Assembly: GCA_021962125.1 (NCBI GenBank)
Contig: JAGDYQ010000001.1
Span: 5,516,061 to 5,580,060 of the forward strand
Length of the DNA: 64,000 nt
Source of the DNA: Bulinus truncatus
Taxonomy: Eukaryota
Direction of reading: 5' to 3'
Shown here: piece by piece, positions 1 through 64,000 of the stretch
Position numbering within the stretch: the stretch's first letter is position 1
Layout: each line of letters begins with the position of its first letter
The notes under the pieces: model-generated
The model's input: only the letters and a program-made list of their open reading frames with translations
What the model was told of the DNA's origin: nothing
Database searches by the model: none
Position numbers and translations under genes: made by a program

Positions 1-1400
1 ACACCCCTACACTATAATACAAAGGCTGCCCACACTTATATTACTTTTACTTACACCCATAGCCTACACTATAATACAATGGCTGCCCTCACTTATATTA
101 CTTTTACTTACACCCCTACACTATAATACAATGGCTGCCCTCACTTATATTACTTTTACTTACACCCATAGCCTACACTATAATACAATGGCTGCCCTCA
201 CTTATATTACTTTTACTTACACCCATAGCCTACGCTATAATACAATGGCTGCCCTCACTTATATTACTTTTACTTACACCCATAGCCTACACTATTATAC
301 AATGGCTGCCCTCCACTTATATTACTTTTACTTACACCCATAGCCTACACTATTATACAATGGCTGCCCACACTTAAATTACTTTTACTTACACCCATAG
401 CCTACACTATTATACAATGGCTGCCCACACTTATATTACTTTTACTTACACCCCTACACTATGATACAATGGCTGCCCTCACTTATATTACTTTTACTTA
501 CACCCATAGCATACACTATAATACAATGGCTGCCCACACTTATGTTATCTTTACTTACACCCCTACACTATAATACAATGGCTGCCCACACTTGTATTAC
601 TTTTACTTACACCCCTACACTATAATACAAAGGCTGCCCACACTTATATTACTTTTACTTACACCCATAGCCTACACTATAATACAATGGCTGCCCTCAC
701 TTATATTACTTTTACTTACACCCCTACACTATAATACAATGGCTGCCCTCACTTATATTACTTTTACTTACACCCCTACACTATAATACAATGGCTGCCC
801 TCACTTATATTATTTTTACTTACACCCATAGCCTACACTATTATACAATGGCTGCCCACACTTAAATTACTTTTACTTACACCCATAGCCTACACTATTA
901 TACAATGGCTGCCCACACTTATATTACTTTTACTTACACCCCTACACTATGATACAATGGCTGCCCTCACTTATATTACTTTTACTTACACCCATAGCAT
1001 ACACTATAATACAATGGCTGCCCACACTTATGTTATCTTTACTTACACCCCTACACTATAATACAATGGCTGCCCACACTTGTATTACTTTTACTTACAC
1101 CCCTACACTATAATACAAAGGCTGCCCACACTTATATTACTTTTACTTACACCCATAGCCTACACTATAATACAATGGCTGCCCTCACTTATATTACTTT
1201 TACTTACACCCCTACACTATAATACAATGGCTGCCCTCACTTATATTACTTTTACTTACACCCCTACACTATAATACAATGGCTGCCCTCACTTATATTA
1301 CTTTTACTTACACCCATAGCCTACACTATAATACAATGGCTGCCCAAACTTGTATTACTTTTACTTACACCCATACACTATAATACAATGGCTGCCCAAT
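1..1400. repeat. Satellite of about 61-bp monomer (CTACACTATAATACAATGGCTGCCCTCACTTATATTACTTTTACTTACACCCATAGC-like) in a 488-bp higher-order repeat. The array runs off the 5' edge of the window.
   Basis: Tandem repetition is visible directly. Identical ORF translations at 592-786 and 1080-1274 (offset 488 bp, 8 x 61) show the higher-order period. Monomer variants alternate cccctacac with cccatagcctacac. Confidence 0.9.
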
Positions 1401-2299
1401 ACAGTTTTTAGAGCCATGTGTGGCTCTCTCTTAAGTTTTGTGCAGCCTCTAATGAGCCAGTTTTTTTTCTATAATCGTTTCATTTCTTTAATTCACTCAT
1501 CTTACTGGTGCTGCTTTTTTTTAGTATTTTTGTTAAACAAAAAATTGGAATGAGTCTATCATTGACATTATGCAAGGGTACACCTGTTATAGCTTATAAT
1601 TTAATACTAAAGAATGAAATCATCCTCTGTTAGGAAAGGGCTTTCAGTCAAAATTTAATTTATCCCTCTCCTGTTTAGATCCACAGAAGGTGGGAGAGGT
1701 ATCATACCCCTACCTCCATCCCAGGTTGACCTTAGAAAAATCTGGTCACAGTTAAACATTGTAAAAAGTTTTTGTTGAAGTACACCAGCTGATGAATCAT
1801 TTACTATTTAAATCAAAAATTATTCTAGTCTTATTTCTTTTTTTTTGTCATGTTTAGTTCAGTAAACAAAATAAACAAAAGAACACTGAATATACAAATG
1901 TTTTGAATATTCCTAGCCTAGTTTTCTAGATTGATCATTTTCAGATTGATCATTGAATATTCCTAGTCTAGTATTTTAAAGGACATAATAATCTTTGAGC
2001 TTCAGAAGTTTAAACAAGAAAATAAACTAATTCAAAAGAAATTAAAAAAAAAATGAATCCAGCCACAGGTAAATATGTATTTAAGAAAAGTTGACTGTAA
2101 AATGTAAAGTTGGCAGCCTCTTAAATTGCCTCATTCTATAGACTGTAAAATGTAAAGTTGGCGGCCTCTTAAATTGCATCATTCTATAGACTGTTACTGA
2201 CCTGCTTAAAAAAACATGTACATAATGTACTTGCTTGAATACTTTCTATCTTTTTTTTTTAACCATACAGTCTTTATTTGAAATTTTCTGCTTATTTAG

Positions 2300-2399
2300 G
2301 ATGGCAGCTGGGAATTCGGAAAAGATCTTGATGAACTGATTGGGATAAACAGTGAAAAGTGTCTGAACATTCTTGAAAATAGTGGACTTAAGTCACTTG
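2300..2399 (+). CDS. Internal coding exon of 100 nt (phase 0 start, one extra base at the end) of an unidentified spliced gene. It encodes DGSWEFGKDLDELIGINSEKCLNILENSGLKSL(G).
   Basis: A polypyrimidine tract plus AG acceptor (ttctgcttatttag|GAT) and a strong donor (CTTG|gtaagg). The open frame joins in phase to the downstream exon at 3417. No in-frame Met, so the upstream exons lie before or within the satellite. Confidence 0.4.
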
Positions 2400-3416
2400 G
2401 TAAGGATTTTTAAATATACAAATACATGTTTCTTTTACACAATGTTTGCACAATCCCTTTAAATGCAGTGTCTACGGAAAAGGATGAAGTCTACTCCACC
2501 AACCCGCAATGACCCTCATGTTCCTTAGGGAGTCTGTTTGCACAGACATATTCAGTAATAAATCCCAACTCATATTTAGTCCCTTCCCTGGACACTGTTT
2601 GGAATTAAAATCATTAGAATTTCCTCTTCATGGGGCCTATTTGCTTATTTTGTAAGGCTTTTTAGTATGATTATGACCTCCCCCCCAGTATAATCATTAC
2701 CTGGCAGACTTCTGCAAACACTCCCTGTTCACAAAGGTGCTATGTACATGTTGCCCATGAATCCATTAATGTTTGCCTGCTGCTACTTGATGATAAAATT
2801 AAAGACATACCTTTAGTCAGAGGTTAAAGCTCACAAAGACTTTGACTTTGATAATTTTAATAATTTAACAAAAAGATAATGTTATAAAGTTGAAATTGCT
2901 AATAAACCTTATTTCAATTAATATATTATGTGAATTAAATTTTTTTATTATATAACAAAAAAAGATGGGTTACCCTGCCCCACAATTGTTTCAAAACACA
3001 CTATAGGGATCATAAGCTCTTTATGTATTTTATCACAATATAATCACAATATATATACTAAACCATAATTAGGGGAATGATAATTTGTCTTCCTTTTTAA
3101 TCCAATAGTTTATGCCCAACATTTTCTTAAACTTCCTTTCAATATTAAATCCACGTGGTGCTCTGTCTAAGTGGAATTCCCTGTGACATATTAAATAATT
3201 AAGAAAACTTTATTTGATCTTATACAAAATTAAGTAATTATTATAAAGATTAATTCTGCAAAGTTGGCCTTGTTTCTACAGTTATCTGAATCTGTGTATT
3301 TTAGTTTTATTTTAAAATAACAGAAATAGTAGTATTTTATTACTGAAGGAAAAAAAAAGTTTTATTAGGGTGCCGCTTAAAATTCAACTTTTTTTGTTAT
3401 CCGATTCTTTCAACAG

Positions 3417-3715
3417 GGCAAACAACTGAAAATACCATTAAAAGTTATCTGGCCACTCTGCTTGTGGTGTTTTCAATTTTTGAGTTGGTCTGGGAAGAAG
3501 TAGATTTCCAGTTTCCTTTATCAGTGAGCTCCCAGAAATTTGAAAATACTCTGCAGGGCTTGAGAAATCTTGGTCTGAATGAAGACGAGTTGGCAAGGAC
3601 GATCAGCGCATTGAGCTTGGCTTTGAACAAATGCCAGACTGTAGATAAAATGTATCCTGTGACTTGTAGCACTCTGGAGCTAGGGACCAGCTGGAATCAT
3701 GTTGTGATCTCCTGA
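3417..3715 (+). CDS. Terminal coding exon. After splicing (g + GG = Gly) it continues QTTENTIKSYLATLLVVFSIFELVWEEVDFQFPLSVSSQKFENTLQGLRNLGLNEDELARTISALSLALNKCQTVDKMYPVTCSTLELGTSWNHVVIS and ends at a stop codon. Product unknown.
   Basis: Acceptor tttcaacag|GG. The frame is continuous with exon 2300-2399 and with the listed ORF 3464-3715. The stop is followed by AT-rich sequence and a minisatellite, which is typical of a 3' UTR. I recognise no homology. Confidence 0.4.
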
Positions 3716-3726
3716 TGAGTTTTTTA

Positions 3727-4095
3727 GAATTTATTAGGATATTGCTCTCTTAGATGAGTCAATTGAATTAGTCATGTATTGCTCTCTTAGATGAGTCGAT
3801 TGAATTATCGATAAAATGCTCTCTTAGATGAGTTGATTGAATTAGTCATGTATTGCTTCTTTTTAATGAGTTGATTGAATTAGTCAGTGTATTGCTCTCT
3901 TAGATGAGTCGATTGAATTAGTCATGTATTGCTCTCTTAGACGAGTCGATTGAATTAGTCATGTATTGGGTTCTCTTAGATGAATTGATTAAATTAGTCA
4001 TGTATTGCTTCCTTAAATGAGTTGATTGAATTAGTCATGTACTGCTCTCTTTGATGAGTTGATTAAATTAGTCATGTATTGTTTTCTTAAAGTTG
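3727..4095. repeat. Minisatellite with a unit of about 40 bp (GCTCTCTTAGATGAGTCGATTGAATTAGTCATGTATT), about 9 copies, immediately 3' of the putative stop codon.
   Basis: Direct tandem copies with point variants, seen in the sequence. Confidence 0.85.
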
Positions 4096-4282
4096 GTCAA
4101 ATTTGTCATGTCTATTATGTCACAACAAAATTAGTTGAATGCTTATAACATAAAGCAGATATTCAATATGTTCCATTTATTTTTTTATAATGGTTATCCC
4201 TTTTCTCTGTTATATTTTTTCATTCATTTCCTTTTTTAAAATTTATATTTTGATTTTATTTTTTAGTAACATTTCTTCATAA

Positions 4283-4365
4283 ATTGGTATGATATTGTGT
4301 TGATTGTGAGTATGATATTGTGTTGATTGTGAGTATGATATTGTGTTGATTGTGAATTCACAAAA
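4283..4365. repeat. Short tandem repeat, 23-bp unit (TATGATATTGTGTTGATTGTGAG), 3 copies.
   Basis: Seen directly. Confidence 0.7.
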
Positions 4366-6116
4366 AATTATTTGAGAAACACTGTACATGTAATTATTTC
4401 ATAATTTTAAGTGTATGTTATCTTTATTTTTTTTGTTTCTGAAATATCATTGAAATAAATACAAAAAAAAAAAAATCCTCACTTGTCATCATTATTAAAT
4501 CTGTTATAAAGTTTTACAACTGTTATTGTACTAGTTATTACTTTAGAGTGCATTTTGATTTTGCTATGAATCTTATGGATTGAAAAATGACATTTGTTAC
4601 TTTAGAACTCATTTCGTTATGTAGAAGCTTTAAACTTATTATGCATTTAATGTCGTCTATTGTGTTGAAGCTTTTTAGACTGAAACTACGCAACTGAATT
4701 CATCAAAAAGATAATAATCCCCCTGAAACAGTTGACCTTATTAATCAATCAGTACATTTGGCAGTTGTGTCTAATGATTAGTGTTATTGGTTACGACAAG
4801 TGACGTTGTATTTTAAGAAAATATCCCTTGTAATGATAACATATTTTTGATGATTCACCAGTCAATGACTGAGGAGGACATTTTAAAAAAGATGTAACTT
4901 TATGACAAATGGTGTCATTTGTTAAGCTGACAAATTTTAATGTCAGATGACAACACAGAGTAAACTAAATTGTAATGTCAGATGACAACACAGAGTAAAC
5001 TAATGTAAACCGGGGGAAAAAATATTTTTTTTTGCCTTTTTAAACAAATTTTGTCAATCCATAATAAAATCATGTTCTCCTTATGGTAGTCTTTATTGCT
5101 GCCTCTTTTTTTGTATGTGATTACATTTACTGGTGTATAATTTTATCTTGTGTTTTAAATATATCATTATACAAATATATATATATATATTGGCCATACA
5201 TTTATTTTTGCATCATATTTCTTCTAATAAAGGTATCTGCAATAGGGTTATAACTGGTCATATTTTCTCTAAAAACGTGTCAGTGATATGATTATCTAAA
5301 ATTGGGCCAGTTCAATTAAAAATGTATTTTTAATTATACATTTTGCTGCAAATAAGAAGCCCTTTTTTTTAATAAAACCTTTTCGCTAAAATGGTAATAT
5401 ATGTATATGGAAAGAACATATAAATGTATTGATAAAGTGAGTTAATTATATTATTCTTTCATCATCTCAATTTTTATAGCCTGACCTACAGGAGTTAAAT
5501 GATTTATCCCTAGAGGACTAAGTTTGTGTGCCAGTAGTGTACAGCAAATATAGTCTAATTACTTCCGTCATCCATGTTTGAGCAATGAGTGGTTGTAAAA
5601 GAAGCAATGCAACATAAAAACATCAGTCAGTTTGGTTAATGTTTTTTTTTTCCCCCAAGGTTTAAAGGTGGTGACATCGAGTAAATATTGTTTTAATTAT
5701 AAATTATTGTCTAACTTCACCATTCCTATGCTAATAACCTGTCTGTAATAGATAAACTCAGCTATTTAATGAAAGAGGGTGAAATTTTAATGAGATATTT
5801 GACACAGGTTTTGTTCAATGCATTGGATAGTTAACTCTCAGTAATTTATGTTTGGGGAGGGGAATAATTATTTAATTAACAACTGTTTCAAGGATATGGT
5901 TTTTAAAAAATTATGACTCCTTATAACCTTATCGCTGATACAGCTTTTATTAATATTTGTTGTGATAATTGTTTTACAAGGATCGAGTTAATTAGATGAT
6001 ATATGTATAAAGGAAAATGTAGAAAGTGTTTTCAAAACTATTTAAGTAACAACTATTTAATTTTTGTTTTTGTATTTATACTCTTCATAGTAAATAAACA
6101 AAAATATTTATACAGT

Positions 6117-6760
6117 TGTCTACTGTTGTGTTATGAATGTTGAAAATATTTTTTCAGCTGTCTACTGTTGTGTTATGAATGTTGAAACATTTATTCAGCT
6201 GTCTGCTGTTGTGTTGTGAATGTTGAAAACATTTTTTCCCCAGTTCAAGAACATTTTATCAGTACTAGAACTTCTTAGTACTGGAAGAACATTTCCCCGC
6301 ATATAAAAAAATATCCTCAGTGCAGTAACATTTCCTCAGTACCACACTACAGCATTTATTCAGTAAGCTACTAGAACATTTTCTGATTACTAGAACATTT
6401 CCTAAGTACTGGAGCACTAGTTTTTATAAAATATTCTGATAATGTATAGTTCCAGTATCATAATATTTTTTCCCATAAATGCAACATTTCAACAGTATTA
6501 GAATATTTACTCAGTTCTGGGACATTTCTCATTACTGAAACAACATAACATCAGTACGGTGACAACATTCTCTATATACTGTAACATTAATATTTTTCTC
6601 AGTACGGTGACAACATTCTCTATATACGTAAACATTTTCTCAGTAGGATGACAACATTTATTTAGTACTAGAACATTAACTCGGTACCATAATATAACCA
6701 TAACATTTCCGCAGTACTATAACATTTCTTCAGTACCAGAACACTTCCATAACTGAATAA
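6117..6760. repeat. A 60-bp tandem repeat (TGTCTACTGTTGTGTTATGAATGTTGAAAACATTTTTTCAGC, about 2.5 copies), followed by a degenerate 15-20-bp repeat family of the form (AACATTTCCTCAGTACTAG)n.
   Basis: Seen directly. The ORF 6507-6701 falls inside it and is spurious. Confidence 0.7.
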
Positions 6761-7021
6761 AATGCTGAGCGATTAGGTGGAGTTCATAATTTGATGACTC
6801 AATTTTTCATCAGCAATGCCTCGACCACCATAAGTAAAATGGACTGCTTAAATCAGTCATGGCGAGGGGTAACTCAAGTGTTCTATCCATAGCCTTAGCT
6901 AGCTTTTGTTGCGCGCTGTACGTGTTACCTTTTTTTTTAAATCCTCCTGCCCAGTTTGAAAATTACAAATACATTTAACGGCGGTCTTTCGGTGTCTCTT
7001 CCTAGCTCGGCGCCCTGTGAC

Positions 7022-7592
7022 GCCGTTCAACCTGTTGTTCCCCTTCCTACGCCACTAGTTCTAACCGTCAAATGGCACTCAGCGACCTGTTGTTCCCTTC
7101 CTACGCCACTAGTTCTAACCGTCAAATGGCACTCAGCGACCTGTTGTTCCCTTCCTACGCCACTGGTTCTAACCGTCAAATGGCACTCAGCGACCTGTTG
7201 TTCCCCTTCCTACGCCACTAGTTCTAACCGTCAAATGGCACTCAGCGACCTGTTGTTTCCCTTCCTACGCCACTAGTTCTAACCGTCAAATGGCACTCAT
7301 AACCTGTTGTTCCCCTTCCTACGCCACAGGTTCTAACCGTCAAATGGCACTCAGCGACCTGTTGTTCCCCTTCCTACGCCACTGGTTCTAACCGTCAAAT
7401 GGCACTCAGCGACCTGTTGTTCCCCTTCCTACGCCACAGGTTCTAACCGTCAAATGGCACTCAGCGACCTGTTGTTCCCCTTCCTACGCCACTAGTTCTA
7501 ACCGTCAAATGGCACTCAGCGACCTGTTGTTCCCTTCCTACGCCACTGGTTCTAACCGTCAAATGGCACTCAGCGACCTGTTCTCCCCAGTG
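7022..7592. repeat. Tandem repeat, 58-bp unit (CCTGTTGTTCCCCTTCCTACGCCACTAGTTCTAACCGTCAAATGGCACTCAGCGA), about 10 copies.
   Basis: Seen directly. ORF 6956-7276 is its translation and is spurious. Confidence 0.9.
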
Positions 7593-7984
7593 TCCCGTAG
7601 CACCTCTACCGGTGTGTCACTCACAAACCCAGGGTAAAAAGACAACTGATGGCCCGTTCCAAGTACAGACATCATATGATTGGGCCCTTTTTGTGTGTTA
7701 TCGCTCATGTTTCTTGTCTGATGTACACATTTACTGGGACTATTTCATCTCGACTTGTGGACAATTGTTAGAGAAATGCTTCCAACCGTTGCTCGAAAAA
7801 CATGTACTACTGCTGTTCGCACCCTTTTTTTTTTTTAGTTCTGAGCGAAATGTCTGTTCTTTCCAAATACATGGCAGGGATTTGTCATGGTGATCCTTAT
7901 ACACATTCCTATGATTCTTAGATGTATTCATTTGATTCTTGGAATTTATCAACGACTCTGATCAAGACGAGGCAAAACAAAACA

Positions 7985-8292
7985 TGCCCTGTGGTTGGTC
8001 TGTGTCGGACATTGGCTCTCTAGTAGTATAGGCCCGTCTGTGGTTGGTCTGTGTCGGACATTGGCTGTCTAGTAGTATAGGCTCGTCAGTGGTTGGTCTG
8101 TGTCGGACATTGGCTTTCTAGTAGTATAGGCTCGTCTGTGGTTGGTCTGTGTCGGACATTGGCTCTCTAGTAGTATAGGCTCGTCTGTGTTTGGTCTGTG
8201 TCGGACATTGTCTCTCTAGTAGTATAGGCTCGTCTGTGTTTGGTCTGTGTCGGACATTGTCTTTCTAGAAGTATAGGCTCGTCTGTGTTTGG
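7985..8292. repeat. Tandem repeat 'A', unit of about 60 bp (TGGTTGGTCTGTGTCGGACATTGGCTCTCTAGTAGTATAGGCTCGTCTG), 5 copies. It is interrupted by an element and resumes at 9065-9140.
   Basis: Seen directly. The array resumes in register after the 772-bp insertion. Confidence 0.85.
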
Positions 8293-9064
8293 GTATCCGG
8301 ACAAAACCCCCAGCGGACAAAACCCCCACGGACACAACCCCCAGCGGACAAACCCCCCAGCGGACATAACCCCCAGCGGACATAACCCCCAGCGGACATA
8401 ACGCCCAGCGGACAAAACCCCCAGCGGACAAAACCCCCACTGGACCTCTCCCCTTTTTTTGTTATAAAATCTATTTTTTGGCCATCGTTTTTATTAAAAA
8501 ATGTAATATATAATACCTGGATGAAAATATATATATAAATATATATAAATACGTATTTTTAAGGGAATTTGTTAGCCCGTCGAGCCACAGTGATAAAAGG
8601 CAATCTCTTGTTAACTTTACATCAACAGGAATCTTATCTTACAAGGTAAAAAAACAACTAATTTAAAGGTTTTAGCCCAAGGTCAATACTGGCCGTATCT
8701 TTATTCTACCTTTTAATTCTCGCGCCAGGCACACATTATATAGCAGACGGTAAAACAAACAACGTAAGAACCACAGTGGTCGAAAGCCAATTCTTTATTA
8801 AGGTTAACAGCATAGAAACATGCCTAATGATATACTGTGTTGACAGACATGATATCTGTTATGTCGAAAAACATTTCCCTTAGTCCATGGTCAACTTCGT
8901 ATATATAGAAGTATTAATAATATCGACTTATATTCAATCTTAATATTTTGGGGGTTTTGCCCACTGGGTGTTTTGTCCGCTGGGTGTTTTGTCCGCTGGG
9001 GTTATGTCCGCTGGGGTTTTTGTCCGCTGGGGGTTTTGTCCGTGGGGGTTTTGTCCTACACTCC
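8293..9064. mobile_element. Foldback-like non-autonomous DNA element (772 bp). The terminal inverted regions are built from a 17-bp subrepeat (CCCCAGCGGACAAAAC), 8293-8450 forward and 8940-9060 reverse-complement, around a 490-bp AT-rich core. It is flanked by a 9-bp TSD TGTGTTTGG at 8284-8292 and 9065-9073.
   Basis: Inverted subrepeat blocks are seen directly. The host tandem array A is interrupted and resumes with the same 9 bp duplicated. The inner TIR core GGACAAAACCCC matches on both ends. 9-bp TSDs and TIRs built from tandem subrepeats are characteristic of Foldback and Mutator-like elements. Confidence 0.6.
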
Positions 9065-9239
9065 TGTGTTTGGTCTGTGTCGGACATTGGCTTTCTAGTA
9101 GTATATGCTTGTCTGTGGTTAGTCTGTGTTAGACATAGGCTCTCTCTCTCTTCCCCCCCCTCTCTCTCTTTCTCGTAGCATGCAGCAGGTGAGTCAGCAA
9201 TACACCACATGATCGACCCAGCGTGGGCAAGATGAACCA

Positions 9240-10262
9240 TGATACTAGGTCTAGTCTATACAACATGGAAATCTAGCCTTTACTACATGGACGTCTACGT
9301 CTAGTCGATACAACATGGACGTCTACGTCTAGTCTATAGAACAAGGACGTCTACGTCTATACAACCTGGACGTCTAGGTCTATACAACCTGGACGTCTAC
9401 GTCCATACAACCTTGACGTCTAAGTCTATACAACCTGGACGTCTAAGTCTAGTCTATACAACCTGGAAGTCTAGTCTATACAACATGGACGTCTACTTCT
9501 ATCACTACAACTTGGACGTCTACGTGTAGTCTATATAACCTGAACATGTACGTCTGGAACCTGGAAGTCTAGTCTATACAACCTGGACGTCCACGTCTAG
9601 TCTATACAACTTGGGCGTCTACGTGTAGTCTATACAACATGGACGTCTACGTCTAGTCTATACAACGTGGACGCCTACATCTAGTCATTACAATATGGAC
9701 GTCTACGTCTAGTTTATACAACATGGACGTCTACGTCTAGTTTATACAACCTGAACGTGTACGTCTAGTCTATACAACGTGGACGCCTACATCTAGTCAT
9801 TACAATATGGACGTCTACGTCTAGTTTATACAACATGGGTGTCTACGTCTAGTCTATACAACCTAGACGTCTACGTCTAGTTTATACAACATGGGTGTCT
9901 ACATCTAGTCTATACAACCTAGACGTCTACGTCTAGTATATACAACATGGACGTCTACGTCTAGTTTATACAACCTGAGCGTGTACGTCTAGTCTACACA
10001 ACCGGAACGTCTACGTCTAGTCTACACAACCTTGTCGTCTACGTCTACTCTACACAACTGAGACGTCTAGTCTAGTCTACACAACCTGGACGTCTGCGTC
10101 TAGTCTACACAACCTGGACGTCTGCGTCTAGTCTACTCAACCTGGACGTCTATGTCTAGTATATACAACCTGGACGTCTACGTCTAGTATATACAACATG
10201 GACGTCTACGTCTAATCTATAAAATCTGGTCGTCTACGTCAGCTCTGTACAATCTAAACATC
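9240..10262. repeat. Minisatellite with a unit of about 28-30 bp (CTAGTCTATACAACATGGACGTCTACGT), about 35 copies.
   Basis: Seen directly. Confidence 0.9.
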
Positions 10263-10299
10263 TTCATCAGGTTTATACAAAGTATACTTTTACTCAATG

Positions 10300-10640
10300 C
10301 CAATAATATCTAGACTTAACATTTAGCTCACTCCTAAAACAGGTATATTTAAAAGGTATACTCGACTGGTCTACCCAGCTTTTGGCCAACTCTAACACCA
10401 GGCAACTCAACATTTAGCCCACTGCTACAAGGGGTCTACTCAACAGATCAAGTCTACTCAACATTTAGCCTACTTCTAGTTTATTCAAAAGGCCTACTCA
10501 ATGTTTAACCTGCAACAGGTCTACTCACCATTAGCCCACAACAGGGCCACTAAACATTTAGTTTACTCCTGCAACAGGTCTACTCACCATTTAGCTTACT
10601 CCTACAACATGTCTACTCTAATTTATCGACTTCTAAAACC
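10300..10640. repeat. Degenerate 17-bp repeats (CTACTCAACATTTAGCC family). The segment 10395-10460 is the inverted partner of 12610-12672.
   Basis: Seen directly. The reverse complement of 10395-10460 matches 12610-12672 over about 60 bp. Confidence 0.6.
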
Positions 10641-10644
10641 AGGG

Positions 10645-10915
10645 CCGGCCTTCAAGGTTGTTAACGATACTCTAAAATTGTATCGTCAATACCGATACCA
10701 CTACTTCATAAAAATAGTATCGCCAATACCAATACAAATACTCAAGTAAAAATGTATTGCCAAAATCGACACTGATACAATACCAATACTTTTGAGAACA
10801 ACAAAATGTTTTTATTTAAAATATAATGAGTGCAAGTTTCTCAAGTTTTTAGAATACATTGTCAAAGCACAATTTTAATGCTAATCACTTCACAACTTGG
10901 CAGCACGTAAGAAGA
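10645..10915 (-). mobile_element. Dispersed repeat copy 1, the sub-terminal or 3' non-coding region of a hAT-family element. The same 270 bp recurs at 27525-27990, inside the hAT-N element.
   Basis: There is about 90% identity to 27525-27654 plus 27837-27990. It lies directly downstream, on the minus strand, of the hAT dimerisation-domain ORF. Confidence 0.6.
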
Positions 10916-11198
10916 CAATCATTTCAAAATGATCATTGCTTAGCCTAGAACGTATAGGCATAAAAACACGCCCACCCAATGAAACCAGGCGCTCAACTGC
11001 AGCACTAGCCGTAAGTCCAGTGTTAAGTTGCAGGTATAGTTTCTTAATTCTTGGGTAGACTGCTAATGACAGCATTTTTGATGAGTTATCTTCAAGATAT
11101 CTGTCTACTTCAGCAGAACTGTTACTATTAAGCAATTCGTCCTGGTTAAAGTTAGTAGCTATCTGGAACAAACAAAATCGCATCTTTGGCTGCGGCAA
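10890..11198 (-). pseudogene. C-terminal fragment of a hAT transposase (dimerisation / hATC domain): ...LSLAVYPRIKKLYLQLNTGLTASAAVERLVSLGGRVFMPIRSRLSNDHFEMIVFLRAAKL.
   Basis: It matches the hATC consensus (YP.L..LA...L.IPASSA.SERVFS.GGRI...R.RL....VE.LIFL) residue by residue. There is no upstream catalytic region in frame, so the copy is truncated. Confidence 0.65.
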
Positions 11199-11841
11199 TC
11201 AGCACGTATCTCGTTACTCCCGGTGACACTAGGTGGAATTTTACTTACGATTTTGTTGCAAAATTACATGGTTTACTATCCAATCCAGAATTAGAAGTTT
11301 AACTTGATATGGTGTTTGATAACATTGACATCAAGCGACTGAATGCGCAACAGAAAATATTCAGAGCAGAATACATTGAAGCATCTGATCCATTGTGTTG
11401 TGGACTGGGCATTAGGGAAGGAAAAAGTAATATTGGATTTAGCTATTTGCTGCCCACACTAACCATTATAAAAGGTAAATTACAGGTAATGATTTTTCGA
11501 CATAAACACCCTCTCACGGTGTGTGAACCCCTTGCCAGATCTGTTATTGATTGCATTAATGCGCGATTCGATTTTATATTTTACTGATCCAGAGGCTAAA
11601 CTGACATCAGTGGTCAATCCAAAATTTAAAACCAACTGGACAGACAACTTGGATCACAAGGCAGAAGTTGTAAAACCTTAAAGCGTGCCTGCAGTGCACT
11701 AAGTGCATTTCCCATTCATTTTACTCGGCAGTGTGGTGCAGCTTTAGTTCAGTCAACAGTACAGATATCTGAATCTACATATTGTTTTTTTGCTTGTTTT
11801 ACTGCACGGCGGCAGAACCAGGATGAATAGCTTAGTAATAA

Positions 11842-12583
11842 CTAGGGAGCGACCGATAATCGGATTGGAATCGGACCGATATTGGCACTATCGGTTAATA
11901 TCGGATCGGCCGATTTTTGTAGGGAGCGACCGATAATCGGACCGATATTGGCACTATGGATTAACTATCGGACCGGCCGTTTTTTGGCTGCCGATACATT
12001 GTTTTTTTTTTTCCACAAATCTAGTAAATCTAAACTGGTTTTGGTTTACAGAGTTAAAGTTTACTTACAGACTTCCAATTAACTGTTCACCTGAGTGAAG
12101 TGATTTACAGATATAATAAAGTTTTTTTAATTTTTCAAACTTTTTAAAAAATCTGCTACAAGTAAATTCAGTAAAAATTACATAGATTAACGAAGAAAAT
12201 TATTTTAATTTCATCACAACTTTCACAAGCTAGTGAAGTTACAATTAACAATTAATACATTTTTACTTTTTTAGTTTGCCATTAATTTTTTAAACTTTAT
12301 CTTACTTTTTGTGTACAAGTAAAAAGTAAAAACAACAAATTGTTTGCTATAAGTTTAATTTTAAACAATAAACATGCAGATTTCTGAGATTATGCAGGCA
12401 TGGTTTAGTTTCTGACTTCGGTCTTCCGGTCTGTCTTTTCAAATCTTTTGTTCTTCTAATCTTCTTCATCTGCAAGACACCCTTTCATTAATAGCAGAAT
12501 ATCGGTATCGGTTTCGGCAAAAATGCTGGGGAAAAATATCGGTATCGGACTATCGGTAAAAAGGCATATCGGTCGCTCCCTAG
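11842..12583. mobile_element. MITE-like element (742 bp) with TIR CTAGGGAGCGACCGATAATCGG (the left TIR is duplicated in tandem at 11842 and 11921). It is rich in ATCGGT/ACCGAT motifs and flanked by a 3-bp TSD TAA (11839-11841 and 12584-12586).
   Basis: A perfect 16-bp TIR is seen directly. A TAA/TTA 3-bp TSD is the PIF/Harbinger hallmark. There is no coding capacity. Confidence 0.6.
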
Positions 12584-12839
12584 TAAACACGATGAAATCG
12601 CCATATTTGTGTTAGCTGTGAAGCTAAATGTTGAGTAGACTTGATCTGTTGAGTAGACCCGTTGTAGCAGTGGGCTACCGCAGCCACGATATAACTTTGC
12701 AGAAACAGGTAAGATATTTCGTTTCTCTTTCATATTTATGAATAACTTAATTCAAATACTACCTATTACCATAAGCAAATGTCAAGTAATTGTCTTTTTT
12801 TATGGCAATAAAAATAAATATTTAAAAACAGACCGTTCA

Positions 12840-13520
12840 TGTCAAGATGACGGGGGCAAGATGACGAGCTCGTCATTTTGCGTGTTTTGGAATTTATTAA
12901 ACCAACTAACTATATGTATATATATAGAAGAAATCCTCAAGATGCGAATGGAACAAAGAATCTATGGCCTCTGCTCTCTAAAAATGTTAAAGAAGGACAA
13001 ATGAATAATTTGTTGCATTAGCGCAACTGGCTTTTGCCTGCCACCTTTTCTGATTTTGGCCAGAAAACGAATGCTTACTGAACGTGTAGAAAGAGCCCCA
13101 CAAGGAACTGTAGGCCACTGCAGTGATAACGGCTGGAGCAATGAGGGCTCCTTTTTATCTTTTTTTGAATCACTTTTATCTTCAAGTGAAACTAAGCAGT
13201 CTCCAGCCACTTGTTGTGTCATTTTTCGGCCCATTAAAGAACTTCTATGGCCAAGCATGTGACAACTTTATTATCACTCATCCAGGACAACCTATCACAG
13301 ACAAAAGTATTGGCGAGCTATATAGCACCGCATACTTCAAAGCAGCTACAGTTGGAAATGCCGTTAATGGGTTTAGGGAATGTGGGATAGAGCCTCATAA
13401 TCCCATTGTGTTTAGTAAACATGAATTTTCTGCTGCAAAAACTACCGACCGTGATATTGTTGTTGATGAGACTGAGAATAATAATGCTAATCCTCAGACC
13501 CTGGTATTAGAAAACTAAAT
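12840..13520 (+). pseudogene. Remnant of a pogo/Tigger (DDE_1) transposase C-terminal half. It is split over at least two frames (13056-13262 and 13123-13518), and the third catalytic residue is lost (LQPLVVSFFGPLKNFY where LQPLD is expected).
   Basis: Motifs SDNGWSNEGSFLSFFE (pogo ...SGWM..E.F..W..), LSSLQPLVVSFFGPLKNFYGQ (T.HLQPLD.SVFGPLK.YY) and AYFKAATVGNAVNGFRECGIEPHNPIVFSKHEF (the C-terminal AW..V....I.NCF.K.GI.P.N motif). Frameshifts between the pieces show it is inactive. Confidence 0.6.
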
Positions 13521-13859
13521 TATAAACCCTCCAGAAGAACCAAAACTTAGTGCAAATGATGATTCCCATGCACCAAAAGAGCCTGTTAGTGTTTTTGATT
13601 TCAAACCATTGCCTAAAACAAAACTATGTGAGAGAAAACGAAAATGCAAAAAACTTAGCTCGAGCTAACAAAGAAATGTTACATTCAAGGGAAAATCAAA
13701 AGGAAAAACAGAAACATTTAAAAAAAAAACAGAGAAAATAAGCTCGTGAAGCTAAAAAGGTAGTAAAAAAAACTTGAACTAGAAGTAAGTTCATGCAGGC
13801 CTAAGTCTACAATAGCCAGGTCAAACAGCCCAGTTGCATCAACTTCAAAGGGTGTAGTT

Positions 13860-13985
13860 GTAAGCAGGGGTGGGGTGTCGGCCAAAATATTTGCCGACAC
13901 CGACTCCGGTGTCGGCATTCCATCAACCGCCAACACCGACACCGTTGTCGGTTTTCTAAAATCCACCGACACCGGAGGGGGGGGG
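13860..13985. repeat. Short palindromic repeat of the CCGACACCG family: GGTGTCGG ... GCCGACACCGACTCCGGTGTCGGC ... CCGACACCGGAG followed by a G12 run.
   Basis: Seen directly. It is related to 17405-17560 and, inverted, to 62110-62240. The centre is a perfect 10-bp stem (GCCGACACCG/CGGTGTCGGC) with a 4-nt loop. Confidence 0.45.
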
Positions 13986-14569
13986 GCAAAGGGAGATAAT
14001 TGTGTATTTTTCCCCCTGTATACATCTCATACTATATACATATAAAGATGCACGTCTAATTGTATATTTAATCTTCTTGGCTCTACAACCCAGTTGTACA
14101 TGTAACATTGAAAGGTCACGAAAAATACTAGATATGGACATCAAGAGTAGCTGCAGTGAATACATTGAAGTAACAAAGTGAATGGTTTACTTCAAGATAT
14201 GCCACATTATGCGGGATGTTATTTTTATAGTAAACCTGAAGCGGCCAATTCGCTACTTTTAATAAGTTCTCATTTAATGTGTAGGCTAGGGTGATAACAA
14301 AAAAAAAGTTTTTTATGAAACCACTTGCAATCGAGGAACTTTTATGTGTAATTTAAGAATATGAATTGCATTTTTAATTTTTTTGAAAAAAGTTCCCCCA
14401 CCTCCACATTTTTTGGAAGAAAAAAGTGAAAAAAAATTTTTTTTTTCAAAAAAGGACATGTTTTTTTTTTTAGCTTAATTCAAAAGAGTATTAATAATAA
14501 CTAATCAACTTTTATTAACAAATAAGATATAGAACAGTTAGTAATATGTACAGAATGTACAAGAAATGT

Positions 14570-16400
14570 TCAAAACATATTTTGTCCTATGAACTTCAGA
14601 TTAAAAAATTCAATTTTTCTCGATTTCGCATGAAGTTCCGCCATCAGTTTCACAGCACGTTCAGCAATTTGGTTAGATCTGCGAATGTCAATTAATGACT
14701 TCTCGACTGACCAATGGGTCTTTAAACACTTAATTGCCTTCTTGCATTTTATCTTGATGAGTGAGGTAAACAGTTCATTGAAGGACGCTTCATTGTAGTG
14801 TTGCGAATCGAACCAAGCATTTGCCCATTCGTAGCAGATGAAGTTGCAGGCAGAAGCGAGAATGCTGAGCCACTCTGGTATCAGAAATAATGCTATAACA
14901 GTAAATATTGCACGTGAGTTCCATCTTGCCTGGTGTAAATTTGGTAATTTATTCCAGCTGATGCGAGGCCAACGGGGGTTCTCGCGTGCTAACATCTTCT
15001 GTCGCAAGAAGCGGTAATCAGCTTGAAGAGTGACATAGTTTTGTGTTAATTTGCCAATGAAGGAACAGTTGAGTTCTGGTTTGCTCGTTGGCTCTTGAAT
15101 AAGAAAATTCATGACATGTTTCAGAAGAAGGTCGAGTACATGGTGCTGACAGTCAATATATTGTGGCTTCTGAAAGCCATTGCTCAAGACATCATCTTGT
15201 ATGAGCTTTACAATCCCGTGCAAATGGTCAGTATTTCTGCGGTCGTGTCGCATATGTTCACGCAAATATTTTCTCAAGCATCATATTCATCAATTAGCTG
15301 ATGTAGTTCATTGTGAATGGCCGCGGCAGAACCACTCTCACATTTGAGAATACCGAGTTTGATTTCGGTTTTCATATTTTTCAGCAATCCTACTTGATAC
15401 TCTTCCACTTGCACTCTTTTACCATCAAACTGAAGACAATAGGGATCTTTGCTTTGAAGTTTTTGAACAATTTTGGTTTTCATTTTCCGTCCTTCAGAGA
15501 TTACTCGTTTCCAGACACCCGCCTGATTTGGAACCGCCACATCATGACCCTGTTCAGCAATGTTTGCAAGAACGTCATGTGCTTTATGTGTAGAAATGTT
15601 TTTCAGTACTAGTAAACCCGCCGTTCTAGTGCTTGCTCTTCGGTATTTCGGTTTGCATTCAGAAGATGACGTTTAAGAAATAGTTGGTGACTTGGGTGAA
15701 GAAGCAGATGTTTCAGAATCCAAGATTTTGAGACAGTTGTATGTTTTTGTGTAGGTTTTGAGACAGTTGTATGTGTTTGTGTAGTTTTTGAGACAGTTGT
15801 GTGTGTTTGTGTAGGTTTTGAGACAGTTGTGTTTGTTTGTGTAGGTTGTGAGACAGTTGTATGTGTTTTTGTAGGTTGTGATTGAGAAGAGCTGGATTGA
15901 GATTGAGTCTTTGATAGTCGGATTCGTTTTCTTGGGTGGAATGATTCCAAAGGGGCTTGTTTGACCATTGAATAACCAATCTTTCCTCCACTGTTAACTT
16001 GCCTCTGGTAGAGCTCTTTATCCTCTGTGCTTTTCCATTATCCATTAACGTTGGTGACATCAAATAACTGAGAAAGTGTTATCAGATGGTTTCTTTTTGT
16101 TTTTGTCATATAAATCAATTAGACCATTGAGTTTCGTTCTGATTAGTGTGCTGGATAATAGTGGAAAGTCTGGAATTTCCCTCCAGAGCATTTCTATATC
16201 AGTAATCATATTTTTGATTCGATCCAGTCGCCGTTTGTGGCTATTGAACAGAAAAGTGAAGTTTCCAAGAATTTGACGGTTTGTCGGCATCCATGTGAGA
16301 TTGATTAGCTCTTCAACAGATAGAATTCTTGGATACCTCTTCTGTTTAGAAGATGAGGGTAGATGTCTTGTTTATAAACAAATGGAAACAACTGACTGGA
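14570..16400 (-). pseudogene. Degraded transposase gene inside the hAT element. ORFs sit in three frames at 16400-16060, 16063-15609, 15540-15274 and 15277-14570. The C-terminus is hATC-like (HWSVEKSLIDIRRSNQIAERAVKLMAELHAKSRKIEF).
   Basis: ORFs run consecutively on one strand and are separated only by frameshifts. The C-terminal S..AER motif resembles hAT dimerisation SSAASERVFS, though weakly. A 31-bp tandem expansion sits inside the reading frame. I could not find a convincing catalytic DxWTS motif, so the assignment rests mainly on the element's termini and TSD. Confidence 0.45.
15718..15900. repeat. 31-bp tandem repeat (TTTTGAGACAGTTGTATGTTTTTGTGTAGGT), about 5.5 copies, inside the degraded transposase ORF. 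It encodes TQTHTTVSKP-type peptide repeats.
   Basis: Seen directly. Confidence 0.85.
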
Positions 16401-17404
16401 ATGTGCTTAAAAGCAGTCTAGTAAGTCATGTAAAAATTCAGTGTGAAATTGAAACCGAGCGTCAAACTGCGCGATATGAGAAATCAAAAAGGAAAAGGTG
16501 GGGGAACTTTTTTCGATTAAAAAAAAAATAATGTTGCTACTGTCATCTACATATAATTGTTCCTCGAATGTAAGGGGTTTCAGTTTCGTTACGAAAAAAA
16601 ATGAAAATAGTTATCACCCTAGTGTAGGCTTATGCACAAATATTGGTCAAGATTATTATTAACGATTGCCTACGTCAGCAAGTAACTGCAAAGTACAGAC
16701 ATATCCAACAACACTAGAGCAATGATGCTTGGAAGTTTATAAGTGGCTACTCAGAGAATGCAGAATGCTGAAATAAAATCACGGCAAGGGCTACAGACAA
16801 TGATAAAAGATGGTTGTTCCAGAACTATTTTTTAGAAAAGAGAGAGACGTATGAAGACAATACATACTTAACAGTTAATAGAGGAAGGAATCGTTATTTT
16901 ACACCCGAATTAAACCTGAAATATGTATTGAGAAAGTTTGTATTGTAATAGGTGGTGGGGGGCTCCAGCTACGGACTGAACTTTAATGTAGTGTCATTGT
17001 GACATAGATTGGTAATGTTTCATTCTGGCTGAGATAAATTAAGCTGTGGAGAGTGTGATCATTCTTTGAAGTTCTAAAAGACTTGAATAGGTTTGTGTGT
17101 AATCTTTCTCCAACATGGATATTGATAGAGATGCAAACTAAAAATTTCGCATGATTTACAATGATTGAGTGAATAACAGAGTGAACATATCCAGTAGCCT
17201 TCCTATCTGCTTTCAGTCATAATTCTGTTATTGTTGACAAGTTGTTGTAATGTAGAGAATCTCGCTTTGAAAAATAATACAATCGTTGATAAACAGATTT
17301 ACCAAGTTTTTATTTAAAAAGAAAAGAATAATTTAAGAAAGCTTTAAATTAAAGATTGGCTAAGAACTATCTGACGTTGTTCTGGATTATTTAATAAAAG
17401 TTCT

Positions 17405-17570
17405 AGTATTTTTATTTGGGGGGGGGGGGGAGTTTTCGCGCCGACACCGAACCGACTCCGGACAAAGTACAAATGCCGACACCGACTCCGGACAAAATAC
17501 AAATACCGACACCGACACCGGACAAAATACAAATACCGACACCGACACCGGCAAAAACTACGGACACCGG
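17405..17570. repeat. G13 run followed by about 30-bp repeats containing CCGACACCGAC(T/A)CCGGACAAAATACAAAT, 4 copies. It has an inverted counterpart at 62110-62240 and belongs to the same family as 13860-13985.
   Basis: Seen directly. The overlapping ORFs 17344-17687 are translations of this repeat. Confidence 0.7.
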
Positions 17571-17574
17571 CTCC

Positions 17575-17700
17575 CCAGCCCTGGTTGTAAGCTGTCCTGC
17601 TTGTGAAGAGGAATATTGTGACCCTCCAACAGAAGAATGGATCCAGTGCTGTAAATGCCCAGAGTGGTGACATGAGGACTGTTCCAATTATGAAAATGGC
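17575..17700 (+). other. Short Cys/His-rich coding-like fragment: SCPACEEEYCDPPTEEWIQCCKCPEW(TGA)HEDCSNYENGIFICDNY. It sits in the left-arm-specific 530-bp block (17575-18110).
   Basis: The C-x2-C ... W-I-Q-C-x-K-C ... H-x2-C ... C spacing is reminiscent of zf-CW or PHD-like fingers. It is interrupted by an in-frame TGA and has no upstream non-repeat ORF, so it is most likely a relic. Confidence 0.25.
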
Positions 17701-18109
17701 ATTTTTATTTGTGACAATTATTAGCTGCTCAACTTAATTCTTTAACATTATGTTACAATGCATTACGCTTAGTTTTATACTTTGTAAGATGTAAAAATAC
17801 ATTTATCATTTGTTAAATCATGTAAAATATTAAAAATAAAATGTGTTCAACTTTATCTTAATGTTGTCATCTTGCCTCAAGACCAAAGTCATCTTAACCC
17901 GGGTACTGGGCAAGATGAAAATTAGGTATGGTTTGGGAAAACTAAAATTATACTGTATTAATTTTATTTGAAAAATTAAATTGCAATATAATTAATACCA
18001 CAAATGGTTAATCTAAAAGTTCATGTAAAATTAATTTTACTATCCTTAAAAATAAAATCAATAAACACCATAAATTGTTAACATAGCCATCTTGCCCCGG
18101 TCTCCCATA

Positions 18110-18302
18110 CTGTCTGGCCCTTCCTGCTAACACATATGTCTATGTATGTACTCTCTGGCCATAAACAGCTCCCTGCTAACAAACATGTCTATATATGTAC
18201 TCTCTGGCCATAAACAGCTCCCTGCTAACAAATATGTCTATATATGTACTCTCTGGCCATAAACAGCTCCCTGCTAACAAATATGTCTATATATGTACTG
18301 TC
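18110..18302. repeat. 49-bp tandem repeat (CTGGCCATAAACAGCTCCCTGCTAACAAATATGTCTATATATGTACTCT), split by the 3.1-kb insertion, continuing at 21389-21600 and mirrored at 61640-62060.
   Basis: Seen directly. Confidence 0.85.
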
Positions 18303-21300
18303 CAATGTTCCCTCTAAGGATATGGGGTTTGTGCGCCAAAAAAAAATATTTGTGAGCCAAAATTTTATTGATGTGTAAATTGTGCGCCAATTGCACGACG
18401 CGCACTATAAATACAATTACTGTAATTTAAAAAGAAATAAATAATAAGATAATAGAGTCAACCACATGACTCCATATATTTAAATGTAGGAATTTTTTTA
18501 TAAAGCTTTTGTAAATAAATTCTTTTCGAATTAAAAAAAAAATAGGGTTGCAGTAAATATGGTTAAGTAGAAGAAATAACATTTAAAAATGACGAATATG
18601 CAAACCAAAAAAAAAATAGAAATAAATTGATAATTTTTTTAGATATAAATATAAATGGAAGTTTACTTGGGATAGACCAACACTAAACTAAATTCTAATA
18701 CAACAAAATAAAAAAGAAAACCCAAGAATTGGAGTCAATTAATTTTATTTGGTAATAATTAACTTTTCCCTTCTTCCTTTTTCTGCTTTCCAAAAGTCAT
18801 ATACAGGCCCGTAGCCAGAAATATTGGACTGGGGGGCCGAAGACATTTTCGGGGAGGCGAAGACATTTTTTTCGGGGGGGGGGGTGCCGAAGAAATGATC
18901 ATGGGGCACAGGGGCGGATCTAGACAACTTTGACGGGGGGGACATTGACCCCGGGGGGGGGCAAAACTGTTTTCATTGTTGAAAATTGGTCTTAGAACAA
19001 AACATATTTCGATAATTTAATGATGTATTACCTAAAATTCCAATAACGGGGGGGGGGGCATGCCGCCCCGGCCCCTCCCCCTAAATCCGCCACTGGTGAG
19101 GGGGGGGCGAAAATGGAGGCGCGAAGCGCCGAAAGCTTGCAAACGGAGAGCATGTGTTTGGGGAAGGGATCTCAGTGAGTCCCCTCCCCAAGAAATTTTT
19201 TGCAGTTCCATATCTGGAATGGTGCATTTTAGTACCGATTGTTTAGCTATCAATTAGAAATATATAATTTTTAACTACGTTTCAATAATGCATGACATGT
19301 TGCAGTTTTGTTAAAAATAATTTAAATGGTAAAGAGTTTTAATGATAAAAATTTTTTGAGGCTGAGCAATTTCTGATTCCTGTTATAAATATATTGACCA
19401 TTTGTTCTGCTACACAATTTTTACATAATAGATATCTGATTTATATTATTATACTGTTTGTTTAATGTACAACCCGGGAAGAACGACAAAGATGCACGAA
19501 TATAGCTTAGCTATTTGTGTGATATTTCTTATAAAATATTGAAAACAAAGAACAAATCTATCAACAACAACAGTCGCAATTATTCAATTTAAATTAAAAT
19601 TAATTCTGCTAAAAAGTAAATTTGCAAATTAAATAACATCACTCAGAAATCACGGAGTTTGTACTTTATTATTTTATTATACATATGTATAAAAATGAAG
19701 TCAGAAGTCAATGTTATTTTATTCACTTATTTAAGTTGCTAGTTGTCCTCAGAAGATATCAATATATAGAATTATTACAAGGTTGTGAACAGGCCCATCG
19801 ACAGAAATTTCGGGCCCCCGTGCTGATATTAATATGTTAAAAAGTTGATTGGCCAGCTCAGTCCGGGTCCCTAAAACTCGCCGGGCCCCTGGGCATTGGC
19901 CCCACTCGTCGGCACTGGTTGCGAACTTATATTATAATACGTTTCAAATTTGCAAACGTCGTGGTTTAGCACTGAATTTACCTAAAAATGCTTCAGCATT
20001 CAGATTGTCTGTTAAATATTTTTTTCAAATGCAAGCAGGAAAAGATTGCTTAGACGCTTTTGTAACATTGATCTGCGATATGGGGTGAGCATTCGTGTGA
20101 GGGTTGAGAAACTGTTCTCACACACGGCTGTTGAAGCCCCAAAATGCCAATGCTGCCCAAAATACCCATAAGTGAACTTCAATAAGATTCAATCTTTTAT
20201 GCCCAAAATTTAGATAAGCTATATATGTAAGTAAAATAGCCTGAATGATTGCCAAAATATAAACTTTTAAGTTTTTATTATTATTGATTTATTTAACAAA
20301 ATGATTGATGTTTTATAGCCGTTATTATTAAAATTTTGTCAAAAAAGCTCAAATCATGCACGGGGGGGCCTCAGGTCATGAACGGGGGGGCTCAACCCCC
20401 CACCCCTAGCCCCCCCCCCCCTGTGACTACGGGCCTGGTCATAAACATGATCTGACATTTTCAGCTAATAAATAAACAACCAAACGTACTAGTTGCGAAC
20501 ACGACTATTTATTTACAGAATGTTCATAATAATATAACAAGTCCATACATGAATACACTTTTAAAGTCCACAATAATTCATTCAGCCTCAACTCTGACTA
20601 ACAAAAGATCACTTAACTATTCTCGTCACTATCGTACCTCTCCCGTTACTAAAACTCCTAACTAAAACTCTCGTTACTATATATCTCTCGTAACATTATC
20701 TCCTCACTAAGAACTCTTAACTAACTAATGTTCGAATCCAGTCGTATTTATACTCCTAACGTCCGTGCCCTAATTACCCTAAATACGTCACAGTCTCTTC
20801 AGTATTGTCCTAACTATCTAATCTTTCTAGGAGCGTCACCTGGTCGTCATTGTTAACCTTACTAGCCTGTCCGACATCGCCTCCCAGTATTCACACCTTT
20901 GCTGTCTACTGTTCTATTGTTTCACCAACCTTGTCCTAAGTCGTCTACCATTATTTGTATTAATCCTACGTCTTAGATGTCTTTTTATCTTAAAACCTCG
21001 AAGGGGATTGTCTCTGTCTCTACAATTACCCTAGCTCGTCACAATATCACCAAATGACTCGAATCCTGTTCGTCGCCCTTTCGCTTCGACGTTTTCTTTT
21101 TTACTCCAACTATATTATATTTAACGAAGTGTACTATTTACAGTCAGCTTCAAGCCAATTACTTAAATTACGAACGGGATGGGAAGTTGATATCACAACA
21201 AAGACTGTATGCTATTTCGATCCCGTTAAGTTCATTTATATAGCGCAAGTCACGGCGGAATTTTATAACAAAATTTTATGAATTTTTTTTACTCTAATCA

Positions 21301-21388
21301 CACGTTTTGTGCGCCAAGCTAAAAAGATGTGCGCTGAGGTCTGAAAAATCGTGCGCTAGCGCAGGCTGGCGCAGATTAGAGGGAACAG
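18303..21388. mobile_element. Non-autonomous DNA transposon of about 3.09 kb. TIR CAATGTTCCCTCTAAGG ... TTAGAGGGAACA. It is inserted into the 49-bp tandem repeat of the left arm only, with an approximately 8-bp TSD (GTACTGTC / GTACTACT, diverged). The interior has no ORF over 80 aa and contains G- and C-homopolymer-rich blocks plus a roughly 500-bp G-depleted block (20560-21100).
   Basis: TIRs are seen directly and are shared with the 193-bp MITE at 24215-24407. The right arm carries the uninterrupted 49-bp array, which argues for insertion after the duplication. Confidence 0.65.
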
Positions 21389-23576
21389 TACTACTGCCTG
21401 GCCATAAACAGCTCGCTGCTAACAAATATATCTATATTTGTACTGTCTGGCCCACCCTGCTAACAAATATGTCTATATATGTACTGTCTGGCCATAAACA
21501 GCTCCCTGCTAACAAATATGTCTATATACGTACTCTCTGGCCATAAACAGCTCCCTGCTAACAAACATGTCTATATATGTACTGTCTGGCCCTCCCTGAT
21601 AACAAATAAAATACGTTAAGAAGAATTAAACACAACACTCTATGATCATTTCTATAGAAATATTTTAATCAATATTTCCCCCATTATAACCCGTTCTTAT
21701 TCGAATAGATTTCATTATTTTCATAGCCATGAAAAACTTTAATTTTTTTAAATGGTTCTTTCTGTCCTGTTTATTTTTACTGCACGCATTTGACTGTTTT
21801 GCCATCTCTACCAAAGCTTCTGCAAACTTGATGTAATTTCCACAAACTGGGGCTTTCTGATTGGGGCCGTATCATGCTATTTGAGCATGTGACATTGTTG
21901 ACCCCCTGTAAAGTAAATAAGCAGAAATTTACAACATAGACGATATAATGTGTTGCTAACCTAGTTGAATTCAGCATATGCATTTAACTAACATTTATAA
22001 TTAATTGGCATGTATTGATTTCTGATTTTATTTTTATTGTATTGTCAGTTCAATTGACCATTGTCCAAAGAAAAATACCACAAACAGCTACTATTTAAAC
22101 ACTAATACTAAGGGGAACCAGTGTTACCACTAAAACAATGAAAAAGCCAAGTTAGGACCATTAAAGAATCCAATAAAACCCAAGGAAGTTTTAAACCTTT
22201 TTTAATAATAGAAAAATATTTCATAAAACATAATGTAGTTCAATCGTATGTTTTTTTAACCCAAAAAGAGATTCTCCTAGCCCCTGAGTACAATACTCCC
22301 CCGTTTTTCCAGACAATAAATCAACGGGTCAGTACTGTTCAGTTCTCCCCCTTTTCCTCACCATAAATGGTCCAAGTGAGGAGAGGGGGGCACTTTTAAA
22401 ATACAGAAAAACAATACAAGCAAAAAAAAAAATTCAAGATTTTTAGCTTATATCTCCATTTCTCAAATCAGTGTTCGAAAACCCAAGATTCTGGGGAAAA
22501 AACAACTAGGTAAACCACTTTTTACAGCGAAAAGGAAAACCTTAATTAGCGACATTTTTTTTTATCTCCATTTTAAGGAGGATGAATAAAATTCGAGACT
22601 TCATCATTAGGGTGGGTAAAAAAAATTTTTTTGGAGTTGGGAATTTGAAACACATTCAAAAAGTTGCCCATGATCCTACTGATTGTAAAAATGTAAAATT
22701 TGTAAAAATCAGATAATGTCTTCCACTCCCAACTTTAAATGGGGTACGGGGAAAAAATGCACTATGTCTAAAAAAAAAACATTTTTTTTTTAATTTTTAG
22801 ATACTAGAATATGTCAATAATAACAATGAATTAACTATATTGCAGAAAAAAATATTTAGATCAATTACAATGTATTTTCAGAATGTTAATCATTCAGAAA
22901 CTTCAATAATTTAAAAACTTAAAAGTCATTTTTCTCTGAAAAAATATTTTTGACAATGTGCTTTACTGTAGCAAGGAAATCTCAAAAACTTCATGTCAGA
23001 TTTTGATAAAACTTCTAATTTATATTTAGCAGAGGTGCATTTATATAATGTCAGAGGCTTTTCAAGAAATTTTAAGTCCTTTTTTTTTTTTTGGCAATTT
23101 TTTTAATTTTCAGATTAGCATTTTTTTCTTATTTTCACAATAAAAAAATGTTAAATTCATTAAAAAAATATTTATTACATTATCAAAAAAAGTACTCTGA
23201 CATTCCCTAAAGTAAGCTTTCCTAATTATAAAAATGTACATTTTGTTTGAATCAGTCTATAAATATTTCAGAAATATTTGCCACAAAAAGGTCATAAATT
23301 TCAAGATGGCGGCATGCCACACCCACAAATATCAATGTTTTAATATTTTTTTTTGCACAAAATTATTTTTAAATATACTATATCATTACTAAGATATTAA
23401 AATGACTTAAACTTTAATAAAAAAAGATTTTGCTTTGACCCGGGTACCCCCCCCCCCAATGTAAGATATTTTACAACATTTAGAATGTTTGGTATAAGTA
23501 ATATAAAATTGTAAAATCTATAGATCGTTCATGCAAAATATACAATGTACATAAGAATAATACTGTTTACGGATTG

Positions 23577-25275
23577 TCACAGGAAACTTGCTTTGCTTTC
23601 AACTTTCGGAAGAATATCCCTTGATTTCTTTGTTTGCAAAACCATCCCATGTCGAGAGCTATGCCCGTACACTTTCAAACTAAAAGCAGTAACTTCTTTA
23701 ATTGCTCTTTCACCAGCTTGAGAGTGACAGGGAATTTGATCCAGTATGATTGGGTTGTTGCGTTTAAGTTCATCATCACAAATATGTTTCAGCAGATGAG
23801 GGGATGTCACTGCACAAAGATCCCAGTTAATCATCTGATCATATGATTTAGCTGCAATATTCAGGATTATGTCATTTTTGTTGAAAATTCTAACTCTGCT
23901 CGGAGTTGGTTTATGTTGTGCTGTTATGATTTTATTTACTGCATACCTTCCAATTTCTTCATCATTGTCCTAACTGCAGCCAATAGAATGTTTTCTGGAT
24001 GTGCAAAGTAGCAGTTATTTTCCAGTACAAGCAATATAATAGATTGATCAGCAGTATCAAGGTTCTGAAGCAGTTGTATCATATATAAAAAAGTTTCTAG
24101 CCCCACTTTGACAAGATGGATCGCAAAAATCCTGTTCGCTTTTGTTAACCATCTTTGCTCTCATCAGTATGTTCCTTCGCTGCCCTATCTCTCCAAATTT
24201 TTCTATGTCGACGCCAATGTTCCCTCTAAGGTGTGGTATGAAGTGAGCAAGAAATTTTGTCTCTGAGCGACATTTTTGTTTGAGGCCAAAATTTGTGAGC
24301 GATATAAGCGATGTAGTCCGTCGGAGTGAGCGATCGTAGTGTAGTATGAGCGACGTTCTGAATACGCGTGAGCGATCGCTCACGCGCTCAGCTTAGAGGG
24401 AACATTGGTCGACGCATCTTTGCCGGATCCAGAGTTATAGATGGTGTTAACATGTTTAAGTCCTTCAACACAGCATTAACGATAAGACATGTATCCCCAT
24501 TGCTAAGTTTACATCGATCCACTGCTTTGCATAATACTTCATATTGATATATGTTTTGTTCTTTGGAACATTCCTCATCGCTGGAGAAGTCTGCATCAAG
24601 CAGTTCATCATCTTCAGCATCCTGATCTGGAATATCATTATCTTTCTCATCATTGACGTTATCATTTGTGGTTCCTATCTGTCGATTTTGTAATATTTTT
24701 GTTGTTTGCTTGTCAACATTGTCTATGAACATATTTCTTGCCGTCTTTTGATCCACCTAAAATGCCCACTCAAGCACAGGAATTTTTACTGTTTGTGGAC
24801 ATTTACAGTCTCATCATATGTCAAATAAATTTTTGAAGGAATTGTACCCCTCTTGAAAAGTAACCAATGATCGCTTTATATTTCTCAAGTTCATGACCTT
24901 TGGCTTTAAGTCTTTTTACTCGAACAATTATACTGGTAATGTCATTTGTAGGGATACTAGCCTGGTCATATAATTGTTTAACTTCATGCGCTAATGCGTG
25001 CGCTCGTGAATGAAGGCTATGATTGTATTGTTCCATTTTAAGCATCCACATATAGCCTTGAAAATATCTTCACTGGTTGGAAGTTGTCGTTTAGGTAATT
25101 CAGCTGCTGACCCAAACACAGAATGTACAGTTGCACTTCTTGTAGAAGAACTCATATTCATAGAAGAACTTAATAAAATAATTGAAAAATTAATCAAAAA
25201 TGAAATAAAACAACCATGCGTGATCCAATAATGAATACATGATACACCAGTTATATTGAGAGAAAATGGATGCAA
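23577..25275 (-). pseudogene. Transposase remnant of the hAT element. Its pieces are 24991-25275, 24821-25051 and 24388-24756, which is interrupted by the MITE at 24215-24407. A further piece at 23940-24056 ends at a GT donor (GAAG|gtatgcag), continues after the AG acceptor at about 23860 (attgcag|CTAAATC), and runs into 23577-23834, whose C-terminus is hATC (INWDLCAVTSPHLLKHICDDELKRNNPIILDQIPCHSQAGERAIKEV).
   Basis: The hATC motif match is W...yP.L...a...L.IPxxSxxxER. The acidic linker (DIPDQDAEDDELLDADFSSDEE) is typical of hAT transposases. Frames switch between the pieces. The apparent intron could instead be an indel. Confidence 0.45.
24215..24407. mobile_element. MITE (193 bp) with a perfect 16-bp TIR CAATGTTCCCTCTAAG and an 8-bp TSD GTCGACGC (24207-24214 and 24408-24415). 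The interior has GAGCGA(T/C) repeats. It is nested inside the hAT transposase remnant.
   Basis: Seen directly. It has the same TIR as the 3.1-kb element at 18303-21388. Confidence 0.75.
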
Positions 25276-25649
25276 TGCTTATCCCAGTTATCTGAACTAA
25301 TTAGTTATTCATAAAAAAGGTTATAAAGATAAAACACAAATTTTATATGCATACTATTTCTTTTTTGAATAACCTAGGTCACAAATTCAACATGTTCGGT
25401 CACAAATGAGTCACAAAAATTATGGTTAAAATTTCGAACAAAAGTTGGGAGTAGTAAAACTATGTAGTTTTCAAATACTTGTACCTATTCTATGTACTAC
25501 CATGATATAACAACTTTTTAATAATGTTTCATTAAAATTTTTTTTTTACCCACACTACTCATCATTTTCCAGCCACTGGAATTTTTGTTTTTACATCTGA
25601 AATTGGGTGACTATTAAAATACGTTTTTGTAATTGGGTCCATCTTGTTA

Positions 25650-26045
25650 TTCAGCTGGACATAAACCTGGGCAAACTGTTGATGATATGTTAGAGCGTGA
25701 TGTCTGTCAATGTTGTCATAGAGCTTGGCAAACCGTTAGTTGATGTTATGTAAGCGTTTGATGTCTGTCAATGTTGACATACAACTGGTCAAACTTTTGA
25801 TGATATGTTAGAGCGTGATGTCTGTCAATGTTGACATACAACTGGTCAAACTTTTGATGATATGTGAGAGTGTGATGCCTGTCAATGTTGACATACAGCT
25901 GTACAAACTGTTGATGATATGTGAGAGTGTGATGTCTGTCAATGTTGTCATAGAGCCTGGCAAACCGTTAGTTGATGTTATGTAAGCGTTTGATGTCTGT
26001 CAATGTCGACATACAACTGGGCACACTGTTTGTTGATATGTGAGA
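25650..26045 (-). repeat. Short inverted array of about 7 monomers of the main 58-61-bp satellite in reverse-complement orientation. It abuts the left IR arm and mirrors the array/right-arm junction at 59866.
   Basis: The reverse complement of 25650-25700 matches 59830-59866 (catatcatcaacagtttgcccaactga). The monomers match the boundary variants found at 31600-31700. Confidence 0.85.
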
Positions 26046-26047
26046 AT

Positions 26048-26240
26048 GTGATGTGCACGCTCATCTCGCCACTTACAAAAAAGCAGAACAAAGAATGCCT
26101 CACCTCTCTCGCCACTTACAAAAAAGCAGAACAAAGAATGCCTCACCTCTCTCGCCACTTACAAAAAAGCAGAACAAAGAATGCCTCACCTCTCTCGCCA
26201 CTTACAAAAACGCAGAACAAAGAATGCCTCACCCTCTCTT
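26048..26240. repeat. 38-bp tandem repeat (CTCTCGCCACTTACAAAAAAGCAGAACAAAGAATGCCTCACC), 5 copies.
   Basis: Seen directly. ORFs 26003-26329 are its translations. Confidence 0.85.
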
Positions 26241-27202
26241 GCTGCTTCAAAAAATCTCTTCCTCCCCTCCCCCACAGGTCAATAACTATTAAGTTTTTTA
26301 ATCAATGGATGAGTACTGATCAAATATGAATTCAGTAAGTTCAAACATTCAAATCACTTTGACTCTACTCTGACTTTAAAAACAATCAATGCGAGTGGTG
26401 TTCCTAATCGTCACTTACATTATGTACCTCTCTCGGTGATGTTTCATTTTGAATCATGTAGTGTTGACAAGTTGCTTCTAATCTAACAATGGAAGTCATG
26501 GTTGCTTTTTTTTTGTGGGTCCTTGAACTATTTTGTGATTTCTCTGATAAGCGGACAAGCGTTGATATTGATGTAATATTTAGAGGGCATTGATTTGTTT
26601 TGTCCAATCTATGACTATTGATGAAATGAATTTATCGTCTTTTATTTGAAAATAAATGAAATTAGTAAATAAAAATATCACAATATTTTTTCTTTCAATA
26701 TTGTTGTTGTATAAAAAGGTGAATAAAATTTGAGGCAATTTTTTTTTAAATCCATCAAGAGATAGATATTAATGGATAGATACTTAAAATTTTGATTTTC
26801 CTCCAGTACAAAAAATCCATCTAATTGTATTATACTTACAAGAGTCACACAAACAGTCGTTTAATATGACCAAACCTACGTTGAATAATAATGGTTTAGT
26901 AAGAGATAAATAGATGCAGGTATGATTAGTTGGCACATGATTTCAGAATACAGCTACTTTTTTTTTAAAAAAAAGTGGTGTCAATTAAACTAGGGATCAA
27001 TATTCACTACTCAGTTACTTAAGAATAATAGCTTACTTACTAGCAGTAAGACTTCAAATTACATAAAACAAATTCATACTTAAGTCAATAAATTCATTAA
27101 TACTTTTGATTCAGTAGTCTAGACTTATGGTCTAGACAAGCATATAGGAGATATGGATGGACTACTTCCTTTGATGCGAGATAAAAAATATCCAACTAAT
27201 AG

Positions 27203-28318
27203 TAGTGTTGTTTTCGTCGACTAAAACTAAAACCTTCGTTAACGAAAATGTTGACTTTTCGTCAACGAGAACTAAAACTAAAACTAAAATTAGCAGCAAG
27301 ACTAAAACTAGAAGAAAACTAAATCTGGTTGACAAAAGACTGTATAAAAACTGAAACTAAAACTCCCCAACGAAATAAAAACTAAAATCCCCATTTATCG
27401 TTCTTTTCCGGTACTGCGGTCTGCGGGCGAACCATCTATTCTACGAAATTATTATGACCTAGGACATTTCTAATTTCTTTGATGATCGCGCATGCGCATC
27501 AACTGGGCGATAATATAAGCAGGGCTGTTAACAATACTCTAAAATTGTATCGTCAATACTGATACCAATACTTCATGAAAATAGTATCGCAAATACTTAA
27601 GTAAAAATGTATTGCCAAAATCGATACCGATACAATACCAATACCTTTGAGATTACAGTGGCGCAACTGGGGGGGGGGCATTGGGGGCATTTGCCCCCTC
27701 CGAAATAAAAAAAAATTAAAAGATTAGACCAAAATTTGTGTAAAATAAAATACAAATATATAAATAATGTGATTTTTAATACAAGTGATTTTTTTTTGAC
27801 CCAACCTCCCGAAAGTTTGATCTAGTTGCGCCTCTGTTTGAGAACAACAAAATGTTTTTATTTAAAATATAATGAGTGCAGGTTTCTCTAGTTTAAAAAA
27901 AAATGTAAAAACAATAGAATACATTGTCAAAGCACAATTTTAATGCTAATCACTTCACCACTTGGCAGCACGTAAGAAGAACATCACATGACACAATGTG
28001 ATAGTGTGACTTATAATGTGACAATGGAATGAATGGACTCAGTCTCAGTACACTGAGCTGTCATCTCTGTGACTACTATTATTATGCTTCAAACTGTTTC
28101 AACAATTGGTCATGAACAATGATGTTATTTGTTATTGGTGTTTACAAGACTAAAATGAATAAGACGAAAACTAAAACTCTGATATTTTTAGTTTTAGTCG
28201 ACGAAAACTAAAACGAAGTCTAAAATTGGGCCTAAAACTAGACTAAAACTAAAATCATTATAGAAAAAACAAAATAAAAACTGAAACTAAAATAGGACCT
28301 GGGACTAAAACAACACTA
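27203..28318. mobile_element. Non-autonomous hAT element (1116 bp). Termini TAGTGTTGTTTTCGTCGACTAAAAC ... GTTTTAGTCGACGAAAAC ... CAACACTA with ACTAAAACT sub-terminal repeats. 8-bp TSD ACTAATAG at 27195-27202 and 28319-28326. The interior carries the dispersed repeat shared with 10645-10915.
   Basis: A perfect 8-bp TSD and matching TIRs are seen directly. The TAGTG terminus fits the hAT consensus. Confidence 0.7.
27653..27836. mobile_element. Small MITE (184 bp) nested in the hAT-N element. TIR CAGTGGCGCAACTGG / CTAGTTGCGCCTCTG (13 of 15 bp match), internal G10 run, flanked by a 7-8-bp TSD (C/G)TTTGAGA.
   Basis: The uninterrupted version of the target (tacttttgagaacaacaaa) is present in the paralogous copy at about 10790, which shows this is an insertion with target duplication. 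Confidence 0.6.
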
Positions 28319-28329
28319 ACTAATAGGAT

Positions 28330-28850
28330 TTAATGGTAGACAAGGTTACAGACGACAGAAGGGCAGGTGGGAAAACAATAGACAACGTAAAACGGCAAAG
28401 CTGGAACGACTCAAGAAATAGACCGCGGACGACATTGGACAGTCCAGAATTATACAATAACAACTAGGTGACACTTGGAGAGAAAAGCATAGAAAGGACA
28501 ATTTGGAAGCATTTTGATGTAATAGTGGTAGTTAAGGCTCTGATATTAGTAGTATAAATACGGCTGGTTATTGACAGAAAGGAAGTTGAGAAAAATAGGT
28601 AAGGATATTTAAGGATAACGAAAGAGCGAGTAACAGTTGAGAATAGGACAGTAGATCAGAGCTCTCGAGTGTCGTGGACATGGCGATATGGTCCACTAGA
28701 TAATATAGTATTAGCTGAGAGACAGTCGACGTTTTTAGTAGGTACATAATATAGTTGACAATTAGAAACACTACTCGCAGTGATTTGTTGTTTAGTCAGA
28801 GTGTTTGGACATTTTGAATTATTATGTACATTAATGTAAAAAAAATAGTT
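28330..28850. repeat. C-depleted (GA/T-rich) block, a diverged inverted copy of the G-depleted block 20560-21100 that lies inside the 3.1-kb TIR element.
   Basis: The reverse complement of 20540-20600 matches 28775-28830 (ttgtttagtcagagtgtttgg vs tttgttagtcagagttgagg). Overall similarity is roughly 70% with inverted strand composition. Confidence 0.45.
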
Positions 28851-30169
28851 CTGTTAACAACGCATCTGAGTTGTATCCAAGTAATAGTCAACAAAAGCGA
28901 AACAGGCAGGCAGTCACATAGCTGGCATTCACATGTAAATAAATCGAACGAGTAACAACAACAATAGATCAATATGGACCATAACTTTCCCTTTTGAAAG
29001 CCATTCCTTTTCTATTATTTAATTCATTTAAGGAATGTAATACTAAGTTATGTTTCTTCTTTTTTATTCTTTTTATGTGTCCAAACCATCTTAGGCTCAT
29101 TGTAAATATCATATAATTCTCAAATTTAATTCTCCAATTAATGAAATAAACTGATGATGTCTAGAATATTAATTATGCTTATATTTTGTACTCGTTTATA
29201 TAAATGATCTTCGTTGGAATTATTTTCAGCCATTACCATTCTAAACAAGGACAATACAATTTAGATACCATGATATCAAACTATACTAATTGGCCCCGGA
29301 TTTGTAACGATAGAATGACATTTGAAATTTCACAACCAATGTGGAACAATCCATAACTTACGTAACGCTCTTTCTCTTGATTTTTGCCTCGCTCTTCCTT
29401 CCTTCCCTTGTCCATTTTATCATACCCTGTCACACCTCAACACCCCCACCCCCTCAAATAAGACATTACGCAAAAAGTGAAAAGACTGAATAGGTCTTCA
29501 ATAGATGTTTTATTTTATCCAAGGTGGCGTCCAGATTATAGATGTAGGCCTATATTTTTACTTTCAGACATGTGTTTTTGTATTTTTCTGTTGCATAGAA
29601 TGTATCCCTGGTTTTCAATGAATGACTTTAAAATACGTAGTTACATTTCCTGTTTATTTGCCTTTTTATTTTTCGAGTCTGGAGGTGGGGGCTTACAGGG
29701 AGTGGGCGTGGATTAATATAACCAATGAGCTGCAAGGTATATTTTCCTGTAATTTATAGACTAAACCCTACAAGGCACGTAATTCACAATTTAGTTGCTA
29801 AGTGTTGAGGCATGGAGAGAGTCAGAAGACTAAAATTGTGTAGAAAAGTGATGAGCCGACTAAAGGTATACGATGTATATCGTAAAGCGAAGAAACGTGG
29901 ATTCTGCTTGACTAATAAGGTGAATTATTTTTTCAACAATGAAATTTACTACCGAAATCTTTTTTACATTTGTGCATTCGAACACCTTTCAAAGACTAAA
30001 TAGCAAGTAAATATTTGATGATTTATTTCTTTAAGCATTTTTTGTACTGTACGACAAATTTGGTAACTTAAATAAACATCTCCTTTAATCCATTGATAAC
30101 ATAAATCATCAGACATTGTTTGCTATTAACAATAATTTAGGCCATGTAAATAAAATATATTCGAATCGT

Positions 30170-30995
30170 GCACACAAAACGCTTGCACTAAACGCACACA
30201 CGGAGTTAAACAAGCAATTAAGCCTGTTCCATTCTGGACAAAGGACGTGTTGGCGCATTTTCGTGTTATGTATCAGTACGTTTGTTAGCTTTCAGTAAAT
30301 ATTTGTAAATTTTGGAAATGTTTATAAATTCAATTGTGTAATGCATATATTTGTAAAAAATATAAAGACGTTTCTTTATATTTGAAAAAAATTGTTGTCT
30401 CTTAAATCTAACTACAAGTGGTTTGTGGTTACTGAAATAGGACTCATAATTGAAAACATTCTAAATTATAGTCATTTAATCGTCCGAAAACTCCGTCAAT
30501 TGTTGCATAGCTCTGATACTTTCAATTAAACTCAAAACACAAGCTTACTATTTCATTTGATGAGTTTCTTAATAAATCTTGGTGAAACTACGTGCTGCAG
30601 TATTTCGCACCAAATGAACGGGTTATTGAACGTACAAGGTGTATATATAATATATAAGCCCCTTAGGAGCCCTGAAGCCCGGCCCTCAGAGGTCCTATCG
30701 CAAAATGAACTTTTGATGTACACATGGCAGGCCAAGACCTACAAAATGATATATACATCATGGGTCTAGGACTTATAGTTGCTGAGATATAGCGCTCCTT
30801 TATTAATATAGCTTATATAGTAAAAAACGGTACTAAGGCACCTTTTACGGCCCTGAGAGGTCAGATCGCGAAATGGAAAAAAAACACCTTTCTTGGCAGG
30901 CCCAGACCTACAAAATGATATATACATCATGGGTCTAGGACTTATGGTCGTTGAGATCTAGGGTGATGACAGACGGACGGACAGACAAAACGGGA
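30170..30995 (+). mobile_element. SINE-like dispersed repeat ending in a (GACA/GACG)n tail (...GATGACAGACGGACGGACAGACAAAACGGG). Part of it is duplicated in tandem (30640-30780 and 30840-30990). A second, shorter copy lies in minus orientation at 60225-60660, inserted into the right IR arm.
   Basis: Homology of 30170-30300 plus 30780-30995 to the reverse complement of 60225-60660. The left arm lacks this segment between caataaatcaacgggtcag and ttcagttctccc. Confidence 0.5.
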
Positions 30996-31587
30996 ACAAT
31001 CTAAAAATATTTAATAAAACGCTTCTATTATTGTACTCGCAGAATGGCACATTCTCTGACATGACCACATAGTTTCAGGTGTCGCGGCCTGGGTCGTAAC
31101 AAGGTATTCGGGTGCCCTAGTAAGATACTTCCAGCGATTTTTGGGGCTCTAGGCTAAGCTATCTGTCCGTGCTCCCATATAAAAAGATTATAGGAATAAA
31201 TAATTGAAGTGACGCCTTTTGAGTTTGGGCCCTAGACAACTATCCTAGTTTCACTATCCATTAGAACAAATATAATAACACAAAAACTCATAATACAGAC
31301 ATTAACAGTTGATTTTAATCATAATAATTGAATGTAATAAATAATTAAGCAGAAAGAATTTCAAGAAAAATGTTTTATAAGGTTATAAATAGAATGAAAT
31401 CGAATCGTTATTGAATACCAGATTTCATTATGAGCCATTATCTCAAATCAAAGACCGGAAGTACCGGTTTTGTATTCTTTAATATTTGAAGACAGTTCCC
31501 GGATTGTCAAGTTTGTATTTAGATCTGACGACAGAGCGAGCGCCTTATCAAAAAACAAACAATAGATTAGGAATCTGAAACATTCCC

Positions 31588-34500
31588 AAGATTGACAGAC
31601 ATCACTTTGTCATATATGTCAAAAATGTGTCTCGCTGTATGTCAACATTGACAGACATCAAACGCTTACATAACATCAACTAACGGTTTGCCAAGCTGTA
31701 TGTCAACATTGACAGACATCACACTCTCACATAACATCTACTAATAATTTACCCAGTTGTATGTCAACATTGACAAACATCACACTCTCACACAACATCT
31801 ACTAATAGTTTGCCCAGTTGTATGTCAACATTGACAGACATCACACTCTCACATATCAACAAACAGTTTGCCCAGTTGTATGTCAACATTGACAGACATC
31901 ACACTCTCACATAACATCTACTAATAATTTACCCAGTTGTATGTCAACATTGACAAACATCACACTCTCACACAACATCTACTAACAGTTTGACCAGTTG
32001 TATGTCAACATTGACGGACATCACACTCTCACATATCAACAAACAGTTTGCCCAGTTGTATGTCAAAATTGACAGACATCACACCCTCACACAACATCTA
32101 CTAATAGTTTACCCAGTTGTATGTCAACATTGACAGACATCACACTCTCACATAACATCTACTAGTAATTTACCCAGTTATAAGTCAACATTGACAAACA
32201 TCACACTCTCACACATCTACTAATAGTTTACCCAGTTGTATGTCAACATTGACAGACATCACACTCTCACATAACATCTACTAATAATTTACCCAGTTGT
32301 ATGTCAACATTGACAAACATCACACTCTCACACAACATCTACTAATTGTTTACCCAGTTGTATGTCAACATTGTCAAACATCACACTCTCACGTAACATC
32401 TACTAGTAATTTACCCAGTTATAAGTCAACATTGTCAAACATCACACTCTCACACAACATCTACTAATAGTTTACCCAGTTATAAGTCAACATTGTCAAA
32501 CATCACACTCTCACACAACATCTACCAATAGTTTACCCAGTTGTATGTCAACATTGTCAAACATCACACTCTCACACAACATCTACTAGTAATTTACCCA
32601 GTTATAAGTCAACATTGTCAAACATCACACTCTCACACAACATCTACTAGTAATTTACCCAGTTATAAGTCAACATTGTCAAACATCACACTCTCACACA
32701 ACATCTACTAATAGTTTACCCAGTTGTATGTCAATATTGACAAACATCACACTCTCACACAACATCTACTAATAGTTTACCCAGTTGTATGTCAACATTG
32801 ACAGACATTACATTCTCACATATCAACAAACAGTTTGTCCAGTTGTATGTCAACATTGACAAACATCACACTCTCACACAACATCTACTAATAATTTACC
32901 CAGTTGTATGTCAACATTGTCAAACATCACACTCTCACACAACATCTACTAATAATTTACCCAGTTGTATGTCAACATTGACAGACATCACACTCTCACA
33001 AATCTACTAATAGTTTACCCAGTTGTATGTCAACATTGACAAACATCACACTCTCACACAACATTTACTAATAATTAACCCAGTTGTATGTCAACATTGA
33101 CAGACATCACACTCTCACATATCAACTACTACTAATAATTTACCCAGTTGTATGTCAACATTGACAGACATCACACTCTCACACAACATCTACTAATAAT
33201 TTACCCAGTTGTATGTCAACATTGACAAACCTCACACTCTCACACAACATCTACTAATAGTTTGCCCAGTTGTATGTCAACATTGATAGACATCACACTC
33301 TCACATATCAACAAACAGTTTGCCCAGTTGTATGTCAACATTGACAAACATCACACTCTCACATATCAACAAACAGTTTGCCCAGTTGTATGTCAACATT
33401 GACAGACATCACACTCTCACATATCAACAAACAGTTTGCCCAGTTGTATGTCAACATCGACAGACATCACACTCTCACATATCAACAAACAGTTTGCCCA
33501 GTTGTATGTCAACATTGACAGACATCACACTCTCACATATCAACAAACAGTTCGCCCAGTTGTATGTCAACATTGACAGACATCTCACTCTCACACAACA
33601 TCTACTAATAGTTTACCCAGTTGTATGTCAACATTGACAGACATCACACTCTCACATATCAACAAACAGTTTGCCCAGTTGTATGTCAACATTGACAGAC
33701 ATCACACTTTCACATATCAACAAACAGCCCAGTTGTATGTCAACATTGACAGTTATCACACTCTCACATAACATCTACTAATAATTTACCCAGTTGTATG
33801 TCAACATTGACAAACATCACACTCTCACACAACATCTACTAATAGTTTACCCAGTTGTATGTCAACATTGTCAAACATCACACTCTCACATAACATCTAC
33901 TAGTAATTTACCCAGTTATAAGTCAACATTGTCAAACATCACACTCTCACACAACATCTACTAATAGTTTACCCAGTTGTATGTCAATATTGTCAAACAT
34001 CACACTCTCACACATCTACTAATAGTTTACCCACTTGTATGTCAACATTGACAAACATCACACTCTCACACATCTACTAATAATTTACCCAGTTGTATGT
34101 CAACATTGACAAACATCACACTTGCACACAACATCTACTAATAGTTTACCCAGTTGTATGTCAACATTGACAAACATCACATTCTCACACAACATCTACT
34201 AATAGTTTACCCAGTTGTATGTCAACATTGACAAACATCACACTCTCACACAACATCTACTAATAGTTTACCCAGTTGTATGTCAACATTGACAGACATC
34301 ACACTCTCACATATCAACAAACAGTTTGCCCAGTTGTATGTCAACATTGACAGACATCACACTCTCACACATCTACTAATAGTTTACCCAGTTGTATGTA
34401 AACATTGACAGACATCACACTCTCACACAACATCTACTAATAATTTACCCAGTTGTATGTCAACATTGACAGACATCATACTCTCACACAACATCTACTA

Positions 34501-37500
34501 ATAGTTTACCCAGTTGTATGTCAACATTGACAGACATCACACTCTCACATATCAACAAACAGTTTGCCCAGTTGTATGTCAACATTGTCAAACATCACAC
34601 TCTCACACAACATCTACTAATAATTTACCCAGTTGTATGTCAACATTGACAGACATCACACTCTCACATATCAACAAACAGTTTGCCCAGTTGTATGTCA
34701 ACATTGACAGACATCACACTCTCACATATCAACAAACAGCCCAGTTGTATGTCAACATTGACAGACATCACACTCTCACATAACATCTACTAATAATTTA
34801 CCCAGTTGTATGTCAACATTGACAAACATCACACTCTCACACAACATCTACTAATAGTTTACCCAGTTGTATGTCAACATTGTCAAACATCACACTCTCA
34901 CATAACATCTACTAGTAATTTACCCAGTTATAAGTCAACATTGTCAAACATCACACTCTCACACATCTACTAATAGTTTACCCAGTTGTATGTCAACATT
35001 GACAAACACCACATTTGCACACAACATCTACTAATAGTTTACCCAGTTGTATGTCAACATTGACAAACACCACACTTGCACACAACATCTACTAATAGTT
35101 TACCCAGTTGTATGTCAACATTGACAAACATCACACTCTCACACAACATCTACTAATAGTTTACCCAGTTGTACGTCAACATTGACAGACATCACACTCT
35201 CACATATCAACAAACAGTTTGCCCAGTTGTATGTCAACATTGACAGACATCACACTCTCACATATCAACAAACAGTTTACCCAGTTGTATGTCAACATTG
35301 ACAGACATCACACTCTCACACATCTACTAATAGTTTACCCAGTTGTATGTCAACATTGACAAACATCACACTCTCACACAACATCTACTAATAATTTACC
35401 CAGTTGTATGTCAACATTGACAGACATCATACTCTCACACAACATCTACTAATAATTTACCCAGTTGTATGTCAACATTGACAGACATCACACTCTCACA
35501 CAACATCTACTAATAATTTACCCAGTTGTATGTCAACATTGACAGACATCACACTCTCACACAACATCTACTAATAATTTACCCAGTTGTATGTCAACAT
35601 TGACAGACATCACACTCTCACACAACATCTACTAATAATTTACCCAGTTGTATGTCAACATTGACAGACATCACACTCTCACACAACATCTACTAATCAT
35701 TTACCCAGTTGTATGTCAACATTGACAAACATCACACTCTCACACAACATCTACTAATAGATTGCCCAGTTGTATGTCAACATTGACAGACATCACACTC
35801 TCACATATCAACAAACAGTTTGCCCAGTTGTATGTCAACATTGACAAACATCACACTCTCACATATCAACAAACAGTTTGCCCAGTTGTATGTCAACATT
35901 GACAGACATCACACTCTCACACAACATCTACTAATAATTTACCCAGTTGTATGTCAACATTGACAGACATCATACTCTCACACAACATCTACTAATAGTT
36001 TACCCAGTTGTATGTCAACATTGACAAACATCACACTTGCACACAACATCTACTAATAGTTTACCCAGTTGTATGTCAACATTGACAAACATCACATTCT
36101 CACACAACATCTACTAATAGTTTACCCAGTTGTATGTCAACATTGACAAACATCACACTCTCACACAACATCTACTAATAGTTTACCCAGTTGTATGTCA
36201 ACATTGACAGACATCACACTCTCACATATCAACCAACAGTTTGCCCAGTTGTATGTCAACATTGACAGACATCACACTCTCACACATCTACTAATAGTTT
36301 ACCCAGTTGTATGTAAACATTGACAGACATCACACTCTCACACAACATCTACTAATAATTTACCCAGTTGTATGTCAACATTGACAGACATCATACTCTC
36401 ACACAACATCTACTAATAGTTTACCCAGTTGTATGTCAACATTGACAGACATCACACTCTCACATATCAACAAACAGTTTGCCCAGTTGTATGTCAACAT
36501 TGTCAAACATCACACTCTCACACAACATCTACTAATAATTTACCCAGTTGTATGTCAACATTGACAGACATCACACTCTCACATATCAACAAACAGTTTG
36601 CCCAGTTGTATGTCAACATTGACAGACATCACACTCTCACATATCAACAAACAGCCCAGTTGTATGTCAACATTGACAGACATCACACTCTCACATAACA
36701 TCTACTAATAATTTACCCAGTTGTATGTCAACATTGACAAACATCACACTCTCACACAACATCTACTAATAGTTTACCCAGTTGTATGTCAACATTGTCA
36801 AACATCACACTCTCACATAACATCTACTAGTAATTTACCCAGTTATAAGTCAACATTGTCAAACATCACACTCTCACACATCTACTAATAGTTTACCCAG
36901 TTGTATGTCAACACTGACAAACACCACACTTGCACACAACATCTACTAATAGTTTACCCAGTTGTATGTCAACATTGACAAACACCACACTTGCACACAA
37001 CATCTACTAATAGTTTACCCAGTTGTATGTCAACATTGACAAACATCACACTCTCACACAACATCTACTAATAGTTTACCCAGTTGTACGTCAACATTGA
37101 CAGACATCACACTCTCACATATCAACAAACAGTTTGCCCAGTTGTATGTCAACATTGACAGACATCACACTCTCACATATCAACAAACAGTTTGCCCAGT
37201 TGTATGTCAACATTGACAGACATCACACTCTCACACATCTACTAATAGTTTACCCAGTTGTATGTCAACATTGACAAACATCACACTCTCACACAACATC
37301 TACTAATAATTTACCCAGTTGTATGTCAACATTGACAGACATCATACTCTCACACAACATCTACTAATAATTTACCCAGTTGTGTGTCAACATTGACAGA
37401 CATCACACTCTCACACAACATCTACTAATAATTTACCCAGTTGTATGTCAACATTGACAGACATCACACTCTCACACAACATCTACTAATAATTTACCCA

Positions 37501-40500
37501 GTTGTATGTCAACATTGACAGACATCACACTCTCACACAACATCTACTAATAATTTACCCAGTTGTATGTCAACATTGACAGACATCACACTCTCACACA
37601 ACATCTACTAATCATTTACCCAGTTGTATGTCAACATTGACAAACATCACACTCTCACACAACATCTACTAATAGATTGCCCAGTTGTATGTCAACATTG
37701 ACAGACATCACACTCTCACATATCAACAAACAGTTTGCCCAGTTGTATGTCAACATTGACAAACATCACACTCTCACATATCAACAAACAGTTTGCCCAG
37801 TTGTATGTCAACATTGACAGACATCACACTCTCACACATCTACTAATAGTTTACCCAGTTGTATGTCAACATTGACAAACATCACACTCTCACACAACAT
37901 CTACTAATAATTTACCCAGTTGTATGTCAACATTGACAGACATCATACTCTCACACAACATCTACTAATAATTTACCCAGTTGTATGTCAACATTGACAG
38001 ACATCACACTCTCACACAACATCTACTAATAATTTACCCAGTTGTATGTCAACATTGACAGACATCACACTCTCACACAACATCTACTAATAATTTACCC
38101 AGTTGTATGTCAACATTGACAGACATCACACTCTCACACAACATCTACTAATAATTTACCCAGTTGTATGTCAACATTGACAGACATCACACTCTCACAC
38201 AACATCTACTAATCATTTACCCAGTTGTATGTCAACATTGACAAACATCACACTCTCACACAACATCTACTAATAGATTGCCCAGTTGTATGTCAACATT
38301 GACAGACATCACACTCTCACATATCAACAAACAGTTTGCCCAGTTGTATGTCAACATTGACAAACATCACACTCTCACATATCAACAAACAGTTTGCCCA
38401 GTTGTATGTCAACATTGACAGACATCACACTCTCACACAACATCTACTAATAATTTACCCAGTTGTATGTCAACATTGACAGACATCATACTCTCACACA
38501 ACATCTACTAATAGTTTACCCAGTTGTATGTCAACATTGACAAACATCACACTTGCACACAACATCTACTAATAGTTTACCCAGTTGTATGTCAACATTG
38601 ACAAACATCACATTCTCACACAACATCTACTAATAGTTTACCCAGTTGTATGTCAACATTGACAAACATCACACTCTCACACAACATCTACTAATAGTTT
38701 ACCCAGTTGTATGTCAACATTGACAGACATCACACTCTCACATATCAACCAACAGTTTGCCCAGTTGTATGTCAACATTGACAGACATCACACTCTCACA
38801 CATCTACTAATAGTTTACCCAGTTGTATGTAAACATTGACAGACATCACACTCTCACACAACATCTACTAATAATTTACCCAGTTGTATGTCAACATTGA
38901 CAGACATCATACTCTCACACAACATCTACTAATAGTTTACCCAGTTGTATGTCAACATTGACAGACATCACACTCTCACATATCAACAAACAGTTTGCCC
39001 AGTTGTATGTCAACATTGTCAAACATCACACTCTCACACAACATCTACTAATAATTTACCCAGTTGTATGTCAACATTGACAGACATCACACTCTCACAT
39101 ATCAACAAACAGTTTGCCCAGTTGTATGTCAACATTGACAGACATCACACTCTCACATATCAACAAACAGCCCAGTTGTATGTCAACATTGACAGACATC
39201 ACACTCTCACATAACATCTACTAATAATTTACCCAGTTGTATGTCAACATTGACAAACATCACACTCTCACACAACATCTACTAATAGTTTACCCAGTTG
39301 TATGTCAACATTGTCAAACATCACACTCTCACATAACATCTACTAGTAATTTACCCAGTTATAAGTCAACATTGTCAAACATCACACTCTCACACATCTA
39401 CTAATAGTTTACCCAGTTGTATGTCAACATTGACAAACACCACACTTGCACACAACATCTACTAATAGTTTACCCAGTTGTATGTCAACATTGACAAACA
39501 CCACACTTGCACACAACATCTACTAATAGTTTACCCAGTTGTATGTCAACATTGACAAACATCACACTCTCACACAACATCTACTAATAGTTTACCCAGT
39601 TGTACGTCAACATTGACAGACATCACACTCTCACATATCAACAAACAGTTTGCCCAGTTGTATGTCAACATTGACAGACATCACACTCTCACATATCAAC
39701 AAACAGTTTGCCCAGTTGTATGTCAACATTGACAGACATCACACTCTCACACATCTACTAATAGTTTACCCAGTTGTATGTCAACATTGACAAACATCAC
39801 ACTCTCACACAACATCTACTAATAATTTACCCAGTTGTATGTCAACATTGACAGACATCATACTCTCACACAACATCTACTAATAATTTACCCAGTTGTA
39901 TGTCAACATTGACAGACATCACACTCTCACACAACATCTACTAATAATTTACCCAGTTGTATGTCAACATTGACAGACATCACACTCTCACACAACATCT
40001 ACTAATAATTTACCAAGTTGTATGTCAACATTGACAGACATCACACTCTCACACAACATCTACTAATAATTTACCCAGTTGTATGTCAACATTGACAGAC
40101 ATCACACTCTCACACAATATCTACTAATCATTTACCCAGTTGTATGTCAACATTGACAAACATCACACTCTCACACAACATCTACTAATAGATTGCCCAG
40201 TTGTATGTCAACATTGACAGACATCACACTCTCACATATCAACAAACAGTTTGCCCAGTTGTATGTCAACATTGACAAACATCACACTCTCACATATCAA
40301 CAAACAGTTTGCCCAGTTGTATGTCAACATTGACAGACATCACACTCTCACACAACATCTACTAATAATTTACCCAGTTGTATGTCAACATTGACAGACA
40401 TCATACTCTCACACAACATCTACTAATAGTTTACCCAGTTGTATGTCAACATTGACAGACATCACACTCTCACATATCAACAAACAGTTTGCCCAGTATT

Positions 40501-43500
40501 ATGTCAACATTGTCAAACATCACACTCTCACACAACATCTACTAATAATTTACCCTGTTGTATGTCAACATTGACAGACATCACACTCTCACATATCAAC
40601 AAACAGTTTGCCCAGTTGTATGTCAACATTGACAGACATCACACTCTCACATAACAACAAACAGCCCAGTTGTATGTCAACATTGACAGACATCACACTC
40701 TCACATAACATCTACTAATAATTTACCCAGTTGTATGTCAACATTGACAAACATCACACTCTCACACAACATCTACTAATAGTTTACCCAGTTGTATGTC
40801 AACATTGTCAAACATCACACTCTCACATAACATCTACTAGTAATTTACCCAGTTATAAGTCAACATTGTCAAACATCACACTCTCACACATCTACTAATA
40901 GTTTACCCAGTTGTATGTCAACATTGACAAACACCACACTTGCACACAACATCTACTAATAGTTTACCCAGTTGTATGTCAACATTGACAAACACCACAC
41001 TTGCACACAACATCTACTAATAGTTTACCCAGTTGTATGTCAACATTGACAAACATCACACTCTCACACAACATCTACTAATAGTTTACCCAGTTGTACG
41101 TCAACATTGACAGACATCACACTCTCACATATCAACAAACAGTTTGCCCAGTTGTATGTCAACATTGACAGACATCACACTCTCACATATCAACAAACAG
41201 TTTGCCCAGTTGTATGTCAACATTGACAGACATCACACTCTCACACATCTACTAATAGTTTACCCAGTTGTATGTCAACATTGACAAACATCACACTCTC
41301 ACACAACATCTACTAATAATTTACCCAGTTGTATGTCAACATTGACAGACATCATACTCTCACACAACATCTACTAATAATTTACCCAGTTGTATGTCAA
41401 CATTGACAGACATCACACTCTCACACAACATCTACTAATAATTTACCCAGTTGTATGTCAACATTGACAGACATCATACTCTCACACAACATCTACTAAT
41501 AGTTTACCCAGTTGTATGTCAACATTGACAGACATCACACTCTCACATATCAACAAACAGTTTGCCCAGTTGTATGTCAACATTGTCAAACATCACACTC
41601 TCACACAACATCTACTAATAATTTACCCAGTTGTATGTCAACATTGACAGACATCACACTCTCACATATCAACAAACAGTTTGCCCAGTTGTATGTCAAC
41701 ATTGACAGACATCACACTCTCACATATCAACAAACAGCCCAGTTGTATGTCAACATTGACAGACATCACACTCTCACATAACATCTACTAATAATTTACC
41801 CAGTTGTATGTCAACATTGACAAACATCACACTCTCACACAACATCTACTAATAGTTTACCCAGTTGTATGTCAACATTGTCAAACATCACACTCTCACA
41901 TAACATCTACTAGTAATTTACCCAGTTATAAGTCAACATTGTCAAACATCACACTCTCACACATCTACTAATAGTTTACCCAGTTGTATGTCAACATTGA
42001 CAAACACCACACTTGCACACAACATCTACTAATAGTTTACCCAGTTGTATGTCAACATTGACAAACACCACACTTGCACACAACATCTACTAATAGTTTA
42101 CCCAGTTGTATGTCAACATTGACAAACATCACACTCTCACACAACATCTACTAATAGTTTACCCAGTTGTACGTCAACATTGACAGACATCACACTCTCA
42201 CATATCAACAAACAGTTTGCCCAGTTGTATGTCAACATTGACAGACATCACACTCTCACATATCAACAAACAGTTTGCCCAGTTGTATGTCAACATTGAC
42301 AGACATCACACTCTCACACATCTACTAATAGTTTACCCAGTTGTATGTCAACATTGACAAACATCACACTCTCACACAACATCTACTAATAATTTACCCA
42401 GTTGTATGTCAACATTGACAGACATCATACTCTCACACAACATCTACTAATAATTTACCCAGTTGTATGTCAACATTGACAGACATCACACTCTCACACA
42501 ACATCTACTAATAATTTACCCAGTTGTATGTCAACATTGACAGACATCATACTCTCACACAACATCTACTAATAGTTTACCCAGTTGTATGTCAACATTG
42601 ACAGACATCACACTCTCACATATCAACAAACAGTTTGCCCAGTTGTATGTCAACATTGTCAAACATCACACTCTCACACAACATCTACTAATAATTTACC
42701 CAGTTGTATGTCAACATTGACAGACATCACACTCTCACATATCAACAAACAGTTTGCCCAGTTGTATGTCAACATTGACAGACATCACACTCTCACATAT
42801 CAACAAACAGCCCAGTTGTATGTCAACATTGACAGACATCACACTCTCACATAACATCTACTAATAATTTACCCAGTTGTATGTCAACATTGACAAACAT
42901 CACACTCTCACACAACATCTACTAATAGTTTACCCAGTTGTATGTCAACATTGTCAAACATCACACTCTCACATAACATCTACTAGTAATTTACCCAGTT
43001 ATAAGTCAACATTGTCAAACATCACACTCTCACACATCTACTAATAGTTTACCCAGTTGTATGTCAACATTGACAAACACCACACTTGCACACAACATCT
43101 ACTAATAGTTTACCCAGTTGTATGTCAACATTGACAAACACCACACTTGCACACAACATCTACTAATAGTTTACCCAGTTGTATGTCAACATTGACAAAC
43201 ATCACACTCTCACACAACATCTACTAATAGTTTACCCAGTTGTACGTCAACATTGACAGACATCACACTCTCACATATCAACAAACAGTTTGCCCAGTTG
43301 TATGTCAACATTGACAGACATCACACTCTCACATATCAACAAACAGTTTGCCCAGTTGTATGTCAACATTGACAGACATCACACTCTCACACATCTACTA
43401 ATAGTTTACCCAGTTGTATGTCAACATTGACAAACATCACACTCTCACACAACATCTACTAATAATTTACCCAGTTGTATGTCAACATTGACAGACATCA

Positions 43501-46500
43501 TACTCTCACACAACATCTACTAATAATTTACCCAGTTGTATGTCAACATTGACAGACATCACACTCTCACACAACATCTACTAATAATTTACCCAGTTGT
43601 ATGTCAACATTGACAGACATCACACTCTCACACAACATCTACTAATAATTTACCCAGTTGTATGTCAACATTGACAGACATCACACTCTCACACAACATC
43701 TACTAATAATTTACCCAGTTGTATGTCAACATTGACAGACATCACACTCTCACACAACATCTACTAATCATTTACCCAGTTGTATGTCAACATTGACAAA
43801 CATCACACTCACACAACATCTACTAATAGATTGCCCAGTTGTATGTCAACATTGACAGACATCACACTCTCACATATCAACAAACAGTTTGCCCAGTTGT
43901 ATGTCAACATTGACAAACATCACACTCTCACATATCAACAAACAGTTTGCCCAGTTGTATGTCAACATTGACAGACATCACACTCTCACACAACATCTAC
44001 TAATAATTTACCCAGTTGTATGTCAACATTGACAGACATCATACTCTCACACACAACATCTACTAATAGTTTACCCAGTTGTATGTCAACATTGACAAAC
44101 ATCACACTTGCACACAACATCTACTAATAGTTTACCCAGTTGTATGTCAACATTGACAAACATCACATTCTCACACAACATCTACTAATAGTTTACCCAG
44201 TTGTATGTCAACATTGACAAACATCACACTCTCACACAACATCTACTAATAGTTTACCCAGTTGTATGTCAACATTGACAGACATCACACTCTCACATAT
44301 CAACCAACAGTTTGCCCAGTTGTATGTCAACATTGACAGACATCACACTCTCACACATCTACTAATAGTTTACCCAGTTGTATGTAAACATTGACAGACA
44401 TCACACTCTCACACAACATCTACTAATAATTTACCCAGTTGTATGTCAACATTGACAGACATCATACTCTCACACAACATCTACTAATAGTTTACCCAGT
44501 TGTATGTCAACATTGACAGACATCACACTCTCACATATCAACAAACAGTTTGCCCAGTTGTATGTCAACATTGTCAAACATCACACTCTCACACAACATC
44601 TACTAATAATTTACCCAGTTGTATGTCAACATTGACAGACATCACACTCTCACATATCAACAAACAGTTTGCCCAGTTGTATGTCAACATTGACAGACAT
44701 CACACTCTCACATATCAACAAACAGTTTGCCCAGTTGTATGTCAACATTGACAGACATCATACTCTCACACAACATCTACTAATAATTTACCCAGTTGTA
44801 TGTCAACATTGACAGACATCACACTCTCACACAACATCTACTAATAATTTACCCAGTTGTATGTCAACATTGACAGACATCACACTCTCACACAACATCT
44901 ACTAATAATTTACCCAGTTGTATGTCAACATTGACAGACATCACACTCTCACACAACATCTACTAATAATTTACCCAGTTGTATGTCAACATTGACAGAC
45001 ATCACACTCTCACACAACATCTACTAATCATTTACCCAGTTGTATGTCAACATTGACAAACATCACACTCTCACACAACATCTACTAATAGATTGCCCAG
45101 TTGTATGTCAACATTGACAGACATCACACTCTCACATATCAACAAACAGTTTGCCCAGTTGTATGTCAACATTGACAAACATCACACTCTCACATATCAA
45201 CAAACAGTTTGCCCAGTTGTATGTCAACATTGACAGACATCACACTCTCACACAACATCTACTAATAATTTACCCAGTTGTATGTCAACATTGACAGACA
45301 TCATACTCTCACACAACATCTACTAATAGTTTACCCAGTTGTATGTCAACATTGACAAACATCACACTTGCACACAACATCTACTAATAGTTTACCCAGT
45401 TGTATGTCAACATTGACAAACATCACATTCTCACACAACATCTACTAATAGTTTACCCAGTTGTATGTCAACATTGACAAACATCACACTCTCACACAAC
45501 ATCTACTAATAGTTTACCCAGTTGTATGTCAACATTGACAGACATCACACTCTCACATATCAACCAACAGTTTGCCCAGTTGTATGTCAACATTGACAGA
45601 CATCACACTCTCACACATCTACTAATAGTTTACCCAGTTGTATGTAAACATTGACAGACATCACACTCTCACACAACATCTACTAATAATTTACCCAGTT
45701 GTATGTCAACATTGACAGACATCATACTCTCACACAACATCTACTAATAGTTTACCCAGTTGTATGTCAACATTGACAGACATCACACTCTCACATATCA
45801 ACAAACAGTTTGCCCAGTTGTATGTCAACATTGTCAAACATCACACTCTCACACAACATCTACTAATAATTTACCCAGTTGTATGTCAACATTGACAGAC
45901 ATCACACTCTCACATATCAACAAACAGTTTGCCCAGTTGTATGTCAACATTGACAGACATCACACTCTCACATATCAACAAACAGCCCAGTTGTATGTCA
46001 ACATTGACAGACATCACACTCTCACATAACATCTACTAATAATTTACCCAGTTGTATGTCAACATTGACAAACATCACACTCTCACACAACATCTACTAA
46101 TAGTTTACCCAGTTGTATGTCAACATTGTCAAACATCACACTCTCACATAACATCTACTAGTAATTTACCCAGTTATAAGTCAACATTGTCAAACATCAC
46201 ACTCTCACACATCTACTAATAGTTTACCCAGTTGTATGTCAACATTGACAAACACCACACTTGCACACAACATCTACTAATAGTTTACCCAGTTGTATGT
46301 CAACATTGACAAACACCACACTTGCACACAACATCTACTAATAGTTTACCCAGTTGTATGTCAACATTGACAAACATCACACTCTCACACAACATCTACT
46401 AATAGTTTACCCAGTTGTACGTCAACATTGACAGACATCACACTCTCACATATCAACAAACAGTTTGCCCAGTTGTATGTCAACATTGACAGACATCACA

Positions 46501-49500
46501 CTCTCACATATCAACAAACAGTTTGCCCAGTTGTATGTCAACATTGACAGACATCACACTCTCACACATCTACTAATAGTTTACCCAGTTGTATGTCAAC
46601 ATTGACAAACATCACACTCTCACACAACATCTACTAATAATTTACCCAGTTGTATGTCAACATTGACAGACATCATACTCTCACACAACATCTACTAATA
46701 ATTTACCCAGTTGTGTGTCAACATTGACAGACATCACACTCTCACACAACATCTACTAATAATTTACCCAGTTGTATGTCAACATTGACAGACATCACAC
46801 TCTCACACAACATCTACTAATAATTTACCCAGTTGTATGTCAACATTGACAGACATCACACTCTCACACAACATCTACTAATAATTTACCCAGTTGTATG
46901 TCAACATTGACAGACATCACACTCCTCACACAACATCTACTAATCATTTACCCAGTTGTATGTCAACATTGACAAACATCACACTCTCACACAACATCTA
47001 CTAATAGATTGCCCAGTTGTATGTCAACATTGACAGACATCACACTCTCACATATCAACAAACAGTTTGCCCAGTTGTATGTCAACATTGACAAACATCA
47101 CACTCTCACATATCAACAAACAGTTTGCCCAGTTGTATGTCAACATTGACAGACATCACACTCTCACACATCTACTAATAGTTTACCCAGTTGTATGTCA
47201 ACATTGACAAACATCACACTCTCACACAACATCTACTAATAATTTACCCAGTTGTATGTCAACATTGACAGACATCATACTCTCACACAACATCTACTAA
47301 TAATTTACCCAGTTGTATGTCAACATTGACAGACATCACACTCTCACACAACATCTACTAATAATTTACCCAGTTGTATGTCAACATTGACAGACATCAC
47401 ACTCTCACACAACATCTACTAATAATTTACCCAGTTGTATGTCAACATTGACAGACATCACACTCTCACACAACATCTACTAATAATTTACCCAGTTGTA
47501 TGTCAACATTGACAGACATCACACTCTCACACAACATCTACTAATCATTTACCCAGTTGTATGTCAACATTGACAAACATCACACTCTCACACAACATCT
47601 ACTAATAGATTGCCCAGTTGTATGTCAACATTGACAGACATCACACTCTCACATATCAACAAACAGTTTGCCCAGTTGTATGTCAACATTGACAAACATC
47701 ACACTCTCACATATCAACAAACAGTTTGCCCAGTTGTATGTCAACATTGACAGACATCACACTCTCACACAACATCTACTAATAATTTACCCAGTTGTAT
47801 GTCAACATTGACAGACATCATACTCTCACACAACATCTACTAATAGTTTACCCAGTTGTATGTCAACATTGACAAACATCACACTTGCACACAACATCTA
47901 CTAATAGTTTACCCAGTTGTATGTCAACATTGACAAACATCACATTCTCACACAACATCTACTAATAGTTTACCCAGTTGTATGTCAACATTGACAAACA
48001 TCACACTCTCACACAACATCTACTAATAGTTTACCCAGTTGTATGTCAACATTGACAGACATCACACTCTCACATATCAACCAACAGTTTGCCCAGTTGT
48101 ATGTCAACATTGACAGACATCACACTCTCACACATCTACTAATAGTTTACCCAGTTGTATGTAAACATTGACAGACATCACACTCTCACACAACATCTAC
48201 TAATAATTTACCCAGTTGTATGTCAACATTGACAGACATCATACTCTCACACAACATCTACTAATAGTTTACCCAGTTGTATGTCAACATTGACAGACAT
48301 CACACTCTCACATATCAACAAACAGTTTGCCCAGTTGTATGTCAACATTGTCAAACATCACACTCTCACACAACATCTACTAATAATTTACCCAGTTGTA
48401 TGTCAACATTGACAGACATCACACTCTCACATATCAACAAACAGTTTGCCCAGTTGTATGTCAACATTGACAGACATCACACTCTCACATATCAACAAAC
48501 AGCCCAGTTGTATGTCAACATTGACAGACATCACACTCTCACATAACATCTACTAATAATTTACCCAGTTGTATGTCAACATTGACAAACATCACACTCT
48601 CACACAACATCTACTAATAGTTTACCCAGTTGTATGTCAACATTGTCAAACATCACACTCTCACATAACATCTACTAGTAATTTACCCAGTTATAAGTCA
48701 ACATTGTCAAACATCACACTCTCACACATCTACTAATAGTTTACCCAGTTGTATGTCAACATTGACAAACACCACACTTGCACACAACATCTACTAATAG
48801 TTTACCCAGTTGTATGTCAACATTGACAAACACCACACTTGCACACAACATCTACTAATAGTTTACCCAGTTGTATGTCAACATTGACAAACATCACACT
48901 CTCACACAACATCTACTAATAGTTTACCCAGTTGTACGTCAACATTGACAGACATCACACTCTCACATATCAACAAACAGTTTGCCCAGTTGTATGTCAA
49001 CATTGACAGACATCACACTCTCACATATCAACAAACAGTTTGCCCAGTTGTATGTCAACATTGACAGACATCACACTCTCACACATCTACTAATAGTTTA
49101 CCCAGTTGTATGTCAACATTGACAAACATCACACTCTCACACAACATCTACTAATAATTTACCCAGTTGTATGTCAACATTGACAGACATCATACTCTCA
49201 CACAACATCTACTAATAATTTACCCAGTTGTATGTCAACATTGACAGACATCACACTCTCACACAACATCTACTAATAATTTACCCAGTTGTATGTCAAC
49301 ATTGACAGACATCACACTCTCACACAACATCTACTAATAATTTACCCAGTTGTATGTCAACATTGACAGACATCACACTCTCACACAACATCTACTAATA
49401 ATTTACCCAGTTGTATGTCAACATTGACAGACATCACACTCTCACACAACATCTACTAATCATTTACCCAGTTGTATGTCAACATTGACAAACATCACAC

Positions 49501-52500
49501 TCTCACACAACATCTACTAATAGATTGCCCAGTTGTATGTCAACATTGACAGACATCACACTCTCACATATCAACAAACAGTTTGCCCAGTTGTATGTCA
49601 ACATTGACAAACATCACACTTCACATATCAACAAACAGTTTGCCCAGTTGTATGTCAACATTGACAGACATCACACTCTCACACAACATCTACTAATAAT
49701 TTACCCAGTTGTATGTCAACATTGACAGACATCATACTCTCACACAACATCTACTAATAGTTTACCCAGTTGTATGTCAACATTGACAGACATCACACTC
49801 TCACATATCAACAAACAGTTTGCCCAGTATTATGTCAACATTGTCAAACATCACACTCTCACACAACATCTACTAATAATTTACCCTGTTGTATGTCAAC
49901 ATTGACAGACATCACACTCTCACATATCAACAAACAGTTTGCCCAGTTGTATGTCAACATTGACAGACATCACACTCTCACATAACAACAAACAGCCCAG
50001 TTGTATGTCAACATTGACAGACATCACACTCTCACATAACATCTACTAATAATTTACCCAGTTGTATGTCAACATTGACAAACATCACACTCTCACACAA
50101 CATCTACTAATAGTTTACCCAGTTGTATGTCAACATTGTCAAACATCACACTCTCACATAACATCTACTAGTAATTTACCCAGTTATAAGTCAACATTGT
50201 CAAACATCACACTCTCACACATCTACTAATAGTTTACCCAGTTGTATGTCAACATTGACAAACACCACACTTGCACACAACATCTACTAATAGTTTACCC
50301 AGTTGTATGTCAACATTGACAAACACCACACTTGCACACAACATCTACTAATAGTTTACCCAGTTGTATGTCAACATTGACAAACATCACACTCTCACAC
50401 AACATCTACTAATAGTTTACCCAGTTGTACGTCAACATTGACAGACATCACACTCTCACATATCAACAAACAGTTTGCCCAGTTGTATGTCAACATTGAC
50501 AGACATCACACTCTCACATATCAACAAACAGTTTGCCCAGTTGTATGTCAACATTGACAGACATCACACTCTCACACATCTACTAATAGTTTACCCAGTT
50601 GTATGTCAACATTGACAAACATCACACTCTCACACAACATCTACTAATAATTTACCCAGTTGTATGTCAACATTGACAGACATCATACTCTCACACAACA
50701 TCTACTAATAATTTACCCAGTTGTATGTCAACATTGACAGACATCACACTCTCACACAACATCTACTAATAATTTACCCAGTTGTATGTCAACATTGACA
50801 GACATCATACTCTCACACAACATCTACTAATAGTTTACCCAGTTGTATGTCAACATTGACAGACATCACACTCTCACATATCAACAAACAGTTTGCCCAG
50901 TTGTATGTCAACATTGTCAAACATCACACTCTCACACAACATCTACTAATAATTTACCCAGTTGTATGTCAACATTGACAGACATCACACTCTCACATAT
51001 CAACAAACAGTTTGCCCAGTTGTATGTCAACATTGACAGACATCACACTCTCACATATCAACAAACAGCCCAGTTGTATGTCAACATTGACAGACATCAC
51101 ACTCTCACATAACATCTACTAATAATTTACCCAGTTGTATGTCAACATTGACAAACATCACACTCTCACACAACATCTACTAATAGTTTACCCAGTTGTA
51201 TGTCAACATTGTCAAACATCACACTCTCACATAACATCTACTAGTAATTTACCCAGTTATAAGTCAACATTGTCAAACATCACACTCTCACACATCTACT
51301 AATAGTTTACCCAGTTGTATGTCAACATTGACAAACACCACACTTGCACACAACATCTACTAATAGTTTACCCAGTTGTATGTCAACATTGACAAACACC
51401 ACACTTGCACACAACATCTACTAATAGTTTACCCAGTTGTATGTCAACATTGACAAACATCACACTCTCACACAACATCTACTAATAGTTTACCCAGTTG
51501 TACGTCAACATTGACAGACATCACACTCTCACATATCAACAAACAGTTTGCCCAGTTGTATGTCAACATTGACAGACATCACACTCTCACATATCAACAA
51601 ACAGTTTGCCCAGTTGTATGTCAACATTGACAGACATCACACTCTCACACATCTACTAATAGTTTACCCAGTTGTATGTCAACATTGACAAACATCACAC
51701 TCTCACACAACATCTACTAATAATTTACCCAGTTGTATGTCAACATTGACAGACATCATACTCTCACACAACATCTACTAATAATTTACCCAGTTGTATG
51801 TCAACATTGACAGACATCACACTCTCACACAACATCTACTAATAATTTACCCAGTTGTATGTCAACATTGACAGACATCACACTCTCACACAACATCTAC
51901 TAATAATTTACCCAGTTGTATGTCAACATTGACAGACATCACACTCTCACACAACATCTACTAATAATTTACCCAGTTGTATGTCAACATTGACAGACAT
52001 CACACTCTCACACAACATCTACTAATCATTTACCCAGTTGTATGTCAACATTGACAAACATCACACTCTCACACAACATCTACTAATAGATTGCCCAGTT
52101 GTATGTCAACATTGACAGACATCACACTCTCACATATCAACAAACAGTTTGCCCAGTTGTATGTCAACATTGACAAACATCACACTCTCACATATCAACA
52201 AACAGTTTGCCCAGTTGTATGTCAACATTGACAGACATCACACTCTCACACAACATCTACTAATAATTTACCCAGTTGTATGTCAACATTGACAGACATC
52301 ATACTCTCACACAACATCTACTAATAGTTTACCCAGTTGTATGTCAACATTGACAGACATCACACTCTCACATATCAACAAACAGTTTGCCCAGTAGTAT
52401 GTCAACATTGTCAAACATCACACTCTCACACAACATCTACTAATAATTTACCCAGTTGTATGTCAACATTGACAGACATCACACTCTCACATATCAACAA

Positions 52501-55500
52501 ACAGTTTACCCAGTTGTATGTCAACATTGACAGACATCACACTCTCACATAACAACAAACAGCCCAGTTGTATGTCAACATTGACAGACATCACACTCTC
52601 ACATAACATCTACTAATAATTTACCCAGTTGTATGTCAACATTGACAAACATCACACTCTCACACAACATCTACTAATAGTTTACCCAGTTGTATGTCAA
52701 CATTGTCAAACATCACACTCTCACATAACATCTACTAGTAATTTACCCAGTTATAAGTCAACATTGTCAAACATCACACTCTCACACATCTACTAATAGT
52801 TTACCCAGTTGTATGTCAACATTGACAAACACCACACTTGCACACAACATCTACTAATAGTTTACCCAGTTGTATGTCAACATTGACAAACAACACACTT
52901 GCACACAACATCTACTAATAGTTTACCCAGTTGTACGTCAACATTGACAGACATCACACTCTCACATATCAACAAACAGTTTGCCCAGTTGTATGTCAAC
53001 ATTGACAGACATCACACTCTCACATATCAACAAACAGTTTGCCCAGTTGTATGTCAACATTGACAGACATCACACTCTCACACATCTACTAATAGTTTAC
53101 CCAGTTGTATGTCAACATTGACAAACATCACACTCTCACACAACATCTACTAATAATTTACCCAGTTGTATGTCAACATTGACAGACATCATACTCTCAC
53201 ACAACATCTACTAATAATTTACCCAGTTGTATGTCAACATTGACAGACATCACACTCTCACACAACATCTACTAATAATTTACCCAGTTGTATGTCAACA
53301 TTGACAGACATCACACTCTCACACAACATCTACTAATAATTTACCCAGTTGTATGTCAACATTGACAGACATCACACTCTCACACAACATCTACTAATAA
53401 TTTACCCAGTTGTATGTCAACATTGACAGACATCACACTCTCACACAACATCTACTAATCATTTACCCAGTTGTATGTCAACATTGACAAACATCACACT
53501 CTCACACAATATCTACTAATAGATTGCTCAGTTGTATGTCAACATTGACAGACATCACACTCTCACATATCAACAAACAGTTTGCCCAGTTGTATGTCAA
53601 CATTGACAAACATTACACTCTCACATATCAACAAACAGTTTGCCCAGTTGTATGTCAACATTGACAGACATCACACTCTCACATATCAACAAACAGTTTG
53701 CCCAGTTGTATGTCAACATCGACAGACATCACACTCTCACATATCAACAAACAGTTTGCCCAGTTGTATGTCAACATTGACAGACATCACACTCTCACAT
53801 ATCAACAAACAGTTTGTCCAGTTGTATGTCAACATTGACAGACATCACACTCTCACACAACATCTACTAATCATTTACCCAGTTGTATGTCAACATTGAC
53901 AAACATCACACTCTCACACAACATCTACTAATAGATTGCCCAGTTGTATGTCAACATTGACAGACATCACACTCTCACATATCAACAAACAGTTTGCCCA
54001 GTTGTATGTCAACATTGACAAACATCACACTCTCACATATCAACAAACAGTTTGCCCAGTTGTATGTCAACATTGACAGACATCACACTCTCACACAACA
54101 TCTACTAATAATTTACCCAGTTGTATGTCAACATTGACAGACATCATACTCTCACACAACATCTACTAATAGTTTACCCAGTTGTATGTCAACATTGACA
54201 GACATCACACTCTCACATATCAACAAACAGTTTGCCCAGTAGTATGTCAACATTGTCAAACATCACACTCTCACACAACATCTACTAATAATTTACCCAG
54301 TTGTATGTCAACATTGACAGACATCACACTCTCACATATCAACAAACAGTTTACCCAGTTGTATGTCAACATTGACAGACATCACACTCTCACATAACAA
54401 CAAACAGCCCAGTTGTATGTCAACATTGACAGACATCACACTCTCACATAACATCTACTAATAATTTACCCAGTTGTATGTCAACATTGACAAACATCAC
54501 ACTCTCACACAACATCTACTAATAGTTTACCCAGTTGTATGTCAACATTGTCAAACATCACACTCTCACACATCTACTAATAGTTTACCCAGTTGTATGT
54601 CAACATTGACAAACACCACACTTGCACACAACATCTACTAATAGTTTACCCAGTTGTATGTCAACATTGACAAACACCACACTTGCACACAACATCTACT
54701 AATAGTTTACCCAGTTGTACGTCAACATTGACAGACATCACACTCTCACATATCAACAAACAGTTTGCCCAGTTGTATGTCAACATTGACAGACATCACA
54801 CTCTCACATATCAACAAACAGTTTGCCCAGTTGTATGTCAACATTGACAGACATCACACTCTCACACATCTACTAATAGTTTACCCAGTTGTATGTCAAC
54901 ATTGACAAACATCACACTCTCACACAACATCTACTAATAATTTACCCAGTTGTATGTCAACATTGACAGACATCATACTCTCACACAACATCTACTAATA
55001 ATTTACCCAGTTGTATGTCAACATTGACAGACATCACACTCTCACACAACATCTACTAATAATTTACCCAGTTGTATGTCAACATTGACAGACATCACAC
55101 TCTCACACAACATCTACTAATAATTTACCCAGTTGTATGTCAACATTGACAGACATCACACTCTCACACAACATCTACTAATAATTTACCCAGTTGTATG
55201 TCAACATTGACAGACATCACACTCTCACACAACATCTACTAATCATTTACCCAGTTGTATGTCAACATTGACAAACATCACACTCTCACACAATATCTAC
55301 TAATAGATTGCTCAGTTGTATGTCAACATTGACAGACATCACACTTCACATATCAACAAACAGTTTGCCCAGTTGTATGTCAACATTGACAAACATCACA
55401 CTCTCACATATCAACAAACAGTTTGCCCAGTTGTATGTCAACATTGACAGACATCACACACTCACATATCATCAAACAGTTTGCCCAGCAGTATGTCAAC

Positions 55501-58500
55501 ATTGACAGACATCACAAACTATTTGCCCAGCAGTATGTCACATTGACAGACATCACACTCTCACATATCAACAAACAGTTTGTCCAGTTGTATGTCAACA
55601 TTGACAGACATCACACTCTCACACAACATCTACTAATAGTTTACCCAGTTGTATGTCAACATTGACAGACATCACACTCTCACATATCAACAAACAGTTT
55701 GCCCAGTTGTATGTCAACATTGACAGACATCACACTCTCACATATCAACAAACAGCCCAGTTATATGTCAACATTAACAGTTATCACACTCTCACATAAC
55801 ATCTACTAATAATTTACCCAGTTGTATGTCAACATTGACAGACATCACACTCTCACATATCAACAAACAGTTTGCCCAGTAGTATGTCAACATTGTCAAA
55901 CATCACACTCTCACACAACATCTACTAATAATTTACCCAGTTGTATGTCAACATTGACAGACATCACACTCTCACATATCAACAAACAGTTTACCCAGTT
56001 GTATGTCAACATTGACAGACATCACACTCTCACATAACAACAAACAGCCCAGTTGTATGTCAACATTGACAGACATCACACTCTCACATAACATCTACTA
56101 ATAATTTACCCAGTTGTATGTCAACATTGACAAACATCACACTCTCACACAACATCTACTAATAGTTTACCCAGTTGTATGTCAACATTGTCAAACATCA
56201 CACTCTCACACATCTACTAATAGTTTACCCAGTTGTATGTCAACATTGACAAACACCACACTTGCACACAACATCTACTAATAGTTTACCCAGTTGTATG
56301 TCAACATTGACAAACACCACACTTGCACACAACATCTACTAATAGTTTACCCAGTTGTACGTCAACATTGACAGACATCACACTCTCACATATCAACAAA
56401 CAGTTTGCCCAGTTGTATGTCAACATTGACAGACATCACACTCTCACATATCAACAAACAGTTTGCCCAGTTGTATGTCAACATTGACAGACATCACACT
56501 CTCACACATCTACTAATAGTTTACCCAGTTGTATGTCAACATTGACAAACATCACACTCTCACACAACATCTACTAATAATTTACCCAGTTGTATGTCAA
56601 CATTGACAGACATCACACTCTCACACAACATCTACTAATAATTTACCCAGTTGTATGTCAACATTGACAGACATCACACTCTCACACAACATCTACTAAT
56701 AATTTACCCAGTTGTATGTCAACATTGACAGACATCACACTCTCACACAACATCTACTAATAATTTACCCAGTTGTATGTCAACATTGACAGACATCACA
56801 CTCTCACACAACATCTACTAATAATTTACCCAGTTGTATGTCAACATTGACAGACATCACTCTCACACAACATCTACTAATCATTTACCCAGTTGTATGT
56901 CAACATTGACAAACATCACACTCTCACACAATATCTACTAATAGATTGCTCAGTTGTATGTCAACATTGACAGACATCACACTCTCACATATCAACAAAC
57001 AGTTTGCCCAGTTGTATGTCAACATTGACAAACATCACACTCTCACATATCAACAAACAGTTTGCCCAGTTGTATGTCAACATTGACAGACATCACACTC
57101 TCACATATCAACAAACAGTTTGCCCAGTTGTATGTCAACATCGACAGACATCACACTCTCACATATCAACAAACAGTTTGCCCAGTTGTATGTCAACATT
57201 GACAGACATCACACTCTCACATATCAACAAACAGTTTGTCCAGTTGTATGTCAACATTGACAGACATCACACTCTCACACAACATCTACTAATAGTTTAC
57301 CCAGTTGTATGTCAACATTGACAGACATCACACTCTCACATATCAACAAACAGTTTGCCCAGTTGTATGTCAACATTGACAGACATCACACTCTCACATA
57401 TCAACAAACAGCCCAGTTATATGTCAACATTAACAGTTATCACACTCTCACATAACATCTACTAATAATTTACCCAGTTGTATGTCAACATTGACAAACA
57501 TCACACTCTCACTCAACATCTACTAATAGTTTACCCAGTTGTATGTCAACATTGTCAAACATCACACTCTCACATAACATCTACTAGTAATTTACCCAGT
57601 TATAAGTCAACATTGTCAAACATCACACTCTCACACAACATCTACTAATAGTTTACCCAGTTGTATGTCAACATTGACAAACATCACACTCTCACACAAC
57701 ATCTACTAATAGTTTACCCAGTTGTATGTCAACATTGACAGACATCACACTCTCACATATCAACAAACAGTTTGCCCAGTTGTATGTCAACATTGACAGA
57801 CATCACACTCTCACACATCTACTAATAGTTTACCCAGTTGTATGTAAACATTGACAGACATCACACTCTCACACAACATCTACTAATAATTTACCCAGTT
57901 GTATGTCAACATTGACAGACATCATACTCTCACACAACATCTACTAATAGTTTACCCAGTTGTATGTCAACATTGACAGACATCATACTCTCACATATCA
58001 ACAAACAGTTTGCCCAGTTGTATGTCAACATTGACAAACATCACACTCTCACACAACATCTACTAATAATTTACCCAGTTGTATGTCAACATTGACAGAC
58101 ATCACACTCTCACATATCAACAAACAGTTTGCCCAGTTGTATGTCAACATTGACAGACATCACACTCTCATATATCAACAAACAGCCCAGTTGTATGTCA
58201 ACATTGACAGACATCACACTCTCACATAACATCTACTAATAATTTACCCAGTTGTATGTCAACATTGACAAACATCACACTCTCACACAACATCTACTAA
58301 TAGTTTACCCAGTTGTATGTCAACATTGTCAAACATCACACTCTCACATAACATCTACTAGTAATTTACCCAGTTATAAGTCAACATTGTCAAACATCAC
58401 ACTCTCACACAACATCTACTAATAGTTTACCCAGTTGTATGTCAATATTGTCAAACATCACACTCTCACACATCTACTAATAGTTTACCCAGTTGTATGT

Positions 58501-59866
58501 CAACATTGACAAACATCACACTCTCACACATCTACTAATAGTTTACCCAGTTGTATGTCAACATTGACAAACATCACACTTGCACACAACATCTACTAAT
58601 AGTTTACCCAGTTGTATGTCAACATTGACAAACACCACACTTGCACACAACATCTACTAATAGTTTACCCAGTTGTATGTCAACATTGACAAACATCACA
58701 CTCTCACACAACATCTACTAATAGTTTACCCAGTTGTACGTCAACATTGACAGACATCACACTCTCACATATCAACAAACAGTTTGCCCAGTTGTATGTC
58801 AACATTGACAGACATCACACTCTCACATATCAACAAACAGTTTGCCCAGTTGTATGTCAACATTGACAGACATCACACTCTCACACATCTACTAATAGTT
58901 TACCCAGTTGTATGTCAACATTGACAAACATCACACTCTCACACAACATCTACTAATAATTTACCCAGTTGTATGTCAACATTGACAGACATCATACTCT
59001 CACACAACATCTACTAATAATTTACCCAGTTGTATGTCAACATTGACAGACATCACACTCTCACACAACATCTACTAATAATTTACCCAGTTGTATGTCA
59101 ACATTGACAGACATCACACTCTCACACAACATCTACTAATAATTTACCCAGTTGTATGTCAACATTGACAGACATCACACTCTCACACAACATCTACTAA
59201 TAATTTACCCAGTTGTATGTCAACATTGACAGACATCACACTCTCACACAACATCTACTAATCATTTACCCAGTTGTATGTCAACATTGACAAACATCAC
59301 ACTCTCACACAACATCTACTAATAGATTGCCCAGTTGTATGTCAACATTGACAGACATCACACTCTCACATATCAACAAACAGTTTGCCCAGTTGTATGT
59401 CAACATTGACAAACATCACACTCTCACATATCAACAAACAGTTTGCCCAGTTGTATGTCAACATTGACAGACATCACACTCTCACATATCAACAAACAGT
59501 TTGCCCAGTTGTATGTCAACATCGACAGACATCACACTCTCACATATCAACAAACACTTTGCCCAGTTGTATGTCAACATTGACAGACATCACACTCTCA
59601 CATATCAACAAACAGTTTGCCCAGTTGTATGTCAACATTGACAGACATCACACTCTCACACAACATCTACTAATAGTTTACCCAGTTGTATGTCAACATT
59701 GACAAACATCACACTCTCACACAACATCTACTATTAGTTTACCCAGTTGTATGTTAACATTGACAAACATCACACTCTCACACAACATCTACTAATAGTT
59801 TACCCAGTTGTATGCCAACATTGACAGACATCACACTCTCACATATCATCAACAGTTTGCCCAACT
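31588..59866. repeat. Main satellite array, about 28.3 kb, with 58-61-bp monomers (consensus about CCCAGTTGTATGTCAACATTGACAGACATCACACTCTCACACAACATCTACTAATAGTTTA; the 58-bp variant ends ...CTCACATATCAACAAACAGTTTG). It is organised in higher-order repeats with about 1.07-kb and about 2.5-kb periodicities and very high inter-period identity.
   Basis: Seen directly. Identical 89-aa ORF artefacts recur at 36429, 38945, 41512, 42585, 45760, 48277 and 50843, with spacings of 2516, 2517 and 1073 bp. The edge monomers (31600-33300) are more diverged. Confidence 0.95.
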
Positions 59867-61639
59867 GAATTACAAGACCCAATTACAAAAACGTATTTTA
59901 ATAGTCATTCAATTTCTGGTGTAAAAACAAACATGCCAGAGGCTGGAAAATGAATGAGATCTCGAATTTTATTCATCCTCCTTTAAATGGAGAAAAAAAA
60001 AATGTCGCTAGTTTAGGTTTTCTTTTTTGCTGTAAAAAGTGATTTACCTCAGTGTTACCGCTCCTTGTTTTTTCCCCCAGAATCTTGGGTTTTCGAACAC
60101 TGACTTGAGAAATGGAGATTTAAGCTAAAAATCTTGAATTTTTTTGCTTGTATTGTAATTCTGGATTTTAAATGTGTCCTCCTCACTTGGACCAATTATG
60201 ATTAGGAAAAGGGGAAGAACTGAGCTGATGGACTAGGAAGCGTTAGGTTTTTTTGCTTTTAGTTTTAGAGCATTCTCCCCGTTTTGTCTGTCTGTCTGTC
60301 ATCACCTTAGATCTCAACAACCATAAATCCTAGACCCATGATTTATATATCATTTTGTAGGTCTTGGCCTGCCACGTGTACATCAAAAGTCCATTTTGCG
60401 ATCTGACCTCTGAGGGGCGAATACTAGGGCTTCGTATGGTACCGTTTTTTTTACTATATAAGCTATATTATCAAAGGGGCGTACAAAGGGGCGTAACTCA
60501 TTATTTATTTTTGTAACAGTTATTAAACATGAATTACTTCCTCACTATTTATCATAACTCATACCACGCAAATGCTCTAAAACGTCCTGTGTCCGAAACG
60601 GTACAGGCTTAAATTGCTTGTTTAAATTGTAAAAGTGCACTCCTAAACAGACCTGGACCGTTGATTTATTGTGGAGAAAAAGTGGGACAATCTCGTTTTG
60701 GGTAAAAAAAACATATGATTGAATTACATTATGTTTTATAATATATTTGTTTATTATATAAAAAGGCTTAAAACTTTCATTTGGTTTTATTGGATTTTTA
60801 ATGGTCTTAACTTGGGTTTTTAATGGTTCTAGCTTCGTTTTATCATTGTTTTAGTTGTAACACTGATTCCCCTTAGTATTAGTGTGTTTAAATAGTGGCT
60901 GTTTGTGGTATTTTTCTCAATTGAACTGACAATACACTAAAAAAATCAGAAATCAATACATGCCAATTAATTAAATATGTTAGTTATATGCATATGCTGA
61001 ATTCAACTAGGTTAGCAACACATTATGTCGTCTATGTTGTACATTTCTGCTTATTTACTTTACAGGGGGCCAACAATGTCACGTGCTCAAATAACACAGG
61101 ACGCTGTCACCCATACACTGACAAAATAAATATTGTCCATGCATTAAGCGACCTTTTGACAGCGGCTGAAGGCTGGATATTTTACATTGAAGAAATAATT
61201 TGGGCTTACATGGAAGATGACATTGTCTTGTATCGAAGACTACACCATTTACAATGGAAATTCTTTGATGATAGTAATGTATTTTATAGTCTACTCACAG
61301 AAATTTACTACGCAGATAAAAGAATTAAATTCTGTGCGGAGGAGGAACAATAGGGTGAACCTCTTGTGTCGCGCTTAGCAGGATACGGCCCCAATCAGAA
61401 AGCCCCAGTTTGTGGAAATTATATCAAGTTTGCAGAAGCTTTGGTAGAGATGGCTAAACAGTCAATTGCGTGCAGTAAAAATAAACAGGACAGAAAGAAC
61501 CATTTAAAAAAAATAAAGTTTTTCATGGCTATGAAAAGAATGAAATCTATTCGAATAAGAACGGGTTATAATGGGGGAAATATTGATTAAAATATTTCTA
61601 TAGAAATGATCATAGAGTGTTGTGTTTAATTCTTCTTAA

Positions 61640-62060
61640 CGTATTTTATTTGTTATCAGGGGGGCCAGACAGTACATTTATAGATATATTTGTTAGCAGG
61701 GAGAGCCAGACAGTACATTTATAGATATATTTGTTAGCAGGGAGGGCCAGACAGTACAAATATAGATATATTTGTTAGCAGGGAGCTGTTTATGGCCAGA
61801 GAGTACGTATATAGACATATTTGTTAGCAGGAAGCTGTTTATGGCCAGACAGTACATATATAGACATATTTGTTAGCAGGGAGGGCCAGACAGTACATTT
61901 ATAGATATATTTGTTAGCAGGGAGGGCCAGACAGTACATTTATAGATATATTTGTCAGCAGGGAGCTGTTTATGGCCAGAGAGTACGTATATATACATAT
62001 TTGTTAGCAGGGAGCTGTTTATGGCCAGACAGTACATATATAGATATATTTGCTAGAATT
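61640..62060. repeat. 49-bp tandem repeat (reverse complement of CTGGCCATAAACAGCTCCCTGCTAACAAATATGTCTATATATGTACTCT), about 8.5 uninterrupted copies. It mirrors the split array at 18110-18302 and 21389-21600.
   Basis: Seen directly. Confidence 0.85.
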
Positions 62061-62109
62061 GAAATATTAAGTGGTTTACCATCGTGCTAGACCAAAGGCT
62101 TATTCTTAT

Positions 62110-62240
62110 TGTCAGAGCTGTGGAGCCGGCGTTGGTGTCGGTGGTGTCAGTAGTTTTTGCCGGTGTCGGTGTCGGCGTTTGTACTTTGCCCGATGTCGGT
62201 GTCGGTATTTGTACTTCTTCCGGAGTCGGTTCGGTATCGA
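62110..62240. repeat. Inverted copy of the CCGACACCG-family repeats (GGTGTCGGTGTCGG...).
   Basis: Reverse complement of 17440-17560. Confidence 0.7.
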
Positions 62241-64000
62241 CGCAAAATCTTGCCCAAAAAATACTAGAACTATAATTAAATAATCCAGAACAATGTCAGA
62301 TAGTTCTTAGCCAATCTTTAATTTAAAGTTTTATCAAGTTCTTCTTTTCTTTTTAAATAAATACTTGGTAAATCTGTTTATGTATTATTTGCCATAGCGA
62401 GATTCTCTACAATGCAACGACTTGTCAACATTAACAGAATTATGACTGAAAGCAGATAGGAAGGCTACGGGCTATGTTCACTCTGTTAATCACTCAATCA
62501 TTGTAAATCATAAGAAATGTTTAGTATGCATCTCTCTATCAATATCCAGGTTGGAGAAAGAGTACACACAAACCTATCCAAGTCTTTTTAGAACCTCAAA
62601 GAATGACCTGTTCAAATGTTCCTACAATCATAGTTAACCCACAACTAACACTCTTCACATCTTAATTTCTCTCAGTCAGACTGAAACATTACCAGTACGT
62701 CCGAATGGCACTACATAAAATCCCACTCCGTTGCTAGCTATTGAAGCGCCAGGTGCGTGTCTTTTGGCGCCCCCTCCCCCCCCCCCCACCCACCGTTCTG
62801 AAAAGTGTGCAACCTACTACAATACACAACATTTTTCACTACTTATTTCTGTTTTAATTCAGGGGAAAAAAAAACGATTCCCTCCTCTATTAACTGTTAA
62901 GTATGCAGTGTCTTCATGCGTATCTTTCTTCTCTAAAAAAATAGGTCTGGAACAAATCTTTTTATCATTATTTGTAGCCCTTGCCGTGATTTTATTTCAG
63001 CATTCTGCATTCTCTGAATGGCCACTTAAAACTTCCAAGCATCATTGCTCTAGTGTTGTTGGATATGTCTGCACTTTGCAGTGACTTGCAGACTTAGGCA
63101 ATCGGTGATATAATCTTCACCAATACTTGAGCATAAGCCTACACATAAATGATAACTTATTAAAAGTAGCGAATTGGCCGCTTCAGATTTACTATAAAAA
63201 TAGCATTCAGCATACTGTGGCATATTTTGAAGTTGAACATACACTTTTGTCACTTCAATCTATTCACTGCAGCTACTCTAGTGTTTTTCGTGACTTTTCA
63301 ATGTTACCTGTACAACTGAGAACTTTTTTTTTCATTATAATGGACATGCTGCAAAATCATAGATCACAGATGCAAATTTATAACTAATGAAGGGCCACAA
63401 TAGGTTCTTAAATTTGATTGAAGGGCCGGACCAAGAGAGTATTAATGGGGTGTTTATAATACTTTATACGAGCAAACATAAATGTAAGTAATATCAATGT
63501 AAATGCGGCTCGAATAAAAACGTTTAACGGACTTAGGATGTCCATGTCTGGTCTAGAAGCTGAACATTGTTTTCAAGATTACTATTTCGGAGACCCGTAT
63601 AGCTCGGCGCCCTGTGCATAATTGTTAAAATAAATACATTTAACTCCACAGTTTGGGCATTTTATTTATTTACTTTTGTTATTTAGTAATTACATTACAA
63701 CTAGACAATAAAATAAACTATTTCATATTAGGCCCATACAATGCAAACTGCAACATAATTATACCTTCTTTAAGTTTTTTAAAAATAAAATTAGGTATAT
63801 TCATGGTGAGGTCAGAAAATAAAAATGCCGAAAAATTTGCTATTAAAGAGCAGCATAGCAAGATGCACAGGCAATTTTTATTATGTTTAAACAAAATAAA
63901 AGCTACCGGTACCATAGAAGTGGTGTGTGTGTTAGTGCAGTGGTCCCTAACGTTTTTCTCGCGGCAGACCGGTCGACATTTGATAATTTTACCGCGGCCC

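What the first reader, a model, noticed from the sequence alone, without database searches (positions are those of the whole stretch)
8284..9073. Foldback-type element with a 9-bp TSD inserted into a 60-bp tandem array
The host tandem array A is interrupted precisely and resumes in register with the 9 bp TGTGTTTGG duplicated. The insert has 120-160-bp terminal inverted regions made of 17-bp subrepeats and a non-coding core. This is the architecture of Foldback elements, which make 9-bp TSDs. The family is poorly catalogued outside a few taxa, and an intact example with a clean empty-site inference is useful for defining it.
Basis: partly seen in the sequence, partly recalled or inferred. Interest (0 to 1): 0.55.

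Follow-up and report, generated by a model that had tools for sequence, protein, structure and literature searches.

The report
Non-autonomous Foldback-like Mutator transposon in minisatellite
A 772-bp non-coding mobile element with repeat-built inverted arms has inserted into a 49-bp tandem array, duplicating 9 bp, and belongs to a known kind (Foldback-like Mutator/Phantom transposons, laid out like the nematode Tm1 family), so it is a tidy but ordinary example.

Summary
The core observation is real, but several numbers were wrong. The host array has a 49-bp period, not 60. The arm subrepeats are 16 bp, not 17. The duplicated flank is 10 bp (CTGTGTTTGG), so this copy alone leaves the boundaries ambiguous by one base.

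I translated the subrepeat array and used it as a protein query. That recovered related elements in other public assemblies. Three are full-length and carry a FLYWCH + MULE (Mutator-like, Phantom-type) transposase between arms of 15-16-bp subrepeats. One of these is in the gastropod Gigantopelta aegis. A fourth, decayed copy ends in GGTATCC-GGACAAA, matching the window's left terminus.

All six complete elements, including the window's, have 9-bp target-site duplications: five perfect, one 8/9. Aligning 13 termini places the window element at 8292-9063, with TSD CTGTGTTTG.

The layout is 9-bp TSD, a 7-nt end motif that differs between the two ends, GGA, then tandem subrepeats. This matches the published Tm1 Mutator/Foldback family of root-knot nematodes.

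The window copy has no ORF over 35 aa and no transposase nearby, so it is non-autonomous.

Verdict: the Foldback/Mutator reading is supported. It is a new member of a known kind and of modest interest. The source organism and copy number could not be determined.

The parts
7989..8282 (.). Host minisatellite, left part: six 49-bp monomers (consensus CTGTGGTTGGTCTGTGTCGGACATTGGCTCTCTAGTAGTATAGGCTCGT)
   Evidence: TRF gives period 49, 96% matches. The 49-nt rows stay in register.
8283..8291 (.). Left target-site duplication CTGTGTTTG (first 9 bases of the seventh monomer)
Evidence: The sequence is identical at 9064-9072. The register was chosen from the family terminus alignment.
8292..8298 (+). 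7-nt end motif of type A1, GGTATCC, which has no inverted counterpart at the other end
   Evidence: The same or a near-identical motif lies next to GGACA subrepeats in L011 (GGTATCC), L005 and L014 (GGTAACC), L012 (GGTATAC) and L013 (GGTAAAC).
8299..8440 (+). Left arm: 9 tandem subrepeats of 16 bp (one of 15), consensus GGACAAAACCCCCAGC
8441..8947 (.). Non-coding AT-rich middle domain
   Evidence: GC is 0.18-0.38. The longest ORF is 35 aa. It has no similarity to any fetched locus, no Rfam family and no tRNA.
8948..9056 (-). Right arm: 7 subrepeats in inverted orientation, colinear with left-arm units 2 to 8
   Evidence: Identity is 90.8% over 109 columns. The 15-nt unit GGACAAAACCCCCAC occupies matching positions in the two arms.
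9057..9063 (-). 7-nt end motif of type A2: TACACTC on the + strand, GAGTGTA read inward
   Evidence: Related motifs are GGGTGTA (L012), GAATCTA (L004, L005, L006, L014), GAATCCA (L013) and GAATCCC (L007, L008).
9064..9072 (.). Right target-site duplication CTGTGTTTG
9073..9144 (.). Host minisatellite resumes in register: the rest of the seventh monomer plus a degenerate partial eighth
   Evidence: Empty-site reconstruction.

Best explanation
Bases 8292-9063 are a non-autonomous, MITE-like DNA transposon of the Mutator superfamily, with a Foldback-like terminal architecture.

Each end has a 7-nt motif that differs between the two ends: GGTATCC at one, GAGTGTA at the other. Each motif is followed by a tandem array of 16-bp GGACAAAACCCCCAGC units, 9 on the left and 7 on the right. 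The middle is non-coding.

The element was inserted by cut-and-paste into a 49-bp minisatellite. A transposase supplied in trans made a 9-bp staggered cut, and repair produced the CTGTGTTTG duplication. That enzyme is most likely a FLYWCH zinc-finger + MULE DDE transposase of the Phantom type. This is the protein found between the same kind of termini in related elements.

Shown here: the anatomy, the clean empty site, the 9-bp TSD across the family, and the association of these termini with FLYWCH-MULE genes.

Inferred: that the 16-bp subrepeats are multiple binding sites for the transposase's N-terminal FLYWCH (WRKY-GCM1-fold) domain; that unequal arm lengths arise by subrepeat gain and loss; and that recombination between the inverted arms explains why the two end motifs swap sides relative to the core in different copies.
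For: Anatomy of the window copy:
- The empty site reconstructs perfectly.
- The subrepeat is confined to the insert, with 15 matches against 0.09 expected.
- The arms are colinear and 90.8% identical.
- The foldback fold has z = -11.5.
- No ORF exceeds 35 aa.

Related non-coding copies:
- A protein query made from the translated subrepeats found related non-coding copies.
- These share the end motifs: GGTAACC...TAGATTC, against the window's GGTATCC...TACACTC.

Transposase-bearing relatives:
- L009 keeps a FLYWCH N-terminus inside such an element (Pfam E = 3e-12).
- L011 has a decayed FLYWCH + MULE ORF followed by subrepeats that end in GGTATCC-GGACAAA read inward. This matches the first 14 bases of the window's left end. 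The stitched ORF passes both Pfam cut-offs: FLYWCH 46.9 bits and MULE 32.8 bits.
- L012 (468 aa), L013 (Gigantopelta aegis, 524 aa) and L016 (496 aa) are full-length elements with an uninterrupted transposase ORF between subrepeat arms.
- The DDE residues and the FLYWCH W, C and H residues are invariant in a 7-protein alignment.

TSD and boundaries:
- The TSD is 9 bp in 6 of 6 complete elements.
- In the alignment of 13 termini, the flank is variable up to the G that corresponds to window position 8292 and to the complement of 9063.

Literature:
- Tm1 has the same layout and a Phantom-type FLYWCH + MULE transposase (PMC3169594).
- MULE TSDs are 8-11 bp (PMC6446971).
Against: - Only one copy is visible in 64 kb, and I could not search the source genome. 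Mobility, copy number and the existence of a matching autonomous partner in this genome are therefore unshown.
- No transposase homologue lies in the window (tblastn).
- The middle domain shares nothing with the relatives. Only the ends tie the window copy to the family.
- The relatives' subrepeat differs by one base (CCCCCTGC versus CCCCCAGC).
- Because the host is itself a tandem repeat, the apparent TSD could formally be an insertion plus a 39-40-bp deletion.
- Two relatives, L009 and L004, lack a recognisable TSD or have a degenerate end.
- Placement of the transposase in the Phantom clade rests on domain architecture, not on a phylogeny.
Confidence: 0.85

Rival explanations
1. A Foldback-like element of another superfamily (a P/Galileo-type or hAT-type MITE) whose resemblance to the FLYWCH-MULE elements is convergent.
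For: Foldback structure has evolved in unrelated superfamilies, such as Galileo in the P superfamily (PMC3169594 discussion; PMC4079207). The 10-bp duplicated stretch in the window would also allow an 8-bp TSD.
Against: The 7-nt end motif plus the first subrepeat matches the end next to a FLYWCH-MULE ORF in L011. Six of six complete family members have 9-bp TSDs. Galileo makes 7-bp TSDs, on my recollection of the Galileo literature rather than on the papers read here.
Confidence: 0.06
2. A local rearrangement: an inversion-duplication of a neighbouring 16-bp satellite that was never mobile.
For: The region is packed with unrelated tandem arrays. Long 16-bp arrays similar to the subrepeat exist elsewhere, for example L001 with 8.4 kb.
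Against: The subrepeat occurs nowhere else in the window. The boundaries are sharp, flanked by a direct repeat, and restore the host array exactly. The same terminal design recurs at unrelated loci in other genomes, each with its own 9-bp TSD.
Confidence: 0.02
3. A real transposon insertion, but the 9-bp 'TSD' is an artefact of the repetitive host: insertion without that duplication, plus loss of 39-40 bp of one monomer.
For: In a 49-bp array, any 9-10-bp overlap can be produced by a deletion of (49 minus overlap) bp.
Against: This needs an extra event of exactly the right size. The family makes 9-bp TSDs at non-repetitive sites.
Confidence: 0.03

Closest known systems
Tm1 Mutator/Foldback family of root-knot nematodes (Gross & Williamson 2011, PMC3169594)
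   Same: The layout matches piece for piece:
- 9-bp TSD (8-10 bp in Tm1).
- 7-bp end motifs that differ between the two ends and lie outside the inverted repeat.
- GGA immediately internal to the end motif.
- A variable number (1-9) of short tandem units forming arms of unequal length.
- Many MITE-like non-coding derivatives.
- An autonomous form of about 2.6 kb encoding a FLYWCH + MULE transposase of about 490 aa.

Sources: searches compared.
   Different: The motif sequences are not demonstrably homologous. Tm1 has CGGTTAA / CCTACCC / CGATTCAGTATCGC. Here they are GGTATCC / GAGTGTA / GGACAAAACCCCCAGC. The units are 16 bp rather than 14. No GA-rich motif D is present. The host phylum differs: the only named host of a full-length relative fetched here is a gastropod, and other named transposase homologues come from a second gastropod, crustaceans, a tick and a sea urchin.
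Phantom group of Mutator-like elements (Marquez & Pritham 2010, as summarised in PMC3169594 and PMC6446971)
   Same: The relatives' transposase has an N-terminal FLYWCH finger plus a MULE DDE domain. TSDs are 8-10 bp. The termini are structurally plastic and include Foldback-like ones. The group is distributed across invertebrates.
   Different: I made no phylogeny with canonical Phantom sequences. The window copy itself encodes nothing.
Drosophila Foldback (FB) elements
   Same: Long inverted arms built from short tandem repeats, arms of unequal length, a non-coding or variable middle, and a 9-bp TSD. Most foldback elements are assigned to the Mutator superfamily (PMC4079207). The 9-bp TSD for FB itself is from my own knowledge of the FB literature.
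   Different: I could make no sequence comparison with FB arms or the FB4 protein. Here the arms are short (116-149 bp) and built of a single unit type.
Galileo and Tetris (foldback-like elements of Drosophila)
   Same: Internally repetitive TIRs. The tandem repeats in Galileo's TIRs carry extra transposase-binding sites. Tetris repeats seeded satellite DNA. This is a model for how the 16-bp units may work, and for the 8.4-kb 16-bp array seen in L001.
   Different: Galileo belongs to the P superfamily, with a THAP transposase and a shorter TSD. The Tetris transposase is unknown.

Membership tests
Foldback-like elements (structural class) | Long terminal inverted arms composed of short tandem subrepeats, able to fold back | tested here: met
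   There are 9 and 7 units of 16 bp. The arms are 90.8% identical over 109 columns. The ssDNA fold has z = -11.5.
Foldback-like elements (structural class) | Arms of unequal or variable length and a non-coding middle domain | tested here: met
   The arms are 149 and 116 nt. The 507-bp core has no ORF over 35 aa.
Mutator superfamily (MULE) | TSD of 8-11 bp, typically 9 | tested here: met
   The window has a 9-bp TSD lying within a 10-bp duplicated stretch. The TSD is 9 bp in 6 of 6 complete family members. The 8-11-bp range is from PMC6446971.
Mutator superfamily (MULE) | Mobilised by a DDE transposase with a MULE domain that carries the same termini | tested here: inconclusive
   Met in relatives. 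L011 has MULE at 32.8 bits against a cut-off of 27.6, with a GGTATCC-GGACA end. L012, L013 and L016 are full-length. It is not shown for the source genome: there is no transposase in the window and the genome could not be searched.
Phantom group of MULEs | N-terminal FLYWCH zinc finger on the transposase | tested here: met
   FLYWCH scores E = 3e-12 in the L009 and L011 ORFs. P0025 and P0035 carry PF04500 + PF10551. The W, C, C, H and H residues are invariant. This holds for relatives only.
Phantom group of MULEs | Phylogenetic placement of the transposase inside the Phantom clade | not tested
   No canonical Phantom, Muta1 or Tm1-A sequences were available to the tools.
Tm1 family (Meloidogyne) | Layout: TSD, then an asymmetric 7-bp end motif, then GGA, then tandem short units | tested here: met
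   Searches compared with PMC3169594.
Tm1 family (Meloidogyne) | Sequence of motifs A1 CGGTTAA, A2 CCTACCC and C CGATTCAGTATCGC | tested here: not met
   The window motifs are GGTATCC, GAGTGTA and GGACAAAACCCCCAGC. By my position-by-position reading they match Tm1's no better than chance. The window element has the same design as Tm1 but is not a member of that family.
Drosophila FB (FB4 / FB-NOF) | Sequence homology to FB arms or to the FB4-encoded protein | not testable with these tools
   No reference sequences could be reached, and the collections searched are not annotated for Drosophila transposable elements.
Galileo-type (P superfamily) foldback elements | THAP-domain P-like transposase and a 7-bp TSD | tested here: not met
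   The associated transposase is FLYWCH + MULE and the TSD is 9 bp.

The most novel reading that the evidence does not exclude
The GGACAAAACCCCC-subrepeat elements may be a widespread lineage of FLYWCH-MULE (Phantom/Foldback) transposons in marine invertebrates that has not been catalogued. Their terminal design is a 7-nt asymmetric end motif, GGA, and 14-16-bp units. That design may be conserved with nematode Tm1 because the units are arrayed FLYWCH-binding sites. The same units may repeatedly seed kilobase-scale 16-bp satellites, such as the 8.4-kb array in L001.
Probability: 0.3. Interest if true: 0.45.

Novelty: new member of a known kind. Interest (0 to 1): 0.3.

Why it matters
This is a clean, datable insertion with an unambiguous empty site. 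Together with the relatives found here, it documents a FLYWCH-MULE lineage with Foldback-like ends outside insects and nematodes.

That helps repeat annotation. Such elements are easily mislabelled as 16-bp microsatellites or minisatellites, or as unknown inverted repeats.

It also supports two existing views. One is that most Foldback-like elements are Mutator relatives. The other is that short tandem units in their arms are functional modules. No current understanding changes.

Tried and rejected
- An exact scan of JGI metagenome contigs for the window's subrepeat dimer found nothing. A degenerate pattern found three loci of the sister family.
- Rfam and tRNA scans of the window found nothing.
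- Pfam on the four longest window ORFs gave nothing above cut-off.
- tblastn of seven family transposases against the window gave only noise, E >= 1. No partner lies nearby.
- Exact look-up of eight window ORFs in the protein collection found none. The source organism stays unidentified.
- blastn of the element against all fetched loci matched only the subrepeat arms. The core is unique.
- I asked whether the 8.4-kb 16-bp satellite in L001 ends in a family terminus. It does not, so its link to the transposon is only a resemblance.
- I compared the Tm1 end-motif sequences with these. The design is the same but there is no convincing sequence homology.
I rejected them in favour of 9 bp from the family alignment.
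- The Phantom paper (Marquez & Pritham 2010) is not held in the library. I cite it only through PMC3169594 and PMC6446971.

Full report
**1. What is in the sequence**

A tandem array with a 49-bp period occupies 7989-8292. TRF gives 6.2 copies at 96% matches. The period is not 60 bp as the finding states.

The array stops after the first ten bases of a seventh monomer (CTGTGTTTGG) and resumes at 9064 with the same ten bases. Removing 8293-9073 yields uninterrupted 49-nt rows that run on for about 1.5 more monomers.

The duplicated stretch is 10 bp. This copy alone is compatible with a TSD of 8, 9 or 10 bp.

**2. Anatomy of the insert**

- The left end reads GGTATCC, followed by nine tandem units of GGACAAAACCCCCAGC. 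Eight units are 16 bp and one is 15 bp (8299-8440).
- The right end, read inward on the other strand, is GAGTGTA followed by seven such units (9056 back to 8948).
- The unit is 16 bp, not 17.
- At up to 3 mismatches the unit has 15 matches in the 64-kb window, all inside the insert. Chance expectation is 0.09.
- The two arms are colinear and 90.8% identical over 109 columns. They share the position of the 15-nt unit and the run of ATAAC-type units. The left arm has one extra outer unit.
- The 507-bp middle (8441-8947) is AT-rich. Its longest ORF is 35 aa. It matches no Rfam family or tRNA.
- As single-stranded DNA the element folds arm-to-arm at -161 kcal/mol, z = -11.5 against shuffles.

**3. 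Finding relatives**

The public DNA collections available are not eukaryote-oriented, and an exact scan for the window's unit dimer found nothing.

I therefore translated the subrepeat array and used it as a protein query. A 16-bp period cycles through all three frames every 48 nt. The query was aimed at spurious ORFs called on similar arrays in assemblies.

This returned short 'proteins' from ENA assembly ERZ25084518. Their contigs (L004-L006, L014, L015) carry 650-750-bp non-coding elements with arms of GGACAWAACCCCCTGC units. Their ends, GGTAACC...TAGATTC, are very close to the window's GGTATCC...TACACTC.

A degenerate DNA pattern then found three JGI or ENA contigs (L007-L009).

**4. The transposase**

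- L009 is a deletion derivative that keeps the start of an ORF directly abutting the right arm. The ORF has a FLYWCH zinc finger (Pfam E = 3e-12).
- Searching with that ORF found longer copies.
- In L011 a decayed ORF runs to a stop codon about 70 bp before a subrepeat arm. Read inward, that arm ends in GGTATCC-GGACAAA, matching the first 14 bases of the window's left end.
- Stitched across two frameshifts, the L011 ORF passes both Pfam cut-offs: FLYWCH 46.9 bits and MULE 32.8 bits.
- The stitched protein has 266 homologues at E <= 1e-10. Named ones come from Gigantopelta aegis (56% identity), Nucella lapillus, Oratosquilla, Palaemon, Homarus, Ixodes and Lytechinus.
- Three full-length elements with an uninterrupted transposase ORF were retrieved. 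L012 is 2604 bp with a 468-aa ORF. L013 is from a G. aegis chromosome, 2372 bp with a 524-aa ORF. L016 is about 2.35 kb with a 496-aa ORF and 15-bp units of a different sequence, CGGTCWTTTGCCCCC.
- Each of the three has subrepeat arms and 7-nt end motifs that differ between the two ends.
- The MDG(T/N)F, D(F/Y)E and CE.WN motifs (the DDE triad) and the FLYWCH W/C/C/H/H residues are invariant across seven proteins.
- The L014 and L015 MITEs retain the last codons of the transposase (...GYCIR.K*). This shows they are internal-deletion derivatives.

**5. TSD and boundaries**

Every complete element has a 9-bp direct repeat immediately outside the 7-nt end motifs:

| Element | Left / right repeat |
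|---|---|
| L012 | GTTGCTGAC / GTTGCTGAC |
| L013 | GCTTATACA / GCTTATACA |
| L014 | TATTTACTC / TATTTACTC |
| L016 | GGGAGCTTA / GGGAGCTTA |
| L005 | TAATTACAT / TAATTACAC |
| window | CTGTGTTTG / CTGTGTTTG |

In the alignment of 13 termini the flank is unconserved up to an invariant G. Then come the 7-nt motif and an invariant GGA.

This places the window element at 8292-9063 (772 bp).

Two relatives deviate. L009 has no TSD, and L004 has a degenerate left end plus a tandem duplication of its right end with 81 bp of flank. Tm1 shows the same kinds of exception.

**6. How it most likely works**

*Shown:* the element is a discrete insertion with a 9-bp TSD. Its termini belong to a family whose autonomous members encode a FLYWCH + MULE DDE transposase. 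The window copy encodes nothing, and no transposase lies within the window.

*Inferred:* it was mobilised in trans by such a transposase through cut-and-paste, with a 9-bp staggered target cut. The tandem 16-bp units are probably arrayed binding sites for the FLYWCH domain. This is by analogy with the extra transposase-binding sites in the tandem repeats of Galileo's TIRs. Unequal arm lengths would reflect unit gain and loss.

The same inner-arm sequence carries an A1-type end in L005 but an A2-type end in L009. This fits recombination between the inverted arms flipping the core relative to the end motifs. Tm1 has comparable recombinants.

**7. Comparison with known families**

The closest described system is Tm1 of Meloidogyne. 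It has 9-bp TSDs, asymmetric 7-bp end motifs outside the inverted repeat, GGA, 1-9 tandem units of about 14 bp, MITE-like derivatives, and a 2.6-kb autonomous copy encoding a 496-aa FLYWCH + MULE protein assigned to the Phantom subclass of Mutator.

The design is the same here, but the motif sequences are not demonstrably homologous. The window element works like Tm1 without being a member of that family.

Domain architecture and TSD fit the Phantom group. I ran no phylogeny. Membership of Drosophila FB proper could not be tested. Galileo-type (P superfamily) identity is excluded by the transposase and the TSD.

**8. Rivals**

- A local inversion-duplication of satellite is excluded by the absence of the unit elsewhere in the window, the sharp boundaries, and the recurrence of the design at unrelated loci.
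- An insertion plus a 39-40-bp deletion that mimics a TSD needs an extra event of exactly the right size.
- Convergence with another superfamily is unlikely given the matching terminus next to a FLYWCH-MULE ORF.

**9. Limits**

The source organism is unidentified. I could not measure copy number, search for an autonomous partner in the same genome, or look for an allelic empty site. Only the ends, not the core, link the window copy to the family.

**10. Verdict**

The Foldback/Mutator interpretation is supported and sharpened to a Phantom/Tm1-like MULE with Foldback-like ends. It is a new member of a known kind and of modest interest.

Noticed in passing
window 10415-12677: A 2.26-kb segment is bounded by 55-nt inverted repeats that are 98% complementary (TAGCCCACTGCTACAAGGGGTCTACTCAACAG...). 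It is probably another DNA transposon.
   Followed up: no
window 17380-17600 and 62120-62290 (also 13894-13974): Two copies of a repeat lie in opposite orientation. They carry 30-bp subrepeats (CCGACACCGACNCCGGACAAAATACAAAT). Each sits next to a 49-bp array (18123-18299, 21416-21608; inverted at 61647-62056). Together they bracket the large satellite. This may be another subrepeat-ended element or a large inverted structure.
   Followed up: partly
window 31636-59850 and 25658-26054: A 28-kb satellite has a 61-bp unit (472 copies, 90% matches). TRF rows of a 27-29-bp sub-period recur along it, hinting at higher-order periodicity. A short 57-bp array 5.6 kb upstream is the same repeat in inverted orientation (82-91% complementary).
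   Followed up: no
window 1-10300: At least six unrelated tandem arrays are packed within 10 kb, with periods of 57, 37, 42, 55, 49 and 28 bp. The transposon landed in a satellite-dense region.
   Followed up: no
L001 16-8475 and L002 (ENA ERZ3058081 / ERZ3062800): An 8.4-kb array of a decayed 16-bp satellite, GGTTTTGTCCACTGGG, is one base away from the window's subrepeat (78-85% identity by blastn). It has no family terminus at its end. It may be an example of arm units seeding a satellite, as reported for Tetris, but this is unproven.
   Followed up: partly
L004 6027-6345: The right end of a MITE, together with 81 bp of flanking DNA, is tandemly duplicated. Two identical GTCCTAGATTC ends sit at 6107 and 6266, with the same flank.
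   Followed up: no
L009 1270-2443: A deletion derivative keeps the FLYWCH N-terminus fused directly to the right arm. It has no TSD (GGGGATATA versus AGATGAAAC). Its left end motif is A2-type, whereas L005 has A1-type on the same inner-arm sequence. This suggests recombination between arms.
   Followed up: partly
L010 10001-15372: In this copy the FLYWCH ORF is immediately followed by ORFs with endonuclease and reverse-transcriptase hits (Exo_endo_phos below Pfam's cut-off; RVT_1). I take this as a non-LTR retrotransposon inserted into the transposase gene.
   Followed up: no
L016 2506-2633 and 4734-4847: A full-length element encoding a FLYWCH + MULE transposase uses a quite different 15-bp unit (CGGTCWTTTGCCCCC). 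It keeps the same design and a 9-bp TSD. The unit sequence evolves while the architecture stays the same.
   Followed up: partly

Follow-up and report, generated by a model that had tools for sequence, protein, structure and literature searches.

A 64,000-nucleotide stretch of Bulinus truncatus DNA (hereafter the window) very probably holds two diverged, head-to-head copies of one ancestral unit, with their satellite arrays facing inward and a 5.5-kb single-copy spacer between them (Table 1). Duplications of repeat loci of this kind are known, and the palindrome is not a frame specially made for the satellite. The ancestral unit would have consisted of a short array of 61-bp repeats, a fixed junction, ~3.5 kb of non-coding flank, and a sharp terminus. 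After duplication, three transposons would have entered the left copy, in which about seven old-type monomers remained. The array of the right copy would have grown to 474 monomers (28 kb) as blocks of several monomers were duplicated again and again by unequal exchange, with the monomers at its edges staying old. Gene conversion may still pass occasionally between the arms.

Table 1. Features of the inverted structure, in window coordinates. Arm blocks are given as right-arm position ~ left-arm position.
Feature	Position	Strand	Remarks
Left copy	14091..26054	+	Left to right: outer terminus, flank with three transposons, junction, inverted mini-array
Right flank copy	59860..63318	-	Junction outward to outer terminus
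Outer terminus, left copy	14091..14130	+	Starts CAGTTGTACATGTAACATTGAAAGGTCAC; arm homology ends sharply
Outer terminus, right copy	63279..63318	-	Reverse complement reads CAGTTGTACAGGTAACATTGAAAAGTCAC
Arm block	59860-59958 ~ 25657-25558	opposite strands	Self-BLAST
Arm block	59949-60223 ~ 22608-22339	opposite strands	Self-BLAST
Arm block	60685-61096 ~ 22277-21875	opposite strands	Self-BLAST
Arm block	61376-61854 ~ 21879-21392	opposite strands	Self-BLAST
Arm block, 49-bp minisatellite	61647-62056 ~ 21392-21608 + 18108-18302	opposite strands	Self-BLAST
Arm block	62125-63157 ~ 17552-16609	opposite strands	Self-BLAST
Arm block	63136-63318 ~ 14287-14091	opposite strands	Self-BLAST
Insertion 1	14287..16621	-	2.3-kb transposon, inverted ends TAGGGTGATAAC
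Left-specific stretch	17591..18107	.	~0.5 kb; right-arm counterpart only ~68 bases (62057-62124)
Insertion 3	18306..21387	.	3.1-kb element, perfect 12-bp inverted ends TGTTCCCTCTAA
High-identity tract	21600..21879	+	97.8% identical to 61376-61650; rest of arms ~91%
Insertion 4	22608..25557	.	2.95-kb transposon, inverted ends TAGGGTGGGTAAAAAAAA
Junction segment, left copy	25558..25657	+	Base-for-base alignment with 59860-59958
Inverted mini-array	25658..26054	-	Six full and one partial 61-bp monomers; opposite to main array
Spacer	26055..31586	.	Single-copy; 43-bp minisatellite (26064-26254) and dispersed-repeat fragments
Dispersed repeat B copies	30206..31009	+	Part tandem duplicate; no relation to arm symmetry
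Main satellite array	31587..59859	+	474 monomers of 61/58/54 bp, 28 kb
Element B	60224..60640	.	MITE-like insert, ~0.4 kb, right arm only
Right-only stretch	61097..61375	.	279 bp; from arm alignment
49-bp minisatellite, right arm	61647..62056	-	Unbroken here, split by insertion 3 in left arm

The inverted arms and their insertions

When the window is compared with itself by BLAST, positions 59860-63318 align with the reverse complement of 14091-25657, and the outward order is kept. Eight blocks are colinear, with order and orientation preserved across 3.5 kb, the array junction included. Their bit scores (185-765) are far above chance, and HSP identities range from 77 to 90% when gaps are counted. 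Based on substitutions only, the arms are 91.7% identical over 2090 aligned bases (K2P 0.088), such that 8.3% of aligned bases differ in addition to many indels. The inverted repeat proposed in the original prediction is therefore real, and the ends given for it (14088, 25640, 59866, and 63320) fall within ~20 bases of those found here (14091, 25657, 59860, and 63318). Its view that the duplication is not recent also agrees with the ~8% difference and with the arm-specific transposons that have empty sites opposite. A six-frame Pfam scan of the right flank (59860-63318) returned no match, in keeping with non-coding DNA, and self-BLAST revealed no third copy or fragment of an arm in the remaining non-satellite part of the window (~30 kb).

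The left arm spans 11.5 kb versus 3.5 kb for the right arm, because it contains ~8.9 kb of sequence of its own, ~8.4 kb of which is accounted for by three transposon insertions. Insertion 1 is bounded by a perfect 8-bp target duplication (GTGTAGGC, at 14279-14286 and 16622-16629), and the right arm carries the empty site. Copies of the entire element with 77-87% DNA identity are present in five contigs from two ENA assemblies, and a frog protein entry matches its 235-amino-acid ORF with 66% identity, which independently confirms insertion 1 as a mobile family; a Pfam search of the element yielded no domain. Insertion 4 likewise has an 8-bp target duplication (TTCATCAT/CTCATCAT) and an empty site in the right arm. 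Insertion 3 divides the 49-bp minisatellite of the left arm into two parts (18108-18302 and 21392-21608). Thus, target duplications are clear for two of the three left-arm transposons (insertions 1 and 4), but not for insertion 3.

The right arm is interrupted as well. Element B, which has 13-bp inverted repeats (GTTTTAGAGCATT) at 60262 and 60571, is evidently an independent dispersed repeat, because further copies exist at 30206-31009 and none in the left arm. The right-only stretch of 279 bp was either inserted into the right arm or lost from the left arm by microhomology-mediated deletion. More generally, the window is rich in transposons, and elsewhere in it, at ~8293-9062, lies a small insertion of foldback type flanked by a 10-bp target duplication.

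One portion of the arms is more alike than the remainder (Fisher test p = 1e-5). This high-identity tract, at 21600-21879, is probably the product of arm-to-arm gene conversion. Furthermore, one monomer is shared by the two arrays with 61 of 61 bases identical, an outcome with a chance of ~0.005 at 8.3% divergence. Together, the tract and the identical monomer point to conversion between the arms.

The two arrays, the spacer, and the outer termini

The 28-kb satellite of the original prediction is present. All 474 monomers of this main array lie in one orientation, with no minus-strand self-matches, and each carries the dyad TGTCAA-CA-TTGACA. The array is composed of multi-monomer blocks, which recur at ~18 monomers (an offset of 1073 bp) and with a periodicity of 156 monomers, and it contains exact internal duplicates of up to 2260 bp. 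Only 82 of 473 monomer sequences are distinct, and the mean pairwise monomer identity is 90%, compared to 84% in the mini-array. Unique old monomer variants occur at both edges. The array therefore displays the features of a satellite with higher-order structure, namely a long head-to-tail series of a single family, block homogenisation, and divergent edge monomers. CpG observed/expected is 0.03 inside the satellite and 0.62-0.82 outside it.

The left arm does not simply border the main array with unique sequence, as had been proposed, but passes on its inner side into the mini-array, where the same satellite lies in inverted orientation; the monomers there are recognised by nhmmer with E-values of 1e-8 to 1e-16. 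The mini-array retains old monomer variants. Its monomer at 25783 is the one identical to a main-array monomer (31636, the leftmost), and this variant is found nowhere else in the main array. The mini-array monomer at the junction (25722) has its nearest main-array relative in the last monomer (59809). The mini-array thus holds both edge variants of the main array.

In addition, the junction between array and flank is the same, base for base, in both copies. Because the mini-array and the main array join the flank at the same junction, the satellite very probably belongs to the repeated unit and is older than the duplication. Similarly, because the mini-array has both edge variants, a short array was very probably already present and was copied with the flank. 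These two observations do not support the proposal that the rearrangement created the array. Rather, the 28-kb array is evidently a recent expansion of one copy. The expansion would be far younger than the duplication, because the arms are 8.8% diverged (K2P) and the array still consists of long exact repeats with few distinct monomers.

The centre of symmetry had been placed on the array, but is instead the spacer, whose 5532 bp separate the left arm from the main array. The spacer has no arm homology, no satellite homology, and no degenerate satellite. It also lacks any coding remnant, since its stop-free stretches outside the minisatellite are at most 84 amino acids long and the ten longest are without a Pfam match. 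Past the arrays, where 26055 onward is set against 31586 backward, the copies are not homologous. No inverted microhomology is seen at the present boundaries of the spacer/inverted-copy junction (GCACGC versus CTGTCA), although array turnover may have erased any.

Both outer termini are sharp and the same in kind, beginning CAGTTGTAC with CAG as the first bases, and the window contains just two occurrences of the terminus motif. Within the left terminus, 22-25 bases resemble the monomer stretch CAGTTGTATGTCAACATTGACAG in inverted orientation. This match is short and weakly significant, with its score reached by 1-5 (left) or 6-69 (right) of 2134-3204 background windows, and no satellite match was detected at the outer terminus with nhmmer. 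The structure as a whole is not surrounded by a target-site duplication: the last bases before its left end are CTCTACAACC, the first after its right end are AGAACTTTTT, and the flanking bases are CC/AG-type, not TT. Further copies of the arm or terminus gave no match in the collections searched, which probably lack the source genome.

Possible origins of the inverted copies

We tentatively and only slightly favour a local, in-place inverted duplication by fold-back or template switching. Synthesis primed by fold-back at a break, or a switch of template where a fork had stalled, could have caused the array edge and its flank to be copied in reverse beside the original, leaving the loop as a single-copy spacer. 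Several observations are counted in favour. First, the window has exactly two copies, which are adjacent and inverted with arrays inward. Second, the 5.5-kb spacer is within the published range for fold-back inverted duplications, whose single-copy spacers measure 0.77-70 kb with a median of 3.4 kb (Hermetz et al. 2014, PMC3907307). Third, the whole structure is without a target-site duplication, and arm and spacer are without coding remnants. Counted against it are the sharp, CAG-starting ends weakly resembling part of an inverted monomer, which would be unexpected at a random breakpoint, and the lack of inverted microhomology at the present spacer/inverted-copy junction, which array turnover may have erased. 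The 3.5-kb arms are also far below the megabase arms of documented human cases, and the small foldback-type transposon in the window is real, so such elements exist in this genome.

That last point bears on a somewhat unlikely alternative, in which the region from 14091 to 63318 is, or descends from, one Tetris-like foldback element, with the repeats of one arm later becoming a satellite. Tetris of Drosophila virilis has inverted arms with an outer domain followed by tandem repeats, and a non-coding middle (Dias et al. 2014, PMC4079207). Its internal 220-bp repeat, TIR-220, has expanded into kilobase-scale arrays, which show greater homogeneity than short arrays do (PMC4079207). The element also has an 8-10 bp target-site duplication, an outer domain of at most 0.87 kb, and 37 bases (~80%) common to flanking domain and repeat (PMC4079207). 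The B. truncatus structure matches this architecture point by point, with an outer domain, inward tandem repeats, a non-coding middle, and unequal repeat counts. Moreover, the long array is more homogeneous than the short one, the outer ends share their sharp CAGTTGTAC start, and the 22-25-base stretch common to terminus and monomer would be the counterpart of the 37 bases in Tetris. The presence of a small foldback-type insertion with its 10-bp target duplication also fits.

However, the structure is not bounded by a target-site duplication of 8-10 bp, even though such duplications survive at the younger insertions and at the small foldback element. At 3.5 kb, the outer domain is also longer than in Tetris, the terminus-monomer likeness is weak and escapes nhmmer, and a second copy was absent from the collections searched, which probably lack the source genome. 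Thus, the suggestion of a foldback-element origin in the original prediction agrees with the Tetris-type arms and non-coding middle domain but fails on the target-site duplication. We regard as unlikely the specific proposal that the 49-kb structure is a decayed Tetris-like element in a non-drosophilid, whose 61-bp repeat came from its own terminus and expanded to 28 kb in one arm. If true, it would capture satellite birth from a transposon's inverted end, with the other arm preserving the pre-expansion state side by side.

Another possibility, which we consider quite improbable, is that the arms are separate insertions of a non-autonomous, HINE-like transposon carrying a short satellite array near one end, brought close by chance or local hopping. 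A constant array/flank junction, an array of about seven monomers, freedom of orientation, and the lack of a target-site duplication are features of HINE-borne arrays (PMC7492417). The sharp outer terminus is compatible as well, and the CpG ratio outside the satellite, so different from that inside, suggests a minisatellite-rich invertebrate genome. In contrast, the copies share one flank only, with no second flank, subterminal repeat, or 3′ palindrome beyond the arrays, and the bases flanking the structure differ from the TT of a HINE insertion. This model would also have to call on coincidence to explain why just two copies occur, at a distance of 5.5 kb and with opposed arrays, and why a further 30 kb holds no other fragment. 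The conversion tract fits long proximity of the arms, though it is compatible with separate insertions.

The original prediction also allowed that the arm likeness might come from independent copies of several unrelated dispersed repeats. This is true of segment B (~60224-60640) in this transposon-rich window, but is very improbable for the arms as a whole, in which eight blocks keep their order and orientation over 3.5 kb and every interruption can be accounted for by a precisely placed insertion or indel. Assembly often goes astray in long satellite arrays, and the length stated for this one could be inaccurate given its exact duplicates of up to 2.26 kb. In an artefactual palindrome the two arms are almost identical, and a chimeric fold-back read or satellite mis-join is scarcely credible for arms that differ by ~8% with many indels, carry three transposons on the left (two with clear target duplications) and two specific segments on the right, and end in arrays with different monomer variants; the palindromic mis-assembly that had been a concern is thereby dismissed.

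Significance and comparison with known systems

The locus offers a before/after pair, in which the same short array, junction, and flank occur 5.5 kb apart, one copy with about seven old-type monomers and the other expanded ~70-fold. It allows the expansion to be placed in time against both the duplication and three transposon insertions. Array edges are also shown directly to escape homogenisation, given that the expanded copy retains old variants at its two edges only. If the unit is mobile, the locus would provide a case from outside Drosophila in which a foldback-type element seeded a satellite, and if it is a one-off, a small fold-back duplication would have seeded a second satellite site. 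Either way, the locus is a useful illustration and introduces no new principle.

Classical FB elements have subrepeats that extend to their termini, and the whole element is a few kilobases long. The structure described here resembles FB-type transposons in having inverted tandem-repeat arrays about a loop, but differs by its 3.5-kb unique domain outside the repeats and by the lack of a target duplication.

Comparison with Cg_HINE of the Pacific oyster is similarly mixed. Those elements carry satellite-like arrays with a constant junction and flank, in both orientations and without a target-site duplication (Vojvoda Zeljko et al. 2020, PMC7492417). They have left and right flanks, subterminal inverted repeats, a microsatellite, a 3′ palindrome, and monomers mostly of 140-180 bp, and short Helentron-associated (HINE) arrays can seed longer satellite arrays (PMC7492417). 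The B. truncatus locus shares the short array at a constant junction with a constant flank and the absence of a target-site duplication, but has a single shared flank and none of the HINE substructures.

Relative to Tetris, the differences are the missing target-site duplication, the 61-bp monomer, the 3.5-kb outer domain, arms that are 8% diverged, no shared inner domain after the repeats, and a common stretch of only 22-25 bases that is weakly significant. The similarities are the arm layout, the non-coding middle, unequal repeat numbers, kilobase-scale expansion, and possibly a short stretch common to domain and repeat.

In human fold-back cases, the megabase arms adjoin a translocation or terminal deletion, and inverted microhomology of 2-8 bases is seen at the junction (PMC3907307). 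In contrast, the event described here is old and fixed, involves arms of 3.5 kb plus an array, and has no recognisable microhomology. The locus nevertheless shares with fold-back duplications (PMC3907307) the arrangement of inverted copies with a single-copy spacer of a few kilobases, here 5.5 kb.

The satellite as part of the inverted repeat

Self-comparison on both strands revealed that the right flank of the satellite, 59860-63318, is found again as its reverse complement at 14091-25657. The homology comprises eight blocks that keep their outward order (bit scores of 185-765) and ends sharply at 14091 and 63318, beyond which the DNA is unrelated. When interruptions are removed, the arms are 91.7% identical over 2090 aligned bases (K2P distance of 0.088), with transitions about as frequent as transversions. 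The original prediction that the right flank is repeated inverted on the left, in the same outward order, is borne out almost to the base, and the structure is indeed real, old, and inverted. However, the accompanying interpretation that the arms frame an array created by the event does not hold, because the satellite itself lies inside the repeated unit and is older than the duplication. Because the arms diverge by 8% and carry arm-specific events, a palindromic artefact of assembly is excluded, and we leave only small remainders of probability to artefact and mosaic explanations.

A single large array (31636-59850, period 61) was reported by Tandem Repeats Finder. Cutting this array at a conserved anchor divides 31587-59859 into 474 monomers with lengths of 61, 58, or 54 bp, all of which lie on the same strand, and there are no minus-strand self-matches within the array. 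Directly inside the left arm (25658-26054) is a mini-array made of the same satellite but inverted relative to the large array, with six complete monomers and a partial one. Where the array gives way to unique sequence, 25657 and 59860 agree base for base, and the variants found at the two edges of the large array are both present in the mini-array. Specifically, the mini-array monomer at 25783 is identical at 61 of 61 positions to 31636, the first full-length monomer in the large array and a variant absent elsewhere in it, and the nearest relative of the mini-array junction monomer is 59809, the last monomer of the large array. The shared junction and the two edge variants therefore indicate that the repeated unit held a complete short array plus its flank. 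Thus, the satellite is part of the inverted repeat and predates the duplication.

The true center of symmetry is the 5.5-kb stretch at 26055-31586, where self-comparison found no arm homology. Searches of the arms and this spacer by nhmmer with a monomer profile yielded no degenerate satellite, and therefore the spacer is not a decayed array. Pfam scans of the arm in six frames and of the spacer's ten longest open stretches gave no match.

Within the large array, stretches of up to 2260 bp recur exactly, offset by 1.07, 2.5, and 9.3 kb, and 473 monomers comprise only 82 distinct sequences. The mean pairwise monomer identity is 90% there, compared to 84% in the mini-array. The duplication is therefore much older than the expansion, which proceeded via copying of multi-monomer blocks. 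Old variants persist solely at the two edges of the large array and in the unexpanded copy. The hairpin potential of the monomer dyad is modest (-5 kcal/mol, z of about -1 to -2), and no mechanism is built on it here.

Insertions and probable conversion in the arms

The arms differ in length because three transposon insertions interrupt the left arm (insertions 1, 3, and 4 in the table), whereas the matching sites of the right arm are uninterrupted. The 2.3-kb element of insertion 1 is clearly mobile, as five contigs from two ENA assemblies also contain it (77-87% DNA identity; about 84% for the family at loci L005-L009). These contigs belong to other organisms and are uninformative on copy number. 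The two assemblies differ in G+C content (30% and 40% at the two loci measured), and about 80 kb of the contigs bearing this transposon have nothing else in common with the window. The ends of the element (TAGGGTG...) and its 8-bp target duplication are hAT-like features. Its 235-amino-acid ORF belongs to a conserved protein with homologues of up to 376 amino acids and no Pfam domain, and is 66% identical to part of a frog entry labelled phosphatidylcholine transfer protein, a label that is probably a transposon-derived mistake. Comparison of the ORFs of insertions 1 and 4 revealed no detectable relationship. The similarity of element B, a MITE-like insert in the right arm, to its further copies is that of an independent dispersed repeat outside the symmetry.

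Repeats and insertions in the window
Feature	Position	Description
Second satellite, unrelated to the main one	1-1398	periods 57/109/161 bp; strongly C-rich on + strand; continues past the left end of the window
Compact foldback-type insertion	8293-9062 (with 7988-8292 and 9063-9145)	array of 16-bp unit CGGACAAAACCCCCAG at 8298-8439, 509-base loop, inverted array at 8949-9056; splits a 49-bp minisatellite that resumes in direct orientation beyond; bordered by 10-bp direct duplication CTGTGTTTGG
Dispersed-repeat pair	10653-10921/27520-27986	direct, 83-85% identity; unrelated to arms
Dispersed-repeat pair	20492-20987/28306-28861	insertion 3 interior and spacer, inverted, 63-74% identity; unrelated to arms
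Transposon-protein remnant, classed as outside the arms	10890-11198 (-)	weak hAT dimerisation-domain match, E = 3e-4, slightly short of Pfam cut-off
Transposon-protein remnant, classed as outside the arms	13123-13518 (+)	ORF resembling a DDE transposase C-terminus by eye; no Pfam match
Transposon-protein remnant, classed as outside the arms	17416-17670 (+)	Cys-rich PHD-like motif, within left-specific stretch
Insertion 1	14287-16621	inverted ends TAGGGTGATAAC; perfect 8-bp target duplication GTGTAGGC
30-bp minisatellite in insertion 1	15726-15881	includes CAGTTGTATGT, 11 bases that match the satellite monomer exactly
Insertion 3	18306-21387	perfect 12-bp inverted ends; no clear target duplication; cuts the 49-bp minisatellite of the arm in two
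Insertion 4	22608-25557	inverted ends TAGGGTGGGTAAAAAAAA; target duplication TTCATCAT/CTCATCAT
Element B	about 60224-60640	0.4 kb, MITE-like, right-arm-specific; further copies at 30206-31009
Right-arm-specific stretch	61097-61375	279 bp

One tract of about 280 bp (21600-21879 / 61376-61650) is 97.8% identical between the arms, compared to about 91% elsewhere (p = 1e-5), and at the divergence of the arms, identity of a monomer at 61 of 61 positions would be expected by chance with a probability of about 0.005. We read both as gene conversion between nearby inverted copies, although the tract could instead be a constrained element, a reading that retains some probability.

Origin of the duplication

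Both outer ends of the arm homology start with CAGTTGTAC and bear a weak resemblance to a stretch of 22-25 bases in the inverted monomer. Among 2134-3204 background windows, 1-5 reach the score of the left terminus and 6-69 that of the right terminus, and nhmmer did not detect the resemblance at all. Caution is also called for by the match CAGTTGTATGT in insertion 1, given that about one exact 11-base match of this type is expected by chance in non-satellite DNA by our own estimate. Canonical transposon ends include TA for Tc1-type elements, TC...CTRR for Helitron-type elements, and 8-bp target duplications for hAT-type elements. When the termini are read against these family ends, none of the three fits.

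Three candidates were considered from which to infer how the duplication arose. We tentatively favor a local inverted duplication, which would explain why the window contains two copies and no more, side by side and inverted with their arrays facing inward, and why no target-site duplication was found around the whole structure or around each copy alone. Such an event would also account for the single-copy spacer, as fold-back duplications typically have spacers of this size (median of 3.4 kb, range of 0.77-70 kb; PMC3907307). However, it would leave unexplained the shared CAGTTGTAC starts and the weak monomer resemblance of both outer ends.

A foldback element like Tetris of Drosophila virilis is a less probable origin, albeit one that predicts the layout seen here: an outer unique domain, inner tandem repeats, a non-coding middle domain, and unequal arrays (PMC4079207). 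It also predicts a stretch in common between outer domain and repeat, for which the weak resemblance of the outer ends to the monomer is a candidate. No coding remnant was detected in the spacer or arm, and the same window contains a foldback-type insertion that is small but complete and has a target duplication of 10 bp. However, the expected target duplication was not found around the structure, and an unusually long outer domain would be required. It is less probable still that a satellite-carrying transposon of the kind of the Helentron-associated elements (HINE) of oyster (PMC7492417) inserted twice, since only one flank is in common and two copies would have had to land so close together, head to head, by coincidence, even though the constant junction and short array fit.

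Surroundings and wider context

The window has the appearance of eukaryotic DNA rich in repeats. Its G+C content is 36%, only four ORFs exceed 120 amino acids, and scans across it for Rfam families and tRNAs found none. Outside the satellite, the observed/expected CpG ratio is 0.62-0.82, a level that is not vertebrate-like. Given the second satellite at the left end, the region sits between two satellite arrays.

The 105-amino-acid ORF of the satellite and the 117-amino-acid ORF of the arm have no match in the protein collection, which apparently does not include the source genome. A 20-mer of the monomer gave just four chance matches of 21-23 bases among metagenome contigs; terminus and monomer found no match in prokaryote genomes and viral contigs, nor was the monomer sequence found in the full texts of papers.

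The value of this locus lies in the clean pair that it provides: of two copies of a single satellite locus, one is expanded and the other is not. The structure itself belongs to known kinds, being either the expansion of a satellite from a short array that was duplicated or carried by a transposon, or a duplication of the fold-back type.

Follow-up and report, generated by a model that had tools for sequence, protein, structure and literature searches.

Alpha satellite grows by layered expansion, and in the human Y and X palindromes, which are inverted segmental duplications, the arms are held at more than 99.9% identity by gene conversion. Among transposons, Tetris, which is connected with the TIR-220 satellite of Drosophila virilis, occurs in several genomic copies with 8–10-bp target site duplications (TSDs), termini of up to 1.7 kb and tips that are shared with a MITE (PMC4079207). 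In Rehavkus, the TSD measures 9 bp and a minisatellite precedes the 3′ terminal inverted repeat (TIR) (PMC6446971). The Rehavkus-associated satellites of Tribolium, TfSat25/TCsat12 and TfSat06, are present as 2–12 repeats in inverted termini or as arrays of up to 80 kb, and the centromeric satellites of Tribolium freemani form macro-dyads, in which recurrent, abutting sub-arrays of comparable size lie in opposite orientation (PMC12581902). The terminal monomers of satellite arrays are known to decay (PMC5139131).

The locus described here can be set beside each of these systems. As in Tetris, long inverted termini with a unique outer and a tandem-repeat inner domain enclose a non-coding middle, repeat numbers are unequal between the termini, and the repeats have grown into a satellite array of kilobase size. 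Unlike Tetris, the locus has no TSD that could be found, its arms measure about 3 kb and differ by 10%, and its monomer is 57–61 bp long. The contrast between a short and an exploded array that is seen with the Rehavkus satellites recurs between the two arms of this locus; in Tribolium, however, the contrast is one between species and involves many transposon copies, whereas here it is found within one locus, which is at most a candidate for a transposon family. The T. freemani macro-dyads likewise have sub-arrays of a single satellite that run in opposite directions, although those of the present locus measure 0.4 and 28 kb, are separated by a 5.5-kb spacer and are bounded by unique inverted arms. 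As with the human palindromes, two inverted arms with sharp common ends surround a unique spacer, but arm identity is 90.5% and a single 285-bp block reaches 97.9%. Old, diverged variants at the edges and a young, homogenized interior with higher-order blocks follow the pattern of array-end decay and layered expansion without essential difference; what this locus adds is a paralogous copy that has not expanded and in which the ancestral state is preserved.

Layout of the locus and its inverted arms

The window, i.e. the whole 64-kb stretch of DNA that was analysed, has a GC content of 35.5% and a CpG o/e of 0.69, values that suggest an invertebrate. For its transposon proteins, the best named matches came from a frog (66%) and a spider (61–72%) and were uninformative as to the source. 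Within it, a structure of 49 kb (14091–63318) was delimited, in which a mini-array and a main array face each other across a spacer (Table 1). A preliminary description of the region had reported a reversed array of seven monomers beside the main array, a transposon-bearing spacer of about 5.5 kb between the two, and an outer junction that both arrays have in common in opposite orientation. All three features were recovered, the first with refined limits and the second with a measured length; the common junction lies in an inverted blastn match of right-side positions 59502–59958 to left-side positions 26023–25558 (E = 5e-133).

Table 1. Features of the locus, with positions in the window
Feature	Position	Strand	Remarks
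Left inverted-repeat arm	14091-25657	-	Collinear inverted blastn matches to 59864-63318
Monomer-like 27-mer, outer tip of left arm	14085-14113	+	Inverted relative to that arm's array
Left-arm transposon	14287-16621		TIR TAGGGTGATAAC; perfect 8-bp TSD GTGTAGGC; empty site in right arm at about 63145
Left-arm 3.1-kb insertion	18303-21391	none	Splits 49-bp minisatellite
Left-arm transposon	22608-25557		TIR TAGGGTGGGTAAAAAAAA; 8-bp TSD CTCATCAT with one indel; empty site in right arm at about 59958
Mini-array	25658-26055	-	One partial and six monomers; inner end of left arm
Spacer	26056-31586	none	5,531 bp; non-coding, not symmetric
Minisatellite	26064-26254	+	43-bp unit, 4.4 copies (Tandem Repeats Finder); adjoins mini-array
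Non-autonomous hAT-like element	27203-28318	none	TIR TAGTGTTGTTTT; 8-bp TSD ACTAATAG
Dispersed repeat, two adjoining copies	30680-31009	-	
Main array	31587-59863	+	474 monomers, 28 kb; inner end of right arm
Sole A-type monomer of main array	31643-31703	+	Monomer 2; inner edge
Sole B-type monomer of main array	59816-59863	+	Monomer 474; outer edge, joined to arm
Right inverted-repeat arm	59864-63318	+	Collinear inverted blastn matches to left arm
Right-arm private insertions	60224-60684 and 61097-61375		
Monomer-like sequence, outer tip of right arm	63293-63320	-	Homologue of 14085-14113; score 28

From this junction the inverted matches run on collinearly to 63318 on the right and 14091 on the left, a common endpoint at which the homology ends sharply. 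Identity between the arms was calculated over 2,113 aligned bp (K2P distance 0.10). Long, inverted and collinear termini, with tandem repeats inward of a unique outer domain, are present at both sides, and the two collinear inverted copies have common end points, as in an inverted segmental duplication. About 3.1 kb of the left arm is ancestral sequence, the remainder being three private insertions.

Together with two insertions in the right arm, these make five that are specific to one arm, two of them with clear 8-bp TSDs, and empty sites are kept in the opposite arm in both directions. That insertions private to one arm face empty sites in its counterpart shows that divergence of the arms followed the duplication. 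Copies of the left-arm transposon nearest the outer tip were found in four unrelated ENA contigs at 76–93% nucleotide identity (77–88% for the long matches), and several of these matches begin at position 14287. The four contigs differ from the window in GC content and have only this transposon in common with it; its occurrence in unrelated contigs confirms its mobility. For the 3.1-kb insertion, the interrupted 49-bp repeat can be traced directly, as the blocks at 18123–18299 and 21416–21608 both match a single block in the right arm (61647–62056).

Monomers of the two arrays

Tandem Repeats Finder reported a 57-bp repeat in 6.8 copies at 25658–26054 and a 61-bp repeat in 471.7 copies at 31636–59850, and individual monomers were delimited by cutting at the conserved core. 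Main-array monomers, all of which are on the plus strand, measure mostly 61 bp (289 of 474) or 58 bp (158 of 474). When read in the orientation of the main array, the mini-array has the order X′ (partial, 58-bp type), A, B, B, B, A, B, junction. The main array begins with X (degenerate) and A, continues with about 471 monomers of the 61- and 58-bp types and ends with B at the junction. The variant AAACGCTTACATAACATCAACTAACGGTTTGCCAAGC occurs only three times in the window, twice in the mini-array and once at 31660–31696, within the first main-array monomer that is complete.

The main array has a single A-type monomer, which is 93–97% identical to the two A monomers of the mini-array (as against a median of 75–79%), and a single B-type monomer, which is the top match for all four B monomers of the mini-array. 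In a neighbour-joining tree, monomer 2 of the main array grouped with mini-array monomers 1 and 5, the "AAACGC" A monomers, at a bootstrap value of 100, and monomer 474 grouped with mini-array monomers 2, 3, 4 and 6 at a value of 80. The A variant is confined to the mini-array and the inner edge of the main array, and the B variant to the mini-array and the outer edge; the mini-array resembles both main-array edges. According to the preliminary description, several boundary-variant monomers stood at the start of the main array, and a tree was expected to place the monomers of the mini-array with this left edge. Only one such monomer was found, and the expectation held for the two A monomers but not for the four B monomers, which grouped with the outer edge. 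The match of four of the six mini-array monomers to this opposite edge had been missed in the first reading. Orthology of the innermost units X and X′ could not be demonstrated, as their identity of 71% is no better than that of X with other monomers.

The interior of the main array was analysed for exact runs in monomer space. Of the 474 monomers, 297 belonged to exact repeats of 12 or more monomers in a row; such runs reached lengths of up to 39 monomers and recurred at lags of 18, 42 and 156 monomers (1.07, 2.5 and 9.33 kb). Singletons were concentrated towards the edges and made up 18 of the first 30 monomers, as against 0–2 per 30 in the core. A long head-to-tail array, repeated blocks of several monomers and diverged edge monomers are thus all present, as in a satellite with higher-order structure, and the main array has the appearance of a small proto-array, the same as that of the mini-array, whose interior has been filled by amplification of about 470 young monomers.

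The monomer sequence was not found in the literature, and the translated satellite ORF had no homologues in the protein collection. A single match to the monomer core, obtained in the search of the JGI metagenomes and the protein collection, was without repeat structure and was rejected as a chance match. The palindrome within the monomer, TGTCAACATTGACA, has modest hairpin potential (−5.2 kcal/mol; z = −0.4 for the monomer).

Spacer content and dispersed elements

No coding capacity was detected in the spacer, where the longest stop-free stretch (90 amino acids) lies inside the minisatellite. The unit of this minisatellite, previously given as 38 bp, proved to be 43 bp. The hAT-N element that had been placed in the spacer was recovered as a hAT-like element with TIRs and an 8-bp TSD. 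Part of it (27520–27986) is 83–85% identical to 10653–10921, a segment outside the arms that overlaps an ORF (10890–11198) with a weak Pfam match to the hAT dimerisation domain. For the element described as SINE-like, the repeat itself is real and dispersed, and a third copy at 60260–60481 constitutes a private insertion of the right arm; its assignment to the SINEs is tentative, as tRNA and Rfam scans of the repeat gave no match. The sole internal inverted match of the spacer pairs 26367–26429 with 28740–28802, and no trace of a symmetric palindrome centre was seen in the spacer. A small foldback-like element with tandem-repeat arms is located at 8298–9056 of the same window.

Origin of the paired arrays

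The two arrays share an ancestor. Both the junction and the arm occur in two copies, which requires an inverted duplication, and such a duplication followed by one-sided amplification very probably produced the locus. Judging from its anatomy, about 3 kb of non-coding DNA, with a short proto-array of 57–61-bp repeats at one end, would have been copied in inverted orientation. This proto-array would have contained A- and B-type monomers, one or more of each, and the outcome would have been a long inverted repeat with the two arrays as its inner ends. The copies then diverged by about 10%, each gaining the transposon insertions of its own that are observed in the arms. In the right copy, monomers of 61 and 58 bp may have been amplified by unequal exchange and block duplication in the interval from the old A to the old B, giving rise to the 28-kb array with its higher-order blocks and leaving the old variants stranded where they are now seen, at both edges. 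The left copy would have undergone a few local duplications only and remained at seven units, and transposons would have filled the space between the arrays later. Most likely, repeat turnover left the whole structure behind as a by-product, without a function of its own.

Read in this way, the locus is a natural before-and-after pair, in which paralogous copies of a proto-array lie 5.5 kb apart, one frozen at seven units and the other expanded about 70-fold. The pair displays the ancestral monomers, the site of growth (between the old edge monomers) and the sizes of the blocks (1.07, 2.5 and 9.3 kb), and its use lies in illustration and in annotation of the region. Current ideas of satellite evolution are left unchallenged, and comparable cases, transposon-borne ones included, have already been described; the locus is an ordinary though tidy example of satellite DNA growth.

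As to how the duplication arose, we lean slightly towards a chromosomal event over one carried by a transposon. Alternatively, a non-autonomous foldback-type transposon of the Tetris/Rehavkus kind may make up the whole 49-kb structure or each of its arm-plus-array units, the repeat of one terminus having expanded to a satellite. We consider this possible, though unlikely. The outer flanking domain, mutually inverted tandem repeats and non-coding middle domain match the architecture of Tetris (PMC4079207), and Rehavkus-borne repeats offer a parallel in being present in 2–12 copies in one Tribolium species and reaching 80 kb in another (PMC12581902). The sharp outer ends common to both arms and the presence of the small foldback-like element in the window also favour a transposon, and the spacer, which is devoid of any trace of a symmetric palindrome centre, speaks against chromosomal duplication, as does the failure to demonstrate orthology of X and X′. 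Moreover, each outer tip carries a monomer-like 27-mer, inverted relative to the array of its arm in the manner of a TIR. The left tip is the best monomer match outside the arrays (score 35, next best 29), and its right-hand homologue ranks as the fourth-best independent locus. This similarity is statistically weak when taken alone (nhmmer E = 0.2) and only suggestive of a monomer relic, and the arrays extend 33–46 bp past the innermost TIR-like motif.

Further observations argue against a foldback transposon. When all boundaries within about 15 bp were searched for TSDs of 8–10 bp, none was found around the whole structure or either arm-plus-array unit. There was no third copy in the window (blastn self-comparison of the arms) or in the collections searched, namely the JGI metagenomes, where an arm 24-mer had no match, and the protein collection. 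The arms are also longer and more diverged than the Tetris termini that have been described. No transposase remnant was detected, as judged by the lack of Pfam domains in a six-frame scan of the right arm and in the ORFs of the arms, and of a long ORF in the spacer, although non-autonomous copies would lack one anyway. A narrower version, in which a foldback transposon has been caught while the tandem repeat of its terminus was becoming a satellite (the ancestral 7 repeats in one terminus as against 474 in the other), with a monomer derived from its TIR, as the 27-mer at both outer tips might suggest, appears more doubtful still. If it were true, one could speculate further that read-through transcription of the two inverted arrays might yield a hairpin RNA on which small-RNA silencing of the satellite could draw.

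Compared with inverted duplication and one-sided amplification, the remaining explanations fare poorly. The preliminary description had favoured a single inversion with a breakpoint inside an ancestral array, or an array that was split and partly inverted, and the opposite orientation of the arrays and their common rare edge variants would agree with this. However, an inversion moves junctions and does not copy them, whereas this locus has two copies of the junction and of about 3 kb of flank, in opposite orientation and about 10% apart in sequence, and the mini-array matches both main-array edges, not one. A single inversion therefore does not fit, and we regard this explanation as very improbable. 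An assembly artefact, with the inverted copy made by a fold-back chimeric read or a mis-join, is even harder to credit. Long satellite arrays are difficult to assemble, and the exact repeated blocks of the main array may in part depend on the assembly, but chimeric fold-backs produce near-identical arms, and these arms differ by about 10% and by five insertions private to one arm, of which two have clean TSDs. Independent seeding of the mini-array, such as through integration of excised satellite DNA, for which the preliminary description had looked to mini-array monomers no closer to the main-array edges than to random monomers, has no specific observation in its favour and is excluded by the edge-specific monomer clades (bootstrap values of 100 and 80) together with a common junction and flanks that are homologous over >2 kb.

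Composition of the two arrays

Monomers of both satellite arrays were delimited by cutting at the conserved core CAACATTGACAGACATCA. The small array (mini-array) yielded six monomers and one partial monomer on the minus strand, and the large one (main array) yielded 474 monomers on the plus strand (61 bp, n = 289; 58 bp, n = 158; 54 bp, n = 17). Tandem Repeats Finder reported a 57-bp repeat of 6.8 copies at 25658–26054 and a 61-bp repeat of 471.7 copies at 31636–59850. The opposed arrays with a spacer of about 5.5 kb, as given in the preliminary description, were borne out; exact limits are listed in the table. The main array showed strong strand asymmetry (GC skew about −0.5) and was nearly devoid of CpG (o/e 0.03 vs 0.69 in surrounding DNA). 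The conserved 30-bp box of the monomer holds a short palindrome, TGTCAACATTGACA, of modest hairpin potential.

In a monomer-space analysis, 297 of the 474 main-array monomers belonged to runs, 12 or more monomers long, that recur exactly; the longest such runs had 39, 37 and 34 monomers, and run shifts of 18, 42 and 156 monomers (1.07, 2.5 and 9.33 kb) recurred. Single-occurrence monomers numbered 18 in the first 30, 5 in the last 24 and 0–2 per 30 in the core. The pattern is the familiar one of a core that was amplified recently and homogenised, with older monomers left at the edges; published work on how array ends decay is summarised in PMC5139131.

Two variants were rare in the window. Type A (61 bp, AAACGCTTACATAACATCAACTAACGGTTTGCCAAGC) occurred three times: two copies lie in the mini-array, and the third is the main array's first full monomer (31643–31703); type B (57 bp, CACATATCATCAACAGTTTG) occurred five times, four of them in the mini-array and one as the very last main-array monomer (59816–59863), fused to the arm. 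By nearest-neighbour identity, the mini-array A monomers matched main monomer 2 (M2) at 93–97% (median 75–79%), and main monomer 474 (M474) was the best match for all four mini-array B monomers, with a small margin over the 58-bp type in two of the four. A neighbour-joining tree of 84 distinct main monomers and the 6 mini-array monomers (mini1–mini6) contained the clades {M2, mini1, mini5} (bootstrap 100/100) and {M474, mini2, mini3, mini4, mini6} (80/100). The proposed kinship of the mini-array with the left edge of the main array therefore stood for the A monomers, but the B monomers grouped with the opposite edge; the mini-array resembles both main-array edges, not the left edge alone.

Read in main-array orientation, the order is X′-A-B-B-B-A-B-junction-arm in the mini-array and X-A-(about 471 monomers)-B-junction-arm in the main array, where X′ and X are the innermost monomers. 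X (31587–31642) is degenerate, and comparison could not demonstrate orthology of X and X′. Both major classes of the interior seem related to the old variants; the 61-bp class has the length of A and the segment AACATC.ACTAA..GTTT in common with it, and B and X′ are close to the 58-bp class. Because mini1 and mini5 have derived changes in common (..CTCTATGA) and mini3 and mini4 are near-duplicates, the mini-array underwent a few local duplications too.

Inverted arms, insertions and spacer

For comparison of the arms, the left part of the window was searched by blastn with the right flank as query. The inverted matches formed one collinear chain across the junction and flanks, and the shared junction leading into inverted arms had been correctly recognised. 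The inverted repeat extends from 14091 to 63318; homology ends at one identical nucleotide in both arms, past ...GTACAACTG(G/A)G, and the sequence outside this end gave no match between the two sides. Identity between the arms is 90.5% across 2,113 aligned bp (K2P 0.10).

Features of the inverted structure (window positions)
Feature	Position	Inverted counterpart	Details
Mini-array	25658–26055		minus strand
Spacer	26056–31586		5,531 bp
Main array	31587–59863		plus strand
Arm match	59502–59958	26023–25558	blastn
Arm match	59949–60223	22608–22339	blastn
Arm match	60685–61096	22277–21875	blastn
Arm match	61376–61854	21879–21392	blastn
Arm match	62125–62735	17552–16967	blastn
Arm match	62812–63157	16953–16609	blastn
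Arm match	63136–63318	14287–14091	blastn
Left-arm insertion	14287–16621		TIRs TAGGGTGATAAC; perfect 8-bp TSD GTGTAGGC
Left-arm insertion	18303–21391		interrupts 49-bp minisatellite
Left-arm insertion	22608–25557		TIRs TAGGGTGGGTAAAAAAAA; 8-bp TSD CTCATCAT with one indel
Right-arm private piece	60224–60684		dispersed repeat; two more copies at 30680–31009
Right-arm private piece	61097–61375
Minisatellite	26064–26254		spacer; 43-bp unit
2.4-kb unit	26367–28802		spacer; 63-bp inverted ends 26367–26429 / 28740–28802
hAT-like non-autonomous element	27203–28318		inside 2.4-kb unit; TSD ACTAATAG
Dispersed repeat, two copies	30680–31009		spacer; also in right arm

Three private insertions bring the left arm to 11.6 kb, and their empty sites are retained in the right arm, which carries private pieces of its own. 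Both arms thus derive from a single ~3-kb sequence and have evolved separately since. The 14287–16621 insertion was confirmed to be mobile, since copies (76–93% nucleotide identity; long matches 77–88%) were found in four ENA metagenome contigs that have nothing else in common with the window; several of the matches begin at position 14287. GC content is 28–30% in three of these contigs and 40% in the fourth. The transposon encodes a 235-aa ORF (14570–15277, minus strand) with no Pfam domain, whose closest named relative is a frog protein (66% identity) annotated as a phosphatidylcholine transfer protein isoform. There are hints that the family has spread widely or horizontally.

Within the spacer, the hAT-N element of the preliminary description was recovered as a hAT-like non-autonomous element, and the minisatellite unit, reported as 38 bp, proved to be 43 bp. 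The spacer contained no open frame above 90 aa and no tRNA or Rfam match.

A 285-bp arm block (61376–61660 / 21595–21879) is 97.9% identical, vs 87–92% elsewhere, and adjoins the 280-bp piece private to the right arm and the 49-bp minisatellite; gene conversion between the arms, or constraint on an element there, could account for it.

Origin of the inverted structure

The findings fit an inverted duplication that took in the flank and a proto-array, with one-sided amplification afterwards. Flank and proto-array would have been duplicated in inverted orientation about 0.10 substitutions per site ago; later, each arm would have gained private transposon insertions, the right-hand array alone would have been amplified ~70-fold, and mobile elements would have filled the space between the arrays. 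The inverted copy is slightly more likely than not to have arisen as a chromosomal inverted duplication.

The main rival, that the structure is a foldback-type transposon, is possible but rather doubtful. The layout of unique outer arms, inner inverted arrays and a non-coding spacer is that of Tetris in Drosophila virilis, which has an outer unique domain, an inverted inner tandem-repeat domain and a non-coding middle (PMC4079207), and of Rehavkus-borne repeats in Tribolium, present in 2–12 copies in one species and spanning 80 kb in another (PMC12581902). Two observations within the window lean towards this reading: monomer-like sequence lies exactly at the outer arm tip, and a small foldback-like element is present elsewhere (8298–9056). 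The left tip, 14085–14113 (plus strand), reads ACCCAGTTGTACATGTAACATTGAAAG against the monomer ACCCAGTTGT--ATGTCAACATTGACAG and is the best monomer match outside the arrays in the window (score 35, next best 29); its right-arm homologue, 63293–63320 (minus strand), ranks fourth. At both tips the monomer-like 27-mer runs in the opposite orientation to the array of the same arm. This similarity, statistically weak alone (nhmmer E 0.2), is noteworthy through its exact coincidence with the arm boundary. Rehavkus makes a 9-bp TSD and has a minisatellite ahead of its 3′ TIR (PMC6446971).

In favour of the chromosomal reading, no target-site duplication was found at the outer ends of the whole structure (14091/63318) or flanking either unit of arm plus array; as a TSD is a defining feature, the structure was not filed as a foldback transposon. 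No third arm copy was present in the window, no protein domain in an arm, and no arm or satellite copy in the collections searched (JGI metagenomes, protein collection).

The earlier interpretation was right about the common origin of the arrays but not about the inversion: a single inversion rearranges junctions without copying, and this locus has two copies of the junction and of 3 kb of flank. Independent seeding, its stated alternative, fails on the homology of junction and flanks and on the edge-specific kinship of the monomers. Arms that differ by 10%, and by insertions with clean TSDs, make an assembly chimera unlikely.

No evidence of function was seen. The structure, most likely a by-product of repeat turnover, is a fresh example of an already known kind.

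Neighbouring repeats

At its outer boundary the left arm is spanned by a short palindrome, TACAAC-CCA-GTTGTA (14084–14098), that is not matched at the boundary of the right arm; it may have arisen by chance or reflect the way the breakpoint formed. A CCGACACCGACACCGG-type repeat of 30–36 bp occurs in both arms (17446–17556, 62156–62237) and at 13894–13974, some 120 bp beyond the boundary of the left arm, and so may be a small dispersed element in its own right. Two transposase remnants lie close to the left arm on its outer side, one of a pogo-type DDE-1 transposase (13123–13518; 61–72% identical to proteins of Trichonephila clavipes) and one of a hAT dimerisation domain (10890–11198; Pfam E 3e-4, narrowly below the cut-off).

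The foldback-like element at 8298–9056 consists of about nine copies of a 16-bp repeat, CGGACAAAACCCCCAG (8298–8439), about seven inverted copies (8949–9056) and, between them, 509 bp of AT-rich sequence. The element interrupts a tandem array with a 49-bp unit, whose orientation is the same on either side (7989–8292, about 9060–9140); CTGTGTTTGG, which flanks it on both sides and is also part of the 49-mer, could be a TSD. Four more unrelated tandem arrays (1–1398, 3740–4089, 7030–7582 and 9272–10252) have units of 57/109/161, 37, 55 and 28 bp, and the region overall is unusually rich in tandem repeats.
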